Source: Marsupella aquatica (taxonomy: Eukaryota; Plantae; Marchantiophyta). From it: a stretch of DNA of 64,000 bases. How positions within the stretch are numbered: the stretch's first letter is position 1; each line of letters begins with the position of its first letter. The stretch is from positions 15,010,816-15,074,815 of the forward strand of contig OZ316895.1 of NCBI GenBank assembly GCA_973895155.1, read 5' to 3'. The position numbers were made by a program, and so were the translations under genes. Shown piece by piece: positions 1 to 64,000 of the stretch. A model generated the notes under the pieces. The model had not been told where the DNA came from and did not search any database. It was given only the letters and a program-made list of their open reading frames with translations.

Positions 1-673
1 GTTGTGAAACCAGAACTACATGCCCTGACAAGAGTTGCACATCTCTTTCAAGGTGTGCAAGGTCCTCCCTCCATCCTGATGGTCCCATGCCAAATGTTGA
101 GTCAGCCATCAGTGATTGTTAAAGTTCGGTCACATCTAAACGTTGAACATACTGCCATCCAAATGGACATGATAACGACCAGTACATGCCAAACGAACTC
201 TGTTTAGTTACTATTTACTTATTGTGTATTGGAATGCATTACGAACAGACTACATGGGAAACATGCACTAGAGCTATCCTTATTTCTATATTTGGTTTTT
301 TTTCCAAGCATCTGGGAGGTGGTTGTTGCAAGATGCTCACTGTACAGTGAACATGAGCCATGCTTGTAGTGGTAAAAGACTTACTTCTCTCTTCTGAATT
401 TCATAGAATTGCAATCGGTCGTTTAAGAATATGCTTTATAAGCTCTGTTCAGATGTGCCCATTGCAATTTCAGAGTGATTATCAGTTCGTGTCTCTCCTC
501 CTCCCCCAATCTGCAACCCAAACATGTTACCTGAGTCAAACTTTAGTCACTGGGTCCCAGTCACATACTAGTCGTTCTTTGAGACTCTCATGTACTGGTG
601 CTTCTCATGTTCTGGCGCTGTCAAATAGCCGCTAACCTGGCTTGAGATCCATCTTCCCTTTTTTGTGAAGAAG
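1..673 (-). CDS. Possible exons of an unidentified gene running off the window start (divergent from WDR13)
   Basis: Minus-strand exon 673-637 has a strong acceptor (cttttctttcag) and a GTTAG donor. It joins in phase with a candidate exon 75-1 to give (LLHKKGK)MDLKPG-WREDLAHLERDVQLLSGHVVLVSQ. No family recognised; upstream exons unresolved. Confidence 0.3.
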
Positions 674-2258
674 CTGAAAGAAAAGTTATGAAGTCATCAC
701 ATGAAACAAAGTATATGGTATTATGGCCCATAAAGCCTTTGGAAAAAGAGTGCTTTAGCTCTAGTTTGATGATCTGTTATTGCTCATAATGCCTCTTAAC
801 TGGGCATTTATATCTAGAGGAAAAAATTCATATTGTTCTATCCAAATCTGGATATTGTAAACAGGGCATTGTGGGATATAATGCCCCCCAAAACTCTAGC
901 TTTTGAGGGGCTATTATTGCCCATAATGTTCTGGTAACAAGACCTTAATACAATTTAAAGGCTAATGGGTCTATTATTGCCCATAATGCTTTGGTAACAG
1001 GACCTTAATACAAATACATTAATTTTAAAGGTCTAATGGGTTTGAACTTTTACTAGTTTTAGTAAATATAGAGGAAAATCTTAATGATGATGAGCTGATC
1101 CAAATCTTAGAGAGTGCTTTCTCTCCCATAAAGCCTTGAAAATTAGTTCCTGGACCCCTGACTACTGACGATTAGTTCACGGCTTAGAAGAAATCTTGTT
1201 GAACATTTGACTTCCAATGCTCTCTAATTGGACAACCCAGAAAAGTGATCCCATCACAAATTCCACCCATCCACCCAACAGCAGCAGCTCACTCGGATTC
1301 CAGTGCATAGCCTACATCAAGACTGATTCTATGTAACCTTCGTCTCCTCTCCTTTTTTTCGTTGGCTGCCTCAATACGCTAATGACACCAGATTGACCAC
1401 TGACCAGACCACGACGCTCTGATTGAATTCTACTTGATTGAGCTCCACACTGCGTCTCTCTTCTTGGAGATTTGTGGACTTCAAAATCCACTAATGTCGA
1501 TCACTCTATTGTTCTTTCTGGGCAATTAAACAACCAACTTTCAGAATACTTTGCTTGCCTAGTACCAAATGCAGAGTTGGTTACGGTTGCCACAATTTTG
1601 GCAACAGTTTAAATTGTTGCAAATATTCAAGTATTTATTACTTATCTTATGTTTTTACTTAATAAAAAGAAAAAGTAACTAAAATAGTTATGTCAAATAA
1701 AATTACATTCTGTTTTACCGCATGACTCACTAAATTTTACCCAGAACTTGCCACAAACATGAAAGGAGGAGTTTTTTGTAATTTGGAAACAAGTCTGTTC
1801 TTGTTTGGAGCACGCTCTGATGACATGGTGTGTTGTGGAGTCTCAAATTTTGCAAGGAACCCCTCAATTTTGCAAGGAACCCGTCAACAACTGAAAGAGC
1901 AATAAGATATGAAATAGTCATCAGATGACACAGGTGTGACATACTTTTGACAATCAGGATGCCTACACTTCTTCCCACCTCCTGGTCCGGTTCCATTAAG
2001 CTCGCTGGAATCTTCTATCTGCTGGATGGGCTCTTGAATTCTTTTCACAGGTACCGAGGAACTTTACCGTAGTCTTTCTTGTGTACATTGCCTTCTTTAA
2101 GTTCTTTTGGTGGCCGCACCGTTGGTGGTTCTTTGTGGGAGGGAGCAGCCAAAGTGTCCAGCCCAGTGTTTGGGTAAAGCTTCTACCATGACTCACTACT
2201 GTGGCTACAAGAGAGGAAAAAGTAAAAATGGACAAATTTCCGTAAAGAGAGTGCCTAA

Positions 2259-2593
2259 GGGCTAGGTTCCATGGGGCTGGGAGTAAGGGCTGGGAGTAAG
2301 GAGTACGGATGCTGTCAGAATTTTTAAGCCAATAAGATTGTAGTTTTTCCAGGGACTGAGGGGTGTACAAATACTGTATCAAGGAGTATGATTTTCCCTC
2401 ACACTCCCTCTTAAACTTCAGGGGTACCCCCTGCCCCTGTATAAGAACAGTACAGGGCATTCTCATTGGCTCCTGAGTCAAAATTCATACATTTAAAATA
2501 CTATATACACCTTGGCATACAATGTATTTGGGCCCTAGGGGATGTCAGATGGAGTGACCGTACTCCCTACCCCTGGCCCATGGAACCTGGCCC
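2259..2593. mobile_element. PIF/Harbinger (Tourist-like) MITE, 335 bp
   Basis: Imperfect ~35-bp TIRs (GGGCTAGGTTCCATGGGGC...AGTACGG and CCGTACT...GCCCATGGAACCTGGCCC) flanked by a TAA target-site duplication at 2256-2258 and 2594-2596. No coding capacity. Confidence 0.85.
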
Positions 2594-3336
2594 TAAGCAG
2601 AGGCTACAAGTACCAAGAGCCAAGATGGAATAGTCCACAACCTAGGCCTTCTGCCTTCATACTATGTTTCCGGCCAAGCCTTGTATTAAGATAGGAGCAG
2701 GCTGATAACGTTTTGCAGTTCGAAGCTCCAGGGAAAACCTTCCTATTGAAAACAAGTTTGCATCTGCGGGATGAAGATATAATTTGATTTTATTGCTTTC
2801 ACTAGCGTTAACAGTTATCCAGTTGCTGCCACTGTGCTCTGTCCATGGAGCTGCAATGCAACCAACCATTCCTCAACACATTCCCAGTGCTATCTTTCTT
2901 ACCACGTGAGGATTGTATTTTGAATCTGTATGTGAAGGGCAACAGTTTTGGTTAATGGACATAATTCTCCATCTCTGTTCAGGGTTGACTTGACTCAAAG
3001 AGCATCGGGTTGGTCTGGATGACCACCTGCGTAGAGAGTTCAGTTTTGTTGATATTCAGATATTAACTTCATTTAGACGTAAAAATCAGAGACTGACATT
3101 TTGTATCCACCCATGGGTCTAAAAGTGGAAATCACACCGGAGGATGGAGAGAATCACAGGCTGCTCTTGCTTTATTCTTTACCAAGCATCTTTCGACTCC
3201 TGTACCCAATATTCAAATTGTTTTTCAGACAGTTAGGGCTAATAGTGGAATTGTTTGGATGTTTCTTCCAACCTTAGAATCCTATCAAGAAAACTTGTCA
3301 CTAGAAATGGGAAGGCGCACATGTACAGTACATGAC

Positions 3337-3508
3337 ATCCGGATGGGCGGTGGCTTATATTTATACTCGCTCTCTTGCATCTCAAACAGAAATGCTTCAG
3401 GACAATAATTCCTTTACACTCAAATCCGGATGGGCGGTGGCTTATATTTATACTCGCTCTCTTGCATCTCAAAACAGAAATGCTTCAGGACAATAATTCC
3501 TTTACACT
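3337..3508. repeat. Near-perfect tandem duplication, ~87-bp period, 2 copies
   Basis: atccggatgggcggtggcttatatt...aattcctttacact starts at 3337 and again at 3424; the copies differ by one A in an A-run. Confidence 0.95.
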
Positions 3509-4896
3509 GCAATATGAGGACACTGTAAGGTTCTGGAGTGCCATGACAGTGTCCTTTTGAGTAACAGTGTCAAACTTATGCAAAGGCATATTACACATAT
3601 ATTTCAAAGCTGACATGTAAACATATGTTTGATTGTTTCAGTGAATTCATCTGGTATTCTTGTCCATTGTCATTCAACGGAAAGGAGTTGAGTTCTCTTG
3701 ATTACCAATGTTCTCTTCTGTGGAACCGCGTACACTCCAATATGACTACAATGTAAAGTTTTCTAGTGCGCCATGACAGTGTAATGTTTGGGTCCTTTTG
3801 AGTAACAGTGTCAAACAATTGTCCACTATTGTTCTGATCCCATTTTTCAGCCTTCTCGTTTCCGTCGCTGATAATGCACAACTCTGCTGTAGCTCGAAAC
3901 CTGCCTGCACATCGGGGCGATGAGTTTGGAAATGAACGATCGTCGGCCATCACTCACGAGATATGAACGCAAATTTGTTCTGTAGAAAATGGCGAGGGAC
4001 CATCGTTGTGCTGGATCTGCAGGGAATACATTATTTCTCCCGCTGTCAGTTGAATGGAACGATTGATCTGAATTCGACCGCATGAAGGCTTTGTCTTCCC
4101 GGAGAGTGCAGTAGAAGAGTAGTTTCGCTGCTTGGAGATCGATGCTCCTCCTCAGCTGGCAACGTTGACAAGGTATGACTGGCTGACCTAATTATTTGCT
4201 GTCTCCCGCATCCGAGCATCGGACTAGCTTGGCGTGTTACTATGTGCATAACGGGAAGCTTTAGGGGATTTGACTTTAGCCCACATTGATAAATGCCATG
4301 TTCTGGGGTGCCTCCCAAACCATGCGGTGAGCAAAGCCAGGGCTTCATTGAACCTTCAAGTTCGAAAGTTTCTGAATTCCGTCCTGCAGCAGTATTGCAA
4401 CTGGGTAGAAATGCCCTCCCTAAGAAAGATGCTGTCCACAGATCTTCAAACTTTCTGTTCATAATTCGTCGAGAGCCTAAAGTGCCCCGTACCAGCAGAT
4501 CAATCAGGTTCCTGAGGACATTCTTTGTGATAATAGCCATGAAACTTTAGCTCGTTCAAGGGCAGAACTGATTCGGAGAATCAGCTGTTTAATCCCGTCG
4601 TCCTCGGGTACTCCCCTGGCGACGCATATATGCTTGGTTGGAATGGTGTGCTCGATTGGTTTACTTGAATGATTGCTCTACTCAGCACGTTATTAGAAAG
4701 AGATAAACGCTTTAATTAGATGGCTGTTCTAGATGCTGAAGTAGATCCTTAAGAAATATCTCTTCTGTAAGCTACGCATTCAGTTGCTGAATGCCTTTCT
4801 GTGGTGGATGTCCATGTTAAAGTGCGTTTTGGTTGTCTTCTGCCTTTTGAATATTTGCTGGAATGTAAGCTCGGCAGGTCGGGAAAGGTTTTCAAG

Positions 4897-7800
4897 ATGC
4901 TGGACAGCAATGAGGAAGCGCAAGGCGCGTTAGAGGATCGAAAGGTGGAGTATTATGCGTGTTTACTCGAACCAGGGAAAAGGCCCGCTCAAGATGCTGT
5001 GTACATTGGTACTCGCCGATTGCTTCTATGCAGGAAGGCACGAGCAGGACAACTTCAGCGTCAGGTAGGGTTTATTTCACGGGCTTTGGTCCTCCCTTGT
5101 CATTTTTTTGTCTTCCCTTTTCTATCTAAATCATATGTGATAGTCGTCATCTGAAACTGTTGACCCTCATGGGTTGGACACAGATTTTATGCCCTTGCTT
5201 AATTTCATGCACAGTGTACGTTTTGTGAAATGCAAGATGTAGTGACTCACTGTTTTTTCCTCATTGGGTAGAGTTCTAGCAGACTTGGAAATGCAACGGC
5301 AGAGGCTACGTTGCCTATCGAGAGTATTTGCGGCAGTGTAAACATTGGGAAAACTCGCGTCCTACCAGTCCTTCAAGTTATCCTGGAGACAGGTTCGATA
5401 TTCGGCAAACATTTATCTTTATTCAAACAAATCATTAGAAAACGTTCTCACCATCTTCTCCCTGTAGACACTCGTGATGAACATATCATTCATATTGACC
5501 TCAGGATACTCTTAATTTGTCCCAACCTTTCTTTTGTTTTTGTTGGTGTGACAGTGGACGATGGTCATCTTCTCTAGCACCTGGGTTTGACAGGAATAGT
5601 TGGACCTCCCGGGTAATTTGATTCTGCGTATTCCTCTACCTGGTGATTATTTTGGCATTCTTATAGCGAGTTCGAATCGGTGACTTTTGTGTGGGCTTTT
5701 AGATCTTATTCTTGGGTAAGGATCTCCCTACCGGTGCATGCTGATGGATTGTTCACTGTGCAGGGGAGGCCTAGTATCAGCTCAGGTCCTCGAAGTCATG
5801 GATCTGCTGCTGAATGCGAAGTGCCCTTGCGTAATCATATTGAACCCGCGTATTCCTTTGTGGGCATGCACTGTATTTTTGATGACATCAAAGCGTCTGG
5901 TGAGTCTCTTTTCTTCTCCGAGTGCAACTTAAGTATCGTGTATCGAAAGCTATTTGTCCACAATGCCTGGGTATCCTTTGGAAAGACTTACACGATTTGC
6001 GTGCCATTTTGGCGTATCTGTATCCGTGAACTGGTCGATGGAGCTCCCTGCGTCTAAACGAGTGAACGTCTTCTCTAATTCACCTCTGCTACTAAATGTC
6101 TTTGTAACCCCTACACGTTCAAATCCATGCAGTTGGCTGCAAGGATAAAGTTTGGAAGTCCACAGGGCTCCAGAGGGGCATGGGACAGATTATTGATAGG
6201 TGAAACGTAGCCAGTCTTAGAACGGATGTCTTGTTAAGCTGAAACAGCCATCCGTAGGTTGCTTGCGACTTGTTCTGGAACCGAGAGGTGCGCGGTCCTA
6301 GTAGGAAAGAATCGAGTCCTCAATGCTTACATCATTCTGGAAGTTCCTGACATTTCAAATTGCATTGGCTCAGTGAACGTCCTTAGGTTTGGACATCTGA
6401 GCTCGAACCTACTGGCGTTCGGGGCAGCAGATGGCAGCTTGGTTGTATGCAGTGTTGCGAACCCCCCTTCGATTCTCCAACACCTTAAAGGACATCTGAA
6501 GGAGGTCACAGGTATCTGACTACAGACTGGGCATACCGGTTGGCCTTGATACAGATATACTTTGCTTCGCAGTTGGCACGCCTTGATGGAGCTCTAGCTA
6601 ATTACAACTGAAATCCGTGTCCATGGGGTTGGGTGCAGAAATGTTTCTTCCTTGACCTTCGAGAAACCAAGTTATTTATTTACATGTTCACTGAAACATA
6701 TTCTGTGTTTGCCATCATATATATCTCAGGGGCCCCATTTTGACCTAGTTATCCGTGGGGATGTTACTCGCAGATTTTGATTGGACTCTAAATAACGAGT
6801 ACTTATGCTCATCATCATTTGACAAAAGTGTCAGGGTTTGGAGTGTAGAGAAGGGAAGCTGCTTGCGTGTCATCTATGGACATGCCGCGCAGTTATGCAT
6901 TCGCTTTCATCCGGTAATAATCGCAATGGACTCGCTGCACCACTGAACTAAAATCTAAGTTTACTTGCTAAGAAGGAGGAATCACAAAGTGAATGAATCT
7001 AATGCACTTTGGATCTTCTAAATTGGTTACCGAGTTTTGCGTTAGTTTACTAAGTATTTCTGATAGTAAGGCTTTGTAGGCAACCGCGGCGTCCACGCAG
7101 GTTCACCTGCCTGCCATATTCTATATGTATGTTGTGGGGTTCTAGAACTGTAGACCCGATACAGTAGTGAAGTCACCTATGTTGCAAGCCTGCTGTCGCT
7201 GACGCTTTGCAGGATCTTTGCTCTTACTTTTTCTGATCACAGCTGAATAACAACTTCCTCTTGGTGAGCCATGCAGACCAAGGAGTGACTGTAAGTTTTA
7301 ATGTCTTTTCAATCTCTACACTGATACGATCATCGAGCTTCTGAAAAGTAGAATCTGGATGTTACGAATTCATAGTGAAAGTGAAGTCACCACCTTAAGT
7401 AATTATGCTCTCTGACGTCCGTCATAATATTGTCCTTATCTAAGTAGTGGAACAAATAGATCCTTCTCAGGTAGTGTATCAGTTACGTCAGCTAATATTC
7501 ACTAAAATTGATCAGGCCAACTATGTAATTTATATCACAATCGATTTTGATCAACTCTTCCGACTAAATTGTCAGAATGTCTCTTCTTAAGCAGTCATAT
7601 CCTGTTGACCTGCCTTTTGCATTTGATAAACTGGTTGTATCTGTTTTGGGTCGCCGTCGTTATCTTGTGAGCATTGCGCACACTGTTAGAATTAAGGTCT
7701 ACTATGATCTGTTCATAGTTGTGACGTGTGAGCTAGCATCTCGTCTAGATAAATGAAAGAAGCAGTAGATCCAACGCATGCAGCTCGCTTGTCTACAATG

Positions 7801-9615
7801 CAATCCGGTTGCTATTCGCCCGTAATATTGATAACTATGTTTTCTTCAGGTGATAAATTTCAGCACTGGGCGAACTCTACAGAGGCTGTCTGTTGAGAGG
7901 AACATAACTGCTATGGACATCAGTTCTAATGGGCACATTCTTTTCGCTGGTGACTCTGAGGTTGGTATAACTCATCAATTTCTGCGTGATTTTTACAGAG
8001 TGGGTTTTGAGGGATGTTAGTCCTGCGTGAAGTGTGCAGCAGTGGGAAGCCTCGATCCCCATGGGAAGCTCTTTGGTCATTGGAAAAACCCTGTAGATCT
8101 TGATTACTCTATAAACTTTACAGCGAGGAGTTTGTTTGGCAGGGCTGCGTCCATAGCATAAGAGTGGACCTGCAAACTGGGGCATTATCTCACAAACATC
8201 GGACCACAAAGGGGCTCCATCGCAAGTCGCCAACCACCACTGTCCAATTTAAAAATTTCTCCCGGTTAGCTGGTGGACCGGTGCTTCTTGTTGCTAATCA
8301 GGATGGAAGCCTTCGTTTCTTCAGGTATGAATTTCGGATGCGATTCATCTAAGTATAGATTCCATACCAAGGATTTTGCATTAGTTTCTGAGCTATGGCA
8401 TTGATGTTGATGTTGTCTTAATCAATATTTTAAAGAAGGAAAATATCAAAATTTGATAATTAATCATAATTCCTCGTTGGCAATTACAATATTTGTAATT
8501 CAAGGAGAACTGGGTGCTCTGCCGCAATACAAATGTGTTGTTCTTCTGCACGAACTGCAATACTGAAGTGACTTTTGCCGGTCTTTCAGCTTGTGTTACT
8601 TTGGTAGGGATTGATGCAAACTGTCTCGATAAGCCAGCAAATGTAATTGTCAAAGGGATTGATGACCATTTCTTTCTACCTCAAGAAACTGTCTTCCTTG
8701 TTTTGGATGAAATTTATATCGAAAGCCTTGCATTGATGATCTAAAGTGATCCACAGTGATAGTTGGAGGCTATCTGGGTTTTGAATCCAGTCAATGGCAT
8801 CCTCATCACCTGTTCACTTCTCACTTGAAACGTTCTATGATGTCTGTGTAGCGTTGCGCTGGAGGTGGATGGGTATCTGTCCTTGAAGTGCTCGCTAAAG
8901 TTACCACCCCTGGCAAGAAACATAAGGGCATCTTTTTGTCCACTTCTCTCATTGGAAAGCGGCGAATTCATAGGTCTGTTTAATTTTCACTGTTGCACCG
9001 GTTAGGAGATCATTGGCCGACAATGTATCGGAAAACTATCAAAATATGCATTGCACTGACACTACTCTTTTCATATCCCAGTGACAGGCAACGAAGACAC
9101 AAATGTATATTTTTACGACTTCACTCGCCCCAAGCATCCATGTGTCAACAAACTCCAGGTGTGTTTGTGATCGTCCTTGTTGCTGTAGCAGGCATATCTT
9201 TTTGGATAGTTAGCCTATTTCAAGTGACGCACTAGACGTAATCTTGCGTAGTCTAGCTCGTTAGACGGTGTTGGAGTGGTTGACAATTTCCGTTAAATTT
9301 GAGGTCTTCCTTGTCAAGTAGACTTATCATTTCTCCCTCCAGTTTCTTTGAAAGGAGTTCTAGTCCCACGTCTATAACTTTTAGATTAACAGATCTGTTC
9401 ACTCTCTTCAGTTCCCGGGTCATGACCACTGCATTTGAGTTACATTATGACAGTGTGAACTAGAAGGAATTCGTAACCGACATTCGAAATTGTTCCTGCA
9501 GGGTCACAGTGTTCCTGCAGTAGGAGTTGCTTGGAACCATGGGGAGAACTTGCTTGCAACATCAGATTGTGAAGGTGTTGTTATTGTGTGGAAGCGAGCA
9601 AGGGACACTTCTTGA
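4897..9615 (+). CDS. WDR13: WD40-repeat protein, WDR13 family (467 aa, 12 coding exons)
   Basis: GT-AG exons 4897-5064, 5283-5392, 5555-5612, 5764-5899, 6374-6511, 6774-6913, 7243-7290, 7850-7960, 8143-8324, 8852-8973, 9082-9158, 9502-9615 splice in phase (1404 nt). Plant WDR13-type motifs: WKCNGRGYVAYR, EPAYSFVGMHCIFD, RASFCPLLSLESGEFIVTGNED, PCVNKLQGH, WNHGENLLATSD..VIVWKR. Confidence 0.93.
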
Positions 9616-10485
9616 AAGTATTTCTATCCAAACGCTTGTGCCCAAAACTGTGCCTACATGAGCTCAAAGCAATTCAACTCCACACGGTGCCAGAGAATAG
9701 GCATGGCCGTTGGTTTGTCCCTATATGTCGGATGAAATAAGGGTGAACTGTAGCGATTGCCACTGGAAGCACAATTGTAAGAGGACTAATGCGAATACAT
9801 CCTGTCCCCGGCCTTAATGAATGTTATTGGTTCCTGATCTTATATGAAGGGAGATCATATAGATTAGTTGTAAATTCTCTTTCCATTCTTATGAATGGTG
9901 GTACAAAATTGCTTTTGAGAAGCAGGTCAGTTTAGTTCTCTTATTGGTCAATCGTATTATCCTCTTTTCCATGGCCTATTGGACAATTTCTCTGATTGGG
10001 TTTCCCGTGGTAACCTGAATTACCTCCGCAAGGTACTGAAGCTTTTGTCTATTTGGTGAACCCTCAAGATCAGCAACATCGACTACGGAGCTTACAGGAC
10101 ATGCTATGTTTCAGTGCTTCTAATGGGTTTTGTGTGCTGCTAGTTCTTCGAGGTTTCCTTCACTTCAGTTGCAAGCCAAGTGATCAGAATTTCGAAGTTT
10201 TTATTATCCCGCAGGAGGTTTTGCCTCATTTTGCACATAGTTGCAGTGTTCTAATGTCCAGACAATTCAAACTGGAACGACATCATCGGCCTTGTGGCCC
10301 GGTTGTGGGAAAGGCCTCCCCTCTGGATCTATGAGGGAAATTGCTTTCATCACTATCTGCAGCCCGTTCTTGTCTCCCATAGTTTTGCTTGAATGTAGGA
10401 AAGTAGATGATGCTTTAGTCACACGAAAGCTTAGCATTCATAAGAACGTCGGACCAGACCAGAGAAAAACAAATTACTTCCCAAC

Positions 10486-12145
10486 CCGGTGTATAAATAT
10501 CGCTTTTAAGGAAATTCAGATTTCTGCACGAAAGAGAAATCCTGTGCAATGCACTATGGACAGAACAGGGAGGCACTTGCATACTTCTTGTACACAAATA
10601 GGAGCTGCGCGAGACAACCTGACTCACATACTCGGAAATACGTGTGACTACATTACTCCTCTCTAAAATAATCATTATTCAAACAAACTACACAACCTTC
10701 CTAGTGTATGACATAACATGCATCATGTATCCTGAATTTAATGTGCAGAGATCTAGCAAAGTGGATCCAGAAGCTCTCTGTACATGATTGTATTCTAGGT
10801 CTCTCCGTCTATGAACCTGAACTGAATGCGTAAGGACAAGAGCCGTTTTTGAATTGACAAATGAGAATGAGAAGTCTTAATACTCAATGCAGGCACTTAT
10901 CGCTCGAGAGACAATGATTGATTGGATACCACCACTAGAGACCTATCAATGGAGAGTAGTTGCAGGGAAATGGAGAGGAATATTTTCGATATGGATCTGT
11001 TCATAAGCATACTACAAGAGAAACCATCAAATATTTACCTCAAGAATATACCAGTATATGTTGCTGTTGATATTACGAGGCTTATCGACAAAAGTTACCA
11101 TTCAAATATGCGGATTCTTTTCTTTAGGACATACCTGAAGATACTTGTATTCCCATCATAGAAAACAAAATCAGTTTCATCATTTTCGCAATTCATGTAC
11201 TGGAACGCGTCTGATCTTAGTTGTATACTTGGACATATAACTGTTTACAGCATCGAAGTCAGGTCATTCGGAGGTCCCAATGCTCACTAGAGCAAAGATT
11301 CAAATTCCACCAAAATTTGTAATAGGCGTTGAATCGTCTAATGTGCTCAAAGGCAGGCTAGATTCAACTATGAGGCTCTTCAAATGATGAATGTGCTTCC
11401 CCAGCGTAGGAGCCAATGGTCCCTTTAGGTCCCTGTTACATGGGTACTGGAGATATATGTAAAGTAACGTTGAGTGCCCCAATACTCCTAGTGCACTAGG
11501 ATCCAAGGCCCAAAAACGAACGGTCTGTCATTTGGGGAGCAAATATGGTTCCAGACAAACGGTAGGCTTATCTTATGCTCTTGGTTTATTCACACCCTTT
11601 TGGTTTACTCACCGTTTGAATAGCAGATGAGGACCGATTAACGTGGGAGTTCGAAGTTGGGGTTTGTGTAGGGATCGATCTCGTCATCTCTATATCATAG
11701 TCAACTAAACTTGAAAGAAAGGAGTTGTTTGAAAATATACATCATTTAATTAGCGAGCTCAGACAGAGTTGACTTGAGGCTTCTTCGTTAGGCACATCAG
11801 ACGACCAAAGGCCTTCGACACATTTTTGGTGGAATTCGAATCTTTCCTTTGGTGGCATTGGGACCTCCGAGTGATCTGACTTGGATAATGTGACGTGCTC
11901 TTGTATCTACTTATGCATGTGCCCATATCGGTGCCCAAACATGATATCTACCTCTCTTGGGGTGCTCACAACCATCTGACCTGCGAAATCAAATCATTCA
12001 CAGCTCTATAAGGAAAAAAACACTGTTTTCCTTTTTAAAATTCCACTTCTCTCTGTTAACGACACATGCAAATATTTTTCCAAGCATCGAATCTACCTGC
12101 ATCCGGATGACTTTGCAGCGTGGTCTGCTGGAATGAATGGAATTC
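10486..12145 (-). CDS. Candidate short-exon gene of unknown function (partial, hand-built model)
   Basis: AG/GT-bounded minus-strand segments 12145-12097, 11210-11135, 11063-11039, 10604-10585 and 10523-10486 chain in phase to EFHSFQQTTLQSHPDADAFQYMNCENDETDFVFYDGNTSIFSNIYWYILELLFVYKKNLNFLKSDIYTP. No family recognised; some acceptors are weak; no start or stop fixed. Confidence 0.25.
11254..11884. mobile_element. Non-autonomous foldback/MITE-like element with long (~115 bp) imperfect TIRs
   Basis: 11254-11320 (cgaagtcaggtcattcggaggtcccaatg...aaagattcaaattccaccaaaa) is the reverse complement of 11820-11884. Weaker complementarity continues inward to ~11370/~11767. AT flanks both ends. Confidence 0.8.
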
Positions 12146-13463
12146 CTGCGCCATGTCTCTTTCATTGCATTGTCTCTGCCATTTTACGGCTGTCTCCCCT
12201 GACTTGAGATCCACCACAGGTGGAGAGAAACGTATGACTCAGGAGTAATTGATTGGGAGTCAAAAGAGGCGTGTCAGTCGATCAATATATTAACATCAGG
12301 TGGAGGGACTGCGAATATATGGCCTTCCCCAAACAGGAAACAATCAACATAAATCCCTAAATATTGAAAGAAGATCCGACTGAGCTACTGTAAGTAGTAG
12401 CACGCGGAGCATGAGCTAAATTATAGATTTTCTTCAGACGGTTGTGTGTGTCCAAGAACATAGTGGACGAGAGACGAGGTTCCTAACAGTAAGGCTTGGC
12501 AGGAGTATCGCATTTCACAGTGTGTGCAAATTCGAAGTAACTTCTTAAAACCCGATTCAGGACAGTACAGTACAGAAAGCAGATCCACTTGTGCATTTCG
12601 TGGAAACACTACTGTACAGTAACCGCCATCCCGCTGTACAAGTTGGCATAGTGTACAAGAATAATAGTACCGTGGAGCTTGGTAATGTCCGCCAGGTGCT
12701 GTAGTTCTCACTTTATCAGACTATTGCCGAAAAGATCACCATGGTTGCTTCATGAACAATTGAGAACAAATCTAGATTGGACACGGAACGATACTTACCG
12801 GCACATTTATTGAAGGCAGCACCTTATGTTTAAGATGTTAATCCCACCCAGGCCCGGGTCACACCTGAGTCCTGTTATTAATAGTCAGAACTCGCAGCCC
12901 TTACTTGAGTTACTTTTGAGCTTGTATGTCAAAGGTCGGTTTCTCATCACAAGTGCACGAAACAATCGAACTCAGAGATTTCAACATGAGATATACATAC
13001 TTGACATAGTTGTCACGTTAATTATGAACCGGAATTCGATGGTACGCCTTGGAAGGTGAAATTCCATGGACATGATTGGGCAACCGATCCTTTCAAACTG
13101 GAGCAAACAGAGCAACGATTTAATTAAAATTTAGCTGATGGAACCTTACCATGATTAACCATTATTTGCTATCAGGCACTGTAACATGCAATCCCTTATT
13201 TTTCTGCCATCATGGTCTGCGTATGAAGTGGCAATATAGCATGTTCATTCCGGAACATTCTTTATTTTTTGTCTTGAAATAATCTCTAAGGAGGATAAAA
13301 TACAAGAGTAGAACTATAGTACATACTATTGAGTCAGATAAAATACAGGAGTATAAGTAGAGCAGATGCAACGAAAAGCGCATAATGACCATTGAGAAGT
13401 AAATTATATGGCACAGATCGAGGTACCCAAAATCTCTGCACGCAAGATATAGATCTTCACTTG

Positions 13464-13541
13464 CCTCATTAATTTAGTTCAATAAAAACCATACAAGTAT
13501 TTCCTCATTAATTTAGTTCAATAAAAACCATACAAGTATTT
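13464..13541. repeat. 39-bp tandem duplication
   Basis: cctcattaatttagttcaataaaaaccatacaagtattt occurs twice head-to-tail. Confidence 0.9.
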
Positions 13542-13691
13542 AGGATAGCAAACCAATTAAGGATGAAAGCCAATTTCGAAGATAATTAATGTTAATCTGC
13601 ATTAATTATCCCGTCAGTGCTGCCTGCTGCCCGTATGTATTGCATCTGATTTTACGATAAATACCTGGAGCGAAAGAATGTTGAATGTTAT

Positions 13692-13770
13692 CACAAATTG
13701 TGGAGAGACTCAATGGTAGCACAGCTCAGTTAGGGATCGGGAGGTCCCGGGTTTGAAACCAATTGTGTCA
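13692..13770 (+). pseudogene. Degenerate tRNA-like sequence (tRNA-Pro(AGG)-like pseudogene or SINE head)
   Basis: D-loop/A-box-like gactcaatggtag, anticodon-loop-like ttaggga, variable loop plus T arm gaggtcccgggtttgaaacc (B-box GTTCGA altered to GTTTGA). Ends are partly complementary (cacaaattg/caattgtg) but stems are broken. Confidence 0.45.
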
Positions 13771-13939
13771 AATAATGCACACTCTAGTCACACTTAGAAA
13801 GAATGTGACTTTGAAAAAAATTCAGGCAGCAAGTGCAGGCGGCGAAAAGGTACGGGAGGCTCATTATGAGCCTCGATCTTGTCTTTCGTTGTGAATTTAA
13901 GACATGATGTGTAGACTGAGGTGGTTGTGATTAATAGTC

Positions 13940-14830
13940 ATTTCTCTCACTCATGAGAATAATTAAAACTTTGCTCAAGTGGTAGAAATAAAGGCCATTA
14001 GATTCACAAATTTCAAATCTAAGAGATGGAAAAATTAAAAAACTAAGAGGAGTGTCAAAATAAGTTCAAAATAATCTAGGATACCAAAAAAATTAAAGAG
14101 GTCCCAAAATTAATTGACCAATTTTGACATTGATAGTACCAATGACGTCCCTTGATAAGGCACACTGAAATTAAAATACATAACACAAAAAATCTAAATA
14201 AGACAAAATTTGAAAGGTGGATTCACAAAATTATAGTAGCTTCAAAATTTGGTCTGCAATGGTCTTTGTATGCAGCAGCAAATAGCAGGAGTAATATTTT
14301 CTTGACTGTTGCCTATTTTTGAAATGGTAGATTTTTACGGACCCCCATGGAAAGCTCCTTCCAAAATGCCAAGCCTGGAAGCACGTACTGCCACATCAGG
14401 GGCCACATTAGCAATGTTGGTCACAAAGGAGAAGGGTTTGTTATACAAAAAGTACCAAACAAGACTATGTGTGGTGAGACAAGACTAGTAAAAAAACAGT
14501 TAGACCTTGTAATTGTACAAACAATGGAAAACTATAAAGTAACTTTTCAAATAAAGAAAGAAAGGGGTGGAAAGAAATAACCTTTGGATGAATTGTGATT
14601 ATATCAATGTTTTCCAGTAGATTTAATTTTATGCTCAAGTTTTTTTAATTTTATGAGCAATTTTTGGAATAACCATGATTGGGTAGAAAGAAACCCTTCA
14701 ACTAGTGTAACATTTACCAAGGTAACTTCAGAAACTCTTTGGCTACTATGGACAAAAGAACACCAAGGAAACATAAGAAACCCTTCATTGGACAACTACT
14801 ATGGATAAAAGAATACCAAACTAAGGAATG
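13940..14830. repeat. Dispersed AT-rich repeat, copy 1 (homologous blocks at ~22070-22330 and ~23620-23860)
   Basis: Shared blocks include aataagacaaaatYtgaaaggtggattcac (~14198 vs ~22284), aatttttgRaataaccatg (~14659 vs ~23713) and catttaccaag...gctact...ggacaaaRgaaYaYcaagg...taagaaacccttc (~14711-14786 vs ~23769-23851). Boundaries approximate. Confidence 0.7.
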
Positions 14831-17800
14831 CAAGAATTTGGAGTGGTTTAAGAGGGGAGTTTGCACAGAGTATCATAACTGCAGTATTTGGAAAATGATT
14901 GAACTTACCATCCATGATTAAAAGAACTTCTTAAAAAAATTAAAAATAAATCTATCAAACATTAAAAATTAAACATTTCTTGAAATGACTGACGTTAGTT
15001 TATCTGGTTTGGAGCTGATAATGGAAGTCAGATACCTTTTCTAACAAACTGATTCAAGACCCAGTTTTGCATACCTAGCTAACTCTACTTCACAAGACCT
15101 CCCAGGCATTAGTTTAGAAGCAAGTTGAGTTCCTTAAGAGTTTGGGCAGAAGTTTAACGACACTAGAATCATGGTTTTGTAAAGCTATGCAAGACCTGAG
15201 TCTGCTAAAGGCCGGTCACAAGGAGGGGGGACCATAAAGTATTGTTGGGGGAGTTTTGTTACCCATTCTTTTACACAACGTACAATCATGGAAGGGAAAC
15301 TTTATGCAGTTAATTTTGGAAGAGAAGTAATTATTTCCCTTCCAATACAAAATTAACAGTAAGGATTTAGTGTAAATTGAACTCCACATGAACTATGAGT
15401 TGTCAGACTGGCCAAATGAATGGGATAGACCTGTGGACCGATCCGCCTAATGAGCTGTAGATGGAGGCAGATTTTGATGAAGTTGCAGACCCGGTTGCAG
15501 ATCCACAAATGATCCAAGTTCTGAGTATATTCAAACATGATAGGGGTAGCTAGTATCATGATATTAGCCCCTTCCCTTGAAGCAAAGCCTCTCTGAAATA
15601 GTTCTTGTCCAAATGACTTTCATTTGGATCAAAGAAAGAATAACTAATCATAAAAGTACTTGGATTCCATCGATAAAGAGCTCGAGTGCCCATTCATGAC
15701 AAAAATTATCATGCATGATCATTGTTTTGAGATATGCAATATCCATATCATCCTTCTTTCCATTCACAAAGTTTTGGTGGGGCCCTAGTCTAAATCTAAG
15801 TCAAGTCACAGTCTAGAGGTTTCACTCTAGAAGCCTAAACCCCCAATTCTAGCTAGAACTGCTTATATAATTAGCACCAAGTACATGTCCTCTAAATAAT
15901 AAGAAAAACAAAATCATGTGAAAGCTATTCTAAATTGTATTCATAAAAATATACCGACAGTCTTATTTGTGGGGCCCTAGAGTCATGGTGTGCATTTTTT
16001 ACTCTAGAAGAGTAAACCCCAACCCTAGTTTCTCGTGGCCATTAATTATGTAACAGTTTTCATGCCCATTCTTTGAATATTTATAAAAATGATGACAAAA
16101 ATCACCATGTATGATCATCATTAATTTTGACATACAAACATCGATGATTTTTTCATCCTCATGAATTTTATGTCATGACTCTTTCCATCCACATGCATTC
16201 TGGTGGGATCCAAGTCACTCTCTAGAGTTTCACTCAAGAAACCTAGACCCAACCCAAACTCTAACTCCTCGGAACTATTTATTAGGAAGATTAACACCAA
16301 GTACACTTCCTTTATTTACCTCTTATAATAAAAGCAAAACCACATTAAATTTTTTGTAAACTGAATTCGTAGATTTACGATAGTGCATGTAGAAAATATC
16401 ACCTCCTCAGGAAAAAAAAATGGCTAGCTATTTGTACAGTTTTGCATTTCAGCAAAATAATTCAGCGATCGTAGATTAATCGTAATGGAGGAGGAATAGT
16501 AATGAAATGCAGTGTTCCAAAGAGAACGTCGGGCCGACGCAAAGTTCGTTTGAATCTAGCTAAATGCACGCGACAACAGAGTTCCCTTTCCCAGCCAGTG
16601 AACCCAAAATTAGACGTTTGTTTGACGACGTGACGGTTTTGCATGCTCAAGAGTCAACTGAATGAGATCTCAGTTCTCAACTGAGTTCACCCCAAGACAG
16701 ACAGATCCAACAGAAGCATGTATACGGCTGGTGGTAAGTCTGGTAACATTCCAAATCAGAGTCTCATCTGCGAATCGTCAATCATAATTCATAACAGGAC
16801 AATTATAAAATGAATAGGTTGAGCTAGGAAACACAAAAAAAGCGAAATCAATGGAGATGGGTTGATCAGCTGACAAGTTATCTCTGCAGTCCCTGTGCAA
16901 TCGATTAATTTTGACATGCTCATGCATGTCAGACATGGGCATATGTGTAAAATGCTGGCTAAGTTTGGCCTTTAGTTACCAGGTCATGCGGGACTTACGG
17001 GTGCTTGCTCTGATGGACTGGACTCGGAATGCAGTTGAGCGAGCTCGATATAGCTCCATGGAGCCTCTATGATGGAGTCCAAATTCGAGGTAAACCACAC
17101 CATTGAGCTGAGAATACCCAATTGATCACTCCTCAGATGGAAGGTCCCGCAGAAGGCTAGCTAGTACCTTAGTCAGCTGGTCTTGCGATTGCATGCCTAG
17201 CTGATGAACATGAAAATGACAAACAAGGCTTCTTTATTGTCTGCGGGAATCTAAGGACATTATATCCAGCTAATGATCAGAAGAGATTTTTGGAGAGAAC
17301 CAGACAAAGACGAGCTTCGTGATTGTAAACCGAGTTTGGACGAGCCGTGAAAGTGCAGCAATTCAAATTAAGTACGGACTTATTGTTTGCAGCGGACAAC
17401 TGCTTGTTTGAGTTGAGTTTTAGCTCGTAGCTAGTGTCAGATTAGACAGTTTTCAACTTAGTGAAGTAGTCCACGCCAGGCTATAACTCGGTCCTAGTGA
17501 ATGACATATATACAATTGCGAGCGTTTGACCTATGTTGTAACTCACAGCTAAGTGAACTTAAGTTCGATCCGGTCAGCCAGGTAGCCCATAGATGCTTAC
17601 AACCTAGCTTCTCATTGAGTATTTGAGAACATTGATATATAAAGTCGAAATTAATTACTTTCACTGAGGCGATATAAATTTAACTAAGTTCATCTGCTGA
17701 CCTACTTGGGCATGGCCCCTAAGACGGCTCATGATCAATGGCTGGAAATTCAAAACCAATTCTAATCTCAATTGCAAGGGGGTAGGTTGATTTAAATTCC

Positions 17801-20464
17801 GTCTTATTTAAAACTGTGTATGCCAAGGTTTAGCTGACAACGTTCTAGTTGGAGGAAAGCTTGATCGACAAACAAATGGATGATAATGAATGATCCAAGC
17901 AGAAAGAGCTGGGACGCAGGTAGGGTAGTGGTCCTAGCCTCTCTGGACGGTCTTTGTCTCAAGGAATCTGATGAACGAAAATCAAGGTCGGCAATTAGTA
18001 ACATCATAGGTTCTGAGTGGCTCAGCGTATCGTGCTAATGTACAAGAAAGGCTTCTCTGGTAATAGCCTACGAATGGGCCCCAGCTACAGGCTAGGTTCA
18101 TGAATCAGGGACTATGTTTGGACTCAAAGTCATTAAGAACCGAACTTCCAAAGTTTTGTGTCCAATTCCAGATCATTCTCCCGCCAAGGACTGGAACCAT
18201 GTATGCAAGTCAGTCAAAATTCAAGCAAGGTTGACGTGTCGGGGTAAGCAGTAAAATTGTCCCTAATTAATTATGAATATGTCCAGGGGTCGACCTCAAT
18301 TTGGATTGATACAAAAGCAAGCGACACTTCGTTTAGTGAAAAACCCGGTGAAAAAATATGACTACGTTTGTATGAAGGCGCGCCAGGACACACTCAGCTA
18401 GAAGTGACAGTAACTCAATATTAGGCTGGAGCATATTCATTATCTTGCGTTCCACATCGGATGAAAACGATCTCTCGCACGTAGAACCGGAAATTACGCA
18501 AGCGGTGAAGTCTTACCCACATCAAAATTGGAGATTACAGTAGACTGATCCTGTAATAATCGGGATGGCAAACTCGGAGGCTCAGTGGTTCAAATCTACG
18601 ATCATCGCAACGTGTGATAACAAGGCGAAGACCCTAATTAGGCAAGCCTAGAAGCAAGGTGCTCTCCCAATTACTCGTGCTCAGAGTTGGGTAATTCAAA
18701 GGTTCTGGCGACATGGTCACGTACTTGGGACATCATTCTCCACTGCTGTGTAGTCCTCCGCATTCACTAAAATAGTGGCTTCATGCCTTAGAGCTCCTTT
18801 ATTCCGTGCCAAGAAATTAAAATAGGATTAATTGGCGGCAGAGTACGATTGACGATGTCTTCTAGGAGCTAAATTAGATTCCGCCCAGATCTAAGGGGTG
18901 GAGTTAGGAGGCAATCAAAGCTTCGGTAAATATATTTTTTGGGGCCTTCCGAGCAGGTTCTCTTTCGAGGGCTCTTCCCCAAGGGATTGACAGCTTTCTT
19001 AAGACGGGCCACCACATAAGCGTAGACTTGAGGTCAGGTGTTTGCAAGGCAGTTCAATTTCATCCAGGGACCCAGCTGAGGCGTGGTAAGGGCATGGGAT
19101 TAATTGTGCACGGTGGGCCCTTTTCGTCAGGCCGGGTCTTTAGCTTGGCAAAGCGGTGCCAGGGTCAACCGGGGCTTGCCGTGCTGCCAGTTAGATTGTC
19201 TTTGCACAATACCCAGACTCTAAATAATCGGCCAAAGTCCTCTGCATTCGTCCTATGCTCCAAACCTTTGACTCAAACAACAACTTAAAACCTTCTGCCA
19301 CGTACCGCCAGCTTCCATTCCTTCTCAAACCAAATTATGTAGACTTTAGTTTGTAGCTGAGTGAGTACGTCCAACGCGTGCAGGCCAGGGGGCTACTATA
19401 GTGTCCGAGCTTGCCCAGGTGATCGAAACAGAAATTAAGGCATTAATTGGAATCCAGTAGATTCAAGCTTGAAGCTGTAATCGTCCAATATTTTGTGCTC
19501 ATGTGAATATGTCGTTAGCCCCGCCATGTCGATCGCTTTCCCACCCCTCTCGCTCTTCGGGTCGGTGGTACTACTACTTGTTTGCTGTCGGGGCATTGCC
19601 CGCTCTCATCTGCTTTGGATTCGTGCTCCCACTGTCCAGACCGGGGTCCGGACATAATTAAGTCTGCACGTCTACAGTAGCTCGCACTCGGTTGGTTTGC
19701 GAATAGGTAACGTGCCCTTCTTCAGCACTCTCCAAGAGTTGTGATAGATCTTTCAGCACTCTTCGACACTTCGAACTCAAAACAACTATATATGGAGGGA
19801 GCCATGCATGAACTACTGTAGCTTTCTGGCCTCAACATGGGTGGCTGCGCAATGATAATCTCAAAATCCAAGTAGGATCATGTTTGCCTTGGGTTGGTAC
19901 TCGATACTCGCCGGTATGGATGGAGGGGTTTATGCTTCCTATGTACTTCTCGTTTATATATAATGGATTTTATTATCAATAAGTTCAAATAGCATGGTCT
20001 TAGAATGGACCAGCTATATAATGTAACTTTTATTACCAGACTTTCACAGACCAGGGACCCTAAAGTATTGTTGGGGTAGTTTCAAAATCTAGGGGTCTTG
20101 CTAGTGGATTACAAAGAATAATAGCCAAAATTTACATAGTCCCATGTCTGACCCGGCTAGTTGAACGCTCTCTATTTCCATAAAAATCTAATCTAAAATT
20201 CAGACATACTACGCAGCGGCCTTTAATGTTTTCAGGTTTCACACAAACTAATGGGATATCTCTAGGGATGATTGAGCCATTGATATAAGGACCTGGTAGA
20301 TATCTCTCAAGAGAAGTGCCTTGCAATGGAGGCTGGGACAACATCTGTAAGTACCATGAATCACAATAATGGAGCACTTAGGCCACTCTCACTCAAATTC
20401 GGGAGTCAGTACAAATTAAAATAGAGGTATATGTATGCTTGATGGGAACCTTGCCAATGAAACA

Positions 20465-21321
20465 AATTTAAGTAAGAGGTCCCAAGTAAATTTTTGTTAC
20501 AAACTAGGCCCCCCACAAAAACATTTTTACAAACTAGCTAGGCCCCCTACATAGGTTCCATAGACATGATTGCTATATATGTGATGCCTAGTTGCATGGT
20601 CAACCCTACATTTCCCACCGCAATCCATATATTGTACTCTGCGTCATAGTCCACCACTTGAACATGTATACTTGAAGACATAATGGATTATGTCTTCATG
20701 TACATGATTATAGAGTTTTAGGGTATCCATTGTTACGGGTTAATTTGCACAACATATGATTGACTCCATATATTTGTCTTTGTTTCACACTTAGACAATT
20801 TTTGAAGGTTGCAACAAGGGAAAATAGCCAAGCTAGAGTAAAAGATCCTTCTATAAGTTGGTTCCTTAGCTTGCATACTTAGGCAAATTTGGGGTTTAGA
20901 TGCACTAGATGACAATATATATCCATGTTGTCTTCGTTTCACACTATAGGCAAATTTTGAAGGTTGCACTAGGGACCAATGGCCAAAATATAATGAAGTA
21001 GAGGATTCATTATAGAAGCAACCTAAAGTCAGACTGTATGGTAGAAATTCAAACCTGAAGACATACACCATTTTGTCTTCACTTACTTACTTAATAAATT
21101 GCAGTTTGCGCGGCAGCTGCCAGTACTCCGCTGTTTCCCATTGGTGTAGTTTGTCATTCAACTAGCACAGTTTGACTCTAAATGTACTGTATAGTAGCTC
21201 ATATTGGTGATAATGTCAAACTAAAAGTCCTTATTGGAACTTTACAAGAACATTTTACACAAAGGTACCAAAGGGGGCCTAGTTTGTAACAAAAGTTTCT
21301 TAAGGGCCTATCATGTAGATT
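20465..21321. mobile_element. Non-autonomous TIR element (MULE-like MITE, ends approximate)
   Basis: ttttgttacaaactaggccccc (~20492-20513) is the reverse complement of gggggcctagtttgtaacaaaa (~21273-21294). Imperfect pairing extends ~25 bp outward. TSD not resolved. Confidence 0.6.
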
Positions 21322-21738
21322 TCTTTTAGCAGGGACGATCAAGCATATACGTCATACAAATTTCCCATTTTCCCACGTTTACTTTTATAATAAACAAAGA
21401 GAATTCTACTTATGGTGCCGTGGTATGGCCATATACCCTGAATTAAAAGTGATAGTGATGGTTTATTACATGGTTGTAGAGCCCTTAGAGGCATGGCTAT
21501 GTGGTAGCTCGATCCCTTGAGTAGTGACTCATAGGGCTTGGGTTCAAATATTGTGACTTTTCCCTTTCTCTGGGATTTCACAGATGTCAAATTAAAATAC
21601 ACGTCTCATAGAGAAGTAACCTAATACTAGGGGAGGGCCACTCTCCCCACTAATTGTAAGCTAGTGTCACTGGCAGGATTTTCCATACAATCCACCAATT
21701 CTAGATGGTTGACCCCAAACCCATTCTGGCCCAAAGTG

Positions 21739-21771
21739 CTAGATATAGCATGTTCATCCTGGAACATGCCT
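21739..21771 (-). mobile_element. Helitron-like 3' terminus (hairpin + CTAG)
   Basis: The minus strand reads GCATGTTC-6 nt-GAACATGC-tatat-CTAG. A homologous motif occurs on + at 33518-33550. Confidence 0.45.
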
Positions 21772-22729
21772 CTTTTTTTGTCTTGTAGCGATTGTTATTA
21801 GTTTATGATAATTTAAGAAATAGGGACATGTAAAGTATATGCCAAAAAATCAATATCTGTTAATTAAGAGTGAGTGACATAACACACAAAACCATAGTAC
21901 ACATGCAAAGAAAATCACATTATATGACCAAGAAAATACAAATGTACTAAAGAGTTGTGCACATTATGTACAGATTTTCACTTGCTTCTAGTAACTCAAT
22001 TAAAATCATAAATTTTGTAAAGGAAATCACTAGGAGAACTTAGTACACCACATGTGCACATTATTCAAATTCATTTTTCTCACTCTCATGAGAGACAAGA
22101 GAATTCACTAATGAGTGATTGAAAAGGAAGGATTAAACATTTATGAGAGGAGCCAAATACATTCAAAATACTCTAAGTTCACTACAATTAAAAGAGGCCA
22201 AAAGTTAATTCAAAATCAAATTAATACAAATGATTCACCTTGTTAAAGCACATTAAAATCAAAATATTGGACATAAAATATGAATAAGACAAAATCTGAA
22301 AGGTGGATTCACCATATAGTAACTTCCGATTTGCCTTCATTGATTTAGTAATCAAAGGGAAAAGAAAAGCACAATGGAGAAAACATCTCATGAATACCAA
22401 GCTAATAAAATCTCAGTCATCTAGATGGCTATAATCTCTAATTGATTGAAAGGATATCCCGTCAAATCAAAATTAATTCAGTGAGCAATTGATTCATTAT
22501 TAATATCTCAGCACTGCCCAAAATAATGATGTCGATTGAGTAGCATTCAGGAACATTTTCCATCAAATTTACTACTACAGAAGGTCATGCTAGCTATTGC
22601 ATGGATTGCTTTATGTATAATGCACTACGCTCTAGTCTGTAGCTGTCTTGGATGCCTCTGCAACTAGATGTGGCCAGGCCCTCACTCAAGACACCACTGT
22701 AAGAAGTGGCTAGACCTATGTTATAAGAG

Positions 22730-23351
22730 CTCGGGGGTCTCACTATATGGGGACCTCCCCATCACGTACGACATTTTTAGGTCTCGACACCCTAAAATGT
22801 AAGAATTTTTTTTAAGTTTTAAACCCCTATAAAGTTTACTTGGAATATTCCAAAAATGATTAAAAATACTCTAATGTTCTTATAAGTCTCAAAATTGAAT
22901 TTCACATGGTATCTCGTTATTCTTTGTGATCTTGACCACGTTTTTAACGCCTATTTGCATTCTTGTTGGCTTTTACAGCGTCAAGAGTTATAAAAAAGAG
23001 TATATGATAGCATTTTCCATTTGCGAATCTTTATTAATTGCTGTGTCTTGCTCACTCGATCTTTTAATATTTTACGTTTACACTATACGCCACGAATGAA
23101 CCTAAAGTACTAAACAAAATAGGAATTAGTTTGATAATGGTTGGAGTAGCAAACTCAGATTCGGCCATAATTTCATTTCTGGGTAATATGAAAAGTGAAT
23201 TAGCCCAAAAATTGGTACCTGAACCAATCATCATATCTCTGGACTCTATTGATCTTCTGCAAAAATTCTTAAATCTTTCCTTAGAACCAATAAAACAATT
23301 TTATCTTTCGTTGCACGTGATATGTCATTTTTGTGAAAGTGAAACCCCTAG
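22730..23351. mobile_element. MITE with 8-bp TSD (hAT-like), 622 bp, family copy 1
   Basis: Termini CTCGGGGGTCTCACT...AGTGAAACCCCTAG. Perfect 8-bp TSD TATAAGAG at 22722-22729 and 23352-23359. Homologous to 31620-31908. Confidence 0.9.
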
Positions 23352-26344
23352 TATAAGAGTTTTCAATTATAACCATTAATGATTATTCTAGACCCTCATG
23401 GGAACCTCCTCCCAAAATCCTTGGAATTGCATGTAGCCACATCAGCACTATCAGTCACAAATGGTTAGCCCTAGGGTTAGTCATGCAAGTTTAGCCAAAT
23501 CTGTCAATTTGTGTTTGTGGCAAGGCCGCAAAGAAGACCAGTTAGACCCCATTGTGAAACAAATAATGGGAAACTGAAAACAACACTTCAATTAAACAAC
23601 AAAGAAGTAAAAAAATAACATTTGGATGGGTTGAGATTGATAATCAGTTTTTTTCAATAATTTGTTTGAAAGTTTCTATTTAATTCAAAGGAAAGTTTCT
23701 ATTTAATTGACAAATTTTTGAAATAACCATGGCCGGGTCAAAAGAAAATCTTTGACTTCTATAACTTACATTTACCAAGTACTGTAATTAAGAAATCCTT
23801 CAGCTACTAGGGACAAAGGAATATCAAGGGAACATATATAAGAAACCCTTCGGCTACTCTATTATGTTATGTGGATTATATGGAATGTTACATGGAATGT
23901 ATAGGAGTACCAAGGGGAAATTTAATTTGCATGGACTGTTACAATGAATAATCTACTCTTTTTGTCCTCTGATCTTAATATTGAAACCTATTTCAATATG
24001 AAACCCATTATGGCTTCAATGAAGTTGTTGAATAACCATCATAAAACTTACATAACCAAGGTGCATGATCTTTGTCACTCTAAATCTATAATTTAAGAAT
24101 GTTTGGTATCACTTTTAAGAATCAATGACTCACTTTTCATTGAACTCATTAAGATATCATAGTTGGGCTTTAAGTAAGCTAGGGTACCAAATAACAAATT
24201 AGCGTCCAGCATGGCCGGGCTTGCTGTATCCCCTAAGCTTGTAATTCCGCCTTGAAACATTCCCTGCTTACACCCGAATATCATTCTTGTAGCTCTTCAC
24301 ATTATAATGAACCCAAAAATGAACAGCCGCACGTACATCGCTAGGTGGAGGGTGATATTGCCCCCTTGTGGCCTCCCCTCTCCTTCCTCTCCTCCCCCAA
24401 CCTCCATCAGTATTGTTGCAGAAAGTTGAATTTTGCAAAAATGCTGTCGTTGCGTGCATGAATGGACTCAAGTACTAGTCAAACATTGCAAAAGTACGTC
24501 TACGAGGAAGTAGGCTATGGAGACCCGTATGGAGAATGCAATTAAATAGGTAGAGAGTCCAAATCAGAGCAAGAGTTAGGCAAGAGCTACTTAGGTGACA
24601 GCTAGGCAAGGAGCTAGGCAAGTAGCAGAGACTAGTCTAGACACAAGGTTAATTAGGTCAATTAAATGTGTTGGGCGATACAAAAATCAACCCAGCCCCC
24701 TGATGGCTTCTCTCACTGACACTAGTTTGATAAACTCCTTCAATTCCCTAGATTTGGGATTCCAATGGCCACCAAAAAATAACACAATTATTAGATGATC
24801 TGTATTTTACCAATCCCTTATTAAATTTTCCTCCCTCCCCTTTCCCTGTTTTTGGTCTTGTTTTGGTCTTTTGGTCAAACTCCCACTCAAATTTCAAGTA
24901 CTAGGGGATCTACTTCACCATAATTAATTCTTCAATTTCGTATTAGTCACAAACTTTTAAAATGACTATAAAATCACCACAATTATCTAGTCAATTTAAT
25001 AATCTAAACAAATTTCAAAAATGATTATTTTGTCCTATCTGGGATATTGGTGCTGGTAGGGGCCGCGAATCTCGGCTTTGAACGAACCTTGAAATAAATC
25101 AGGAAGTAAACTTAATTAGGGCTGTTGGGGGGGGGTAGATTAAGTGGGTTCAGATCATTACACAAGAATAGATGGATCACACAATAATAAGCACCTCTAT
25201 ATGATAGCACTAACATAAATAATTAATTAATTAAGATAAAATATAAAGACCGTCGAATACTCGAATTGAATCCGAAATGGCTGTGTTGGCAAAAAGTTCG
25301 AACAGACACAAATGGGCTTTCTCGTCCTCTTCCTCCTGTCGTCACCCTGCAATGGAGAAAAACGAGCATAGGAAGTATCGTCGCTCTCTTAATGCGACTA
25401 GACGACGCCATGTCCTCTCGTCCTCTCTGCCCTCCACTCCACCCTCGCAGCTGCATCACACTCCGTCGTTCCTGCCATCATATACTTGACCACTTCCCCA
25501 CAAATTCCTATGCGCGTCCCGTCCCTTCGAACCACTGACTTTCTTGCCAATTCTCCGTCTTCCTGATTGAGAGAGTCTCTTGTCACCACCCTCGCCAGGC
25601 CGCTCAGGACTTGGCTTCTCTCCTGATGTCAGCCTCTGACTAGCTAGGGCCCCATCGCAGTTTGTTCGATCCGGAATCTGGTCTGAGGCGCTCAGCTAGC
25701 TTCATACGCTTGGCCTAATTGCTAGCTAGCTCGCTTGTCCATCACAGCCTTGAATTGATCTTGCTCGGTCGCCACTTGATTCGGTTCACGCATCGTTGCA
25801 ATTGCTAACTGCTGCGACTACAGTAACCATCGACCCTGAAAGGAGGTTGGTCGGTCTAGCTGCTTCCCGATCGATCATAGTCGCATATAGAGCCCAGGTC
25901 AGAGTTGATGGAATGTCTTCTATAGTCTGATCGCTCCATTCCGACCTTGGTCATGTGTAGAATCTAAGTCGTTTCCATCATTCCCTTTCTCCGAATTCGA
26001 AGGGAGTTTCCTAACATTCACGTCAATTACACGGACATAGCCAGTTCTCGAATACCTTTTACTGTCGAAGGTGTAAGGATCGATATCTGACCTGTTCCTG
26101 GTTCGAAGCAAGCGTAATCGACGTACGTTACGTTACCACTGTGGATAGTATCTCCACGCGGTGTTGCGGTTTCAAACCATGTGTTCAGATCGTACATGCG
26201 TTCCGAAGATAGTTCAATTCGGCATGGACGTTTTCACATAGCAAGTTCAGACGGAAATTGCTTCTCCTTAGCCTGACCACTCGAGTCGATCCGATTCAGT
26301 GCAGCTCCCAGACTCCCTCTCGGTTCCAAGCTCAAAAACTACTC

Positions 26345-29300
26345 ATGAAGATGTCGATAGAGGTCAAACCTGGACAGATGGGGTTATTAGAGGCGGGTCA
26401 CGAGGAAGACCAGAAAGTGGCGGTCCCCGCCGTCGCTGAGAAGGGTGTCGAAGCAGCAGAACAGCCACAACAGCAACGCGGGGCCAAGAGAACTCGCCGT
26501 GATAGAGGCTCGACTGCCAAGGAGAGGGTCAGTAAGATGCCTCCGTGCGCTGCCGGAAAGCGAAGTTCCATCTATCGAGGCGTCACAAGGTTCGTTTCGA
26601 AAGCTGATCTCTAGGTAGACGCGCAATTTGAGCGAAGTTAAGGATTGGTTTAATTTCAATCGATCAGATTGCCTGCTTTCTACAGTGCCTGCTGTCAAGG
26701 AAGCAAGTCCGTATTTGCTTTGATCAAAGGCGTGAAAGAGAATGCTCTAAACATATATATAGCCCAGACTGCCATTCTCATGACCTAACGATAGGACTCT
26801 ACTCACATCTGCTCTGCAAATACGAAGATTCTTCAGCATCCCTCTTGAAAATGGTTCCAATCATTTAACTCAACAGGTCTTATCGACAACGTTGAGAGTA
26901 CTTTTGATGGTCTCGTTGGTAGTCAAGCTAAGCTGTCAACACATGTAATTGTCAGTGCAAGGACAGTTTTCTAAACACAGCAATTAATCGACTAAACGTC
27001 CGCTTGCATGGTGATCGACACTAAATCGTAAAAGTTTTGGGTATATGGTGGACCTGTAGGCACAGGTGGACAGGTCGTTATGAAGCTCATCTGTGGGACA
27101 AGAGCACATGGAATACATCTCAGAACAAGAAGGGAAAGCAAGGTAAAGCCTCGATCTCGATGTGCCTGTATCCGTTCAGCTTTTAAATTTTGAGATTAGT
27201 CGGGAATGGAAGGCTCCGACCAGATATCCATGGGTTTGCTGCTTGCGGAGTACGCGCGAGGTCTGCGGACGATAGCTGTAGGTAGAACTCTGCTAGTTGG
27301 TGTGTCAGACTGCTCCTCTCAGAGATTAGTGTACCACAAGTTCCGTGTGTGTTACAAATGAATGCTAGTGGCGCGCGGACGATTTAGGGAGACTTGCATA
27401 ATGCTGTCCGTGACCTTGAGTAACTTTCTAACGCTTGAGCTTTCGTTGTTGAACATGATGTATGTGACCTTTCTATCTACTCGGCTTGGTTTTCTGTGAT
27501 ACAGTTTATCTTGGTAAGTCATCTCGCTTCAATTCAACCTACGTAGATTTCTTGTATTACTTGTTCTCGTTGGCCAAGGAATCATTGTTGCGTTTAATTT
27601 AATGAAAAGGTTCATTGAATGTGGGAAATGTCGAGATTAATACTAACAACACCTGACGGTCTGCTCAAGTATTATTAGGGCTCACTCTTATTTTTTGAAG
27701 ATCTAGTGAAATTAAATGTCTGGTTACCGTCGACTTTAGGTGCCTACGATGAGGAGGAAGCAGCAGCACGTGCCTATGACCTGGCCGCACTGAAGTACTG
27801 GGGTCCAGGGACGCTAATCAATTTTCCCTTGCCTGACTATGCTCGGGACACTGAAGAGATGCAAAATGTCACGAGGGAGGAGTACTTGGCATCCTTGAGA
27901 AGGTATGTACATTAATAATTACTCCATGGTTCAGAAGCCATAACACTTCACTGGTCGGAGGTTACTGTAAAGAAAGTGAAGTTGATTTTGACCATGATAG
28001 TGATAAATCCTTGCTGGGATATATTGAGGGAATTTCGATTCGAATATATTCAATCTGAGCCTGACCTTCAAAACTTATCGTGAACTTGTATCGTAGGTTT
28101 TGACTTGAACTGTTTGTCTGATGGTGTCCAGAAAGAGCAGTGGGTTTTCGAGAGGAGTGTCCAAATACCGTGGAGTGGCGAGGCATCATCATAATGGTCG
28201 TTGGGAGGCGCGCATTGGACGGGTCTTCGGAAACAAATACCTTTACCTGGGAACATACAGTAAGCCCTTTAATTATTTTGGATTAGTCTCAACTAAGTCT
28301 GCCAGGTAAATTCAACCGTCAAGGAAAATCTAGAACCGTGATTATTAATAGGGAACGATCCATTATTCTAAGTCCTTAAATTTTAAATGCGTAAGAGTTC
28401 TGAATCTTCAGAGTTAGAACAGCTTGTTATTAATGATCGATACTGGCCTTCCGGTATCTAGCCTTCACCAAGAATTGAAATGCACTAGGCCCCGGAGAAT
28501 AGAATATAATATCAGTTCAGTACTTTTATGATAAGACGCTTCAAATTAATCAATGAGAGATTGATCGATTACAGGCACTCAAGAGGAGGCGGCAGCAGCC
28601 TATGACATGGCCGCGATTGAGTACAGAGGCCTCAATGCTGTGACCAACTTCGATCTCAGCCGTTACATCAGATGGCTGCGTCCTGGCCAGAGTGACTCTC
28701 TCCTTCCGGAGACAGACGCAAGTCTCTCTCCTAATGCACCGACAGCAGGAGGAGATGACTCTCAACTCACTGGGCTGACGGAGGACCATCCACACGGAGG
28801 ATCCCAGCAAGAAGACCAGCAACAACACTCGAATGTGTGGGGAATTAAATCCACCGGTGGCGAGCCTTATCAAAGCCTGCCATCCCTAGGTCTTGGACCA
28901 GCAAGCACTCAACAACGTTCTGCCTCGTCTCCTACAGCCCTCAGCCTACTCCTCCAGTCCTCAATGTTCAAGCAGATGCTAGAGCGTGCATCTGCAACGA
29001 CTGTCGCGTCCTCTACGGAATGTGACATTGAATCTTCTATTTCTAGCAGTTATCCAAGTTCTGAGATTTCTCTGGGAATTGATCATCAACAACAGCAGCA
29101 AGAAATACACCACAACCAGCTTCACAGTCAAGATAACAATGGATATTACTCTTCATGGGGGAAACAAACCAGCCACCAACAAAATCATATGCAAGCACCT
29201 CCTCTCGATATGCAGGATGCGATTGACAATGAGGGATCAGTCCATCGTGGCCATGAGAACGCTTCGATACATCACCGTTATCGTCAGCAATTGCTTTCCA

Positions 29301-29599
29301 TGGCTTCCAGCCAGCACGTCCACAGCGTCGTAGGCCACGAGTTCGCAGATTTCCAAGATCAGACTCAGCAGAAAAACCACCAGAACTACAATGCTGAGCT
29401 TCACCACCGACAGCAGCAACAGGCGCAGCATCAGCAGGATCAACTTGCAGCTGCTTATGGCCGTGGCTACGCCCACGGCCCGGTCGCGTCCAATTTGTAT
29501 AGCGACCAGGATTCAGCTGGTGGAAGTACGATAGACGACAGCACCTGGGCTTTCCCAAATCTGTTACCTCTGTCCAGTGGTACGATCACCGCCTGTTAG
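26345..29599 (+). CDS. SMOS1: AP2-subfamily transcription factor with two AP2 domains, SMOS1/At2g41710 (WRI2)-like, basal-ANT/WRINKLED group (550 aa, 6 coding exons)
   Basis: Exons 26345-26589, 27060-27142, 27505-27513 (9-nt micro-exon), 27740-27902, 28132-28259, 28575-29599 splice in phase (1653 nt). [41 protein letters not shown] and [12 protein letters not shown] are typical of the At2g41710/SMOS1 clade. Second AP2 repeat [20 protein letters not shown]...NAVTNFD is intact; Q/H/S-rich C-terminus. The symbol is a clade call, not a tested orthology. Alternative start at ATG 26351. Confidence 0.92.
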
Positions 29600-31619
29600 T
29601 CTGACACTGTGTCCAACCATTGATGTCCAGAGGGTTTCTGGACAACAAATGAGGGCTCGATCCAGTACTCAGTCTGATCAATATTCTAATCTCTCACCTG
29701 GGACGGGCTCTGTTCGATTTGGATACCCATTCTACATCTTTGTATGAGAGATCAAACCGCTACAGCATTCCCATGTACGGACGGTATATATGATCAATAT
29801 CGTTTTACTTCCCATGGCTAAGTTCTCTGATCTGAGAATGAACGACCAGGGCAAGCATGGAAGCCAGCTCAAAGTTGATCAGATTGCCCGCCTCTGACTC
29901 ACTTTTCGACAGAACGCACGCATTTAATTGGTAACAGACGTCCACTGTTCAAACGTACTCTTTCGGACGGGCTTTCGGAGACGCGCATTGCAACCACTAG
30001 AACAAACAGTGCCCAGCAAGCAGTAAGCATTCTTCTCGTCGAAAGGAGCCCACTAACGAATTAATAGCCTCGAGGAGTGAACGACGACGACAGAGGGCCA
30101 ACGGGACCTGAGCTATTAGAGAATTTCATTATTAGTCAGATTACAATTGCAATTAGGAGACGTACCATCAACAAAACTTTAAAACGTTTCACTGAGATGA
30201 TCTTTCAGTTTAATTCCATGCATGTATGTACGTGATGGATAGATCAGGATTCGTTGAATGGGCCAGACAATCTTGCATTTGCAACAACACTTGCGGGGCA
30301 ACCAACCCTTCTTTACTATCAAATAAATGGTTTCACCTGTTGAAACCACTAGACCACACATTCTTTTGGATAGCGTATCGTCTGACATTGCAGATTTCTC
30401 GCTGAGATTCCGTCATGTTTTGTACATAAGTAAGTCTTGTAGTAATGACCAAATGCCGAACTAATATTGCGTACTGGACATGACTAGAATTCTGGGAATT
30501 GGTAGCTAGCAGCTTTATCACTCAGGCAATATATAACTCGGGCAAAATAACAGTGCAAGTTCTTGTCCGTCCAGTATTGGTGTGTTAATGGAAACGACTC
30601 ACTGCTTCAGGTAAATCGATCGAACTGGATGTTTCTGCAGGCCGGCAGTTCATTAGCCTGTCTCCGACCAATACGTCATGTCATTTTCAGAAGAAGTTTA
30701 TCGACCAAACGGATTGTGCATGCCATGCTGGAAGGCTGAAATGGTAATCAGGGACGTCTGCTGTAATTCAACTATTATCTGCTGTGGATCTAGTGTCGAT
30801 CAGTGAAGTCCACCTATACTTCGGGGAGCATTCCATGTTCTTCTCCATACAATTTCTAGTATTCGGTACGTCTCGGCAGATTACCTCCACGTTGTGGAAT
30901 CAGCGACTTGACGTTAATCTGACTAGCTTAATCGACGACCTTTTCGAGGACTATAATTTTGCTTCTCGGCGGCTTGCTTTGGTTTTCTCGCTTGCCAGTT
31001 TCCCCAGCTGCAATTTTGTGCACAATCGCTTGTCGAGCCGATTAAACTGTACCCAACTTGGATTGGCTTTGTTGCCTCCGCCAGACAGTAGAAGTTGCTT
31101 CTCGTTTAGTAAGTTGGTACGATAACGATAATACATTCAACTGAATGAACTCATCACGTCCTTATATTTCTAATTTATTATTCTTTTTACTCTAGACTAT
31201 GAGGTTACTAATTTTGTCTTGGCAATAAGACATGCAACTCAACATTACTTTAGTGTATTTTGTTGGACTTCAATGAAAAGTAATGCATTCCTTTTACTAT
31301 TATTAAAGACAACATTGTATTTGTTAAGACTTAGACTGTACACACGTGTCTTACTCTATTTCTAAAAACATATTATTGATTGTTTTTAGATGAGGCCTTC
31401 ATGTGGAACTAGCCCTATCAATGCTTGTTGCACAACAAAAGTTGAGGTGAAAAAAAATATTGAAGTGAGTAAAAGATGTCTAGCCTGTGCAAAAAGACAT
31501 TGATGAGAGAAAGATTGTTGAGGTGAAGAAAAGATCGAGGTCGAGGCGAGAAATAGGTGTCAAGGAGTGAAAGGATGTCAACTGAGGGTGAGGGAAAGAT
31601 GTTGCGATTAGATAAAGAT

Positions 31620-31908
31620 CTTGGGGGTCTCATTATATGGATGCCTCCCCATCCCCTGCAACGTTTTTAGGACTCGGACCCCCTAAAATGTAAGAAACAA
31701 AATTTATTGAAATTCAACCCATATAAAGTTAGAATATTCTTGGAATATTCTAAAAATTTAGAAAGACTCTAATGTTCTTATAAGTCTCATATTAATTAAA
31801 TTTATTGTTCTTCCACAAAAATTCTTAAGTCTTCCCTTTAAACCAATAAAATGACCCTATCCTTCGTCGCACGTGATGTGCCAGTTTTGTGGAAGTGAAA
31901 CCCCCGAG
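31620..31908. mobile_element. MITE with 8-bp TSD (hAT-like), 289 bp, family copy 2 (shorter internally than copy 1)
   Basis: Termini CTTGGGGGTCTCATT...AGTGAAACCCCCGAG. Perfect TSD ATAAAGAT at 31612-31619 and 31909-31916. Both subterminal regions match 22730-23351. Confidence 0.9.
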
Positions 31909-33517
31909 ATAAAGATATCAAAGTGAAAAAAAATGCCGAGGTGAGTAAAAGATGTCAAGCCAGGTGAAAAGAGATGTCAAGGAGAGAGAACCAACGCCAA
32001 GAGTGAGAAAAAATGTCAAGGTAAGATGAATATGTCAATATATGTGAAAAAAGTTGGTGAGATGAGAAAAAATATGTCAAGACAAAGTAAAGTTATTGTG
32101 GTATTCAATAACCAATGGTACATAAAAATTAGAGATGTAAGATAAGGTACACTATATAATAGAGTAATAGGGAAAATATTTTTATTTTAAAATTTTTAAT
32201 AAAATAAATATTTAGGTTTTATTTAAGTTTTTCAAAATTCTAAAGCTAATGTCTAATTCTCTATTTTTTAATTTTAATTATTAATTCTTAAAGTAATTTT
32301 CATGTTGGTCAGATATGGACAGGGATGTGGGCAGCTCAGGCCAAGCCATTGAGATAAAACGAGGTATGGATGCATCTGATAGCCAGGAAAATAAATTTTT
32401 CTTGAAGGGTTAAGATTGATTGTTAAGATTGATTCTCGCTTTTTCTTGAGTTTATAAACTATGGAATGACTATTTCTACCCAGATATTATAGTGTGAGAT
32501 ATTATAGTGTGAGATAGAAGATGTGATAAATTAGTAGGGTGAATTTTGTATTCCTGGGATCAACCGAGATGCATGCTAGAACATTTCATTTTGCTGAAAA
32601 TTTAAAAAAAAATTAAACTTGCGCCGGGACCCCCAAATGACAAGATAGAAAATTATACTGACATAGTAATAAAATTTACCACATGTGACTGGGGTCAGGT
32701 GTCTAAGAGGAGTCTACAAATGATGAATTAATTACTCCATTTCACCGGGGTTTTCACAAAAGCAAAAAGAGGTTGAAAGGACAAAATGAGGAGAAGACAA
32801 TGTGCAGAAATAGGGAATTCAAGCCATGCATTAGTTCATACTGAGTGGTTATAATGAAGGATCCTCATCAGCAAGTAAGAAAATACCGTAAGGTAAATCT
32901 CTCTCTCATACATAGTCTGGTTTCTCGAGGTAAATCTCTCTCATACAAAGTCTGGTTTTTCAAGGTTGCTATATGGTGGGACACTCTTTGGCTATTTTGT
33001 CTCATTCAATTTGATTGAAATGTATTTTTATGTTAATCTGGCCTAGTCCATGTTTTAGCCATGTACAATTTAGAGTTTAGTCATTTTTGGCAGCCCCTTT
33101 AGTTTTTTTTATTTCCTTAGTTTTGATCAGGTCCCCTATATTTTTTTATCATTTTGTGGGCCAAATTTCCTTACTTGCATAAGAAGGTTTGACCCTTCAA
33201 CCAAGCAACAAGTATACTGTTCATTGATGAGTGCACCTTATATGCCATTAGTTATAAAATTTATATTGTTCATGGTTTATTGATGAACAGGTACAGTGTC
33301 ACCGAAATAGAGAGCCCCAAATAGAACAGAAAATTTAAAAAGAACAAAATTCACACTCTTCCCTAGCTTTTAAAAAGGTGTGCAGTTTTTCATTAATTTT
33401 CTTATAATCATTCTTTCAATACTTGTCTTTCAGACATAAACTAATAACATTAAAATGTATCCTCACATAACTCTTTATGATGATTGTTTCAATTCTTTTA
33501 GATAAATCAATGAAAAT

Positions 33518-33550
33518 AGGCATGTAGTAGGATGAACATGCTATATCTGG
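33518..33550 (+). mobile_element. Helitron-like 3' terminus (hairpin + CTRR|T)
   Basis: GCATGT...ACATGC-tatat-CTGG followed by T. Matches the reverse complement of 21741-21771 at about 27 of 31 positions. Confidence 0.45.
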
Positions 33551-33559
33551 TTATTAGCA

Positions 33560-33819
33560 ATAGATAAACAACTAAACATCGCAATTTGGAATGTATCTGG
33601 CATTTGTGACCCAAACCATAAATATATAATACGGAAGTGGATTCATGATCTGAAATACACAATGCACGTCCTCACCCTCCTTGAAATTAAAGCAAATGAC
33701 TTCAGTCTGATATCTGCTCTAAAACTATAATTGCTCACCTAGTAATAGGAAAGGGTGGAGCAACTATGTTAATTCACCCCTCTATTTGGATAAAACCATC
33801 AGGTATTTCACCCATCTAA
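33560..33819 (+). pseudogene. L1-type LINE APE endonuclease N-terminal fragment (degraded)
   Basis: Hand translation gives DKQLNIAIWNVSGICDPNHKYIIRKWI...HVLTLLEIKANDF, then after a frameshift IGKGGATMLIHPS. These fit the APE motifs WNVxG, LxE.K and GG.A.L. Confidence 0.7.
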
Positions 33820-33899
33820 TCAACATCTTACATATTCTTTCATGATTACCTAGTCTGAGTTTGTTTTCTTGATGCCGATACCATAAGAAATATTTCACA

Positions 33900-36800
33900 T
33901 CATTCTATAAAATGATAAAAGATAGTCATGGTAATTACTGGGTAATTATACACCTTAGTAGTTTTTTATATTCTCATGAATAGAGTGAACCATGGTTCGC
34001 AGTTGCTATGTTTTTGTAAGAGGTCGATCAAAGTATATGAAGAGTCTAGGGTTTTGGGTCAATCACGTACATAGTACTTATTGAACTCAATGGTAACAAC
34101 TTGCCAACTATAAGCTGTGAGGCCAACTCAACTCTGACAATTAGACAAGATTGAGGACACAAAGTTTGTTCCAAAAACTAAGACAAAAGTGTATGCCCTT
34201 GGGTATATTGATTCAAAGAAAAAATAACAACTATGTATCTTAGGAACAGAGGTTAACCTTGATTTTGATTGAATGTCCACATAAAAAATGGTGACACCTA
34301 CACATTGGGTGATTGTCGGTGAAACTGTTGGTTTGTGCATATCAAATAAAGTGGTTGCAAAGGGTATCATTCAAAGTGTGGATCCATCTCGGATTTGCCA
34401 TAATGTTCCTCTTGGGCCCCTTCAAGTTCTTGTTACTTTGGAAGAAGTATTTGATGCGGAAATTCAATGGGGTCATGGTGAAAGCTTGGCTGATATGATA
34501 GGATCCTTTTTAGTCTGGAAAAAAGGTCAACTTCAACAACTTGAAATGGGTACTAGTGAAGACCTACCTGATACCCCATGCAAGAATGGAGCTTCAATGG
34601 TCAATGGAAGTGAAACTAGCCAACCGGAGACCTCAAACGAGAACGAAGTTCAAGGAAACCTACCGGAGCGGTCAAACAAGAATGGAGTTGAATCTAGTGG
34701 AAATCCTCTTCGAATTTCATCCACAAGTTTATGGATGGGAATGGTTGTGAAAGTACTTGATGAAACACATTTTGCCTTTGCCATTGCAAGAGTAATGGCT
34801 GTTAATCCAGAAGTGACATGATTGGGAGATATTACTCTTCAAAATACACATGTAGGAATCTTGATTGATGAATATATTCAAGGTGCAACTGAGGACCACC
34901 TGAAACATAGAGATTGTTTGAGGGCATGGCCGTTGGATAGGCTTGTCACAAGTAACGGAAGGCTATTAGCCTCATTTTTTGTAGATGCAGAGGAGGATGA
35001 TCTAGACGCTACAAGTTGAAAGAGATCATATGTACCAATAACCAGAAAAAGAAAACAACCTTCTATTTCTTTGTCAAAGAAAGACAAGTCCCTTTCCGAA
35101 GAAGATGGGGGGAAATCAAAAGACAGAAATGTTGTCTTCGACGGTGCTGCCATCTTCTAGACCCTCATGTGGCAAAGGAGATTAGGGAGAAATATTGGGA
35201 AAAATCATTTGAGATGCGAAGGGAGTATGAGATCAATGCTATTGTCAATATATTGGAACTATTAAATACTGAAAAACTGATCATCATCGAAGGGAAAGCA
35301 ATATGCTTGGAAGCATGGAGGATTTTGCACTCCAAAGGGCGAAGTCAATTCTACGAGCTCAGAAAGGCTGTGGGTAATGGGGTGAGGATAGCTTATCATG
35401 GAAACCAGGGAAAGAGACGGATGACTGAACGAGTTTCTCAAGCCTACATGTCATTGCATGGGTTGATTGATGAGTGCGCAGATCTTCATCCGGCAAAAAT
35501 GAGGACGGTTGCAGACAAATCTCGACAAGTTCTGAAGGAGCTCCCTACAAGTTATACTTGGGAAAGTATTAGAAACAAGCTCAATGCTACAAATTTAGAA
35601 CTTGGTCTTCAACCAATCTCCCAATCCACATTGAGTATTTTACATCAAAAGTATTTCAAGGAAGTGACAATTCATAAGAAAGGCAATAACTTTTCCAAGT
35701 GTACAACTTGTAGTGAGTTGATGCAACGGAAAGCAAATCTGATGGGTGTGAAAGAAGAGATTGAGATTTTAAAGAGGGATGAAATTGCTCATCATCGTGA
35801 TCATACCGAGGGCAGATTATTATATCACTCTTGGAGACGCCAGTCAGCGGATAATCCAAAACAGGTTTTATGCATAATTCATGATAAAATGGATCATTGT
35901 AAGACTGCATTACCAAGGATGCCTTTTTGTCCAAAAGAAGTGGATGGTGCGATTAAACTTCCGATTACCTTGACTGGTATTTTGACTCATGGCCATAGTC
36001 CAAAGGCTATTGCTCAATATAATGTTGGAGTGTGGGCACCTGATGCCAATGCCACAATTGGTTCACTTGACACAATACTTCGAATGCTGGAAAATCCAGA
36101 ACCAATGATCAAATCTTTAGTGGAAGGGCCAGATTCTACAAAGCTATTTGAAAACTTGCTTGAAGGGAGAGGACCTATATTGGAGGGAAAACTTCGTGAA
36201 GCATTTAAGGATGACATATCAGATCTAGGTAATTATTTCACCATAATGATACAAGAAATTTTGTTGCTTTTGTGCCATATTCAGTATCAAACATGTTTCC
36301 ATTGTAAGTGATGTAACCTTTCATGGTGGCAACCAGGGTTCATTGTTAGTTGTTGTAAAGATTGTTAAATTGTTTGCTCATGTGAGAGTCATTTGCTTAG
36401 GTTAGTAATTTTCTTGATTGTTTTTTATGTGTCTGAGAAGTGCAAACCATGGTTCGTTCACCTTTTAGTTTATTTCAAAATATGAAACATGCATTGTTAA
36501 TTGTTAGTTTATTTGAGAGCACAAACCATGGTTCATTGTTAGCTTATTTGATAGTGCGACCTATGCATGGTTGTCGTTAGTTCATGCAAAAATGAGAATC
36601 ATGGCTTGAACCTTTAGTTTATTTCAAACTATAAACAATAATTTAAATATAGTTCATTCAAGTTTATGTTCATAAATTGTCGACCATGATTGTACATTCT
36701 TGGTAAGTTGTTTTATATGAGATAATATTTAGGCTCTAAATTAATTATTGACCCTAATATATGTGTTTCTTAAATTTGTGCAGCAAATTCACAATCATTG

Positions 36801-38569
36801 GATGCGTCTACTATGTTCAAGCCTCTGCCAAGAGTTTTGAAGTTACAACTTGACAATTGTGCAGGAGATAACAAAAACAGATATGTGTTGGGTTATTTGT
36901 CACTACTAACAGCACGAGATGTTTTTGAAGAGATTCATTTGGGATTTCTCATGGTTGGACATACTCATGAGGACGTTGATGCCATCTTTCGCCATTTCTT
37001 TGAAAGTTTGATGCGAAACCCAACCTATTCTTTGGCAGATCTAATGTCATTGTTAATGGGGGCAAGGACTCCAAATCCAGTGCCCCATTTTGTGCAAGAG
37101 GTACCTGATTTTAAATCATACTTGGAACCTTACTTGCTTAAAGGAGGGGACTCATTGGTGGGGCATTTGCAACCGCGGCTATTTCGATTGTATGTGCGTG
37201 ATGATGGTATGCCATGCCTTCAATACAAAATGAAATGCCAAGATGATGATTGGCTCCCAAGAGAAGGTATTGAGATGTGGTCATGGACAGATAATAATAG
37301 TCCAAAACTTCCCATAGGAGAACCAAAGAGATTACCAATGATAGAGATGGCCATGTTAGAGGAGGTGCGACAAGGACTACACAAGCAAGTGAAATTTTTT
37401 AATTTTGTTTGCAATCGAACTGCATCGGAAGAAGGAAAGGGTAGATGGGTGGCACTGATACAATACTGGAATCAAATTATCCATACGTTGGAGACAGAGG
37501 CAGTGCAATATAGATCTGGAGAGGAACACTTGGTTCATGGATTTTGGCCCATGTCAAAGTGGAGAGATGGTGTTCCTTTGCAATACCGCAATGTGGCATG
37601 TGAGTTGGATGCAAAGATTGGGTACGTGGGGCCAAGGAAAAACAAACCTCGTGAAACTTTTAACCCAAGGGCTGATATTGTGAAAGGTAATTATATATTG
37701 GTTCGACCAGACACAGCTGACCTAGACATTTACCCAGTCTATTTGGGCAAAGTGATTAGTGATGTGGAAGAAGGAGAATTGAATGTCAACAATCAACTTG
37801 AACATGTGTGTATTGTGGAGTGGCATAGACCTTACATGCTACAAAAACGTGGTCAACCAGAATATGAACCACGACAGCGGTGGTTAGATTGCTGGAATCA
37901 ACAATGGGAACGCGATCCGGGGTATTCCACTGAGACGATAAGTGTGAACACTGTACTATGGTGTTTCAAGGCACGGACCACAGCCAAAAGTGGTTTAGTT
38001 AGAATAGCAAAAAGTCATGCAATGAAAGCAAAAGACAATTTGAATAGATGCTTAGAGGATGAGGCAACATCAACTTCATGATACTTAGATAGTGTAGTTT
38101 ACTTAAATGATAAGTGATTGTAAATCATCAATGTTATTTGGTTTATTTGACAGATTGAAAAGACCAGAGTGGTTCTTTAATAAAAGTATTGTCTTCATTG
38201 ATCACAAGAAAGGAACCTGAGCATTGAATGGTTTCCATATGTGGATGTTTATTTATGATGGACCATGGATTATGCATTTCACTCTTACTAGTAAATTTAT
38301 GCACATTAAATAATGTGATTGTACACTCCTTGTAACAGTTCATTCATTATTGGACCATGGATTGCACATCTTTCATTGTAATTGTGCACATGATAATAAT
38401 CCAAGTTATGACATTCTATACCAAAATTATATTTTTTTGGTACATGTGAGTGTTAGCTTAGTAATTTAATTGATTTATTTTGATTAAATATAATTTAATT
38501 AAAATTTCAATCATTCCAAAATTGCACTAATTGTCCAGTTTTATCTAAATAGGGGTTATGGTACGCATG
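33900..38569 (+). mobile_element. Large decayed DNA transposon A (transposase-bearing; left end unresolved)
   Basis: Contains the Sola-type transposase, AACCATGGTT palindromes (33988, 36445, 36524), and an AT-rich tract ending in tccagttttatctaaataggggtt that is shared with element B. Confidence 0.6.
34288..38081 (+). pseudogene. Sola-superfamily (Sola1/DUF7869-like) DDD transposase, intron-containing, disrupted near the 5' end
   Basis: Exons 34288-36228 and 36784-38081 join in phase (GT-AG, 555-nt intron). Catalytic-type motifs CIIHDKMD, LQLDNCAGDNKN and FLMVGHTHEDVD; Cys/His motifs CCLRRCC and FSKCTTC..H..H. Two N-terminal repeats resemble the Tnp1/En-Spm-like domain (VAKGIIQSVDP..HNVPLG). 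In-frame TGA stops at 34819 and 35017 and a frameshift near the G-run at ~35107. Confidence 0.8.
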
Positions 38570-38601
38570 GTTTTATCTAAATAGGGGTTATGGTACGCAT
38601 G
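38538..38601. repeat. Exact 32-bp tandem duplication at the element A / LINE junction
   Basis: gttttatctaaataggggttatggtacgcatg at 38538-38569 and 38570-38601. Confidence 0.95.
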
Positions 38602-39446
38602 TTTACACCGTAAGTAGTTCCCTGTATAAATTGAAAGAGCCTAAGACAACTATCTTTGTCGGACTCAACTATATTCCTCAAACGCTGCATTCGTTGTGTT
38701 AGATCTTTCCATGCACAGTCAGTCGCAGACCCTAAATCTTTCACCTTGCGTACTCCCAATTTACCACATATCTTCACCATCTCTCCTCTACCTTCCTCTG
38801 GTAAGTTATAGAAAGAGTGCAAGCATCTCAGGAGATCATCCACACTCCAGTGCCCTGGGATGGTACCATTTCCAGGGCAGAAGATCAAATTTTCCCTCAC
38901 CTGCTCCCACGCCATCTAGATCCGTCCAGTGTACAGGAGATTGCCAAAGGATCGGGGTGAACACAGAAGTAGTTTATCCTTCATTGAGTACTTATTTCTA
39001 CAAACCACCCTGAAATTCCTCCAGGATGTTAGCTTCAAATTTTCGGCAAACATCAGTGCCCATTCCGACTCAGGATGATCAATCGCTCCAGTGAACCATT
39101 TACTTAAGAGAGCAGCAGAATGGCATCTAAATTCCTTAAGGCCCAGGCCACCGTCAACCTTAGGCCTAGATAGTCTCTCCCAAGCCACAAGTGGGATCTT
39201 CTTACCTCCTAGTCTATTGGCCCCCCACAGAAAAACCCTGCTCAAAGCTGTCAATTTTTTAGCCAATGCAGCAGGTGATCTAAGGAACATCATATGATAT
39301 ACAGGTATAGCTTGAAGTACATGTTTGACTAACATGACCCGACCAGTGAAAGAAAGGAGACGGTTAGACCAAGATGATAATCTGGCACCAATTTGATCGA
39401 GGCAAAAACCATGCAAGTTAGCCTCCGATATCCCATGAGTTTTCAC
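38602..39446 (-). pseudogene. L1-type LINE ORF2 fragment (region C-terminal to the RT core)
   Basis: LSSWSNRLLSFTGRVMLVKHVLQAIPVYHM...FLWG...LVAWERLSRPKVDGGLGLK...ALLSKW is the typical plant L1 post-RT signature. In-frame stop at 38916-38918; truncated at both ends. Confidence 0.9.
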
Positions 39447-39892
39447 AATGTTTATTTGATGCTACTAGGGTATGTCAGTATTCAAAGGAGCATCAAGAGA
39501 GTTTTTTTGGCCATAATTACGGACCCCCATGAGAGGTCTCTTGCAAATTCCCTGCCATGAGGTTGCGCCACATCATCACAACCAGCCACAAACAGGAATG
39601 ATCATACTTTTAACAATAACAAACGTGCACATTCCTGTTTGTGGCAAAAGCAACGTAATTTTTGGGGCGCCATGCCGTAAATATTGAACGTAAAAAAAAC
39701 CAAAATACAAAGGGAGATATGTCATTTAGTAAAATAAAGTTACCATTTTGATGTTTGTCAAAGATATATCAGTGTTTTATATCAAAATGCTTGTATTTTT
39801 TAATTGTTTGCAAGCTTGAAAAAACCAACCAATAGAAATGTACATAGTTAATTAAAACCCCTTTGGCTTCACATTGTAAAACTAAATAATCA

Positions 39893-40375
39893 ATCTCCTT
39901 AGTACTTGATAAAATCTGTCAATGTTTGATTCATTGGAAAACTCAAGATCAAGATTGAGAAACTCGTGACCTCTTTAGTATTGTCTTGATAAAATCTCTC
40001 AATGTCACACTCATTGGAAAACTAAAGTAAAATTAAAAACTGATCATCTCCTTAGTACTTGACAAAATCTATCAATGTGAGGTTCATTGGAAAGCTAGAG
40101 AAATTCAGATACTCATGATCTCTGTAATTCTTGACGAATAATCTCAATGTCACACATTAGAAAGCTAGAGAAATTGAAAACTTCATGATCTCTTTAGTAA
40201 CGTGACAAAATCTGACGTACAATTTGTCAATGTCGGACTCGATCATGTTGGAAAGCTAAACGAACTCATGGACTCATGATCAATATTTCTTATACTCACT
40301 CATTGGAAAGGCAAAGAAATTCAAAAACTCATTTGGAACTTGACAAAATTTGTCAATCTGAGGCTCATTGGAAAC
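39893..40375. repeat. Degenerate tandem array, ~70-bp unit, about 6-7 copies
   Basis: Recurrent unit atctcYttagtacttgaYaaaatctNtcaatgt...tcattggaaaRct; variation lies within conserved positions rather than in unique spacers. Confidence 0.8.
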
Positions 40376-42479
40376 CCTTTCTCGACTAAGAGATATCACA
40401 ATCTCATCACCGTCACAAACTTAGAGGTTGAAACTTGATTTCTTTGATTACGTCGCCATCCCTTGTCCACAATGCTTGTTTCCCGGCTTGAATTGTTTGC
40501 ATTCCTCTAGTCTTCAACTGAAGCTCACTCTGAACACAGGTTGACGCCAAATGCAGCCTCTATGTCAAAGAAACAATCATTGGTCTCCCTCTCACACCAT
40601 AGCTTTCTTAAATAAAAAAATTGCAAATCCTTCATGTGAAGCGATGACTTGTTTGTTTTGTGTGTTCTTCCCACCGAATCAACAAGCGCTCTTTTGCCAA
40701 TAGCTAAGTGTTGTCCTCCGGTCTGTCTTGTGACGGTAATGCTCAATGTAACTCACAAACGATCAATCATGAATGATAGAAACACAATTTCTCTAATGTG
40801 TAAGCAAAAACCGTAAAAAAACTCAATTCCTCCATATTCAACCTTTCGTTGATAAATCTCCTCTATCTTTTGAGCGTTACTTTTCTTTTGTACGAGCACA
40901 CACCAAGACCATCGGGAGACTCAAAACCGTCGATTACCTGGGCGATTACCGCCTTGTTGAAAATTGATTTCACTTCATCAAACACACATTCCTTGGATGA
41001 ACATGGGGGTCCACGGATTCATTTGTTGTTTAAGGCCTTTAGGGGTGAAACTTTTTATGCTGCAAGCTGCTGTTGCTGTTGCTTGAGCTTTGCTTGAGAT
41101 TTACCCACTAATTAGTTTCCTCTTTTGCTAGCATTGGTTTAGTAAGGGGTAACCGCTAATTATTGAATTTTGGTGTGGTTAGCCATGGGTACTAGAAACC
41201 AACCAAACTTTAAGTTAGTGAGTTATTATCTTGAGTTTTCAGATTGTCTTAACTAGTAGGGGACAGGCGGTTGGATTTTTGGCATCTAGTCAGATACCCC
41301 TGCTTGACCCTCTTATCTCTAGTCTTTTTGGCTTTTTGGCCTTTTCTTGTTCTCCCTTGATTGGGTTTTTGGCCCGTGAGATCTTGTCTCCCACTTGGAC
41401 ACCTTCTACTGCTTGGCAATAAGTTTGATATTTTTTTTCTGGTGCTATTAGGGTACGTTAGTATCCAAAGTGTCTCAGCCCTTGAAGGACACTATTTAAG
41501 CCTTGTCTTGATAATTTCATTGATGGTCTCTTTTCTACACACATACATTGTCTACCCGATTGTCTAGAATGATACTAGTTACATTAATTGTAATATTGAG
41601 GAATATTGTTTCCCATATTGTTTGCTTAAGGAGTTTAGGGTTTAGGGATTCAATTTAAATACACATTAAGAAGTTAGCTCCAAGGGAGTTTGGGCCATAC
41701 CTCCATCTCCTTGTGGATGCATGGGGATGTGGAAAGCAAGGACATAGCATAAGTCTAAACCCTAAATGTACCCTAAGACCTTTTGATGGCTTTTATTAAA
41801 GCTGTTGCTACATATCATCAAACTGGTAGAAAACAATATATTAAAGGGGCCTTTCAGTCATTGAACCTTATCATATTGCTCTGACCAGAAGCTTCCATCA
41901 CCAGATTTTTCCAAAATTTTGAACACTTTAATAAAGATATGTGTAAAGTAAGTAGGTCCTGAGTTCCACCCTAAATTTAATCTAACTCAAGATCAGACGT
42001 GCTAGTTTTCCATTAGTCATGAAGTACATCGATCCTAGTACTCTGGTTGCCCTTTGCGCCACTTGATCATGTTGCTAATGCAATGTGCTACAACTAGATG
42101 CTTCTTGCACATTACTCTAGTTACCCTCCTTGCCAATCTATTGTGTTGCCACAGCTGCATTGTGCTCCACTCAAACTCAGCTGGTTGCCCTCGTTGCCAA
42201 CCAAACGTGTTGCTCCCGCAGTGTGCTCCTTGCAATTCACTCTGGTTGCATTGTCTGGTGGCTTGCCAATTGTTTGTGTTGCACTATGTGTCATCCAAAA
42301 TTGTTGCCCTCTCCATTTTGTTTCAACTAAGGATTTTGTGGGCAGCAAGATGGCAAATGGAGATTCAGATGATCAATGCAATCAATTTTTTGGGAAGCCT
42401 GCCTATGGAGGAAATGCTCCCTCCACTGGTGCATGACCCATGCAAGGCACAACCAGGCCAATGATGATTTGTGTGCTCA

Positions 42480-45330
42480 AACACTAGTCATATCAAATTT
42501 GACCCATTGTTTTGTAATTTATGCCACTAGTGACCTTGGCTACATTGTGCTGGTTGTCTAAGATTTTTGGGGTACCCTTGTACATCAATTTGGTTCCAAT
42601 TAGAGGTAACAAGCCTTGGAGATTGCACAGCAAACTAGCCTTGTCATCCATTGCCATGAGAATGACATTTGGAAGTATCTTCAGACATGCGTGTGTCATT
42701 TCCACTAGGTGCAGCAACTCAAACTTACTCTAGTGTTAATGGATGCCACTACACTTGACACTCCACCAACCACTTCCAGATGAGTGGAAAGTCTCACAAG
42801 TGCACATATGACTCAAGGGATGTAGTTGTTGAATCAGCTGGAGATGCTACCACACCAAAGAGCTTGGAATTTGGAAGCTTGTAACTATGGTTTTGGAGTG
42901 ATTTGCATAAAGATGGTCCCACTGCCTAACACCTTGTTACTCATTGTCTGGTGAGTGTCTGGTGAGTGTGTAATGTTTTATACTAGGGACCCTTAATTCT
43001 ATACCAATGTTTCACTTATTATAAGGCAACTTAGTATGGGAGATTGAACCACAAACTAGGTTTGCAAGCCATTGCCATGAGAATGACATTTGGAAGTTTG
43101 TATGGTCTTTGAGTGATTTGCATATTAAGTTGGCCCTAGCTAGCACCCAACACCTTGGTAACTGAAACACTAGTGTTAGCATATTTTGATAGATTCTTTT
43201 GTAATTGAGGTCCATCAAGTGATCCTTGCCATTGCCTGGTGATTGTGTAAGGTTGTATGGGGCCGGACCCTTCTATATATAGCAATCTTTCACTTAAATA
43301 GGGCAACAAGTCCAGGAGATCGCACAAAAAACCAACTTTCAAGCCATTGCCATGAGAATGATTTTTGAAAGTAGTTATGTGGGTTTGTTGTTTCTGTTGC
43401 ATGGAACAACTCAAAATCTTGTGCTTAGAGACACATGCAATTGCATTTTCCACTCCAAGAGCCACTTCCAAACAAGTGCTACAATACACAAGTGTATATA
43501 TATCACTAGCTCAAGGGATGCAGTTGTTTAATAACCGATTGAAAATGCTACCATTAATACCAAAAGAGCTTGGCATTTGGAAGTTTGTATCATGGTCTTG
43601 AATTGGAGTCATTTGCATAAAGTGATCCTAGTACCCAACACTTTGGGTGCTAAACCACTAGTCATACATATTTTGACCAAATGTCATTCTTATGGTATTG
43701 GATGGCAAGGCTAGTTTGTTGTGCACTCTCCCAAGCTTGTTCTCCATAAATACGTGAAACATTGGTATAGAAAGGTACCCCAACAATGTTAGACAACCAG
43801 CACACTGTAGCTAGGGTCAAGTGCTACAATTACAAAACAGTGCATAGTGTCAAGTACCTCCATCAATCTATGTGTCATTTCCACTAGGTGGAGAAACTCA
43901 AACTCTAGTGCTAACATATGTCAGTGCACTTGCCACTCCAACAACCACTTCCAAATGGGGTCATTGTAGCGTGCGAGGAAACAGTAAAAACTTTCCTTGC
44001 ACGGGCACATTTTCTCCTTGCAATATGCAAAATCTGTCATGAAAATTGCCTTGCTAGCATGAAGTGACTCTCACTAGCCTAATTTAACTATTTGTTTTTA
44101 AACATAAACATCACTGTCTCATTGGATTTACCACTTGTTTGCTGTTACGAGTAACTGTTTGCAGTTTGCTATTTGCTGTCACGGTGGTTATACCCTAAAA
44201 ACAACATCATGAGAACGGGCAAGGACTAACGGTCCAAACTTAAGCAATCCCAGGAGCACATTCCCAAACAGAATCCAAAGCACCCTACAATCTCCCGCTT
44301 GCCACCATCCCCCATATCTCACTCGGACCTTTGGCCACCTCTCCATTCCTCCCATTTTGGTCATTGTTTTCCCCTTCTCTTCTCCACGGGACTCCAAGAG
44401 TGCTTTTCTTCTTCTCTCTGCGGGACTACAAGCGTTCTAGTGTTCTAGCAACGATCTCCTCTTGTCGTGGCATTGCACAATATACCTCCATGATTACATG
44501 CACAAGGGATTTATAAGTTTGGTTCCTTGACATCTTATCCCCCGGATGTTACTTTCCTCTATGCACTAGTTCAAGGTATCTCAGTTCTTTTCGTCTTCTC
44601 TAAGTTTTGGCCCGCTATTTGTTCAGCTTTGAGGTGTAGAAGGTCATTCCCAAAGACCCAACATATGTTCCTTTGACACCTTTGGAAAATGCCAGACATA
44701 AGTCAATGTTGAGTGTTTGTTACCCTAAGATTGACCCCTGTCCAAGAGCGGCCGTTGCTGGATCGGATGATGAGTTCACAATCCAGGAGATGAATAGGCT
44801 AGACCTTCAAGCGAGAAAGATGAATTTGACCTGGAGTAAATTGGTTACCATCGACTCTTACAATTTTTCTGTGTGTAAGTTTTTGGCGATCCATACTTTC
44901 CATGTAAAGAGGGACCATGTTTTGATGAAAGTGTGTGCTATTTGGTGATTTTTTTTTAATGTCAATGCATATGAGAATGATGCATGTTTTTTCCTTGTTA
45001 TATTACTTTCATTACTGGACGGGAGGGCAAATTGAGAATTGGCCTTTGTTTTTCCCGGAATGTATTATGACTTTGACGGAAGAAATTGCCTCGCAAACAA
45101 TACTGCCTCGCTAGCAAAATCTTCTCTTTGCTTGGACCATAGAAGTCCTCTTCCAAATGAGTGGTAAATTTCATAGGTGCACATGATATGATCGACTCAA
45201 TGGATGCAGCCGTTTAATCTGCTGGAGATGCTACCACACCAAAAGAACTTGGCATTTGGAAGTTGGGATGGTCTTGGAGTGATTTGCATTAAGATGGTCT
45301 TAGCACCCAACACCTTGGGTGATCAAAGAC
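42480..45330. repeat. Cluster of degenerate direct repeats (probable TE relic)
   Basis: ccattgccatgagaatga at ~42648, ~43069 and ~43344. atgctacca...ccaaaRRaRcttggMatttggaag at ~42844, ~43545 and ~45228. gtgtcatttccactaggtg at ~42693 and ~43872. Confidence 0.7.
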
Positions 45331-47173
45331 TGTGGAGTCATAACCTTATTGACCCTTAATTACAATCTTGATCTAGGACTAATTTAGTCTTACTCTAAGG
45401 AGGTGCCAAAAAAACTGGATCTCAACTTTCAAAATTAAGGAATGAGTAATTATTATTCTCAACATTGGGAGATAAGAAATATATATATAGAGGCAAAGAT
45501 GGTTTAGGAATATGGATAGGAATGTTTAGACCTTAAGGTTGACACAAAATTATGGGCAGAACATTGTGCAGTGCCAAGGAACAATTAATTAAATAATAAA
45601 TATTGGTACAGTACTTGGTTTGTTTTACTGTACACCTCCCTTTATTTGTAGTTCATACCTGATTTATGACTTTTAAACCATTCTCTGGTGTAACCATTGT
45701 AGCAATAAACTACAAATTGATCACTATGTTTAAAACCCTAATATACTAGAAAGTTGTGTTGAAATTGAGGTTAGGTAATACCTTGGTTCTTTAGCTTACC
45801 ATAGACAATATCAGTCAAGAGAAGGGACTCTTCTTTTGGTTGAAATGATATCATTTCCAAAAACTTCATTTTGTTTTTAAGAAAGGGTGTAACATAGTCA
45901 AAGAACGGACATGTCAAATTTCTATGTGTCCACATATCCTTATGTAATTTGATCATGTAAAGTACAAACATAATAAAAATTGAAATGATTACCTAAAGTA
46001 AATGATTTTCTACCTGTGGGGATTAGGAGCAGTCTAGGGATAGGGGACCGGTGTTTTAGGGCTGGACTTTTTTACTCCCTCCAAATTGACCCTGCGGCCG
46101 CCTGGTCAGTACTGTCCTGTATACTATTGACCGTCATAGCTGAAAGCTCTTGCTCGTGCTATGTTTGTGGAAGCAGCATTTTTGTTCGAGCAGCAAATGT
46201 GGAAAGAACCAGGACTGATGAATGTGTAAGGGAGAACCGAAGAGAGTTATTGTGCACTACGGATTTGTGGTGTTGCATTCTGCTTGCGGACCGGGCAGGA
46301 TCTAGGGGTGGCCAGACAGAGGTGGCACTGTCGTTTGGATCATTATCTAAGTACGTACGCAAGCTGACCACTCTGTTGAGCTGAGATATGATTTGAGCTC
46401 ACAAGCTTCTGGCCAGTTTCCGAGCAATGTATTTGACGGAGTTCCCTGTATCAGGTATGTTTCATTCAAATGCGCTCTCTCTTGGGCCCTAGGGATGTAA
46501 GTTTGTCCCGAGTTTGTTTGGATACACTTCATTGGAAAGTTGCGTGTTGAACAGTAGGATTCAAAATGCTTCCGGGAATGCTTCAATCACAAAACAGAGT
46601 TTTTCTCAATGAGGTGTAGCACAAGGATCGAGGTACTCTTAATATGGCCAAAGGTTTGTCTCAGACCGTAGAGCGCTGCATTCATTCTTCCACAGAATCA
46701 CGCCCCTAAGAGAACTTTAGCCAGTCGGCTGGGAGGCCCTGTTGCAGCCACTGAAAGTCAACTCCTTGCGCAATCCCCTCCTCACTTTGCAATCGGCAGG
46801 GCTAAAGCGCAATAAACAACACTAACCCACATGAATGTGAGGCGTACAGAGAGAAGCAGCAGCAACAGCACCATGCCACCACCCGGCGCCGAGGGCCACA
46901 ACCAAACTTGCAAGCAAATAGTAGAGCAGAGCAGAGCTTAGTGGAGTGGCGCGAGAGACTTAGTGTATAATTATACCAACGACAGTAAGGACTGGCAACA
47001 ATTACATAAGTCCCTAGCATGCAAACGGATCTCATATCACAAAATAATCCGTCTTGATCACTGCAGGTAGTACGCGGTCAAGCAGGGCGCATGATCCATC
47101 ATCCTCGAGAGCATTAAATTAAACAAGCAACCAAGAGTGAGCAATCCTTTGCTTTGAATCCTTTCCTCCCTCC

Positions 47174-48001
47174 CGTTCACTTCCTTGGAGCTTTCATAGA
47201 TTTCCAGATTTTGCTCTATTAAGCTTGTTCCTTCTTCTTAATATGCTTAATGCAATTGAGAGCTAATTGAGATTGATCAAGGTCAGGGACATTTGAAGCT
47301 TAGCTTCCCATTTTATACCGGTGTAGAGATGTTCAGTCTAACGTCTGGTCACTTGAGCCAAAAATTTGAAGAAAAGCTCTCCTCCTGTAGATTCAAAGCA
47401 CGTTCTCCCGCTCAAATTTAAGCTAACTAAGCTGGATCAAACTTGCTGGGATTTCTTTTGGCATAAGATTGCGTTTAGTTTTTGTCATGCGAGTTTCTGT
47501 ACATTTCTAATGCAACTTTTGATTTTAGTTGTGGATTGATGGAGTGGTATTTTCAGGTTGCAAATTTCGCAGCTACTCGTAGAGCCATTGTGCTAATACT
47601 GGGGCTGGTTCTCCATTGTCTTGGAGTCAATGACAAGCCCAGAACTCGTTATGGCTCATTGTCGCTCCTTGTAAAGAACAACGTCAGCCTTAGTTTTCTC
47701 TCAGGCGTGGCCAGCATCAACAAAATCACACCGACTTATATTCTGGTAGGCCATAGCACTACGTCCAAACTCCAAAACTACTCAACTTGCTACAACTGCA
47801 ATATGGTCCAGGATAGAGTAAGTAAATGCTTGAAGAGGCGTAGTATGGCATCGCTCTTCGTGTCTGTGACTTTTGAAATGGTACTAATAATGTGGCCAGT
47901 ATTCTATGTTCTAGAGCTCGATCAACTTGAAGAGCTGCTAACTCTCATGCATGGTTCTGACGTTCACTTCCTTGGAGCTTCCATAGATTTCCAGCTTTTG
48001 C
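47174..48001. repeat. Pair of ~40-50 bp direct repeats ~790 bp apart
   Basis: cgttcacttccttggagcttYcatagatttccagMttttgc at ~47174 and ~47960. Confidence 0.75.
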
Positions 48002-50779
48002 AATTGTTTGTTCCTCCCCTGGGCTGGCCGTGAAATGCATTTCTTAACGCTTTGTTGCAGCTCATAAGTTGGTACCTTTTGGCTGCAGATCGGTTGATTG
48101 AAGGAAACCCTTTCTATCCAGCAATGGTTTCCTTGAACCTACTCGCAATGTTGCCGTGAGCAAGGGTTGGATCCTGGTAAATTTATCTGACGTTGCTGCA
48201 TTGAATAGTGTAGCAGGCCGAGGTCTAGATTGAACCACTAGAGAAAAGGTTCGAGAGATTTCAAAGAGTTGCGTTCTTGCTGCTGTTGCCTTCAGTACTG
48301 CTATTGCCTTTACATGATACCATTAATACTACATGGAGTCATTGTGCCAAGCTCCTAGAATAATTCTCAGCTACTTGATTGTAGGAACAATCAAAAATGG
48401 CTTTTGGACGAGTGAAGGTGATTTTTGGGAGTGAGCTATCCAGCTGTGCCAGGCCGGAGTGATCTTTCCCAAATTTTCCAAGGCTCGGGAGGGACATCTT
48501 CAAAGAAGGTATTGATTTCCAAATTGATTCACTTGTTTGAGATGCAGGTAACGAGATTACGTCTATGCATGTTACTAGAAGCAATTGATTAGTCCTGCCA
48601 TCAAGTCTTTGAGGTCAAAGTAAGAGCTCCAATACTAGTTAAGCATAGAGTATTCAGTTAATATGTGGGAATAAAGAAATTGCGAAAGGCAGCAGCTTGT
48701 GTGATAATCGTGAGTCTATTGCCATTCCTGTTGCAAGCTTGCCTTCACCCTGTAACTGGGCATGAATGTCATCTCCGTTCCATTTCCATGAGATCAAAGA
48801 ATGTTGTTGAGCCCCTGTCCTTGGCTTGTTGAATGTTCTTGCTGTGAGAGTAACGCTATATCACTTACTGAATATTGGCAAGGCACTGGACCTGTTACTA
48901 GCAACGTAGCTACATGGTAGATCAAGGGCTTAGTTTGAGGTGAATTAGAAACTGATTGGATCAATTAGTTTGGCCCTTCCAAGATTGAATTTGGTGAGTA
49001 AGGGTCGGGAATGTATTGCCATGATTGAGTAGAGTGGGGAGGTCGGGACGGCTACCTGTGTCACAGCATGAACTCATGTTTCTTCCTTGCACGTCTTGTT
49101 TCTTCCATGAAATTGTTTGCAGCCTCTTTGGTAGCTAACGGGGACGCTGTTTGAAAGAGAGAAATATTATATTTGTAAGAAGAAGGCTACAGACTTTAGG
49201 GCCGGTGATTACACAAGAAGTCCATGGTGGGGTGATGATGCACTCCAGGTAATTTTATCCCATCCTCAACAATTTTGACAACCAAGCCTGGAGTACCTTC
49301 ATTCATCGTCTCCAGTTTTCATTTGGTCTACAAGTCTCACATGTTTTCAGATTGTCTTTTGCTTTCCTCAAAACTAGTTTTTCTTTAGCTTAGTGTTCCT
49401 TTGTCAGCTCCGCTCTTGCTGTTTGTGCGTATTATGTGGATTAATTTGTTTGCTGATCGACCATGCCTGTCAGTATTGAATCTTGTTCCCGTAACTCTGC
49501 GAGCTCAGTAAGCGTTTTAATACTCTAGTTTTGGTTTGGCTGACTCCTTTTTGTGGTGTAGTATGCTGTGTGAAGGCATGGAACGCCAGGAAATACTCTC
49601 ACATGCTATGTGAAGGCCAGGACTATTCTCACTCACCTGGTAAGTGCTGCTACCCCATAGAGGCCACGTACTAGCATCTACTTATGAGATTGAAAGTTTA
49701 TAGATCCATTATACTGTTGGACATCTTCAAGTCTTGATCGCTATTTTGGAGGCTTTGTTAATTATAAACTTGTTGATGATATGGCATATCTGTATCTCTT
49801 TGAGTTTGCTACTTGGTCACAATGATATTTGTACAAAGCAGGGTACACAGTGGAACTAGCGACTATCTCCACCTCATCTATAAATTTGTTCTGAGTGAAC
49901 ACATGTTGTCGCATGACCTGAAATGAAACTAAGAATGATCACGTAGAAGCCAGTCCGAATATCTTGCTACGTACGTTTTCACCCGTGTTTTCAATGTGAC
50001 AATGAACGAATGATCTTGTCTTGCTTTCTCCTCTTCGCATCTCATCAAGACAACTAAAAGTGTCACCTCATTCAATCATGATCGACATGGTTGCAACCTG
50101 CCTCCAATCTCCTTAGTCCAGAGTGTGCTAAAGATTTTGTAGCAGGATTTGTCCAGTTGTGCTTGACTATTCCTAAAGGCCATCTTATGTTTATTAAGGG
50201 TAACCAAAGCCTAACTCAATGTAATCACAACTAATTAAATTAAAACATTTGGAGGATCCTAATATCCCCTTGTTCCCACAATCATAACTCAAATGAATCC
50301 ATATATGAGTCCGTCCAATCATTAAGTTGTTCTTACGTGTACACCTTATCAAAGAGTACTATCCCTGAGGCCGTCTAGCTACTTTGTCACTATGGACAGT
50401 CCATTTCCTGAACCTATTCCATGTTCTGGAGTCCCAATACAATCACTCCATACAATCACTCGACTGTCATTCTAGCAAGTCCCACTTAAAAAAATCGATT
50501 GCATTTTATCCCTACTAGCTGGAACCATTATTTGCAAATAAGTTGTCTATCACGTCTTGTCCCATTGGCCCCTTTGTGGTAAATTAACCCATTTAGCCAT
50601 TACATCTGTTCAAACCCGGTTCATTTATCCATTGCTGCATGAACCATGGTTCGTGAAGCAATATTAGACTCCGGCCACTACCATTGCCCCAAACTGGACC
50701 CGATTATCCATGGTTGGCACATTATTATGCCACCATTCCCAAATCTGGCCCAATGTATCCTACATGGTATGAACCATGG

Positions 50780-51355
50780 TTTGCTCTATGAAGAAGTGTA
50801 AGACTCCCATGAGTTCTCATAGCTCCCAACTAAGCTTGACTATCTGTCTTTGTTTTAGCCCGCCATTTTTTGGAAAATGGATTTCTATTTGCAATTTCAG
50901 CACGAACCATGGTTCGTTGTATAATAGAGTCTGTGACTTCCACTCTCACAAGTCTCAACTAGGCTTAACTATCCCCTTTTGTCCTACTTTTAGCTAGTCA
51001 TTTTTTGGCAAATGGATTTCCATTTGCAATTTCAGCACGAACCATGGTTCGTTCTATGAAATAGTCTGTGATTCCCACTCTCACAGGTCTCAATTATAAT
51101 TTCAGCTTGAACCATGGTAGACCAATAGGCCATGCATGGCTTGAACCATGGTCTCAATTATAATTTCAGCTTGAACCAATAGGCCATGCATGTCCACCTA
51201 GTCCATATCTTACCCTAAAGAAACCATGGTTATACTATACATGAATTGAAATCACCTCTTACACCACGAACCATGGGTTGTACTATACATGAATTGAAAT
51301 CACCTCTTACAGCACGAACCATGGGTTGTACTATACATGAATTGAAATCATCTCT
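50780..51355. repeat. Subterminal tandem repeats of element B (~135-bp units and a 48-bp unit x ~3)
   Basis: aatggatttcYatttgcaatttcagcacgaaccatggttcgtt at ~50876 and ~51011. tactatacatgaattgaaatca starts at 51233, 51281 and 51329 (48-bp period). Units carry AACCATGG. Confidence 0.9.
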
Positions 51356-51855
51356 CAATTCTAGTCTAAGATATGAGCCAGCACTATCATTTGAGTGATT
51401 CAACTTTGTTATGTTTTCAATGACATGAACCATGTAGAGTCGTTTCTCTGAAGTTGATCTTAACCATGTAGAGTCCTCTCTAAACTTAATCTTTCTAGTC
51501 AAGTTTGTCAAACCCTGTTGTCCTATCGAATTGGTTTTCCTGTAGTACTGAGAATAAATACTAGTCACAACCCTGGCCAAAACTAATTGTCATTGCACGA
51601 ACCATGGTTTGCACTATCCAAAGTCGTCTTTGATTTTTTAAGATTTTAGAGCTTGTGGCATGAACCATGGTTTGTTCTAAAATTTGCCAAGATCCAAGGA
51701 ACTATTTATTGTGCCTAGACTTTGCTTCTAAAAAACATTGAACCCTAAGTCTTTAACCTTAAACATTTTTGACACATTTTTTGATAGTATACTTATCACA
51801 TTTGTTGTTGTTGTTGTGTAGCTCGCGCAAACTTGTGTTTGACAACTACACAAGC

Positions 51856-54800
51856 ATGGCATCCGAAGGAGAAACTAGCAAGAAGAAACGGAAGACCTTA
51901 GGAAAAACTGATGGGAGCACCCCAAAAAAGAAAGCCAGAGTGAAGAAGAGTGCCCCGAGTTTGGATTCCATCAGCAATTTTTGTGGGAGAAAAATGACCT
52001 TGAAATCTACAGTAACTGATACTGTTCTTCGAGTTGATCCAAAAGATATGAAGCACTGGGGGGTGGTGCTTGATAACAATGTTCTCCGTATGTGCATAGC
52101 TTTTGAAGAGGAGACTTTGGTATTGTCCAGCTCTAGGATACTTAGTTGTGTCTATGAGAAAAATGTAAACCTGAAAGATTGTCAAGAAGCTTTGGTACTT
52201 TTGGTTGAGGAGAATACAGGCATTGAAGAATCAGAAAATACCAGGATCTGCTATTGTTTCTCTAGAGAAGTGTTCAGGATGTTTGATCAGACATACATGG
52301 AGGCGAATTGCAGTTTCTCACTAGAGGCATTTTCAGCCATTTGGGATCCCACTTTCCCAAAAGTTTCTACACTCATAAATGGCCAGAACATTGAGAGGTA
52401 TGTGCTATGCATATTGTCCTGGGCAAATTGCACTTTTGCAGAAACATTTCGTGTAGGGAAGAAGGAGGACCTTGAGAAGCATTCCAAATTTGAGACTGGA
52501 GAACTTCCCAAATTGATCACTGGAGAAAACATAGGAGATCTTTGCAAGAGTTTCAATGGTGCTTATAAGAAAGCAAACATCTTTGACAGCAGAGTTTTCA
52601 ATGTTGAAAATTCAAAATGTCACATTGCACCCAATGTTGTAAAATGTAGAGGTCATGATCCTGATTACCCACGAGATCTTGCCAATTTGATGAAATTTCA
52701 ATCGTTGGTAAATTTTGAGAAACGAGTTTGTTTCCTCATCCCTGTGTTATGGGCAGAGAGCAGGAGCACTGAAGTTGGCTATTGTGGAACTCCATTGACA
52801 CAGCCACCTATCCTTGATCAAATTGACAATTATCATTTTTGGATAATTGGAGGCCAGCACACCGTTATGGCCTACCGGTTACTTTTGAAAGATGAATCAG
52901 TGGCTCTTGAGATTCATCAAAAATGTTTTACAATTGATGCAGTCATGTTTTGGGCACCATACAATTTGGCTAGCAACTTGGTGATGATGGGATTATCTAA
53001 GACATTAAATCATGTTCATCACACAGCAATGGATGAATCTCAGTTTTTCCTCATTGCAAGGCAAGTTAGGGATATTTGGAAAAGTTATGGGCGTCTTCCT
53101 TCAGAGACAAACAGCATAAGACTCAAAATGGAGGGTAAGAATACAAATCTCTATTCTTGTTTAACTTCTGCTCATTCATTTTGATGCATAGATTATGAAA
53201 TTAAATTAGTGTGAACCATGGTTTGTACTCATCTTATGATTTTATTGTGATTGTCTAAACAACATTTCATGAAAGCAGCAATGATCGTCATTCCTTGGGC
53301 CAAAGATGAGAAGTACCGATTGGGAGAGCTTGGACCTTTCATCTTGAATATGACAGATTCCACCCTCAACTTATGGATGAAAGTATACGAGATGTCAAGA
53401 GAAGGAAAATTGGTGGCTTTCAACGGGTTCCTACAGAAGGATGTTATCAAGAAAGATTCTGTTCGAGGAGCTTGGGAGGTTGCCCGAAGAACATTTCGAG
53501 ATTTTCTTGGAGTTGAGGATGAAGTGTTGATGAAGATTGCAAGGAACTTCTTGCCAACAAGAAGATTTCGTTGATGAAAGAACGAAGTAGCGGAATTGTG
53601 AAGAAAATAGATGCAGTTCCCATTGAAGAAGATTTCATTGCTCTTGATGAGTATTGTGTTAAAAAAAACACAATAAGCAGTTTGAAATATTGCTTTTGAA
53701 GTATCTTGCAAAAGACAAAATGACTAGGGAGAAGTTACAGGCATTGCCCATGGAGCAGAGAAGGGAGAAGGTGAATGCAATGAGAGATTTCTTTAAGCTT
53801 ACTCCCGAAAAAGCTGAAAAGCTTCGAAGTACACTTGGACCTATAGTGATCCCAAGATCGCTAACGAAAACCACTAGAAACAAAGAGCTCCAAGATCTTC
53901 TTCCTGGAGTTTTCAAGAGTCTGATCTGGTCAATCAGGGCTTCTGTGGATGAAAAAGGTAATCCGATGGTGATGCAACTTGATACAAAACTTAGGTTTTG
54001 TTCAAGTAAAGGATTTGGAACTGCTGAATTTTTTGATCCAATCGTCTTGGAGTTGAAAGAAATGTCATCATTCATATTCTTTGATGCTACCATGATGTCT
54101 GGAGTAAGTTCAATGACACGAAAGACATATGAAGCATTCTTTGATGCTACAATTATCATTGGGTCAAAACCATCTCATGTTGTGGTAGTGGTATCAACTG
54201 CAATCAATGCTTTTTTTGTGATGAGTGCTATTTCAGCACACCCACATTATGTTGCATTTACCACACAGTACCAGACAAAATCTAAATCGTCATCTTCAGC
54301 ATCGACAGTTTATCATTCAAATTGTCTTTTTGTGACTTATGCATTCTTCAAGGTGTCATTCACTGAAGAATGTGAAGCAGAAGAAATTTCGACAAAAATT
54401 CTGTTAAGCTTTAAGAAAATAGGATTCTTGGGGAATTACGAAGAGACAACAGAAGATGTTGCAGAGCAGACTCAACTTGGGGAGAAGAGCAGAATATTCT
54501 ACGATAACTTGACTTCTCAACTTGTTTCATTTGACAAGCTTTCAGTTTGTTTTGGAGATGGCCAACATCTTACTGACTCACTTTTGTTATGTGTTTCTAA
54601 ACCCAAAACCTTAGAAAGTCTATTAAATTTCTGATTATATTCTAATCCCAAGCAAATATTAAAACTTTGATTGTTTTGCAGAAATTAGGAGCCCGGGTAC
54701 GTTCATATTGTAATGAGTCCAACCACGAAAGCCTGACACAGTTCTTTTCTTCCACAACCCAATCTGATGAGCCTGAAGAAGCACCGTGTGAGCTACGGAG

Positions 54801-57215
54801 TATTTTGGTGAAAAATATTTCCAGATTGATGAAGTATAATTTGGCCAAGAAGAACACGAGAGAAGACATTGTTGGGCTTTGCAAAGATACCCTCCACCTT
54901 GGTGAAAGTAGTATTGCTCGTGTGATCAAAGAATATGGATTGGATGACACTCCTGAGTCAGATGATGAAGTCTACAAATTTCCTGTTGATGTACCAACTG
55001 GTCCACTTGGAGGTTAATATATTAACCATACTTTTTGATAAACTAAATTTTTGAGTAACTTCAGATAAATTTTGAATCAATAAGTTCTCAAATAAATTAT
55101 ATATATGATTTAAGGTAGAGTGATTGATTTATAAGAATAGCTACGCACGAACCATGGTTTGAACAAGTTAAACTTATGAAATTAGATAAGTTGAACTTGT
55201 GGAGTTAGATATTTAAATTGCATCAATCATGGCTCTAAGTATGCAAGTTAGTTGAACTTGTGGAGTTAGATATTTAAAATGCATCAATCATGGTTCTAAG
55301 TATGCAAGTTAGAGATAGACTCATTCATATAGAGTAGAACAACTCATGATTTGAACTTGTAAAATGAATCTATTAATTCATTTAATTTATTTGTTTTGTG
55401 GAACTTGAAAAATGAGACATAATATAGTGTGAACCATGGTTTACACTTGTCATATATACATGTAGTCATCAAAGATAAACAAAACAACTTGATGTCTGAA
55501 GAATGACCATTGATAATTAAAAGTCAATCCATTCATCACATTTATTTATAGTTCTTTGTTTTGGTTGATTTATTTTGGTTGCAGGAGAAAGTGATCTTGT
55601 TGAGGATGAGGACGAAGATGACAACATTGATCCACCAAATGATTCACAACCATTAAATCTGGATAACATGGAATCACAAGATGATTCAATGAAAATTCCT
55701 GACTCGTTCAGGGCTTTCCAAACCAAACCAGAGTTCAATGTTGAACAAGAGGCAGTTTCAATGGCCAAAGAACAAGACTCTACGGTCTCAACTCTAGACC
55801 CAAACAATGTTAAAAATATACAATCAGATTGTAGCCTTGTTAGGGTGCAAGAATCAAAACAAAAAATTACATATGATGAAACCAAAAATACAAATGAGCG
55901 AAGAATGATTGTCCGGAAATGTATGTGGGAAAATTACATTCCTGATCAGGAAACTAGTCGACCCGGTCATATTTCTAAAGCTGATTGGGATGAGTTTTTT
56001 CAAAGCGAAGCTCAATTCCATGGGTGGAAAGCAAAAGCATATTGGGCTGAAGCTTTGACTCGTCGCTCCGGTTTGGAAACCCCTGAACAAATCATTAATT
56101 TACAAGACAATATCTACTATGCATCAGAAGTATGTGAAATGGTTGGAGACCCTCCTATCCATGATTTTGCCATTCAAAGTGAACCTGAAAGCACTATTCA
56201 TGAGTGGACTTGGATGAAGCAGTATCAACTAACCTCTAGTAACTCTATCTCTACCTCTATAGAGACAGTGCCCGTGTCCAACCTTGACACACCAAATACA
56301 TGTGCAATCAACAATTCTACGGTGGAGCAGATGGATTCATTAGTGATCAAAACTAACATTTTGGACAGGTCTACCATAACAACAGAGCCAAGAAGCATTG
56401 AAAATGGTCCAGCGGTGGATAAGATGGATCCTTCAAAAGTTGAACCTAATATTTCAATGGACAACGGCATATTTAAGCGATTGCACAACATGACGATGGG
56501 GAGGCCGGTTTTTGCACAACATTTGGAGCCAAGAAATGTTGACACCAACCTAGCAGTGGAGCAGATAGATCATTTTTTGGATGTGCCTTTCACATCAATA
56601 GAGGCAAGAAACGGTGACAATAGTCAAGTGGTGGAGCACAATAGTCAAGTGGTGGAACAGATGGATCCTTTTGAAACTAACATCTTGCACCTGCCTTCCA
56701 CTTTGACAGAATCAAGAAATGCTCATTTACATGTGGATCCGGTAATGGTGTCTCACACATCGTTGGATTCTATAAAAAATGGTGGTGATCCTAGAATGAT
56801 AAGCAATTATAAAGTAATGGAGCCTCTAAGGGGTGGGAGTAGTATTTTAGAGGAGCCTAAGATTGTTTCACCAAACAAAGAAAGTCATCCTAGGATGTTC
56901 ATTGATACTTTGCCAGAATCAAATGTGAAAGAAATTGTAGATTGGGAAGAGGAGGCATCTACTGCAGCCTACGCTGATGGATTGAATGAATTGCCACCTC
57001 CTTTTTTGGGCATCCCATTAGTTTCAGCTTCTTCTCATGGAGATTGTTCACAAACAACTACTGCAACAAAAATAGTGCTTCCTAAGGCTGATTCCAAGGT
57101 GAATCCAGTTCGGGCCACTCGGCGGGATTCAAAGCAATCTTCAGTGATAGAGGCGGTTACTATACCGCCAAAGGTGAAGAAGATACCTCAACAGATTTTG
57201 CGAAACAAGAAGTAA
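51856..57215 (+). pseudogene. TE-borne multi-exon gene: NLS + ParB/Srx-like region + degenerate beta-class DNA amino-methyltransferase-like region + acidic low-complexity region (two frameshifts)
   Basis: Phase-compatible exons 51856-53134, 53276(or 53279)-54592, 54682-55012 and 55585-57173/57215. N-terminal KKKRK..PKKKARVKK; HFWIIGGQHTVMAY (ParB/Srx-like) at ~52834-52875; SFIFFDATM..YEAFF..KPSHVVVV and EKSRIFYDNL..CFGDGQHLTDSLLLC|KLGARVRSYCNE follow beta-class MTase motif order. Single-base frameshifts near 53540 and in the A8 run at 53661. Confidence 0.6.
55189..55311. repeat. ~61-bp tandem duplication in an intron of element B
   Basis: agttgaacttgtggagttagatatttaaaWtgcatcaatcatggYtctaagtatgcaagttag occurs twice. 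Confidence 0.85.
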
Positions 57216-57504
57216 TGATTTTAGGGACCTTTTGTTTAGTTATTTAGGTCCACTTTGAATCCAAATTAGCAAATTTGCTCATTCTAGATGTGAATTGTGT
57301 ACTTTTGTTAAGTTCAACTCTTTCAACTGAAGTAAATGTTGAATGTTCAAAGCGTTGTTACCTATTAATGTGTTTTAAAGCTATATATAACGTACCCCAT
57401 TATTACACACATGGAATTTATTTACAGAACGAACCATGGTGCATGGTTAACTTTAATATTATATACACTTGGGTACTATTATAAATCTTGTGTTGTGTAC
57501 ATGT

Positions 57505-57556
57505 TCAGGGTTTAGGGTTTAGATTCCATGTTTAGGGTTTAGGGTTTAGGGTGTAG
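57505..57556 (+). repeat. Interstitial plant telomere-type (TTTAGGG)n tract
   Basis: ttcagggtttagggtttag-attccatg-tttagggtttagggtttagggtgtag. Confidence 0.85.
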
Positions 57557-57677
57557 ATTCCATGTTTATTTTGGACTAACTAACACATTTATTTGTAGAA
57601 TGAATCATGGTGGGTAGTTAATTTATGACATATGTTTGGGTACTATTCTAAATCTCATTTGTTTGTATTGTGTACAG

Positions 57678-58226
57678 GTGAGAGTTGAAAATTTATTCAG
57701 GAAATTACTTGTCATAAGTATCAACAAGTTCCTCATTTACACAACTGGGGTCTCTCGCCATTTGAAGAAGACATCATCTTTCCGAGTGTATAACAAAATG
57801 GTCTTCCCAAGACCATATGTGCAAGAATTTCTTGAATTTTGCACTTCAACTTTTGATGTGGTTCTTTGGGCACTCACTGACGAATGCAAACTGGCTGATC
57901 AAATGGATCCAATACTCACAGATAAAGCTTTGAGTTTTTCTGGTCTTAAGTTTCTTACATCAACTCTGATGGACATGAAACAGATCAATGATATTTATCC
58001 ACAATATCAAAGACAAAATGTTATATTTTTAGAGTGTTATCCATCATTTGATAGCGTAAATCCAACATATTCAAGGCTATATCCCAAGTCATATTATGGT
58101 AATTGCAAAGACAATTTTCTTAGAGGCACACTTATTCCATATTTACGTAAATTAGAAGATTCTGATCAGACAGCACGTAGTTTCATTAAACATAATTATC
58201 CTACTTGGTCTGTAAACGACCAATGA
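57678..58226 (+). CDS. FCP1/NIF (HAD-like CTD phosphatase) homology domain, catalytically degenerate; probably the last exon of the element B gene
   Basis: Acceptor tgtacag|GTG. KLLVISINKFL sits where KLLVLDxxGxL is expected; VFPRPYVQEFLEFCTSTFDVVLW; NVIFLECYP..VNP..P.SY.G..DNFL..L.PYL follows the FCP1-homology C-terminal pattern. Confidence 0.7.
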   Translation: MRVENLFRKLLVISINKFLIYTTGVSRHLKKTSSFRVYNKMVFPRPYVQEFLEFCTSTFDVVLWALTDECKLADQMDPILTDKALSFSGLKFLTSTLMDMKQINDIYPQYQRQNVIFLECYPSFDSVNPTYSRLYPKSYYGNCKDNFLRGTLIPYLRKLEDSDQTARSFIKHNYPTWSVNDQ

Positions 58227-59984
58227 ACCACAGCTTGTGTGGTGCATGTAGTATTTAGAATATATTCAATTGTATTTTTTGGATCATAATAAAGGTGACC
58301 TTATCCAAGTGAATGATTGATATTTATGAATGATTTTGATTGTGATGTTTTGCCATATGTTTACTCATCGAGCAAAAATTCTAGTGTTGACATTCATTTT
58401 CGGAGCATGTATTAATATACTTGTATTCCAATTTTCTTCAAGAATGTTATTTATAATGGACAGCAAAACCCCAAAGAATTAGAACGCAAACAACACAACT
58501 ATCCATGAACAAGTGGAACAATTCTCACCAAGAAAACTAGGGGTAAATATTGATTTTCATACTTAGAGTATTGTTCTTGTTAGCGGACTATAATAATTTT
58601 GCCCTTGCAAAGCTAAAGGATATTTTAATTTGCAAAACATTTTTACATAATCCTATTTTCCTTAGAATGTCGCTCTTGTGTTAAGGAGGGTTTTGACTTA
58701 TTTTATTATAAAGGAACATTGTTAAGAAATCATATTTTCCAGAGAGCATTGTTCTTGTCACAAAGAGTGCTTCAAGTAAGTTTTTCCATTGCGAAGCTCC
58801 AAGAAATCATGTTTTTCAATCAAGCTTGAAGCATTGCTCTTGTGATAATATGCACTTCGAATACTTTGTCGTTGTAAAAGTACTGAAAATTTCAAATACA
58901 CTGTTAAATGTAAACTTTCACTCCATTCTATGCATGTTTTCAATTCACTTTTATGTGCATAATCTTTAAAGGTAACTGAAATGTAGGTAAACAGTCAGTA
59001 AGAATTATTATCTAGAATATCTCATTGTTAAGTGGAAACTGCTCAGTTTATGTGTCACATTCCATGGAGATGATGACAACTTCCATTCCATCCAAGCTTT
59101 GGTTTTGTACAAACCATGGTTTACTGTATGTTTAGACACTTAAATTGGTTTATTTGGTGTAAATTGCCACTAGTCACATGTGATTAAACTTGGATCCATA
59201 GGAATGACCTATAATAGTAGTATTTTGCCGATGTTATGAAACATACTATACTTTCAAACTAGAGGAAAAGAGTTAGTGGAATGGGAAAAAAGGAAGTCTT
59301 AGACACTTCCCCCTTGCATATAGTGTTTTAAAATAATAATTAATTAATTATTAAATTAGTTAAATAAATTAGTAATAACTTTATCAAACTTCATTTAAGC
59401 ATTTCTGGAATTGAATATTCCACTTTTATCTAAATAGGGGTTTATAGTAGGATTATAAGCGTCTAATGACTTCGCAGTTCGAACCCGACTTTGTTAGCAT
59501 CTTTCTGAATCACTGCCTGGAGGAAATTGGATATTTGCAAGAGATTATAATATGACAGAGAAATCATTTACTCGGTTGCAGAGCATTCAGCATGACTCTC
59601 AGGATCAGATTTGATAGCCTGGTGTCACCTTAAAAATAGATTTGATTTATATGACGCATATATTATTGTTGCAATTATAGTGTGGATCTCGTTTCACATG
59701 GAGACACACGTAGCACAGTAATGTATATACTTCAATCTTGTTTAGACTTAATATATATAAGTAACAGCGGCATGGATGAATAAAATAATATCCCTATCGC
59801 ATCACCATGGCCGCCCTTTTTCAGATAACTGTCCGGTGTCTTTATAATCATGTATTATAAGTGAGAAAATAGATGATAACATAGAGGTAAAATAATGTAC
59901 ATACTTTAAATCTAACAATTGGATATACTAATAGCTGGATATCTCAACTGGCATAGATGATCTGAAACTAGTATTTAGTATAGC

Positions 59985-60130
59985 TATTGTATCATTTTTG
60001 TGAAAGTGAAACTCACTAGACGTGACTCAGGGGTCTCAGTATAGAGAGATGGACAAGAGCCCCCATCATCTTAGTTTGAGGTTTTGTAGTCTACAACACC
60101 CTGTGTATAAAAAGAATTTTACTAATCTTT
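59985..60130. mobile_element. Degraded ends of the 8-bp-TSD MITE family (a right end directly followed by a left end)
   Basis: tcattttttgtgaaagtgaaactcactag ends at 60019 and matches the right end at 23351. ctcaggggtctcagtata..ccccatca starts at 60026 and matches the left end at 22730. Confidence 0.6.
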
Positions 60131-60856
60131 ACCTCTCTTAACGTCAAAAATCCCTGCAAAAATCATATAGTTTCTAGTCATTATCAGAATTAGATTTAGA
60201 AATCAATACCCTAGGTGACATTCTTCAACAAAGTTTTTGAAGTGTTTCGTTGGAACAAATTAAATTATTGACCATAGTTTTTACCGCACATGATGCATCA
60301 CCCGGGGTGCATCACTTTCATGGAATTGAGACCCCCAACAATGTGGCTGTACAGTACGAGTACTACCGGAAGTTCCATCAAAAATGCATGTTTTCCCTGC
60401 CAAGGTATATGTCGTGTCCATCCATTGATACCATCTTTGCGAGCTCAGGGGGCCATTTCCACAAAAATGGCTTCACATACGATAAATATTGGGTCATTTA
60501 AATCATTTTGATAAATATTTAGTATTTAAGATGTTAGTGAAATAATCATATCATGGGGTTTTTAATTGAAAACTCATATGTGTCATCATATGTCTGGTGG
60601 TATACAATTGTATTTAAAGTGATTAGGAGAGGTCAAACATAACCCAAATCGTTGTATGTAACTCTCCATAATTATAATAATAACACATTCCGACTGGCTA
60701 TGTGTGGACCGCTGCACTACATAGCCATGGGAATGGCTTGTGAACTCTGTTTGCACCATCAATAGTTGTTGGAGTAGTCTTTGGTAACCTAGACAGACTA
60801 TCACCTCTCTTGGCAATCTACCTCCATTTAATCCCCATTTCAGGGCACTAATGGGA

Positions 60857-61035
60857 AACAAAACCGGAAAACTCATTAGTCATATCATGCTGTTTTAGAT
60901 TAAAAGCTAACAGAAGGCACAGCTGGACCATTTGGGTGGTCCACCTCCTTTAATTCCCATTTTAGCGTACCCATGGTAGACAAAACCGGAAAACTCATTA
61001 GTCATATCATGTTTGTTTTAGATTAAAAGCTAACA
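60857..61035. repeat. Tandem duplication, ~123-bp period
   Basis: acaaaaccggaaaactcattagtcatatcatg..gttttagattaaaagctaaca at ~60857 and ~60980. Confidence 0.85.
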
Positions 61036-62285
61036 AAAGCCACCCCTACAGGAGATATGCTCTAAGTGAAGTGTGGGCATTGAAATCCTGTTTCGTCTTT
61101 CATGGTCCCGAAAATATGACAGAATGGCACACTAAAGGAACCCCTCCCCGAGCGACACATTGCAGGTCGCTGTTCGCTCTCCTCCATTCCACTTGTCACC
61201 GTAGAAGCCCGCCACGTTGCATCCCGGGTGGCAATCAGTCAAGACAGAGCCCCCTTGCCTCGTCATAACTCATGCCTCTCAGTTATGTTTCGTAACAGTG
61301 AAAATTAATTCAGCATTGAGGTGTCCTCAGCCCGTCGATCTCTCGAATCGACGGCCTCAGTAGGCAGCTCGATTCATAATCTCTTCCCGCCAAGCGGTAA
61401 GTGACATAATTAGCATTAGAATTAATCTAAGTTAATCAGATGGCATAATACGAAATTGCCGGTGTACATCGAGTGACAGGGGAACAGAATAGTTATCATG
61501 CAGAGACAGAGCGAGAGAGAGAGAGAGAGACAGAATGATGAAGGAACCGAGAATTCGAACATTGAACGAATGGAGTTCGAGGGAAAGACTGAAACTTATG
61601 GCTCGATTCAAGTCTTGCTCTGCACTCCAAGATTGTCATGCGGGCTGAAGTACTTAGAATCGCATTTCGTGATCCTGTAGCTCCAGCTCACCAAATGGGA
61701 GTGTGGATTTGAGGAGATCGTCTCTGTTCTCCTCTCCTCTCCTCAGCTCAGCTCTTTCTCGCCTCGATTGGCGGCGGCATTGGGGTGTGAGGTATCTGCG
61801 CTTGCTTCCTTTCGTCAGGAGTCTACTGGAGTATCAACTCCGTTGTCATTTCAGATCTGAGCTTTCTTTGAATCGATAGGTTGAGAGGGCGAAACTTCGT
61901 TGTGAGTATTGTAGATTGCATCGCAGGATGGTGAAATTGTTCTGGCCGTGATTTGTGTATGTCATCTTCAATAGCTGGCTGTCGTCACTCTGTTTGGGAC
62001 TCCACATTCTCGTTTGGTTTGTAAAAGGAGTGAATGTGCGCTCTGTCATTGTGCGGGTAATCACGCCCGCACAATGCAGAGTTTCTTGTGGGTATTCGGG
62101 TTTGTGTCTTCGCAAAGGAAGAGTTCTAGTTTGTGAAGCATCGAGAAACTCGATGCGTATGAGGTGGACAATAATTTTAATTCCAGTCTAATGGAATGAA
62201 TGGGTGGCTGGTCTCTTCTCTGTGTGCTCTATGTAGAGCATTAGATCGGCAAGTACTCTTGGAAGAGCTCACGGAAACGGCAGTG

Positions 62286-63867
62286 ATGGCTGCGGACAAG
62301 AAGACTGCAGCATCGGGCTCGGCCGCGCTCTTGGCGAAGCAAATGATAGCGGGCGCCTCGGCTGGCACCCTGGCCGACGCCATTATGTTCCCCATGATGA
62401 CCGTAAAATCGCGCCTCCAGGTATTAGTCTTTGCAATTATCTTGTGAGACCACCTGTGTGAGCTGCCTTCCGTTGTTTTTTCTATCGGCCAATCTCTTCT
62501 GGTGATTCATGTGCACAGATAAGGCGATTTTCGCAGAAGTTCAGAGTTTGCTATACAGGGATTTAGGTGTGCTGAATGCCATCTTAACAACAGCACTGCT
62601 CCACATCTTGAAGATTGCTGTGGCATGTAGCTTCGTAGTGTTTTTCGAGTAAGCTCAAACTTCCTTTCTTTTCGAATGGGTTAGACTCACAAGACGCACT
62701 GTGCTCATGATGCTTTCATGTCGCTTCGTAATGGGTTGGGAGTTGCCCAGGTTCAAGGTGGGGGAGGAGGTTATTCGTATAAAGGGCCTGTGGATGCAAT
62801 CTCTAGTATAGCTGCCAAGGAAGGTTGGAGAACTCTCTACAAAGGCTTTGGAACAATTTGCCTCATCGCACCTGCTCAAGCCCTCTACCTGGGCACTTAT
62901 CAAACTTCTAAGAAAGTATTGCCTGGTACGCCACGTCACTTTCTTCTAACGATCAAACGTCGAACCCTAAAGCTCGCATCTGGCGAGCTTCCCTGCCCCC
63001 CTGTAATGGGGTAATAGGGCTAGAATTGGTCCTCAAGCTTTTTTGACGGTTGCTGTCTCAAGCAACTTGATGTCTGGAATTGATCAGATTGGTTTGGTTT
63101 GATCAGGTGGACAAGATAATCCTCTCACCCAATTTTTTGGAGGAGCAATATCTACCTTTGTGCAATCTTCGGTAATGGTGCCCACCGAGGTCATTAGACA
63201 GCGACAGATGGTTCAGACTTCTCAGGAAGGCGCGTACACGGTCAGCAAAAATTGCCCAACTGTACTTTAGGAGCTATAGTAATTGGATTTTCGGGAGAAC
63301 CCTAAATTTGGGATTTTCGTGTGTTAACAGTTGTCTCCACTTGTCTCAATATTCTCACTGTTTAATTCAAACTCCATTATTTTGCCCGCATCGTCACCTT
63401 ACTGAACAGTTTGCCAGGCTTCCCTGGACACACATTTTTATATAAACGGATTGAGGACTGCAATTCAAGGATTACGCATTCTCTGTCACGAGCATCTGTT
63501 CACTTTATGCAGCGTTTGCAGCATTTTTGCTGTTTTGGCAATTTTTGAACAGGTCAATTATAATATATTTTTCAGCTCGTACTTCTTGAGTCATGACAAC
63601 AGGCTTTTCTGTTGTCCACAGGGTTCGTTACACGCAATAAGAACAATATATCAACATGAAGGAATTCGGGCTTTCTACCGTGGGTTTTTTCTGGCTCAAG
63701 TAGTCTGGGGACCATATAATGCAGTGTATCTACCACTCTGGGAGGGCCTTAAGAGAGCCTCTGTGAGGTTCTCTGGAGCTGAATCTATGCAAAAACTTGC
63801 AATTCAATATGAGCTCGGGAGTGCTTTCTGTGCGGCAGCTGTGGCTGCTGCTTTAACAAACCCAGCG
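62286..63867 (+). CDS. Mitochondrial carrier family (SLC25) protein, first four coding exons; continues beyond the window
   Basis: Exons 62286-62420, 62751-62925, 63107-63240 and 63622-63867 splice in phase (230 aa). Carrier repeats: AGASAG..FPMMTVKSRLQVQ..EGWRTLYKG; VPTEVIRQRQ..EGIRAFYRG; third repeat begins ..LTNPA. Probable 5'-UTR intron ~61792-62236 after a CT-rich leader. Confidence 0.92.
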
Positions 63868-64000
63868 GTACGTGAAGCTTGAGGTTCAATTTCGAACAGT
63901 TATTTCGTTTACATGTGTCTTTCACCCCCGTTTGTTATTTGGCTTTTGCACTGGAAATAAGGTCACGCGAGTTTAAGAAAGACAATCTGGGGCCTCAATC

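Follow-up and report, generated by a model that had tools for sequence, protein, structure and literature searches.

Results

The stretch of DNA analyzed here (hereafter, the window; 64 kb) has the appearance of DNA from a non-flowering plant. Its repeat-rich middle is flanked by a gene with an AP2 domain and by a gene for a mitochondrial carrier. Two of its regions, A and B, are decayed members of multicopy repeats and likely two broken halves of one large transposon family. The genes of both A and B are broken by stops or frameshifts, and the copies in the window are dead relics. Relatives of the A and B proteins in named plants come from two liverworts only, Riccia and Calypogeia.

Element A (33904..38557, + strand) is a left-truncated transposase arm; sister contigs match it from 33904 rightwards, and its right end is placed with the help of relatives. 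As proposed in the preliminary description, A carries the gene of a Sola-type transposase. The gene is a pseudogene (34288..38081, +), identified by Pfam as DUF7869 (E 1.3e-36), by its relatives and by tblastn with these relatives. It has one intron (~36230-36783) and is interrupted by a stop near 34819, with additional frameshifts in the region of 35000-35106. It contains the motifs DKMD (35883), QLDN (36846) and GHTHEDVD (36957), which we take to be the mark of a Sola-type transposase. Among longer proteins, the A protein has 28 relatives of 741-1252 aa; the three acidic motifs are conserved in the window sequence and 24 of these proteins, and the remaining four lack the first pattern. In a tree of 29 transposase cores, the window sequence and 18 relatives, four Riccia proteins included, form a supported group (100/99) that is separate from the named animal sequences. 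Judged by its motifs, the A protein thus qualifies as a DDD transposase of the Sola (Sola1) type. Transposase and cargo queries gave no match in viral contigs.

The left and right flanks of A both read as one LINE endonuclease remnant, based on motifs that we presume to be those of such an enzyme; Pfam and tblastx searches did not support this reading. A terminus-like match at 33777 (16/20) was considered as the left end of A and rejected, because sister copies lack it. The 130 bases next to it resemble neither arm, it lies within the apparent LINE remnant, and it probably reflects chance.

Element B (50619..59442, +) is a left-truncated cargo arm that reads from the inside outwards, as delimited by raised read depth and by homology with other copies, which starts near 50619. 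The protein part encoded by cargo exon 1 (51856..53134, +) has a basic N-terminus and two domains, one of them ParB-like (IIGGQH near 52845) and the other of unknown function. A search of 1.84 billion representatives gave 36 relatives of this exon with E values of 0.001 or lower; a word search for longer ones returned none, which is weak evidence. When the exon 1 family profile was compared with an alignment of eight phage ParB-like proteins, a match with a probability of 91% (E 1.1e-6) was obtained, which is not fully independent since this alignment had been seeded from a weak match to this same stretch. Compared with exons of two related elements described below (L094 and L095), the profile gave 69%, and tests with single sequences yielded weak matches (PHROG, E of 0.17; tblastn, E of 0.7; hhalign, 57% and 1.7%). 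Based on the profile comparison, the first domain of B is very probably ParB-like.

Cargo exons 2-3 (53260..55017, +) encode a helical region and what may be an inactive region of amino-methyltransferase type; they are damaged by frameshifts near 53546 and 53663, and the acceptor at 53259 is lost. The Calypogeia protein P0074 links the C-terminus of the ParB-like domain with the next two segments of the window, and exon 1 and exons 2-3 therefore belong to one gene. Searches of Pfam, NCBIfam, PHROGs and phage sequences by tblastn gave no methyltransferase family match for B, and a pairwise match was not significant. Moreover, the DPPY-type motif is absent, its position reading FFDATM in B and FFYASI in a liverwort relative. 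The C-terminal stretches of the L094 and L095 cargo resemble what we take to be methyltransferase motif I; at the equivalent place, B has FGDG and the related locus L054 has YGDG, a pattern for which the pairwise comparison was not significant. The methyltransferase-like region of B, read from position and pattern only, is thus suggestive only.

Further downstream follow a long, partly repetitive coding exon that ends in a stop (55585..57215, +), has no family match and is skipped in parts in sister copies, and an FCP1/NIF-like domain (57678..58226, +; Pfam NIF E 1.8e-10; 41.2 bits at a cut-off of 21.8), which is either the last cargo exon or a second cargo gene. The catalytic motif of FCP1/SCP phosphatases is DxDx(T/V). 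At this position, the window reads SINKF, and three aligned copies from relatives read DSKGV, NVNGV and DLNQI. By sequence, the FCP1-like domain of B is real but lacks the catalytic motif. Thus, where the cargo had initially been described as combining ParB-, methyltransferase- and phosphatase-like parts, the profile evidence supports the first and the NIF/FCP1-like match the last, while the methyltransferase part lacks statistical support. Two structures predicted with AlphaFold were unusable (pLDDT 37 and 35), a sequence search of the PDB returned chance matches only, and no RNA dataset was listed as carrying B. In a protein atlas, fungal DUF3723 clusters appeared at 0.92 with low recognition, which is a lead only.

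A and B share one of their ends. TTTTATCTAAATAGGGGTT is present at 38539-38557, 38571-38589 and 59424-59442, i.e. three matches with 0.05 expected; the match at 38571-38589 is the product of a local 32-bp tandem duplication, the second copy of which (38570..38601, +) comprises the terminus and 12 flanking bases. The reported near-identity of the two ends after an AT-rich tract was confirmed: 19 bases are identical, and similarity reaches 24 bp at 96% and is preceded by the AT-rich tract. In the transposase arm, the terminal repeat (38539..38557, +) has a reverse complement that starts AACCCC and is followed by ATGG; in the cargo arm (59424..59442, +), it is followed by TATA, and contigs branch near 59444. 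The termini in the window start with AAC, as do those of the complete relatives L023, L054 and L095 and of Sola1-1_Ec32 (AACCG-CGGTT in the supplement of PMC12477816). A search of metagenome contigs with the terminus pattern gave no match. Because complete elements among the relatives carry transposase and cargo on opposite arms, the end common to A and B most likely represents the family's terminal inverted repeat, present at both ends of a putative back-to-back element. The two ends are therefore more likely two inverted termini than the same end of two derivatives in the same orientation, as originally suggested. The difference between ATGG and TATA favors two insertions. Each copy in the window keeps one end only, and the 4-bp target duplication is therefore read from relatives.

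AACCATGGTT occurs in 14 exact copies in the window, three in A (33988, 36445 and 36524), 11 in B (spanning 50642-59112) and none in the other 50 kb. Consistent with the earlier observation that exact palindromes are confined to A and B, this palindrome is absent from the other repeats of the window, and it is the sole 10-mer palindrome with more than two copies inside or outside the elements. In a first-order Markov model, 0.05 copies are expected in the elements; several copies lie within tandem units and, therefore, the 14 are not independent. All 14 are non-coding under the exon model made in this analysis. Upstream of the cargo gene, an unstranded array of palindromes (50620..51675) contains seven exact copies and variants in 135-bp and 48-bp tandem units. 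Dispersed palindromes (33988..59121, unstranded) comprise the three copies in A, which lie upstream of the transposase gene and in its intron, and copies in the introns and 3' region of B (53214, 55150, 55432 and 59112, with a variant at 57432). Only one of the 14 copies is within 1 kb of a terminus. The extended consensus, derived from 17 sites, is a dyad of ~22 bp, AGNRYGAACCATGGTTCRYNCT, the variants of which fit CpG decay.

Read depth was determined on contigs of four runs from two studies with two organism labels. Depth is raised over ~51600-59423 of B in all four runs and drops past the terminus; in A, it is raised up to 38558. High-depth sister contigs of A match from 33904 only and have at least 1508 bases of other sequence upstream, while one sister contig of B has tandem 54-bp units at 50619-50672. 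At broken positions, high-depth sisters have one additional base at 53546, three bases fewer at 34818 and one additional base at 35106. Because the sisters differ at these positions, a better-preserved subfamily of A and B likely exists. In run X1, high-depth A contigs have depths of 131-152 and high-depth B contigs of 108-123; in run X4, the values are ~1215-1341 and 830-1290. A contigs are ~1.1-1.25 times deeper than B contigs in both runs, and such similarity within a run is weak evidence for one family with joined arms, since depth is not copy number. Among the contigs listed, none bridges A and B.

Relatives of the elements were recovered from metagenomes, where the best 80 of 407 confirmed stretches found with a transposase alignment gave 65 non-redundant loci, mostly decayed, AT-rich and plant-like. 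Thirty of the 65 have a sharp right end, ...TAAATATGTGTT, that resembles ...TAAATAGGGGTT of the window. Both ends are in view in four loci (L023, L054, L025 and L012), and in two of these the 4-bp duplication is exact. L023 spans 11.3 kb (675-11947), is bordered by ATAT at either end and carries the transposase on the + strand and three FCP1-like pieces on the - strand. L054 (2797-16315) is likewise bordered by ATAT at either end; the 3' end of its transposase lies at one terminus, FCP1-like pieces lie at the opposite terminus, and the middle part of its transposase is inverted by an internal inversion. L025 is an internally deleted element at the same site as L023 with flanks ATAT/TTAT, and the flanks of L012 do not match. 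FCP1-like pieces were found in four of the 65 loci, two of which had supplied the search profile.

A genome collection contributed 11 further loci, L094 and L095 being the two long ones. L095 is a complete element of 13,750 bp with AAC...GTT termini, TTAG on both sides, the transposase on the + strand and a ParB-like gene on the - strand. L094 has the same gene layout, with the ParB-like gene opposite the transposase, and inverted ends with no target duplication. Because both are spliced, they are probably mis-binned eukaryotic DNA. Thus, in relatives, one terminus pair encloses the transposase together with cargo that is FCP1-like or ParB-like, the genes pointing outwards. In L023, L054 and L095, the termini are inverted repeats accompanied by a target duplication of 4 bp, as characteristic of Sola elements. 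Sola elements are described as preferring AWWT as target, as far as the available part of PMC3845634 goes; ATAT, found in two of the three complete relatives, fits this preference, while TTAG, ATGG and TATA do not, and right flanks vary.

With the ParB profile of the B family, the L054 cargo was the best match among the 80 metagenome loci (E 0.016; 0.74 for the reversed-sequence control), and a second, colinear piece of L054 also matched. B exon 1 alone matched nothing in the 65 non-redundant loci, a frameshift-aware alignment of B with L054 was not significant, and the middle of B and its methyltransferase-like region had no match in L054, L094 or L095. A GGH stretch at 8200 of L054 was rejected as ParB, since it is the palindrome read as codons.

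Palindromes also mark the relatives. In a count set of 46 metagenome loci of at least 4 kb, from which eight dissimilar-looking ones were left out, GTGGCCAC has 139 copies in 43 loci with 9.4 expected. At 24 right ends, 45 copies lie in the last 1.5 kb inside the element and none in the 1.5 kb outside. Palindromes are kept in loci without visible cargo, e.g. the internally deleted L025. TTGAAATTTCAA occurs 30 times in L094, and a ACTCAnnnTTGAGT-type pattern is matched 15 times in L095, with arrays on both arms. Thus, a family-specific motif in non-coding DNA and tandem repeats, as in VANC-type systems, is found in both the window and the relatives. Because the layout is the same and the palindrome differs from family to family, protein and palindrome likely co-evolve as a pair, family by family.

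Discussion

Based on these findings, we suggest that A is the transposase arm and B the cargo arm of one large Sola1-type family, and that they derive from two separate truncated insertions; the ParB-like cargo protein is predicted to recognize the palindrome of its own family. We consider this model, which builds on sequence comparisons, reasonably probable as a whole, and one of its parts, the joining of both arms in a single element in the window's family, as clearly probable. The preliminary claim that transposase, cargo and palindrome belong to one family is thereby supported through the relatives, in which both genes were seen within the same termini with a target duplication (L023, L054 and L095). 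In this model, the intact element would consist of a terminus, the cargo gene reading outwards, a spacer with palindrome arrays, the transposase gene reading outwards and a second terminus. Dimers of the cargo protein would load onto the palindromes through a ParB-like clamp, in the way ParB loads onto parS, and would coat their own element, a prediction by analogy to which we give an even chance. The coat might keep the element expressed, or it might draw together the distant ends, 11-20 kb apart, for cutting; protection from silencing, predicted by analogy, is a tentative possibility, and pairing of the ends is about as tentative. The parts that resemble a methyltransferase and a phosphatase would serve as binding modules devoid of catalytic activity.

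The main rival for binding the palindrome is the transposase. In this scenario, the layout is as we propose but the palindromes are subterminal repeats or serve self-activation, and the cargo is a passenger that has another role. The palindromes of the relatives cluster near the ends and remain where cargo is not visible, as expected for transposase sites, but the sites in the window are upstream of genes and in introns, all but one of them more than 1 kb from a terminus. Also, perfect dyads suit a ParB-type dimer. A Mutator transposase alone can activate cognate copies sequence-specifically, as reported in the accessible part of 10.64898/2026.08.24.746577, while, in the part of bioRxiv 2025.02.11.637652 at hand, inverted-repeat arrays adjoin the ParB gene of a red-algal element. 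On balance, we consider the transposase less likely to be the binder than the cargo protein, yet a serious contender.

Alternatively, A and B could be separate elements, i.e. an autonomous element with the transposase and a non-autonomous, cargo-only partner with the same termini and palindrome that is moved in trans. The absence of a bridging sequence among the contigs listed, the divergence of the subterminal regions of A and B beyond ~24-35 bp and the AT-rich tract, and the greater depth of A contigs in X1 and X4 are all consistent with such a pair; giant non-autonomous families that have accessory genes only are described in the accessible part of PMC12477816. However, complete relatives have both genes inside one terminus pair, and a convincing second terminus is missing from both A and B, the match at 33777 being outside the region shared with sister copies. 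We therefore regard separate elements as improbable.

A further scenario, in which one insertion was divided into A and B by a local inversion, is very unlikely: A and B are 12 kb apart, inversion of the transposase arm with its flank would give the observed order, and L054 shows that internal inversions occur in relatives, but ATGG and TATA do not represent two copies of the same 4-mer, whichever orientation is considered, and both flanks of A read as one LINE endonuclease remnant (from motifs presumed to be diagnostic, with no Pfam match). Equally remote is an active amino-methyltransferase that marks its own element by writing 4mC or 6mA at the CCATGG core; the annotation of an Ectocarpus accessory protein as ParB plus N4C/N6A methyltransferase in the accessible part of PMC12477816 and the motif I-like cargo ends of L094 and L095, with FGDG in B and YGDG in L054 at the equivalent place, speak for it, but the family searches and the FFDATM and FFYASI readings make an active methylase in the cargo unlikely.

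Returning to the model of a cargo protein that binds its own palindrome, we speculate that a ParB/parS-like self-recognition may operate in giant Sola transposons of hosts as diverse as liverwort-like plants and animals. Each cargo protein would read its own palindrome and spread along the element, and dead modules, similar to a methyltransferase and to an RNA-polymerase-CTD phosphatase, would shield the copies from silencing or pair the ends; this generalization is a conjecture with the odds against it. If true, plants would have a second, bacterial-derived anti-silencing code that is independent of VANC. Binding of each cargo protein to its own palindrome only would explain the persistence of very large cut-and-paste elements in methylated plant genomes, and cognate binding would be a source of sequence-specific chromatin tools. 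In the accessible parts of the algal studies, ParB-like accessory proteins of transposons are so far proposals from genomes. The land-plant family adds high-depth sister copies and four related families with four palindromes, making a swap test of cognate binding feasible.

Bacterial and phage ParB proteins have a core with a G(Q)H motif and act on a parS palindrome of ~16-22 bp. The B family resembles these systems in its ParB-like core with a G(Q)H motif and its palindrome of ~22 bp; it differs from them in that the sites are in introns of a eukaryotic transposon and no ParA gene was seen. In the B cargo, neither the CTP-binding arginine patch nor a DNA-binding HTH was identified.

The Arabidopsis VANDAL/VANC system, for which the anti-silencing function has been proven experimentally (PMC5735166, accessible part), likewise has a short motif, specific to the family, that is located in non-coding DNA (introns, intergenic and terminal regions) and multiplied in tandem. 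Its own features, namely a Mutator transposase, a DUF1985/DUF287 protein and non-palindromic motifs of 8-9 bases, are all lacking here: the transposase is DUF7869 and the Pfam search gave no MULE match, and Pfam found neither DUF1985 nor DUF287 in five cargo ORFs and 15 relatives. Thus, A and B are not a VANDAL/VANC member, and the link to VANDAL is an analogy only.

Closer in design are two algal systems, and the preliminary suggestion of a possibly undescribed system does not stand, because the design is already present in PMC12477816 and bioRxiv 2025.02.11.637652, as far as their accessible parts describe it. In the Bostrychia Plavaka elements with PAG3, a ParB accessory gene adjoins tandem inverted-repeat arrays (bioRxiv 10.1101/2025.02.11.637652, accessible part). 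These elements share with the window's family the giant DNA transposon, an accessory gene with a ParB domain and the proposed binding of own sequence, and differ in that the transposase is of the EnSpm/CACTA type, ParB is fused to a 2OG oxygenase, and a methylase is encoded by a separate gene. For Sola1-1_Ec32 of Ectocarpus, self-binding and self-modification are proposed by the authors (PMC12477816, accessible part). It is likewise a large Sola element with AAC termini and a 4-bp target duplication, the latter here read from relatives, and has an accessory gene with a ParB-like domain on the opposite strand, an arrangement observed here in relatives and probable for the window's family. The main text of PMC12477816, as accessible, never uses the word "palindrome". 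The termini share ~20-35 bp here compared to a 282-bp imperfect repeat there, a methyltransferase domain is unsupported here, and the family described here belongs to a land-plant lineage and has one or more FCP1-like domains added. A literature search found no land-plant case; a green-algal reference cited by PMC12477816 and the Bostrychia supplements were beyond that search and may bear on novelty. Thus, the elements follow a design known from brown-algal Sola1 and red-algal Plavaka elements, here as a land-plant variant, and what is new is the land-plant lineage, the added, dead FCP1-like domain or domains and the family-specific palindromes.

Results

The arrangement of the two arms in the window recurs in related Sola-type elements from metagenomes. 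In loci L056 (1-1939) and L045 (5120-6047), cargo-type arms, each ending in a terminus, are located upstream of a transposase arm and have the same orientation as it, matching the window. Local re-insertion close to a sister copy may be a frequent event. In four further metagenome loci (L024, L031, L046 and L054), pieces of the transposase are recurrently inverted and duplicated internally, and the palindrome arrays might promote such internal inversions and duplications.

Element A, the transposase arm, appears to have inserted into a decayed LINE endonuclease region on the + strand, which flanks it at 33560-33900 and 38558-38900 and which we take to be such from its motifs. Adjoining this region on the - strand is what is presumably a LINE reverse-transcriptase-like remnant (38916-39461), again judged from motifs; a Pfam search gave no match for any of these three LINE-like stretches. 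At 38538-38601, the terminus of A and 12 flanking bases are duplicated in tandem (32 bp, exact).

Other repeats in the window include a very high-copy one, distinct from A and B, that covers 39517-41000 and beyond. Its left end is sharp at 39517, its depth is hundreds of times that of the flank, it is built of degenerate 70-80-bp units, and its first bases are seen again at 14335 and 23386. In the repeat region at 42531-45290, long inverted arms (42531-42672 versus 43677-43819) are accompanied by several direct repeats scattered through it. Pairs of MITE-like inverted repeats, together with a shared repeat end, are present at 20460-21326, 2255-2597 and 33513-33548, with further copies of the shared end at 13234 and 21741. 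Two host genes were noted: a mitochondrial carrier (63406-63882) and an AP2-domain transcription factor (26213-29599), the latter assigned by a weak Pfam match to part of an exon model that is itself incomplete.

In L094, a genome-collection locus in which a ParB-like gene lies opposite the Sola transposase, the element is adjoined on the - strand by ORFs (14666-20594) that, from their motifs, we assume to encode a Helitron-like replication helicase. This contig is labelled bacterial, yet its genes are spliced.

Discussion

In the cargo gene of element B, a low-confidence model of residues ~56-150 (52020-52310) has a run of strands and one helix, and by eye this fold could be PH-like. The last intron of B (57507-57555) contains telomere-like TTTAGGG runs. 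The protein-atlas neighbours of 51856-53133 are fungal DUF3723 clusters (score 0.92, low recognition). Our literature search found no paper with DUF3723 and ParB together. DUF3723 is mentioned by name in Starship papers, and it may be a ParB-like transposon accessory as well.

What the first reader, a model, noticed from the sequence alone, without database searches (positions are those of the whole stretch)
53990..54760. Degenerate prokaryote-type beta-class N4C/N6A DNA methyltransferase fold in a plant TE gene
Seen: SFIFFDATM, then helix KTYEAFFDAT, then KPSHVVVVV, YVAFTTQYQTK, CLFVTYAFFK and, across an in-phase intron (54593-54681), EKSRIFYDNLTSQLVSFDKLSVCFGDGQHLTDSLLLC|KLGARVRSYCNE. Established: beta-class amino-MTases run lifxDPPY..LKPxG..IxWxK..E.ilv.K..(E/Q)KP..L..lI....DxVlDxFxGsGtt..aa..LGR..iG.E, with catalytic motif IV before SAM motif I; N4-cytosine methylation by such enzymes has been reported in Marchantia sperm and in bdelloid rotifers. 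Inference: the same fold is present here, with DPPY changed to DATM and FxGxG eroded, so it is probably an inactive pseudo-enzyme or DNA reader. The match rests on motif order and spacing, with low identity.
Basis: partly seen in the sequence, partly recalled or inferred. Interest (0 to 1): 0.8.

Follow-up and report, generated by a model that had tools for sequence, protein, structure and literature searches.

The report
Disarmed bacterial methylase in plant transposon
A broken copy of a many-copied plant transposon gene encodes a domain predicted to fold like bacterial DNA amino-methyltransferases but lacking their catalytic motif in every relative examined, so it likely binds the transposon's own repeated palindrome instead of methylating DNA; similar genes are already reported on algal transposons.

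Summary
The fold call is right. An AlphaFold2 model built from 17 family sequences (pLDDT 80, pTM 0.79) matches circularly permuted amino-methyltransferases: ranks 1-19 of 48,161 PDB chains, best CcrM (Z 13.4, 179 residues, rmsd 3.5). Sequence profiles alone are marginal. The catalytic (D/S/N)PP(Y/F) motif is absent in 14 of 14 family rows covering it and in 5 of 5 paralogous contigs, so its loss is old and family-wide. This copy is a pseudogene (three frameshifts). The domain lies in a four-exon gene with an unconfirmed ParB-like N-terminus, inside the accessory half of a multi-copy, probably Sola1-type DNA transposon, probably of a liverwort. Its partner half with a DUF7869 transposase lies 12 kb upstream and shares the right terminus and a palindrome, AACCATGGTT (14 of 14 exact copies inside the two halves, none in coding DNA). 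ParB-plus-methyltransferase transposon genes are published for Ectocarpus Sola1; I found no land-plant or catalytically dead version in print. No link to Marchantia DN4MT1 was shown. New variant of a known kind; moderate interest.

The parts
53975..54586 (+). Beta-class amino-methyltransferase-like domain, model residues 22-225 (its last strand and helix lie in the next exon)
   Evidence: AF2 model pLDDT 80, pTM 0.79; CcrM Z 13.4, rmsd 3.5, 179 aligned; Foldseek E 8.6e-7
54083..54094 (+). Remnant of catalytic motif IV: D-A-T-M in place of DPPY
   Evidence: aligned to DPPY by hhalign; Asp kept in 13 of 14 family rows, PP(Y/F) in 0 of 14
54548..54565 (+). Remnant of SAM-binding motif I: C-F-G-D-G-Q in place of D-P-F-x-G-x-G
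   Evidence: Phe kept in 9 of 9 de-duplicated rows, family pattern (C)F(G/S)(E/D/K)G
54587..54681 (+). Family intron (phase 0); its GT donor reads TT in this copy
54682..55012 (+). Exon 3: last strand of the fold (KLGARVRSYC; motif-II Glu appears replaced by Cys) and a helical/acidic stretch
   Evidence: exon end inferred from a phase-1 GT at 55013 that matches the acceptor at 55584
51856..53134 (+). Exon 1: basic N-terminus and conserved domain with ParB/Srx-like motif WIIGGQHT; one base lost near 53117 shifts the frame before the donor
   Evidence: 50% identity over 429 aa to P0001; phrog_1033 ParB-like E 0.053 at 52804-52893; not significant
53263..54586 (+). Exon 2: conserved linker region plus the methyltransferase-like domain; frameshifts near 53547 and 53660; probable acceptor at 53262 reads CAA
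   Evidence: tblastn of P0003 in frames +1, +3, +2; other copies carry one more base behind 53546
55585..57215 (+). Probable exon 4: long acidic, Ser/Thr-rich, partly repetitive tail
   Evidence: 548-aa open frame; no Pfam family; splicing inferred
57678..58226 (+). NIF/CTD-phosphatase-like ORF; first motif reads ISINK, without the usual Asp residues (motif recalled)
   Evidence: PF03031 E 1.8e-10; TIGR02251 E 1.7e-4
50619..59442 (+). Accessory half of the transposon; left end not found, multi-copy likeness starts near 50619
   Evidence: depth step and contig breaks in four runs; CpG o/e 0.36
59424..59442 (+). Right terminus TTTTATCTAAATAGGGGTT, shared with the transposase half
   Evidence: unique-flank contigs start at 59415-59417
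33777..38557 (+). Transposase half: DUF7869 transposase in pieces 34288-34821, 35001-36311, 36774-38081, with an imperfect inverted copy of the terminus at about 33776-33796 and the right terminus at 38539-38557 (repeated to 38589)
   Evidence: PF25273 E 1.3e-36; the upstream piece is fused to the transposase in relatives such as L080
50642..59121 (.). Eleven exact AACCATGGTT palindromes (up to 16 bp, ACGAACCATGGTTCGT) upstream of, in introns of and downstream of the gene; three more at 33988, 36445, 36524
   Evidence: 14 found, 0.19 expected, 0 of 100 shuffles; 0 of 14 exact and 0 of 22 one-mismatch element sites in coding DNA

Best explanation
The stretch is the methyltransferase-like domain of a transposon accessory protein: it is predicted to fold like a bacterial beta-class DNA amino-methyltransferase, lacks the catalytic motif in all relatives examined, and in intact copies likely acts as a sequence-specific DNA reader of the element's own palindrome, while this particular copy is a frameshifted pseudogene. 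Shown: the fold (model and fold searches), family-wide loss of DPPY, multi-copy status, shared terminus and palindromes with a DUF7869 transposase half, breakage of this copy. Inferred: descent from a prokaryote-type ParB plus methyltransferase gene like that of algal transposons; loss of methyl transfer with retention of the DNA-binding scaffold (as METTL14 is an inactive partner of the same fold, PMC4738411); binding of AACCATGGTT arrays in the element's non-coding DNA by a dimer; and a role in regulating or protecting the element against host 5mC silencing, in the manner of VANC proteins.
For: Fold; unpermuted methyltransferases reach Z 8.4 at most and mostly cover only model residues 22-150. 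Catalytic loss: 0 of 14 rows of alignment A3 that cover motif IV have PP(Y/F) (four of the 14 are near-duplicates), 0 of 26 stored family proteins hold such a motif anywhere, against 21 of 28 reference enzymes; 5 of 5 non-self contigs covering the site read FLDATM or FLDSTM. Selection on the fold: median 26% pairwise identity (54 pairs) with 36 columns at least 75% conserved, mostly core strands, in long open exon ORFs. Transposon context; CpG o/e 0.36-0.40 against 0.75-0.84 in flanking host genes. Palindromes. Precedents: PMC12477816, bioRxiv 2025.02.11.637652, PMC5735166.
Against: No binding, expression or activity data. The ParB-like assignment is not significant here (E 0.053; at least 15 of 100 shuffles scored higher). 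The motif-IV Asp (13 of 14) and a glycine-rich motif-I loop are conserved, which leaves room for SAM binding or an unusual chemistry. Palindrome arrays also lie upstream of related transposases on contigs where no such gene was seen (L077-L080, L082), so the transposase may be the binder. 0 of 80 transposase loci carried a family member (only 15 of 80 exceed 9 kb). No target-site duplication or left end was found for the accessory half.
Confidence: 0.58

Rival explanations
1. The domain is still an enzyme with a rewired active site: it binds SAM and methylates DNA (4mC or 6mA in the CCATGG core) or another substrate, marking the element as proposed for the Ectocarpus protein.
For: Asp of motif IV kept in 13 of 14 rows; Phe and two Gly of motif I kept; invariant Tyr, Glu and Phe elsewhere; the fold is intact.
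Against: The Pro-Pro and the aromatic residue that hold the flipped base in amino-methyltransferases (established knowledge) are absent in all rows and the three positions after Asp vary freely (AT, ST, CS, SS, GT, SM, FS, FT); motif-II Glu appears replaced in the one copy where it can be read.
Confidence: 0.14
2. The pseudo-methyltransferase is a structural or protein-binding module (dimer scaffold, partner of the transposase or of the phosphatase-like protein); the palindromes are bound by the ParB-like part or by the transposase.
For: Palindrome arrays occur beside related transposases without a visible accessory gene; Bostrychia PAG3 has inverted-repeat arrays next to a ParB-like protein without a methyltransferase domain.
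Against: The whole permuted fold, including the region between motifs VIII and X, is conserved over 16-62% identity; 11 of 14 palindromes surround this gene rather than the element ends.
Confidence: 0.22
3. The gene is captured, functionless cargo or a host gene copied by the transposon.
For: This copy is broken; transposon linkage was seen only in this window.
Against: Diverged homologues keep 400-460 aa open exon ORFs and the same intron position; other copies lack the frameshift at 53546; the same kind of gene sits on algal transposons.
Confidence: 0.06

Closest known systems
ParB-like plus N4C/N6A methyltransferase accessory protein of Ectocarpus Sola1-1_Ec32 (PMC12477816; passages and supplement rows read)
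   Same: DNA-transposon accessory gene; ParB-like part followed by an amino-methyltransferase domain; element ends in GGTT (theirs AACCG-CGGTT); proposed to bind its own element.
   Different: Land plant rather than brown alga; same strand as the transposase half rather than opposite; catalytic motif absent family-wide (the paper predicts an active enzyme and the passage read does not give its motif); about 1,500 aa predicted against 1,104; adjacent NIF-like ORF. The sequences were not compared.
Plavaka accessory genes PAG2 and PAG3 of Bostrychia (bioRxiv 2025.02.11.637652; passages read, supplements closed)
   Same: Transposon cargo with PF01555 methylase (PAG2) and a ParB-like protein beside arrays of inverted repeats (PAG3).
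   Different: There the two domains are in separate genes with SET and 2OG-oxygenase partners, on EnSpm/Plavaka elements; PAG2 is found by Pfam, this family is not.
Prokaryotic beta-class amino-methyltransferases (CcrM, M.MboIIA, M.BceJIV, M.RsrI, M1.HpyAVI, M.PvuII)
   Same: Permuted fold and motif order, Z 11.2-13.4 over 168-182 residues; motif IV to motif I spacing 156 aa, within the 137-227 of 11 references.
   Different: 5-10% identity; DPPY/SPPY and FxGxG degenerate; intron-containing, fused, on a transposon.
Marchantia DN4MT1a/b (bioRxiv 2021.02.12.428880; passages read) and bdelloid N4CMT (PMC8885841; passages read)
   Same: Eukaryotic beta-class fold; N4CMT structure matches at Z 11.5, rmsd 3.6, 173 aligned.
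   Different: Both are active host 4mC enzymes (DN4MT1 has TSPPY); this family has no such motif and no sequence link to them was found or could be tested.
VANC anti-silencing proteins of Arabidopsis VANDAL transposons (PMC5735166; abstract and section 8 read)
   Same: Functional analogy: an accessory protein and a short motif enriched in the element's non-coding DNA.
   Different: No structural relation shown; VANC binding and hypomethylation are demonstrated, here they are only inferred; the motif here is a palindrome.

Membership tests
Beta-class amino-methyltransferase fold | Rossmann-like seven-strand methyltransferase core | tested here: met
   (model lacks the strand encoded by exon 3)
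Beta-class amino-methyltransferase fold | Circular permutation: motif IV region before motif I region | tested here: met
   permuted enzymes align over residues 22-225; unpermuted ones mostly over 22-150
Active N4C/N6A DNA methyltransferase | Catalytic motif IV (D/S/N)PP(Y/F) | tested here: not met
   0 of 14 rows, 0 of 26 proteins, 0 of 5 paralogous contigs
Active N4C/N6A DNA methyltransferase | SAM-binding motif I DxFxGxG and motif II acidic residue | tested here: not met
   family reads (C)F(G/S)(E/D/K)G without the Asp; motif II readable in one copy only, Cys at the Glu position in the gapless register
Active N4C/N6A DNA methyltransferase | Match to PF01555 N6_N4_Mtase | tested here: not met
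   0 of 17 members; window ORF; FtsJ methyltransferase weakly in 2 of 17, best E 0.0023
Active N4C/N6A DNA methyltransferase | Methyl transfer to DNA | not testable with these tools
   needs biochemistry
MT-A70 family (METTL3/14, MTA1/9) | Closer to MT-A70 than to prokaryotic beta-class enzymes | tested here: inconclusive
   MT-A70 chains score Z 8.6-10.7, prokaryotic ones 10.0-13.4: favours prokaryote type; no tree possible at 5-10% identity
ParB plus methyltransferase transposon accessory proteins | N-terminal ParB/Srx-like domain | tested here: inconclusive
   motif WIIGGQHT conserved in 2 of 2 sequences; phrog_1033 E 0.053; not above shuffles; no Pfam or PDB hit; not folded
ParB plus methyltransferase transposon accessory proteins | C-terminal amino-methyltransferase domain in the same gene | tested here: met
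   P0007 (a Calypogeia fissa gene model) spans the end of exon 1 and exon 2; fold
ParB plus methyltransferase transposon accessory proteins | Location inside a DNA transposon | tested here: met
   multi-copy block with sharp right end shared with a DUF7869 transposase element
Sola1 superfamily | Terminal inverted repeats and 4-bp target-site duplication | tested here: inconclusive
   imperfect 18-19 bp inverted termini on the transposase half, ends in GGTT like Sola1-1_Ec32; no duplication found
Sola1 superfamily | Transposase groups with Sola1 transposases | not tested
   no named Sola sequence at hand; only the DUF7869 match; the Sola link is recalled and echoed by earlier AI notes
Marchantia DN4MT1 family | TSPPY motif and sequence relationship | tested here: not met
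   motif absent; DN4MT1 sequence not available for alignment

The most novel reading that the evidence does not exclude
Land-plant transposons carry a bacterial ParB-parS-like self-recognition system: a ParB-like clamp fused to a disarmed DNA methyltransferase loads at the element's own 10-16 bp palindromes and, with a phosphatase-like partner, shields or licenses its family against host 5mC silencing. Each family would have its own palindrome, making these programmable, methylase-derived DNA readers and a second plant anti-silencing system unrelated to VANC.
Probability: 0.25. Interest if true: 0.78.

Novelty: new variant of a known kind. Interest (0 to 1): 0.42.

Why it matters
How transposons escape host silencing is largely open; the Bostrychia preprint names VANDAL/VANC as the only case known to bind and modify its own sequence. 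This family offers a testable second case in land plants, with the candidate protein and the candidate site both in hand. It also shows a prokaryote-type amino-methyltransferase fold persisting in plants as a pseudo-enzyme that Pfam misses, so such genes should not be counted as sources of plant 4mC or 6mA. The value is limited because the gene type is published for algae, this copy is dead and the function is untested.

Tried and rejected
Single-sequence AF2 of 53960-54592 gave pLDDT 32 and was discarded. Pfam, NCBIfam, PHROGs, PADLOC and PDB sequence searches gave no amino-methyltransferase hit; a JetB match of P0013 (E 1.6e-4) and prion, NfrA and histone matches were rejected as chance. An HMM of 16 beta-class enzymes scored the spliced peptide at about 2 bits in a wrong register. 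A search for longer homologues (511-2000 aa) found none among 3,937 candidates, weak evidence. Pattern scans with the exon-1 alignment found no relatives in metagenome or viral contigs; the transposase found none in viral contigs; P0013 found no phage match. In 80 transposase loci no family member was found; one (L141) has a bacterial-type motif-I fragment in frame with the transposase on a 2.8-kb contig, which I treat as a probable chimera. No RNA holder was listed, so splicing and expression are untested. 32 of the 61 ORFs between the two halves were scanned and gave no Pfam family, so whether the halves are one interrupted element or two insertions stays open. No whole genome is held. The Cell 2025 version of the Marchantia paper is not held. 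A tree with DN4MT1 was not built: no sequence at hand and identity too low.

Full report
1. What is in the sequence. They belong to a larger gene: exon 1 at 51856-53134, exon 2 at about 53263-54586, exon 3 at 54682-55012 and a probable exon 4 at 55585-57215, about 1,500 residues in all (exon joins inferred; no RNA holder was listed). This copy is broken. Homologue P0003 aligns in three successive frames (shifts near 53547 and 53660); P0001 and other copies end exon 1 on DSKW(K/R), which lies in another frame here. The donor of the intron in question is mutated: 9 of 9 homologous ORFs that reach the exon end run off at the codon matching 54587, and contigs of other copies read GTATG where the window has TTATG.

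2. The fold. Sequence methods are marginal. PF01555 matches 0 of 17 family members. Structure settles it. HMMER over 1.84 billion representatives gave 13 relatives at 22-46% identity, a profile search three more. AlphaFold2 without templates on a 17-row alignment that holds no known methyltransferase gave pLDDT 80 and pTM 0.79; the single sequence gave 32. Against 48,161 PDB chains, ranks 1-19 are all circularly permuted amino-methyltransferases aligned over model residues 22-225: CcrM Z 13.4 (rmsd 3.5, 179 aligned), M.MboIIA 12.8, M.BceJIV 12.5, M.RsrI 11.6, rotifer N4CMT 11.5, M.PvuII 11.2, then the MT-A70 group at 8.6-10.1. Unpermuted methyltransferases reach 8.4 at most and mostly cover residues 22-150. 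Foldseek agrees (CcrM E 8.6e-7; phage N4/N6 methylases in the viral library; second look). The model lacks the strand encoded by exon 3; in sequence, the family junction puts that strand at the spacing of the 11 reference enzymes printed.

3. The active site. Of 14 alignment rows covering motif IV, 13 keep the Asp and none has PP(Y/F); the following residues vary. Four of the 14 are near-duplicates; after dropping them the Asp count is 10 of 11. None of 26 stored family proteins has such a motif anywhere, against 21 of 28 references. In public runs, 5 of 5 non-self contigs over the site, including the deepest, read FLDATM or FLDSTM (run X2 had none laid). Motif I reads (C)F(G/S)(E/D/K)G. The loss is thus shared across a family with median 26% identity, while core positions stay conserved: the pattern of a pseudo-enzyme under selection, not of one decaying copy. 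N4C or N6A ancestry cannot be told.

4. The setting. The only named relatives are two Calypogeia fissa gene models, so the window is probably from a liverwort. Four runs show much higher contig depth from about 50.6 or 51.6 kb to 59.44 kb than in the flanks (X1 about 140-180 over the coding exons against 20-32; X4 about 1,050-1,870 against 30-89), with contigs 85-90% alike; depth is not a copy number, but the step and contig breaks place a sharp right end near 59,442. The same terminal motif ends a second block, 33,777-38,557, which holds a DUF7869 transposase (E 1.3e-36) and an imperfect inverted copy of the motif on its left. The ends read GGTT, like the AACCG-CGGTT termini of Ectocarpus Sola1-1_Ec32; I found no target-site duplication, and the Sola1 label is not tested. 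All 14 exact AACCATGGTT palindromes of the window (0.19 expected) lie in these two blocks and none in their 8.3 kb of coding DNA. Both blocks are CpG-depleted (0.36-0.40 against 0.75-0.84), as expected after host methylation. A NIF-phosphatase-like ORF follows the gene. Exon 1 carries WIIGGQHT, where a ParB-like PHROG matches at E 0.053; my own ParB profile lands on the same motif but not above shuffles, so ParB is a lead, not a result. Against a fixed pairing: 0 of 80 related transposase loci held a family member, though only 15 exceed 9 kb, and several carry palindrome arrays of their own.

5. Mechanism. Most likely (0.58) the intact protein is an accessory factor that recognises its own element: a prokaryote-type ParB-methyltransferase fusion lost methyl transfer but kept the DNA-binding fold, binds the palindromes scattered through the element's non-coding DNA, and regulates or protects it. 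The fold, the motif loss, the context and the palindrome enrichment are shown; binding, the binder's identity and anti-silencing are inferred. Rivals: scaffold only, with ParB or transposase as the binder (0.22); unusual active enzyme (0.14); inert cargo (0.06).

6. What is known. [quoted passage not shown] The Bostrychia preprint (passages; supplements closed and may list more such genes) describes a PF01555 gene and a ParB-like gene with inverted-repeat arrays on Plavaka elements. PMC4738411 (passages) lists inactive amino-methyltransferase domains (METTL14, DIRS1 retrotransposons) and phage ParB-terminase loci as a source. VANC (PMC5735166, abstract and section 8) is the functional model. 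DN4MT1 (preprint passages) and N4CMT (PMC8885841 passages) share the fold but are active host enzymes. Ten literature searches showed no report of a land-plant or catalytically dead ParB-methyltransferase transposon protein; subscription papers, including the Cell version of the Marchantia work, were not searchable. Earlier unchecked notes of this scan describe the same kind of gene in this genome, in other plants and in animals; they pointed me to the Ectocarpus and VANC papers and are not independent support, but they suggest the kind is common.

7. Verdict. Real feature, correct fold, dead copy, new variant of a known kind. Interest 0.42; the ParB-parS-like anti-silencing reading has probability 0.25 and would deserve 0.78.

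Noticed in passing
window 57678-58226: NIF/CTD-phosphatase-like ORF inside the element whose first motif lacks the usual aspartates, possibly a second pseudo-enzyme; whether it is a separate gene or a further exon is unresolved.
   Followed up: partly
window 33777-38557 and 50619-59442: The two halves add up to 13.6 kb, close to the 13.1-kb element that an earlier unchecked note describes elsewhere in this genome; either two deletion derivatives or one element interrupted by 12 kb.
   Followed up: partly
window 38538-38601: The right terminus plus 12-14 flanking bases is duplicated in tandem (2 x 32 bp).
   Followed up: no
L080:640-1590; L077, L078, L079, L082 upstream of the transposase: Related transposase loci carry their own palindrome arrays (7 x CCATATGG in L080; a GCTCAAAC..GTTTGAGC-type inverted repeat in the others), suggesting family-specific sites.
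   Followed up: partly
L078, L080, L081, L083, L099, just after the transposase stop: A conserved hairpin of the type GGTGTTTATAAACACC follows the transposase gene in five relatives; not noticed in the window.
   Followed up: no
L141:2-241: Bacterial-type methyltransferase motif-I fragment in frame with a DUF7869 transposase; probable chimeric contig.
   Followed up: partly
window 42531-43819 (and 45194-45331): MITE-like element with about 200-bp imperfect inverted arms and internal repeats; a partial copy lies near 45.2 kb.
   Followed up: no
window 38916-39461 (-): LINE-like ORF fragment (appearance recalled; no Pfam hit at E 0.01) next to the transposase half, followed by 70-90 bp tandem repeats at 39.9-40.4 kb.
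   Followed up: no
window 26213-29599 (+) and 62181-63882 (+): Host genes flank the region: an AP2-domain transcription factor and a mitochondrial carrier (PF00153).
   Followed up: no
window 57505-57560: Short run of telomere-like TTTAGGG repeats inside the element, with high, variable depth in other copies.
   Followed up: no
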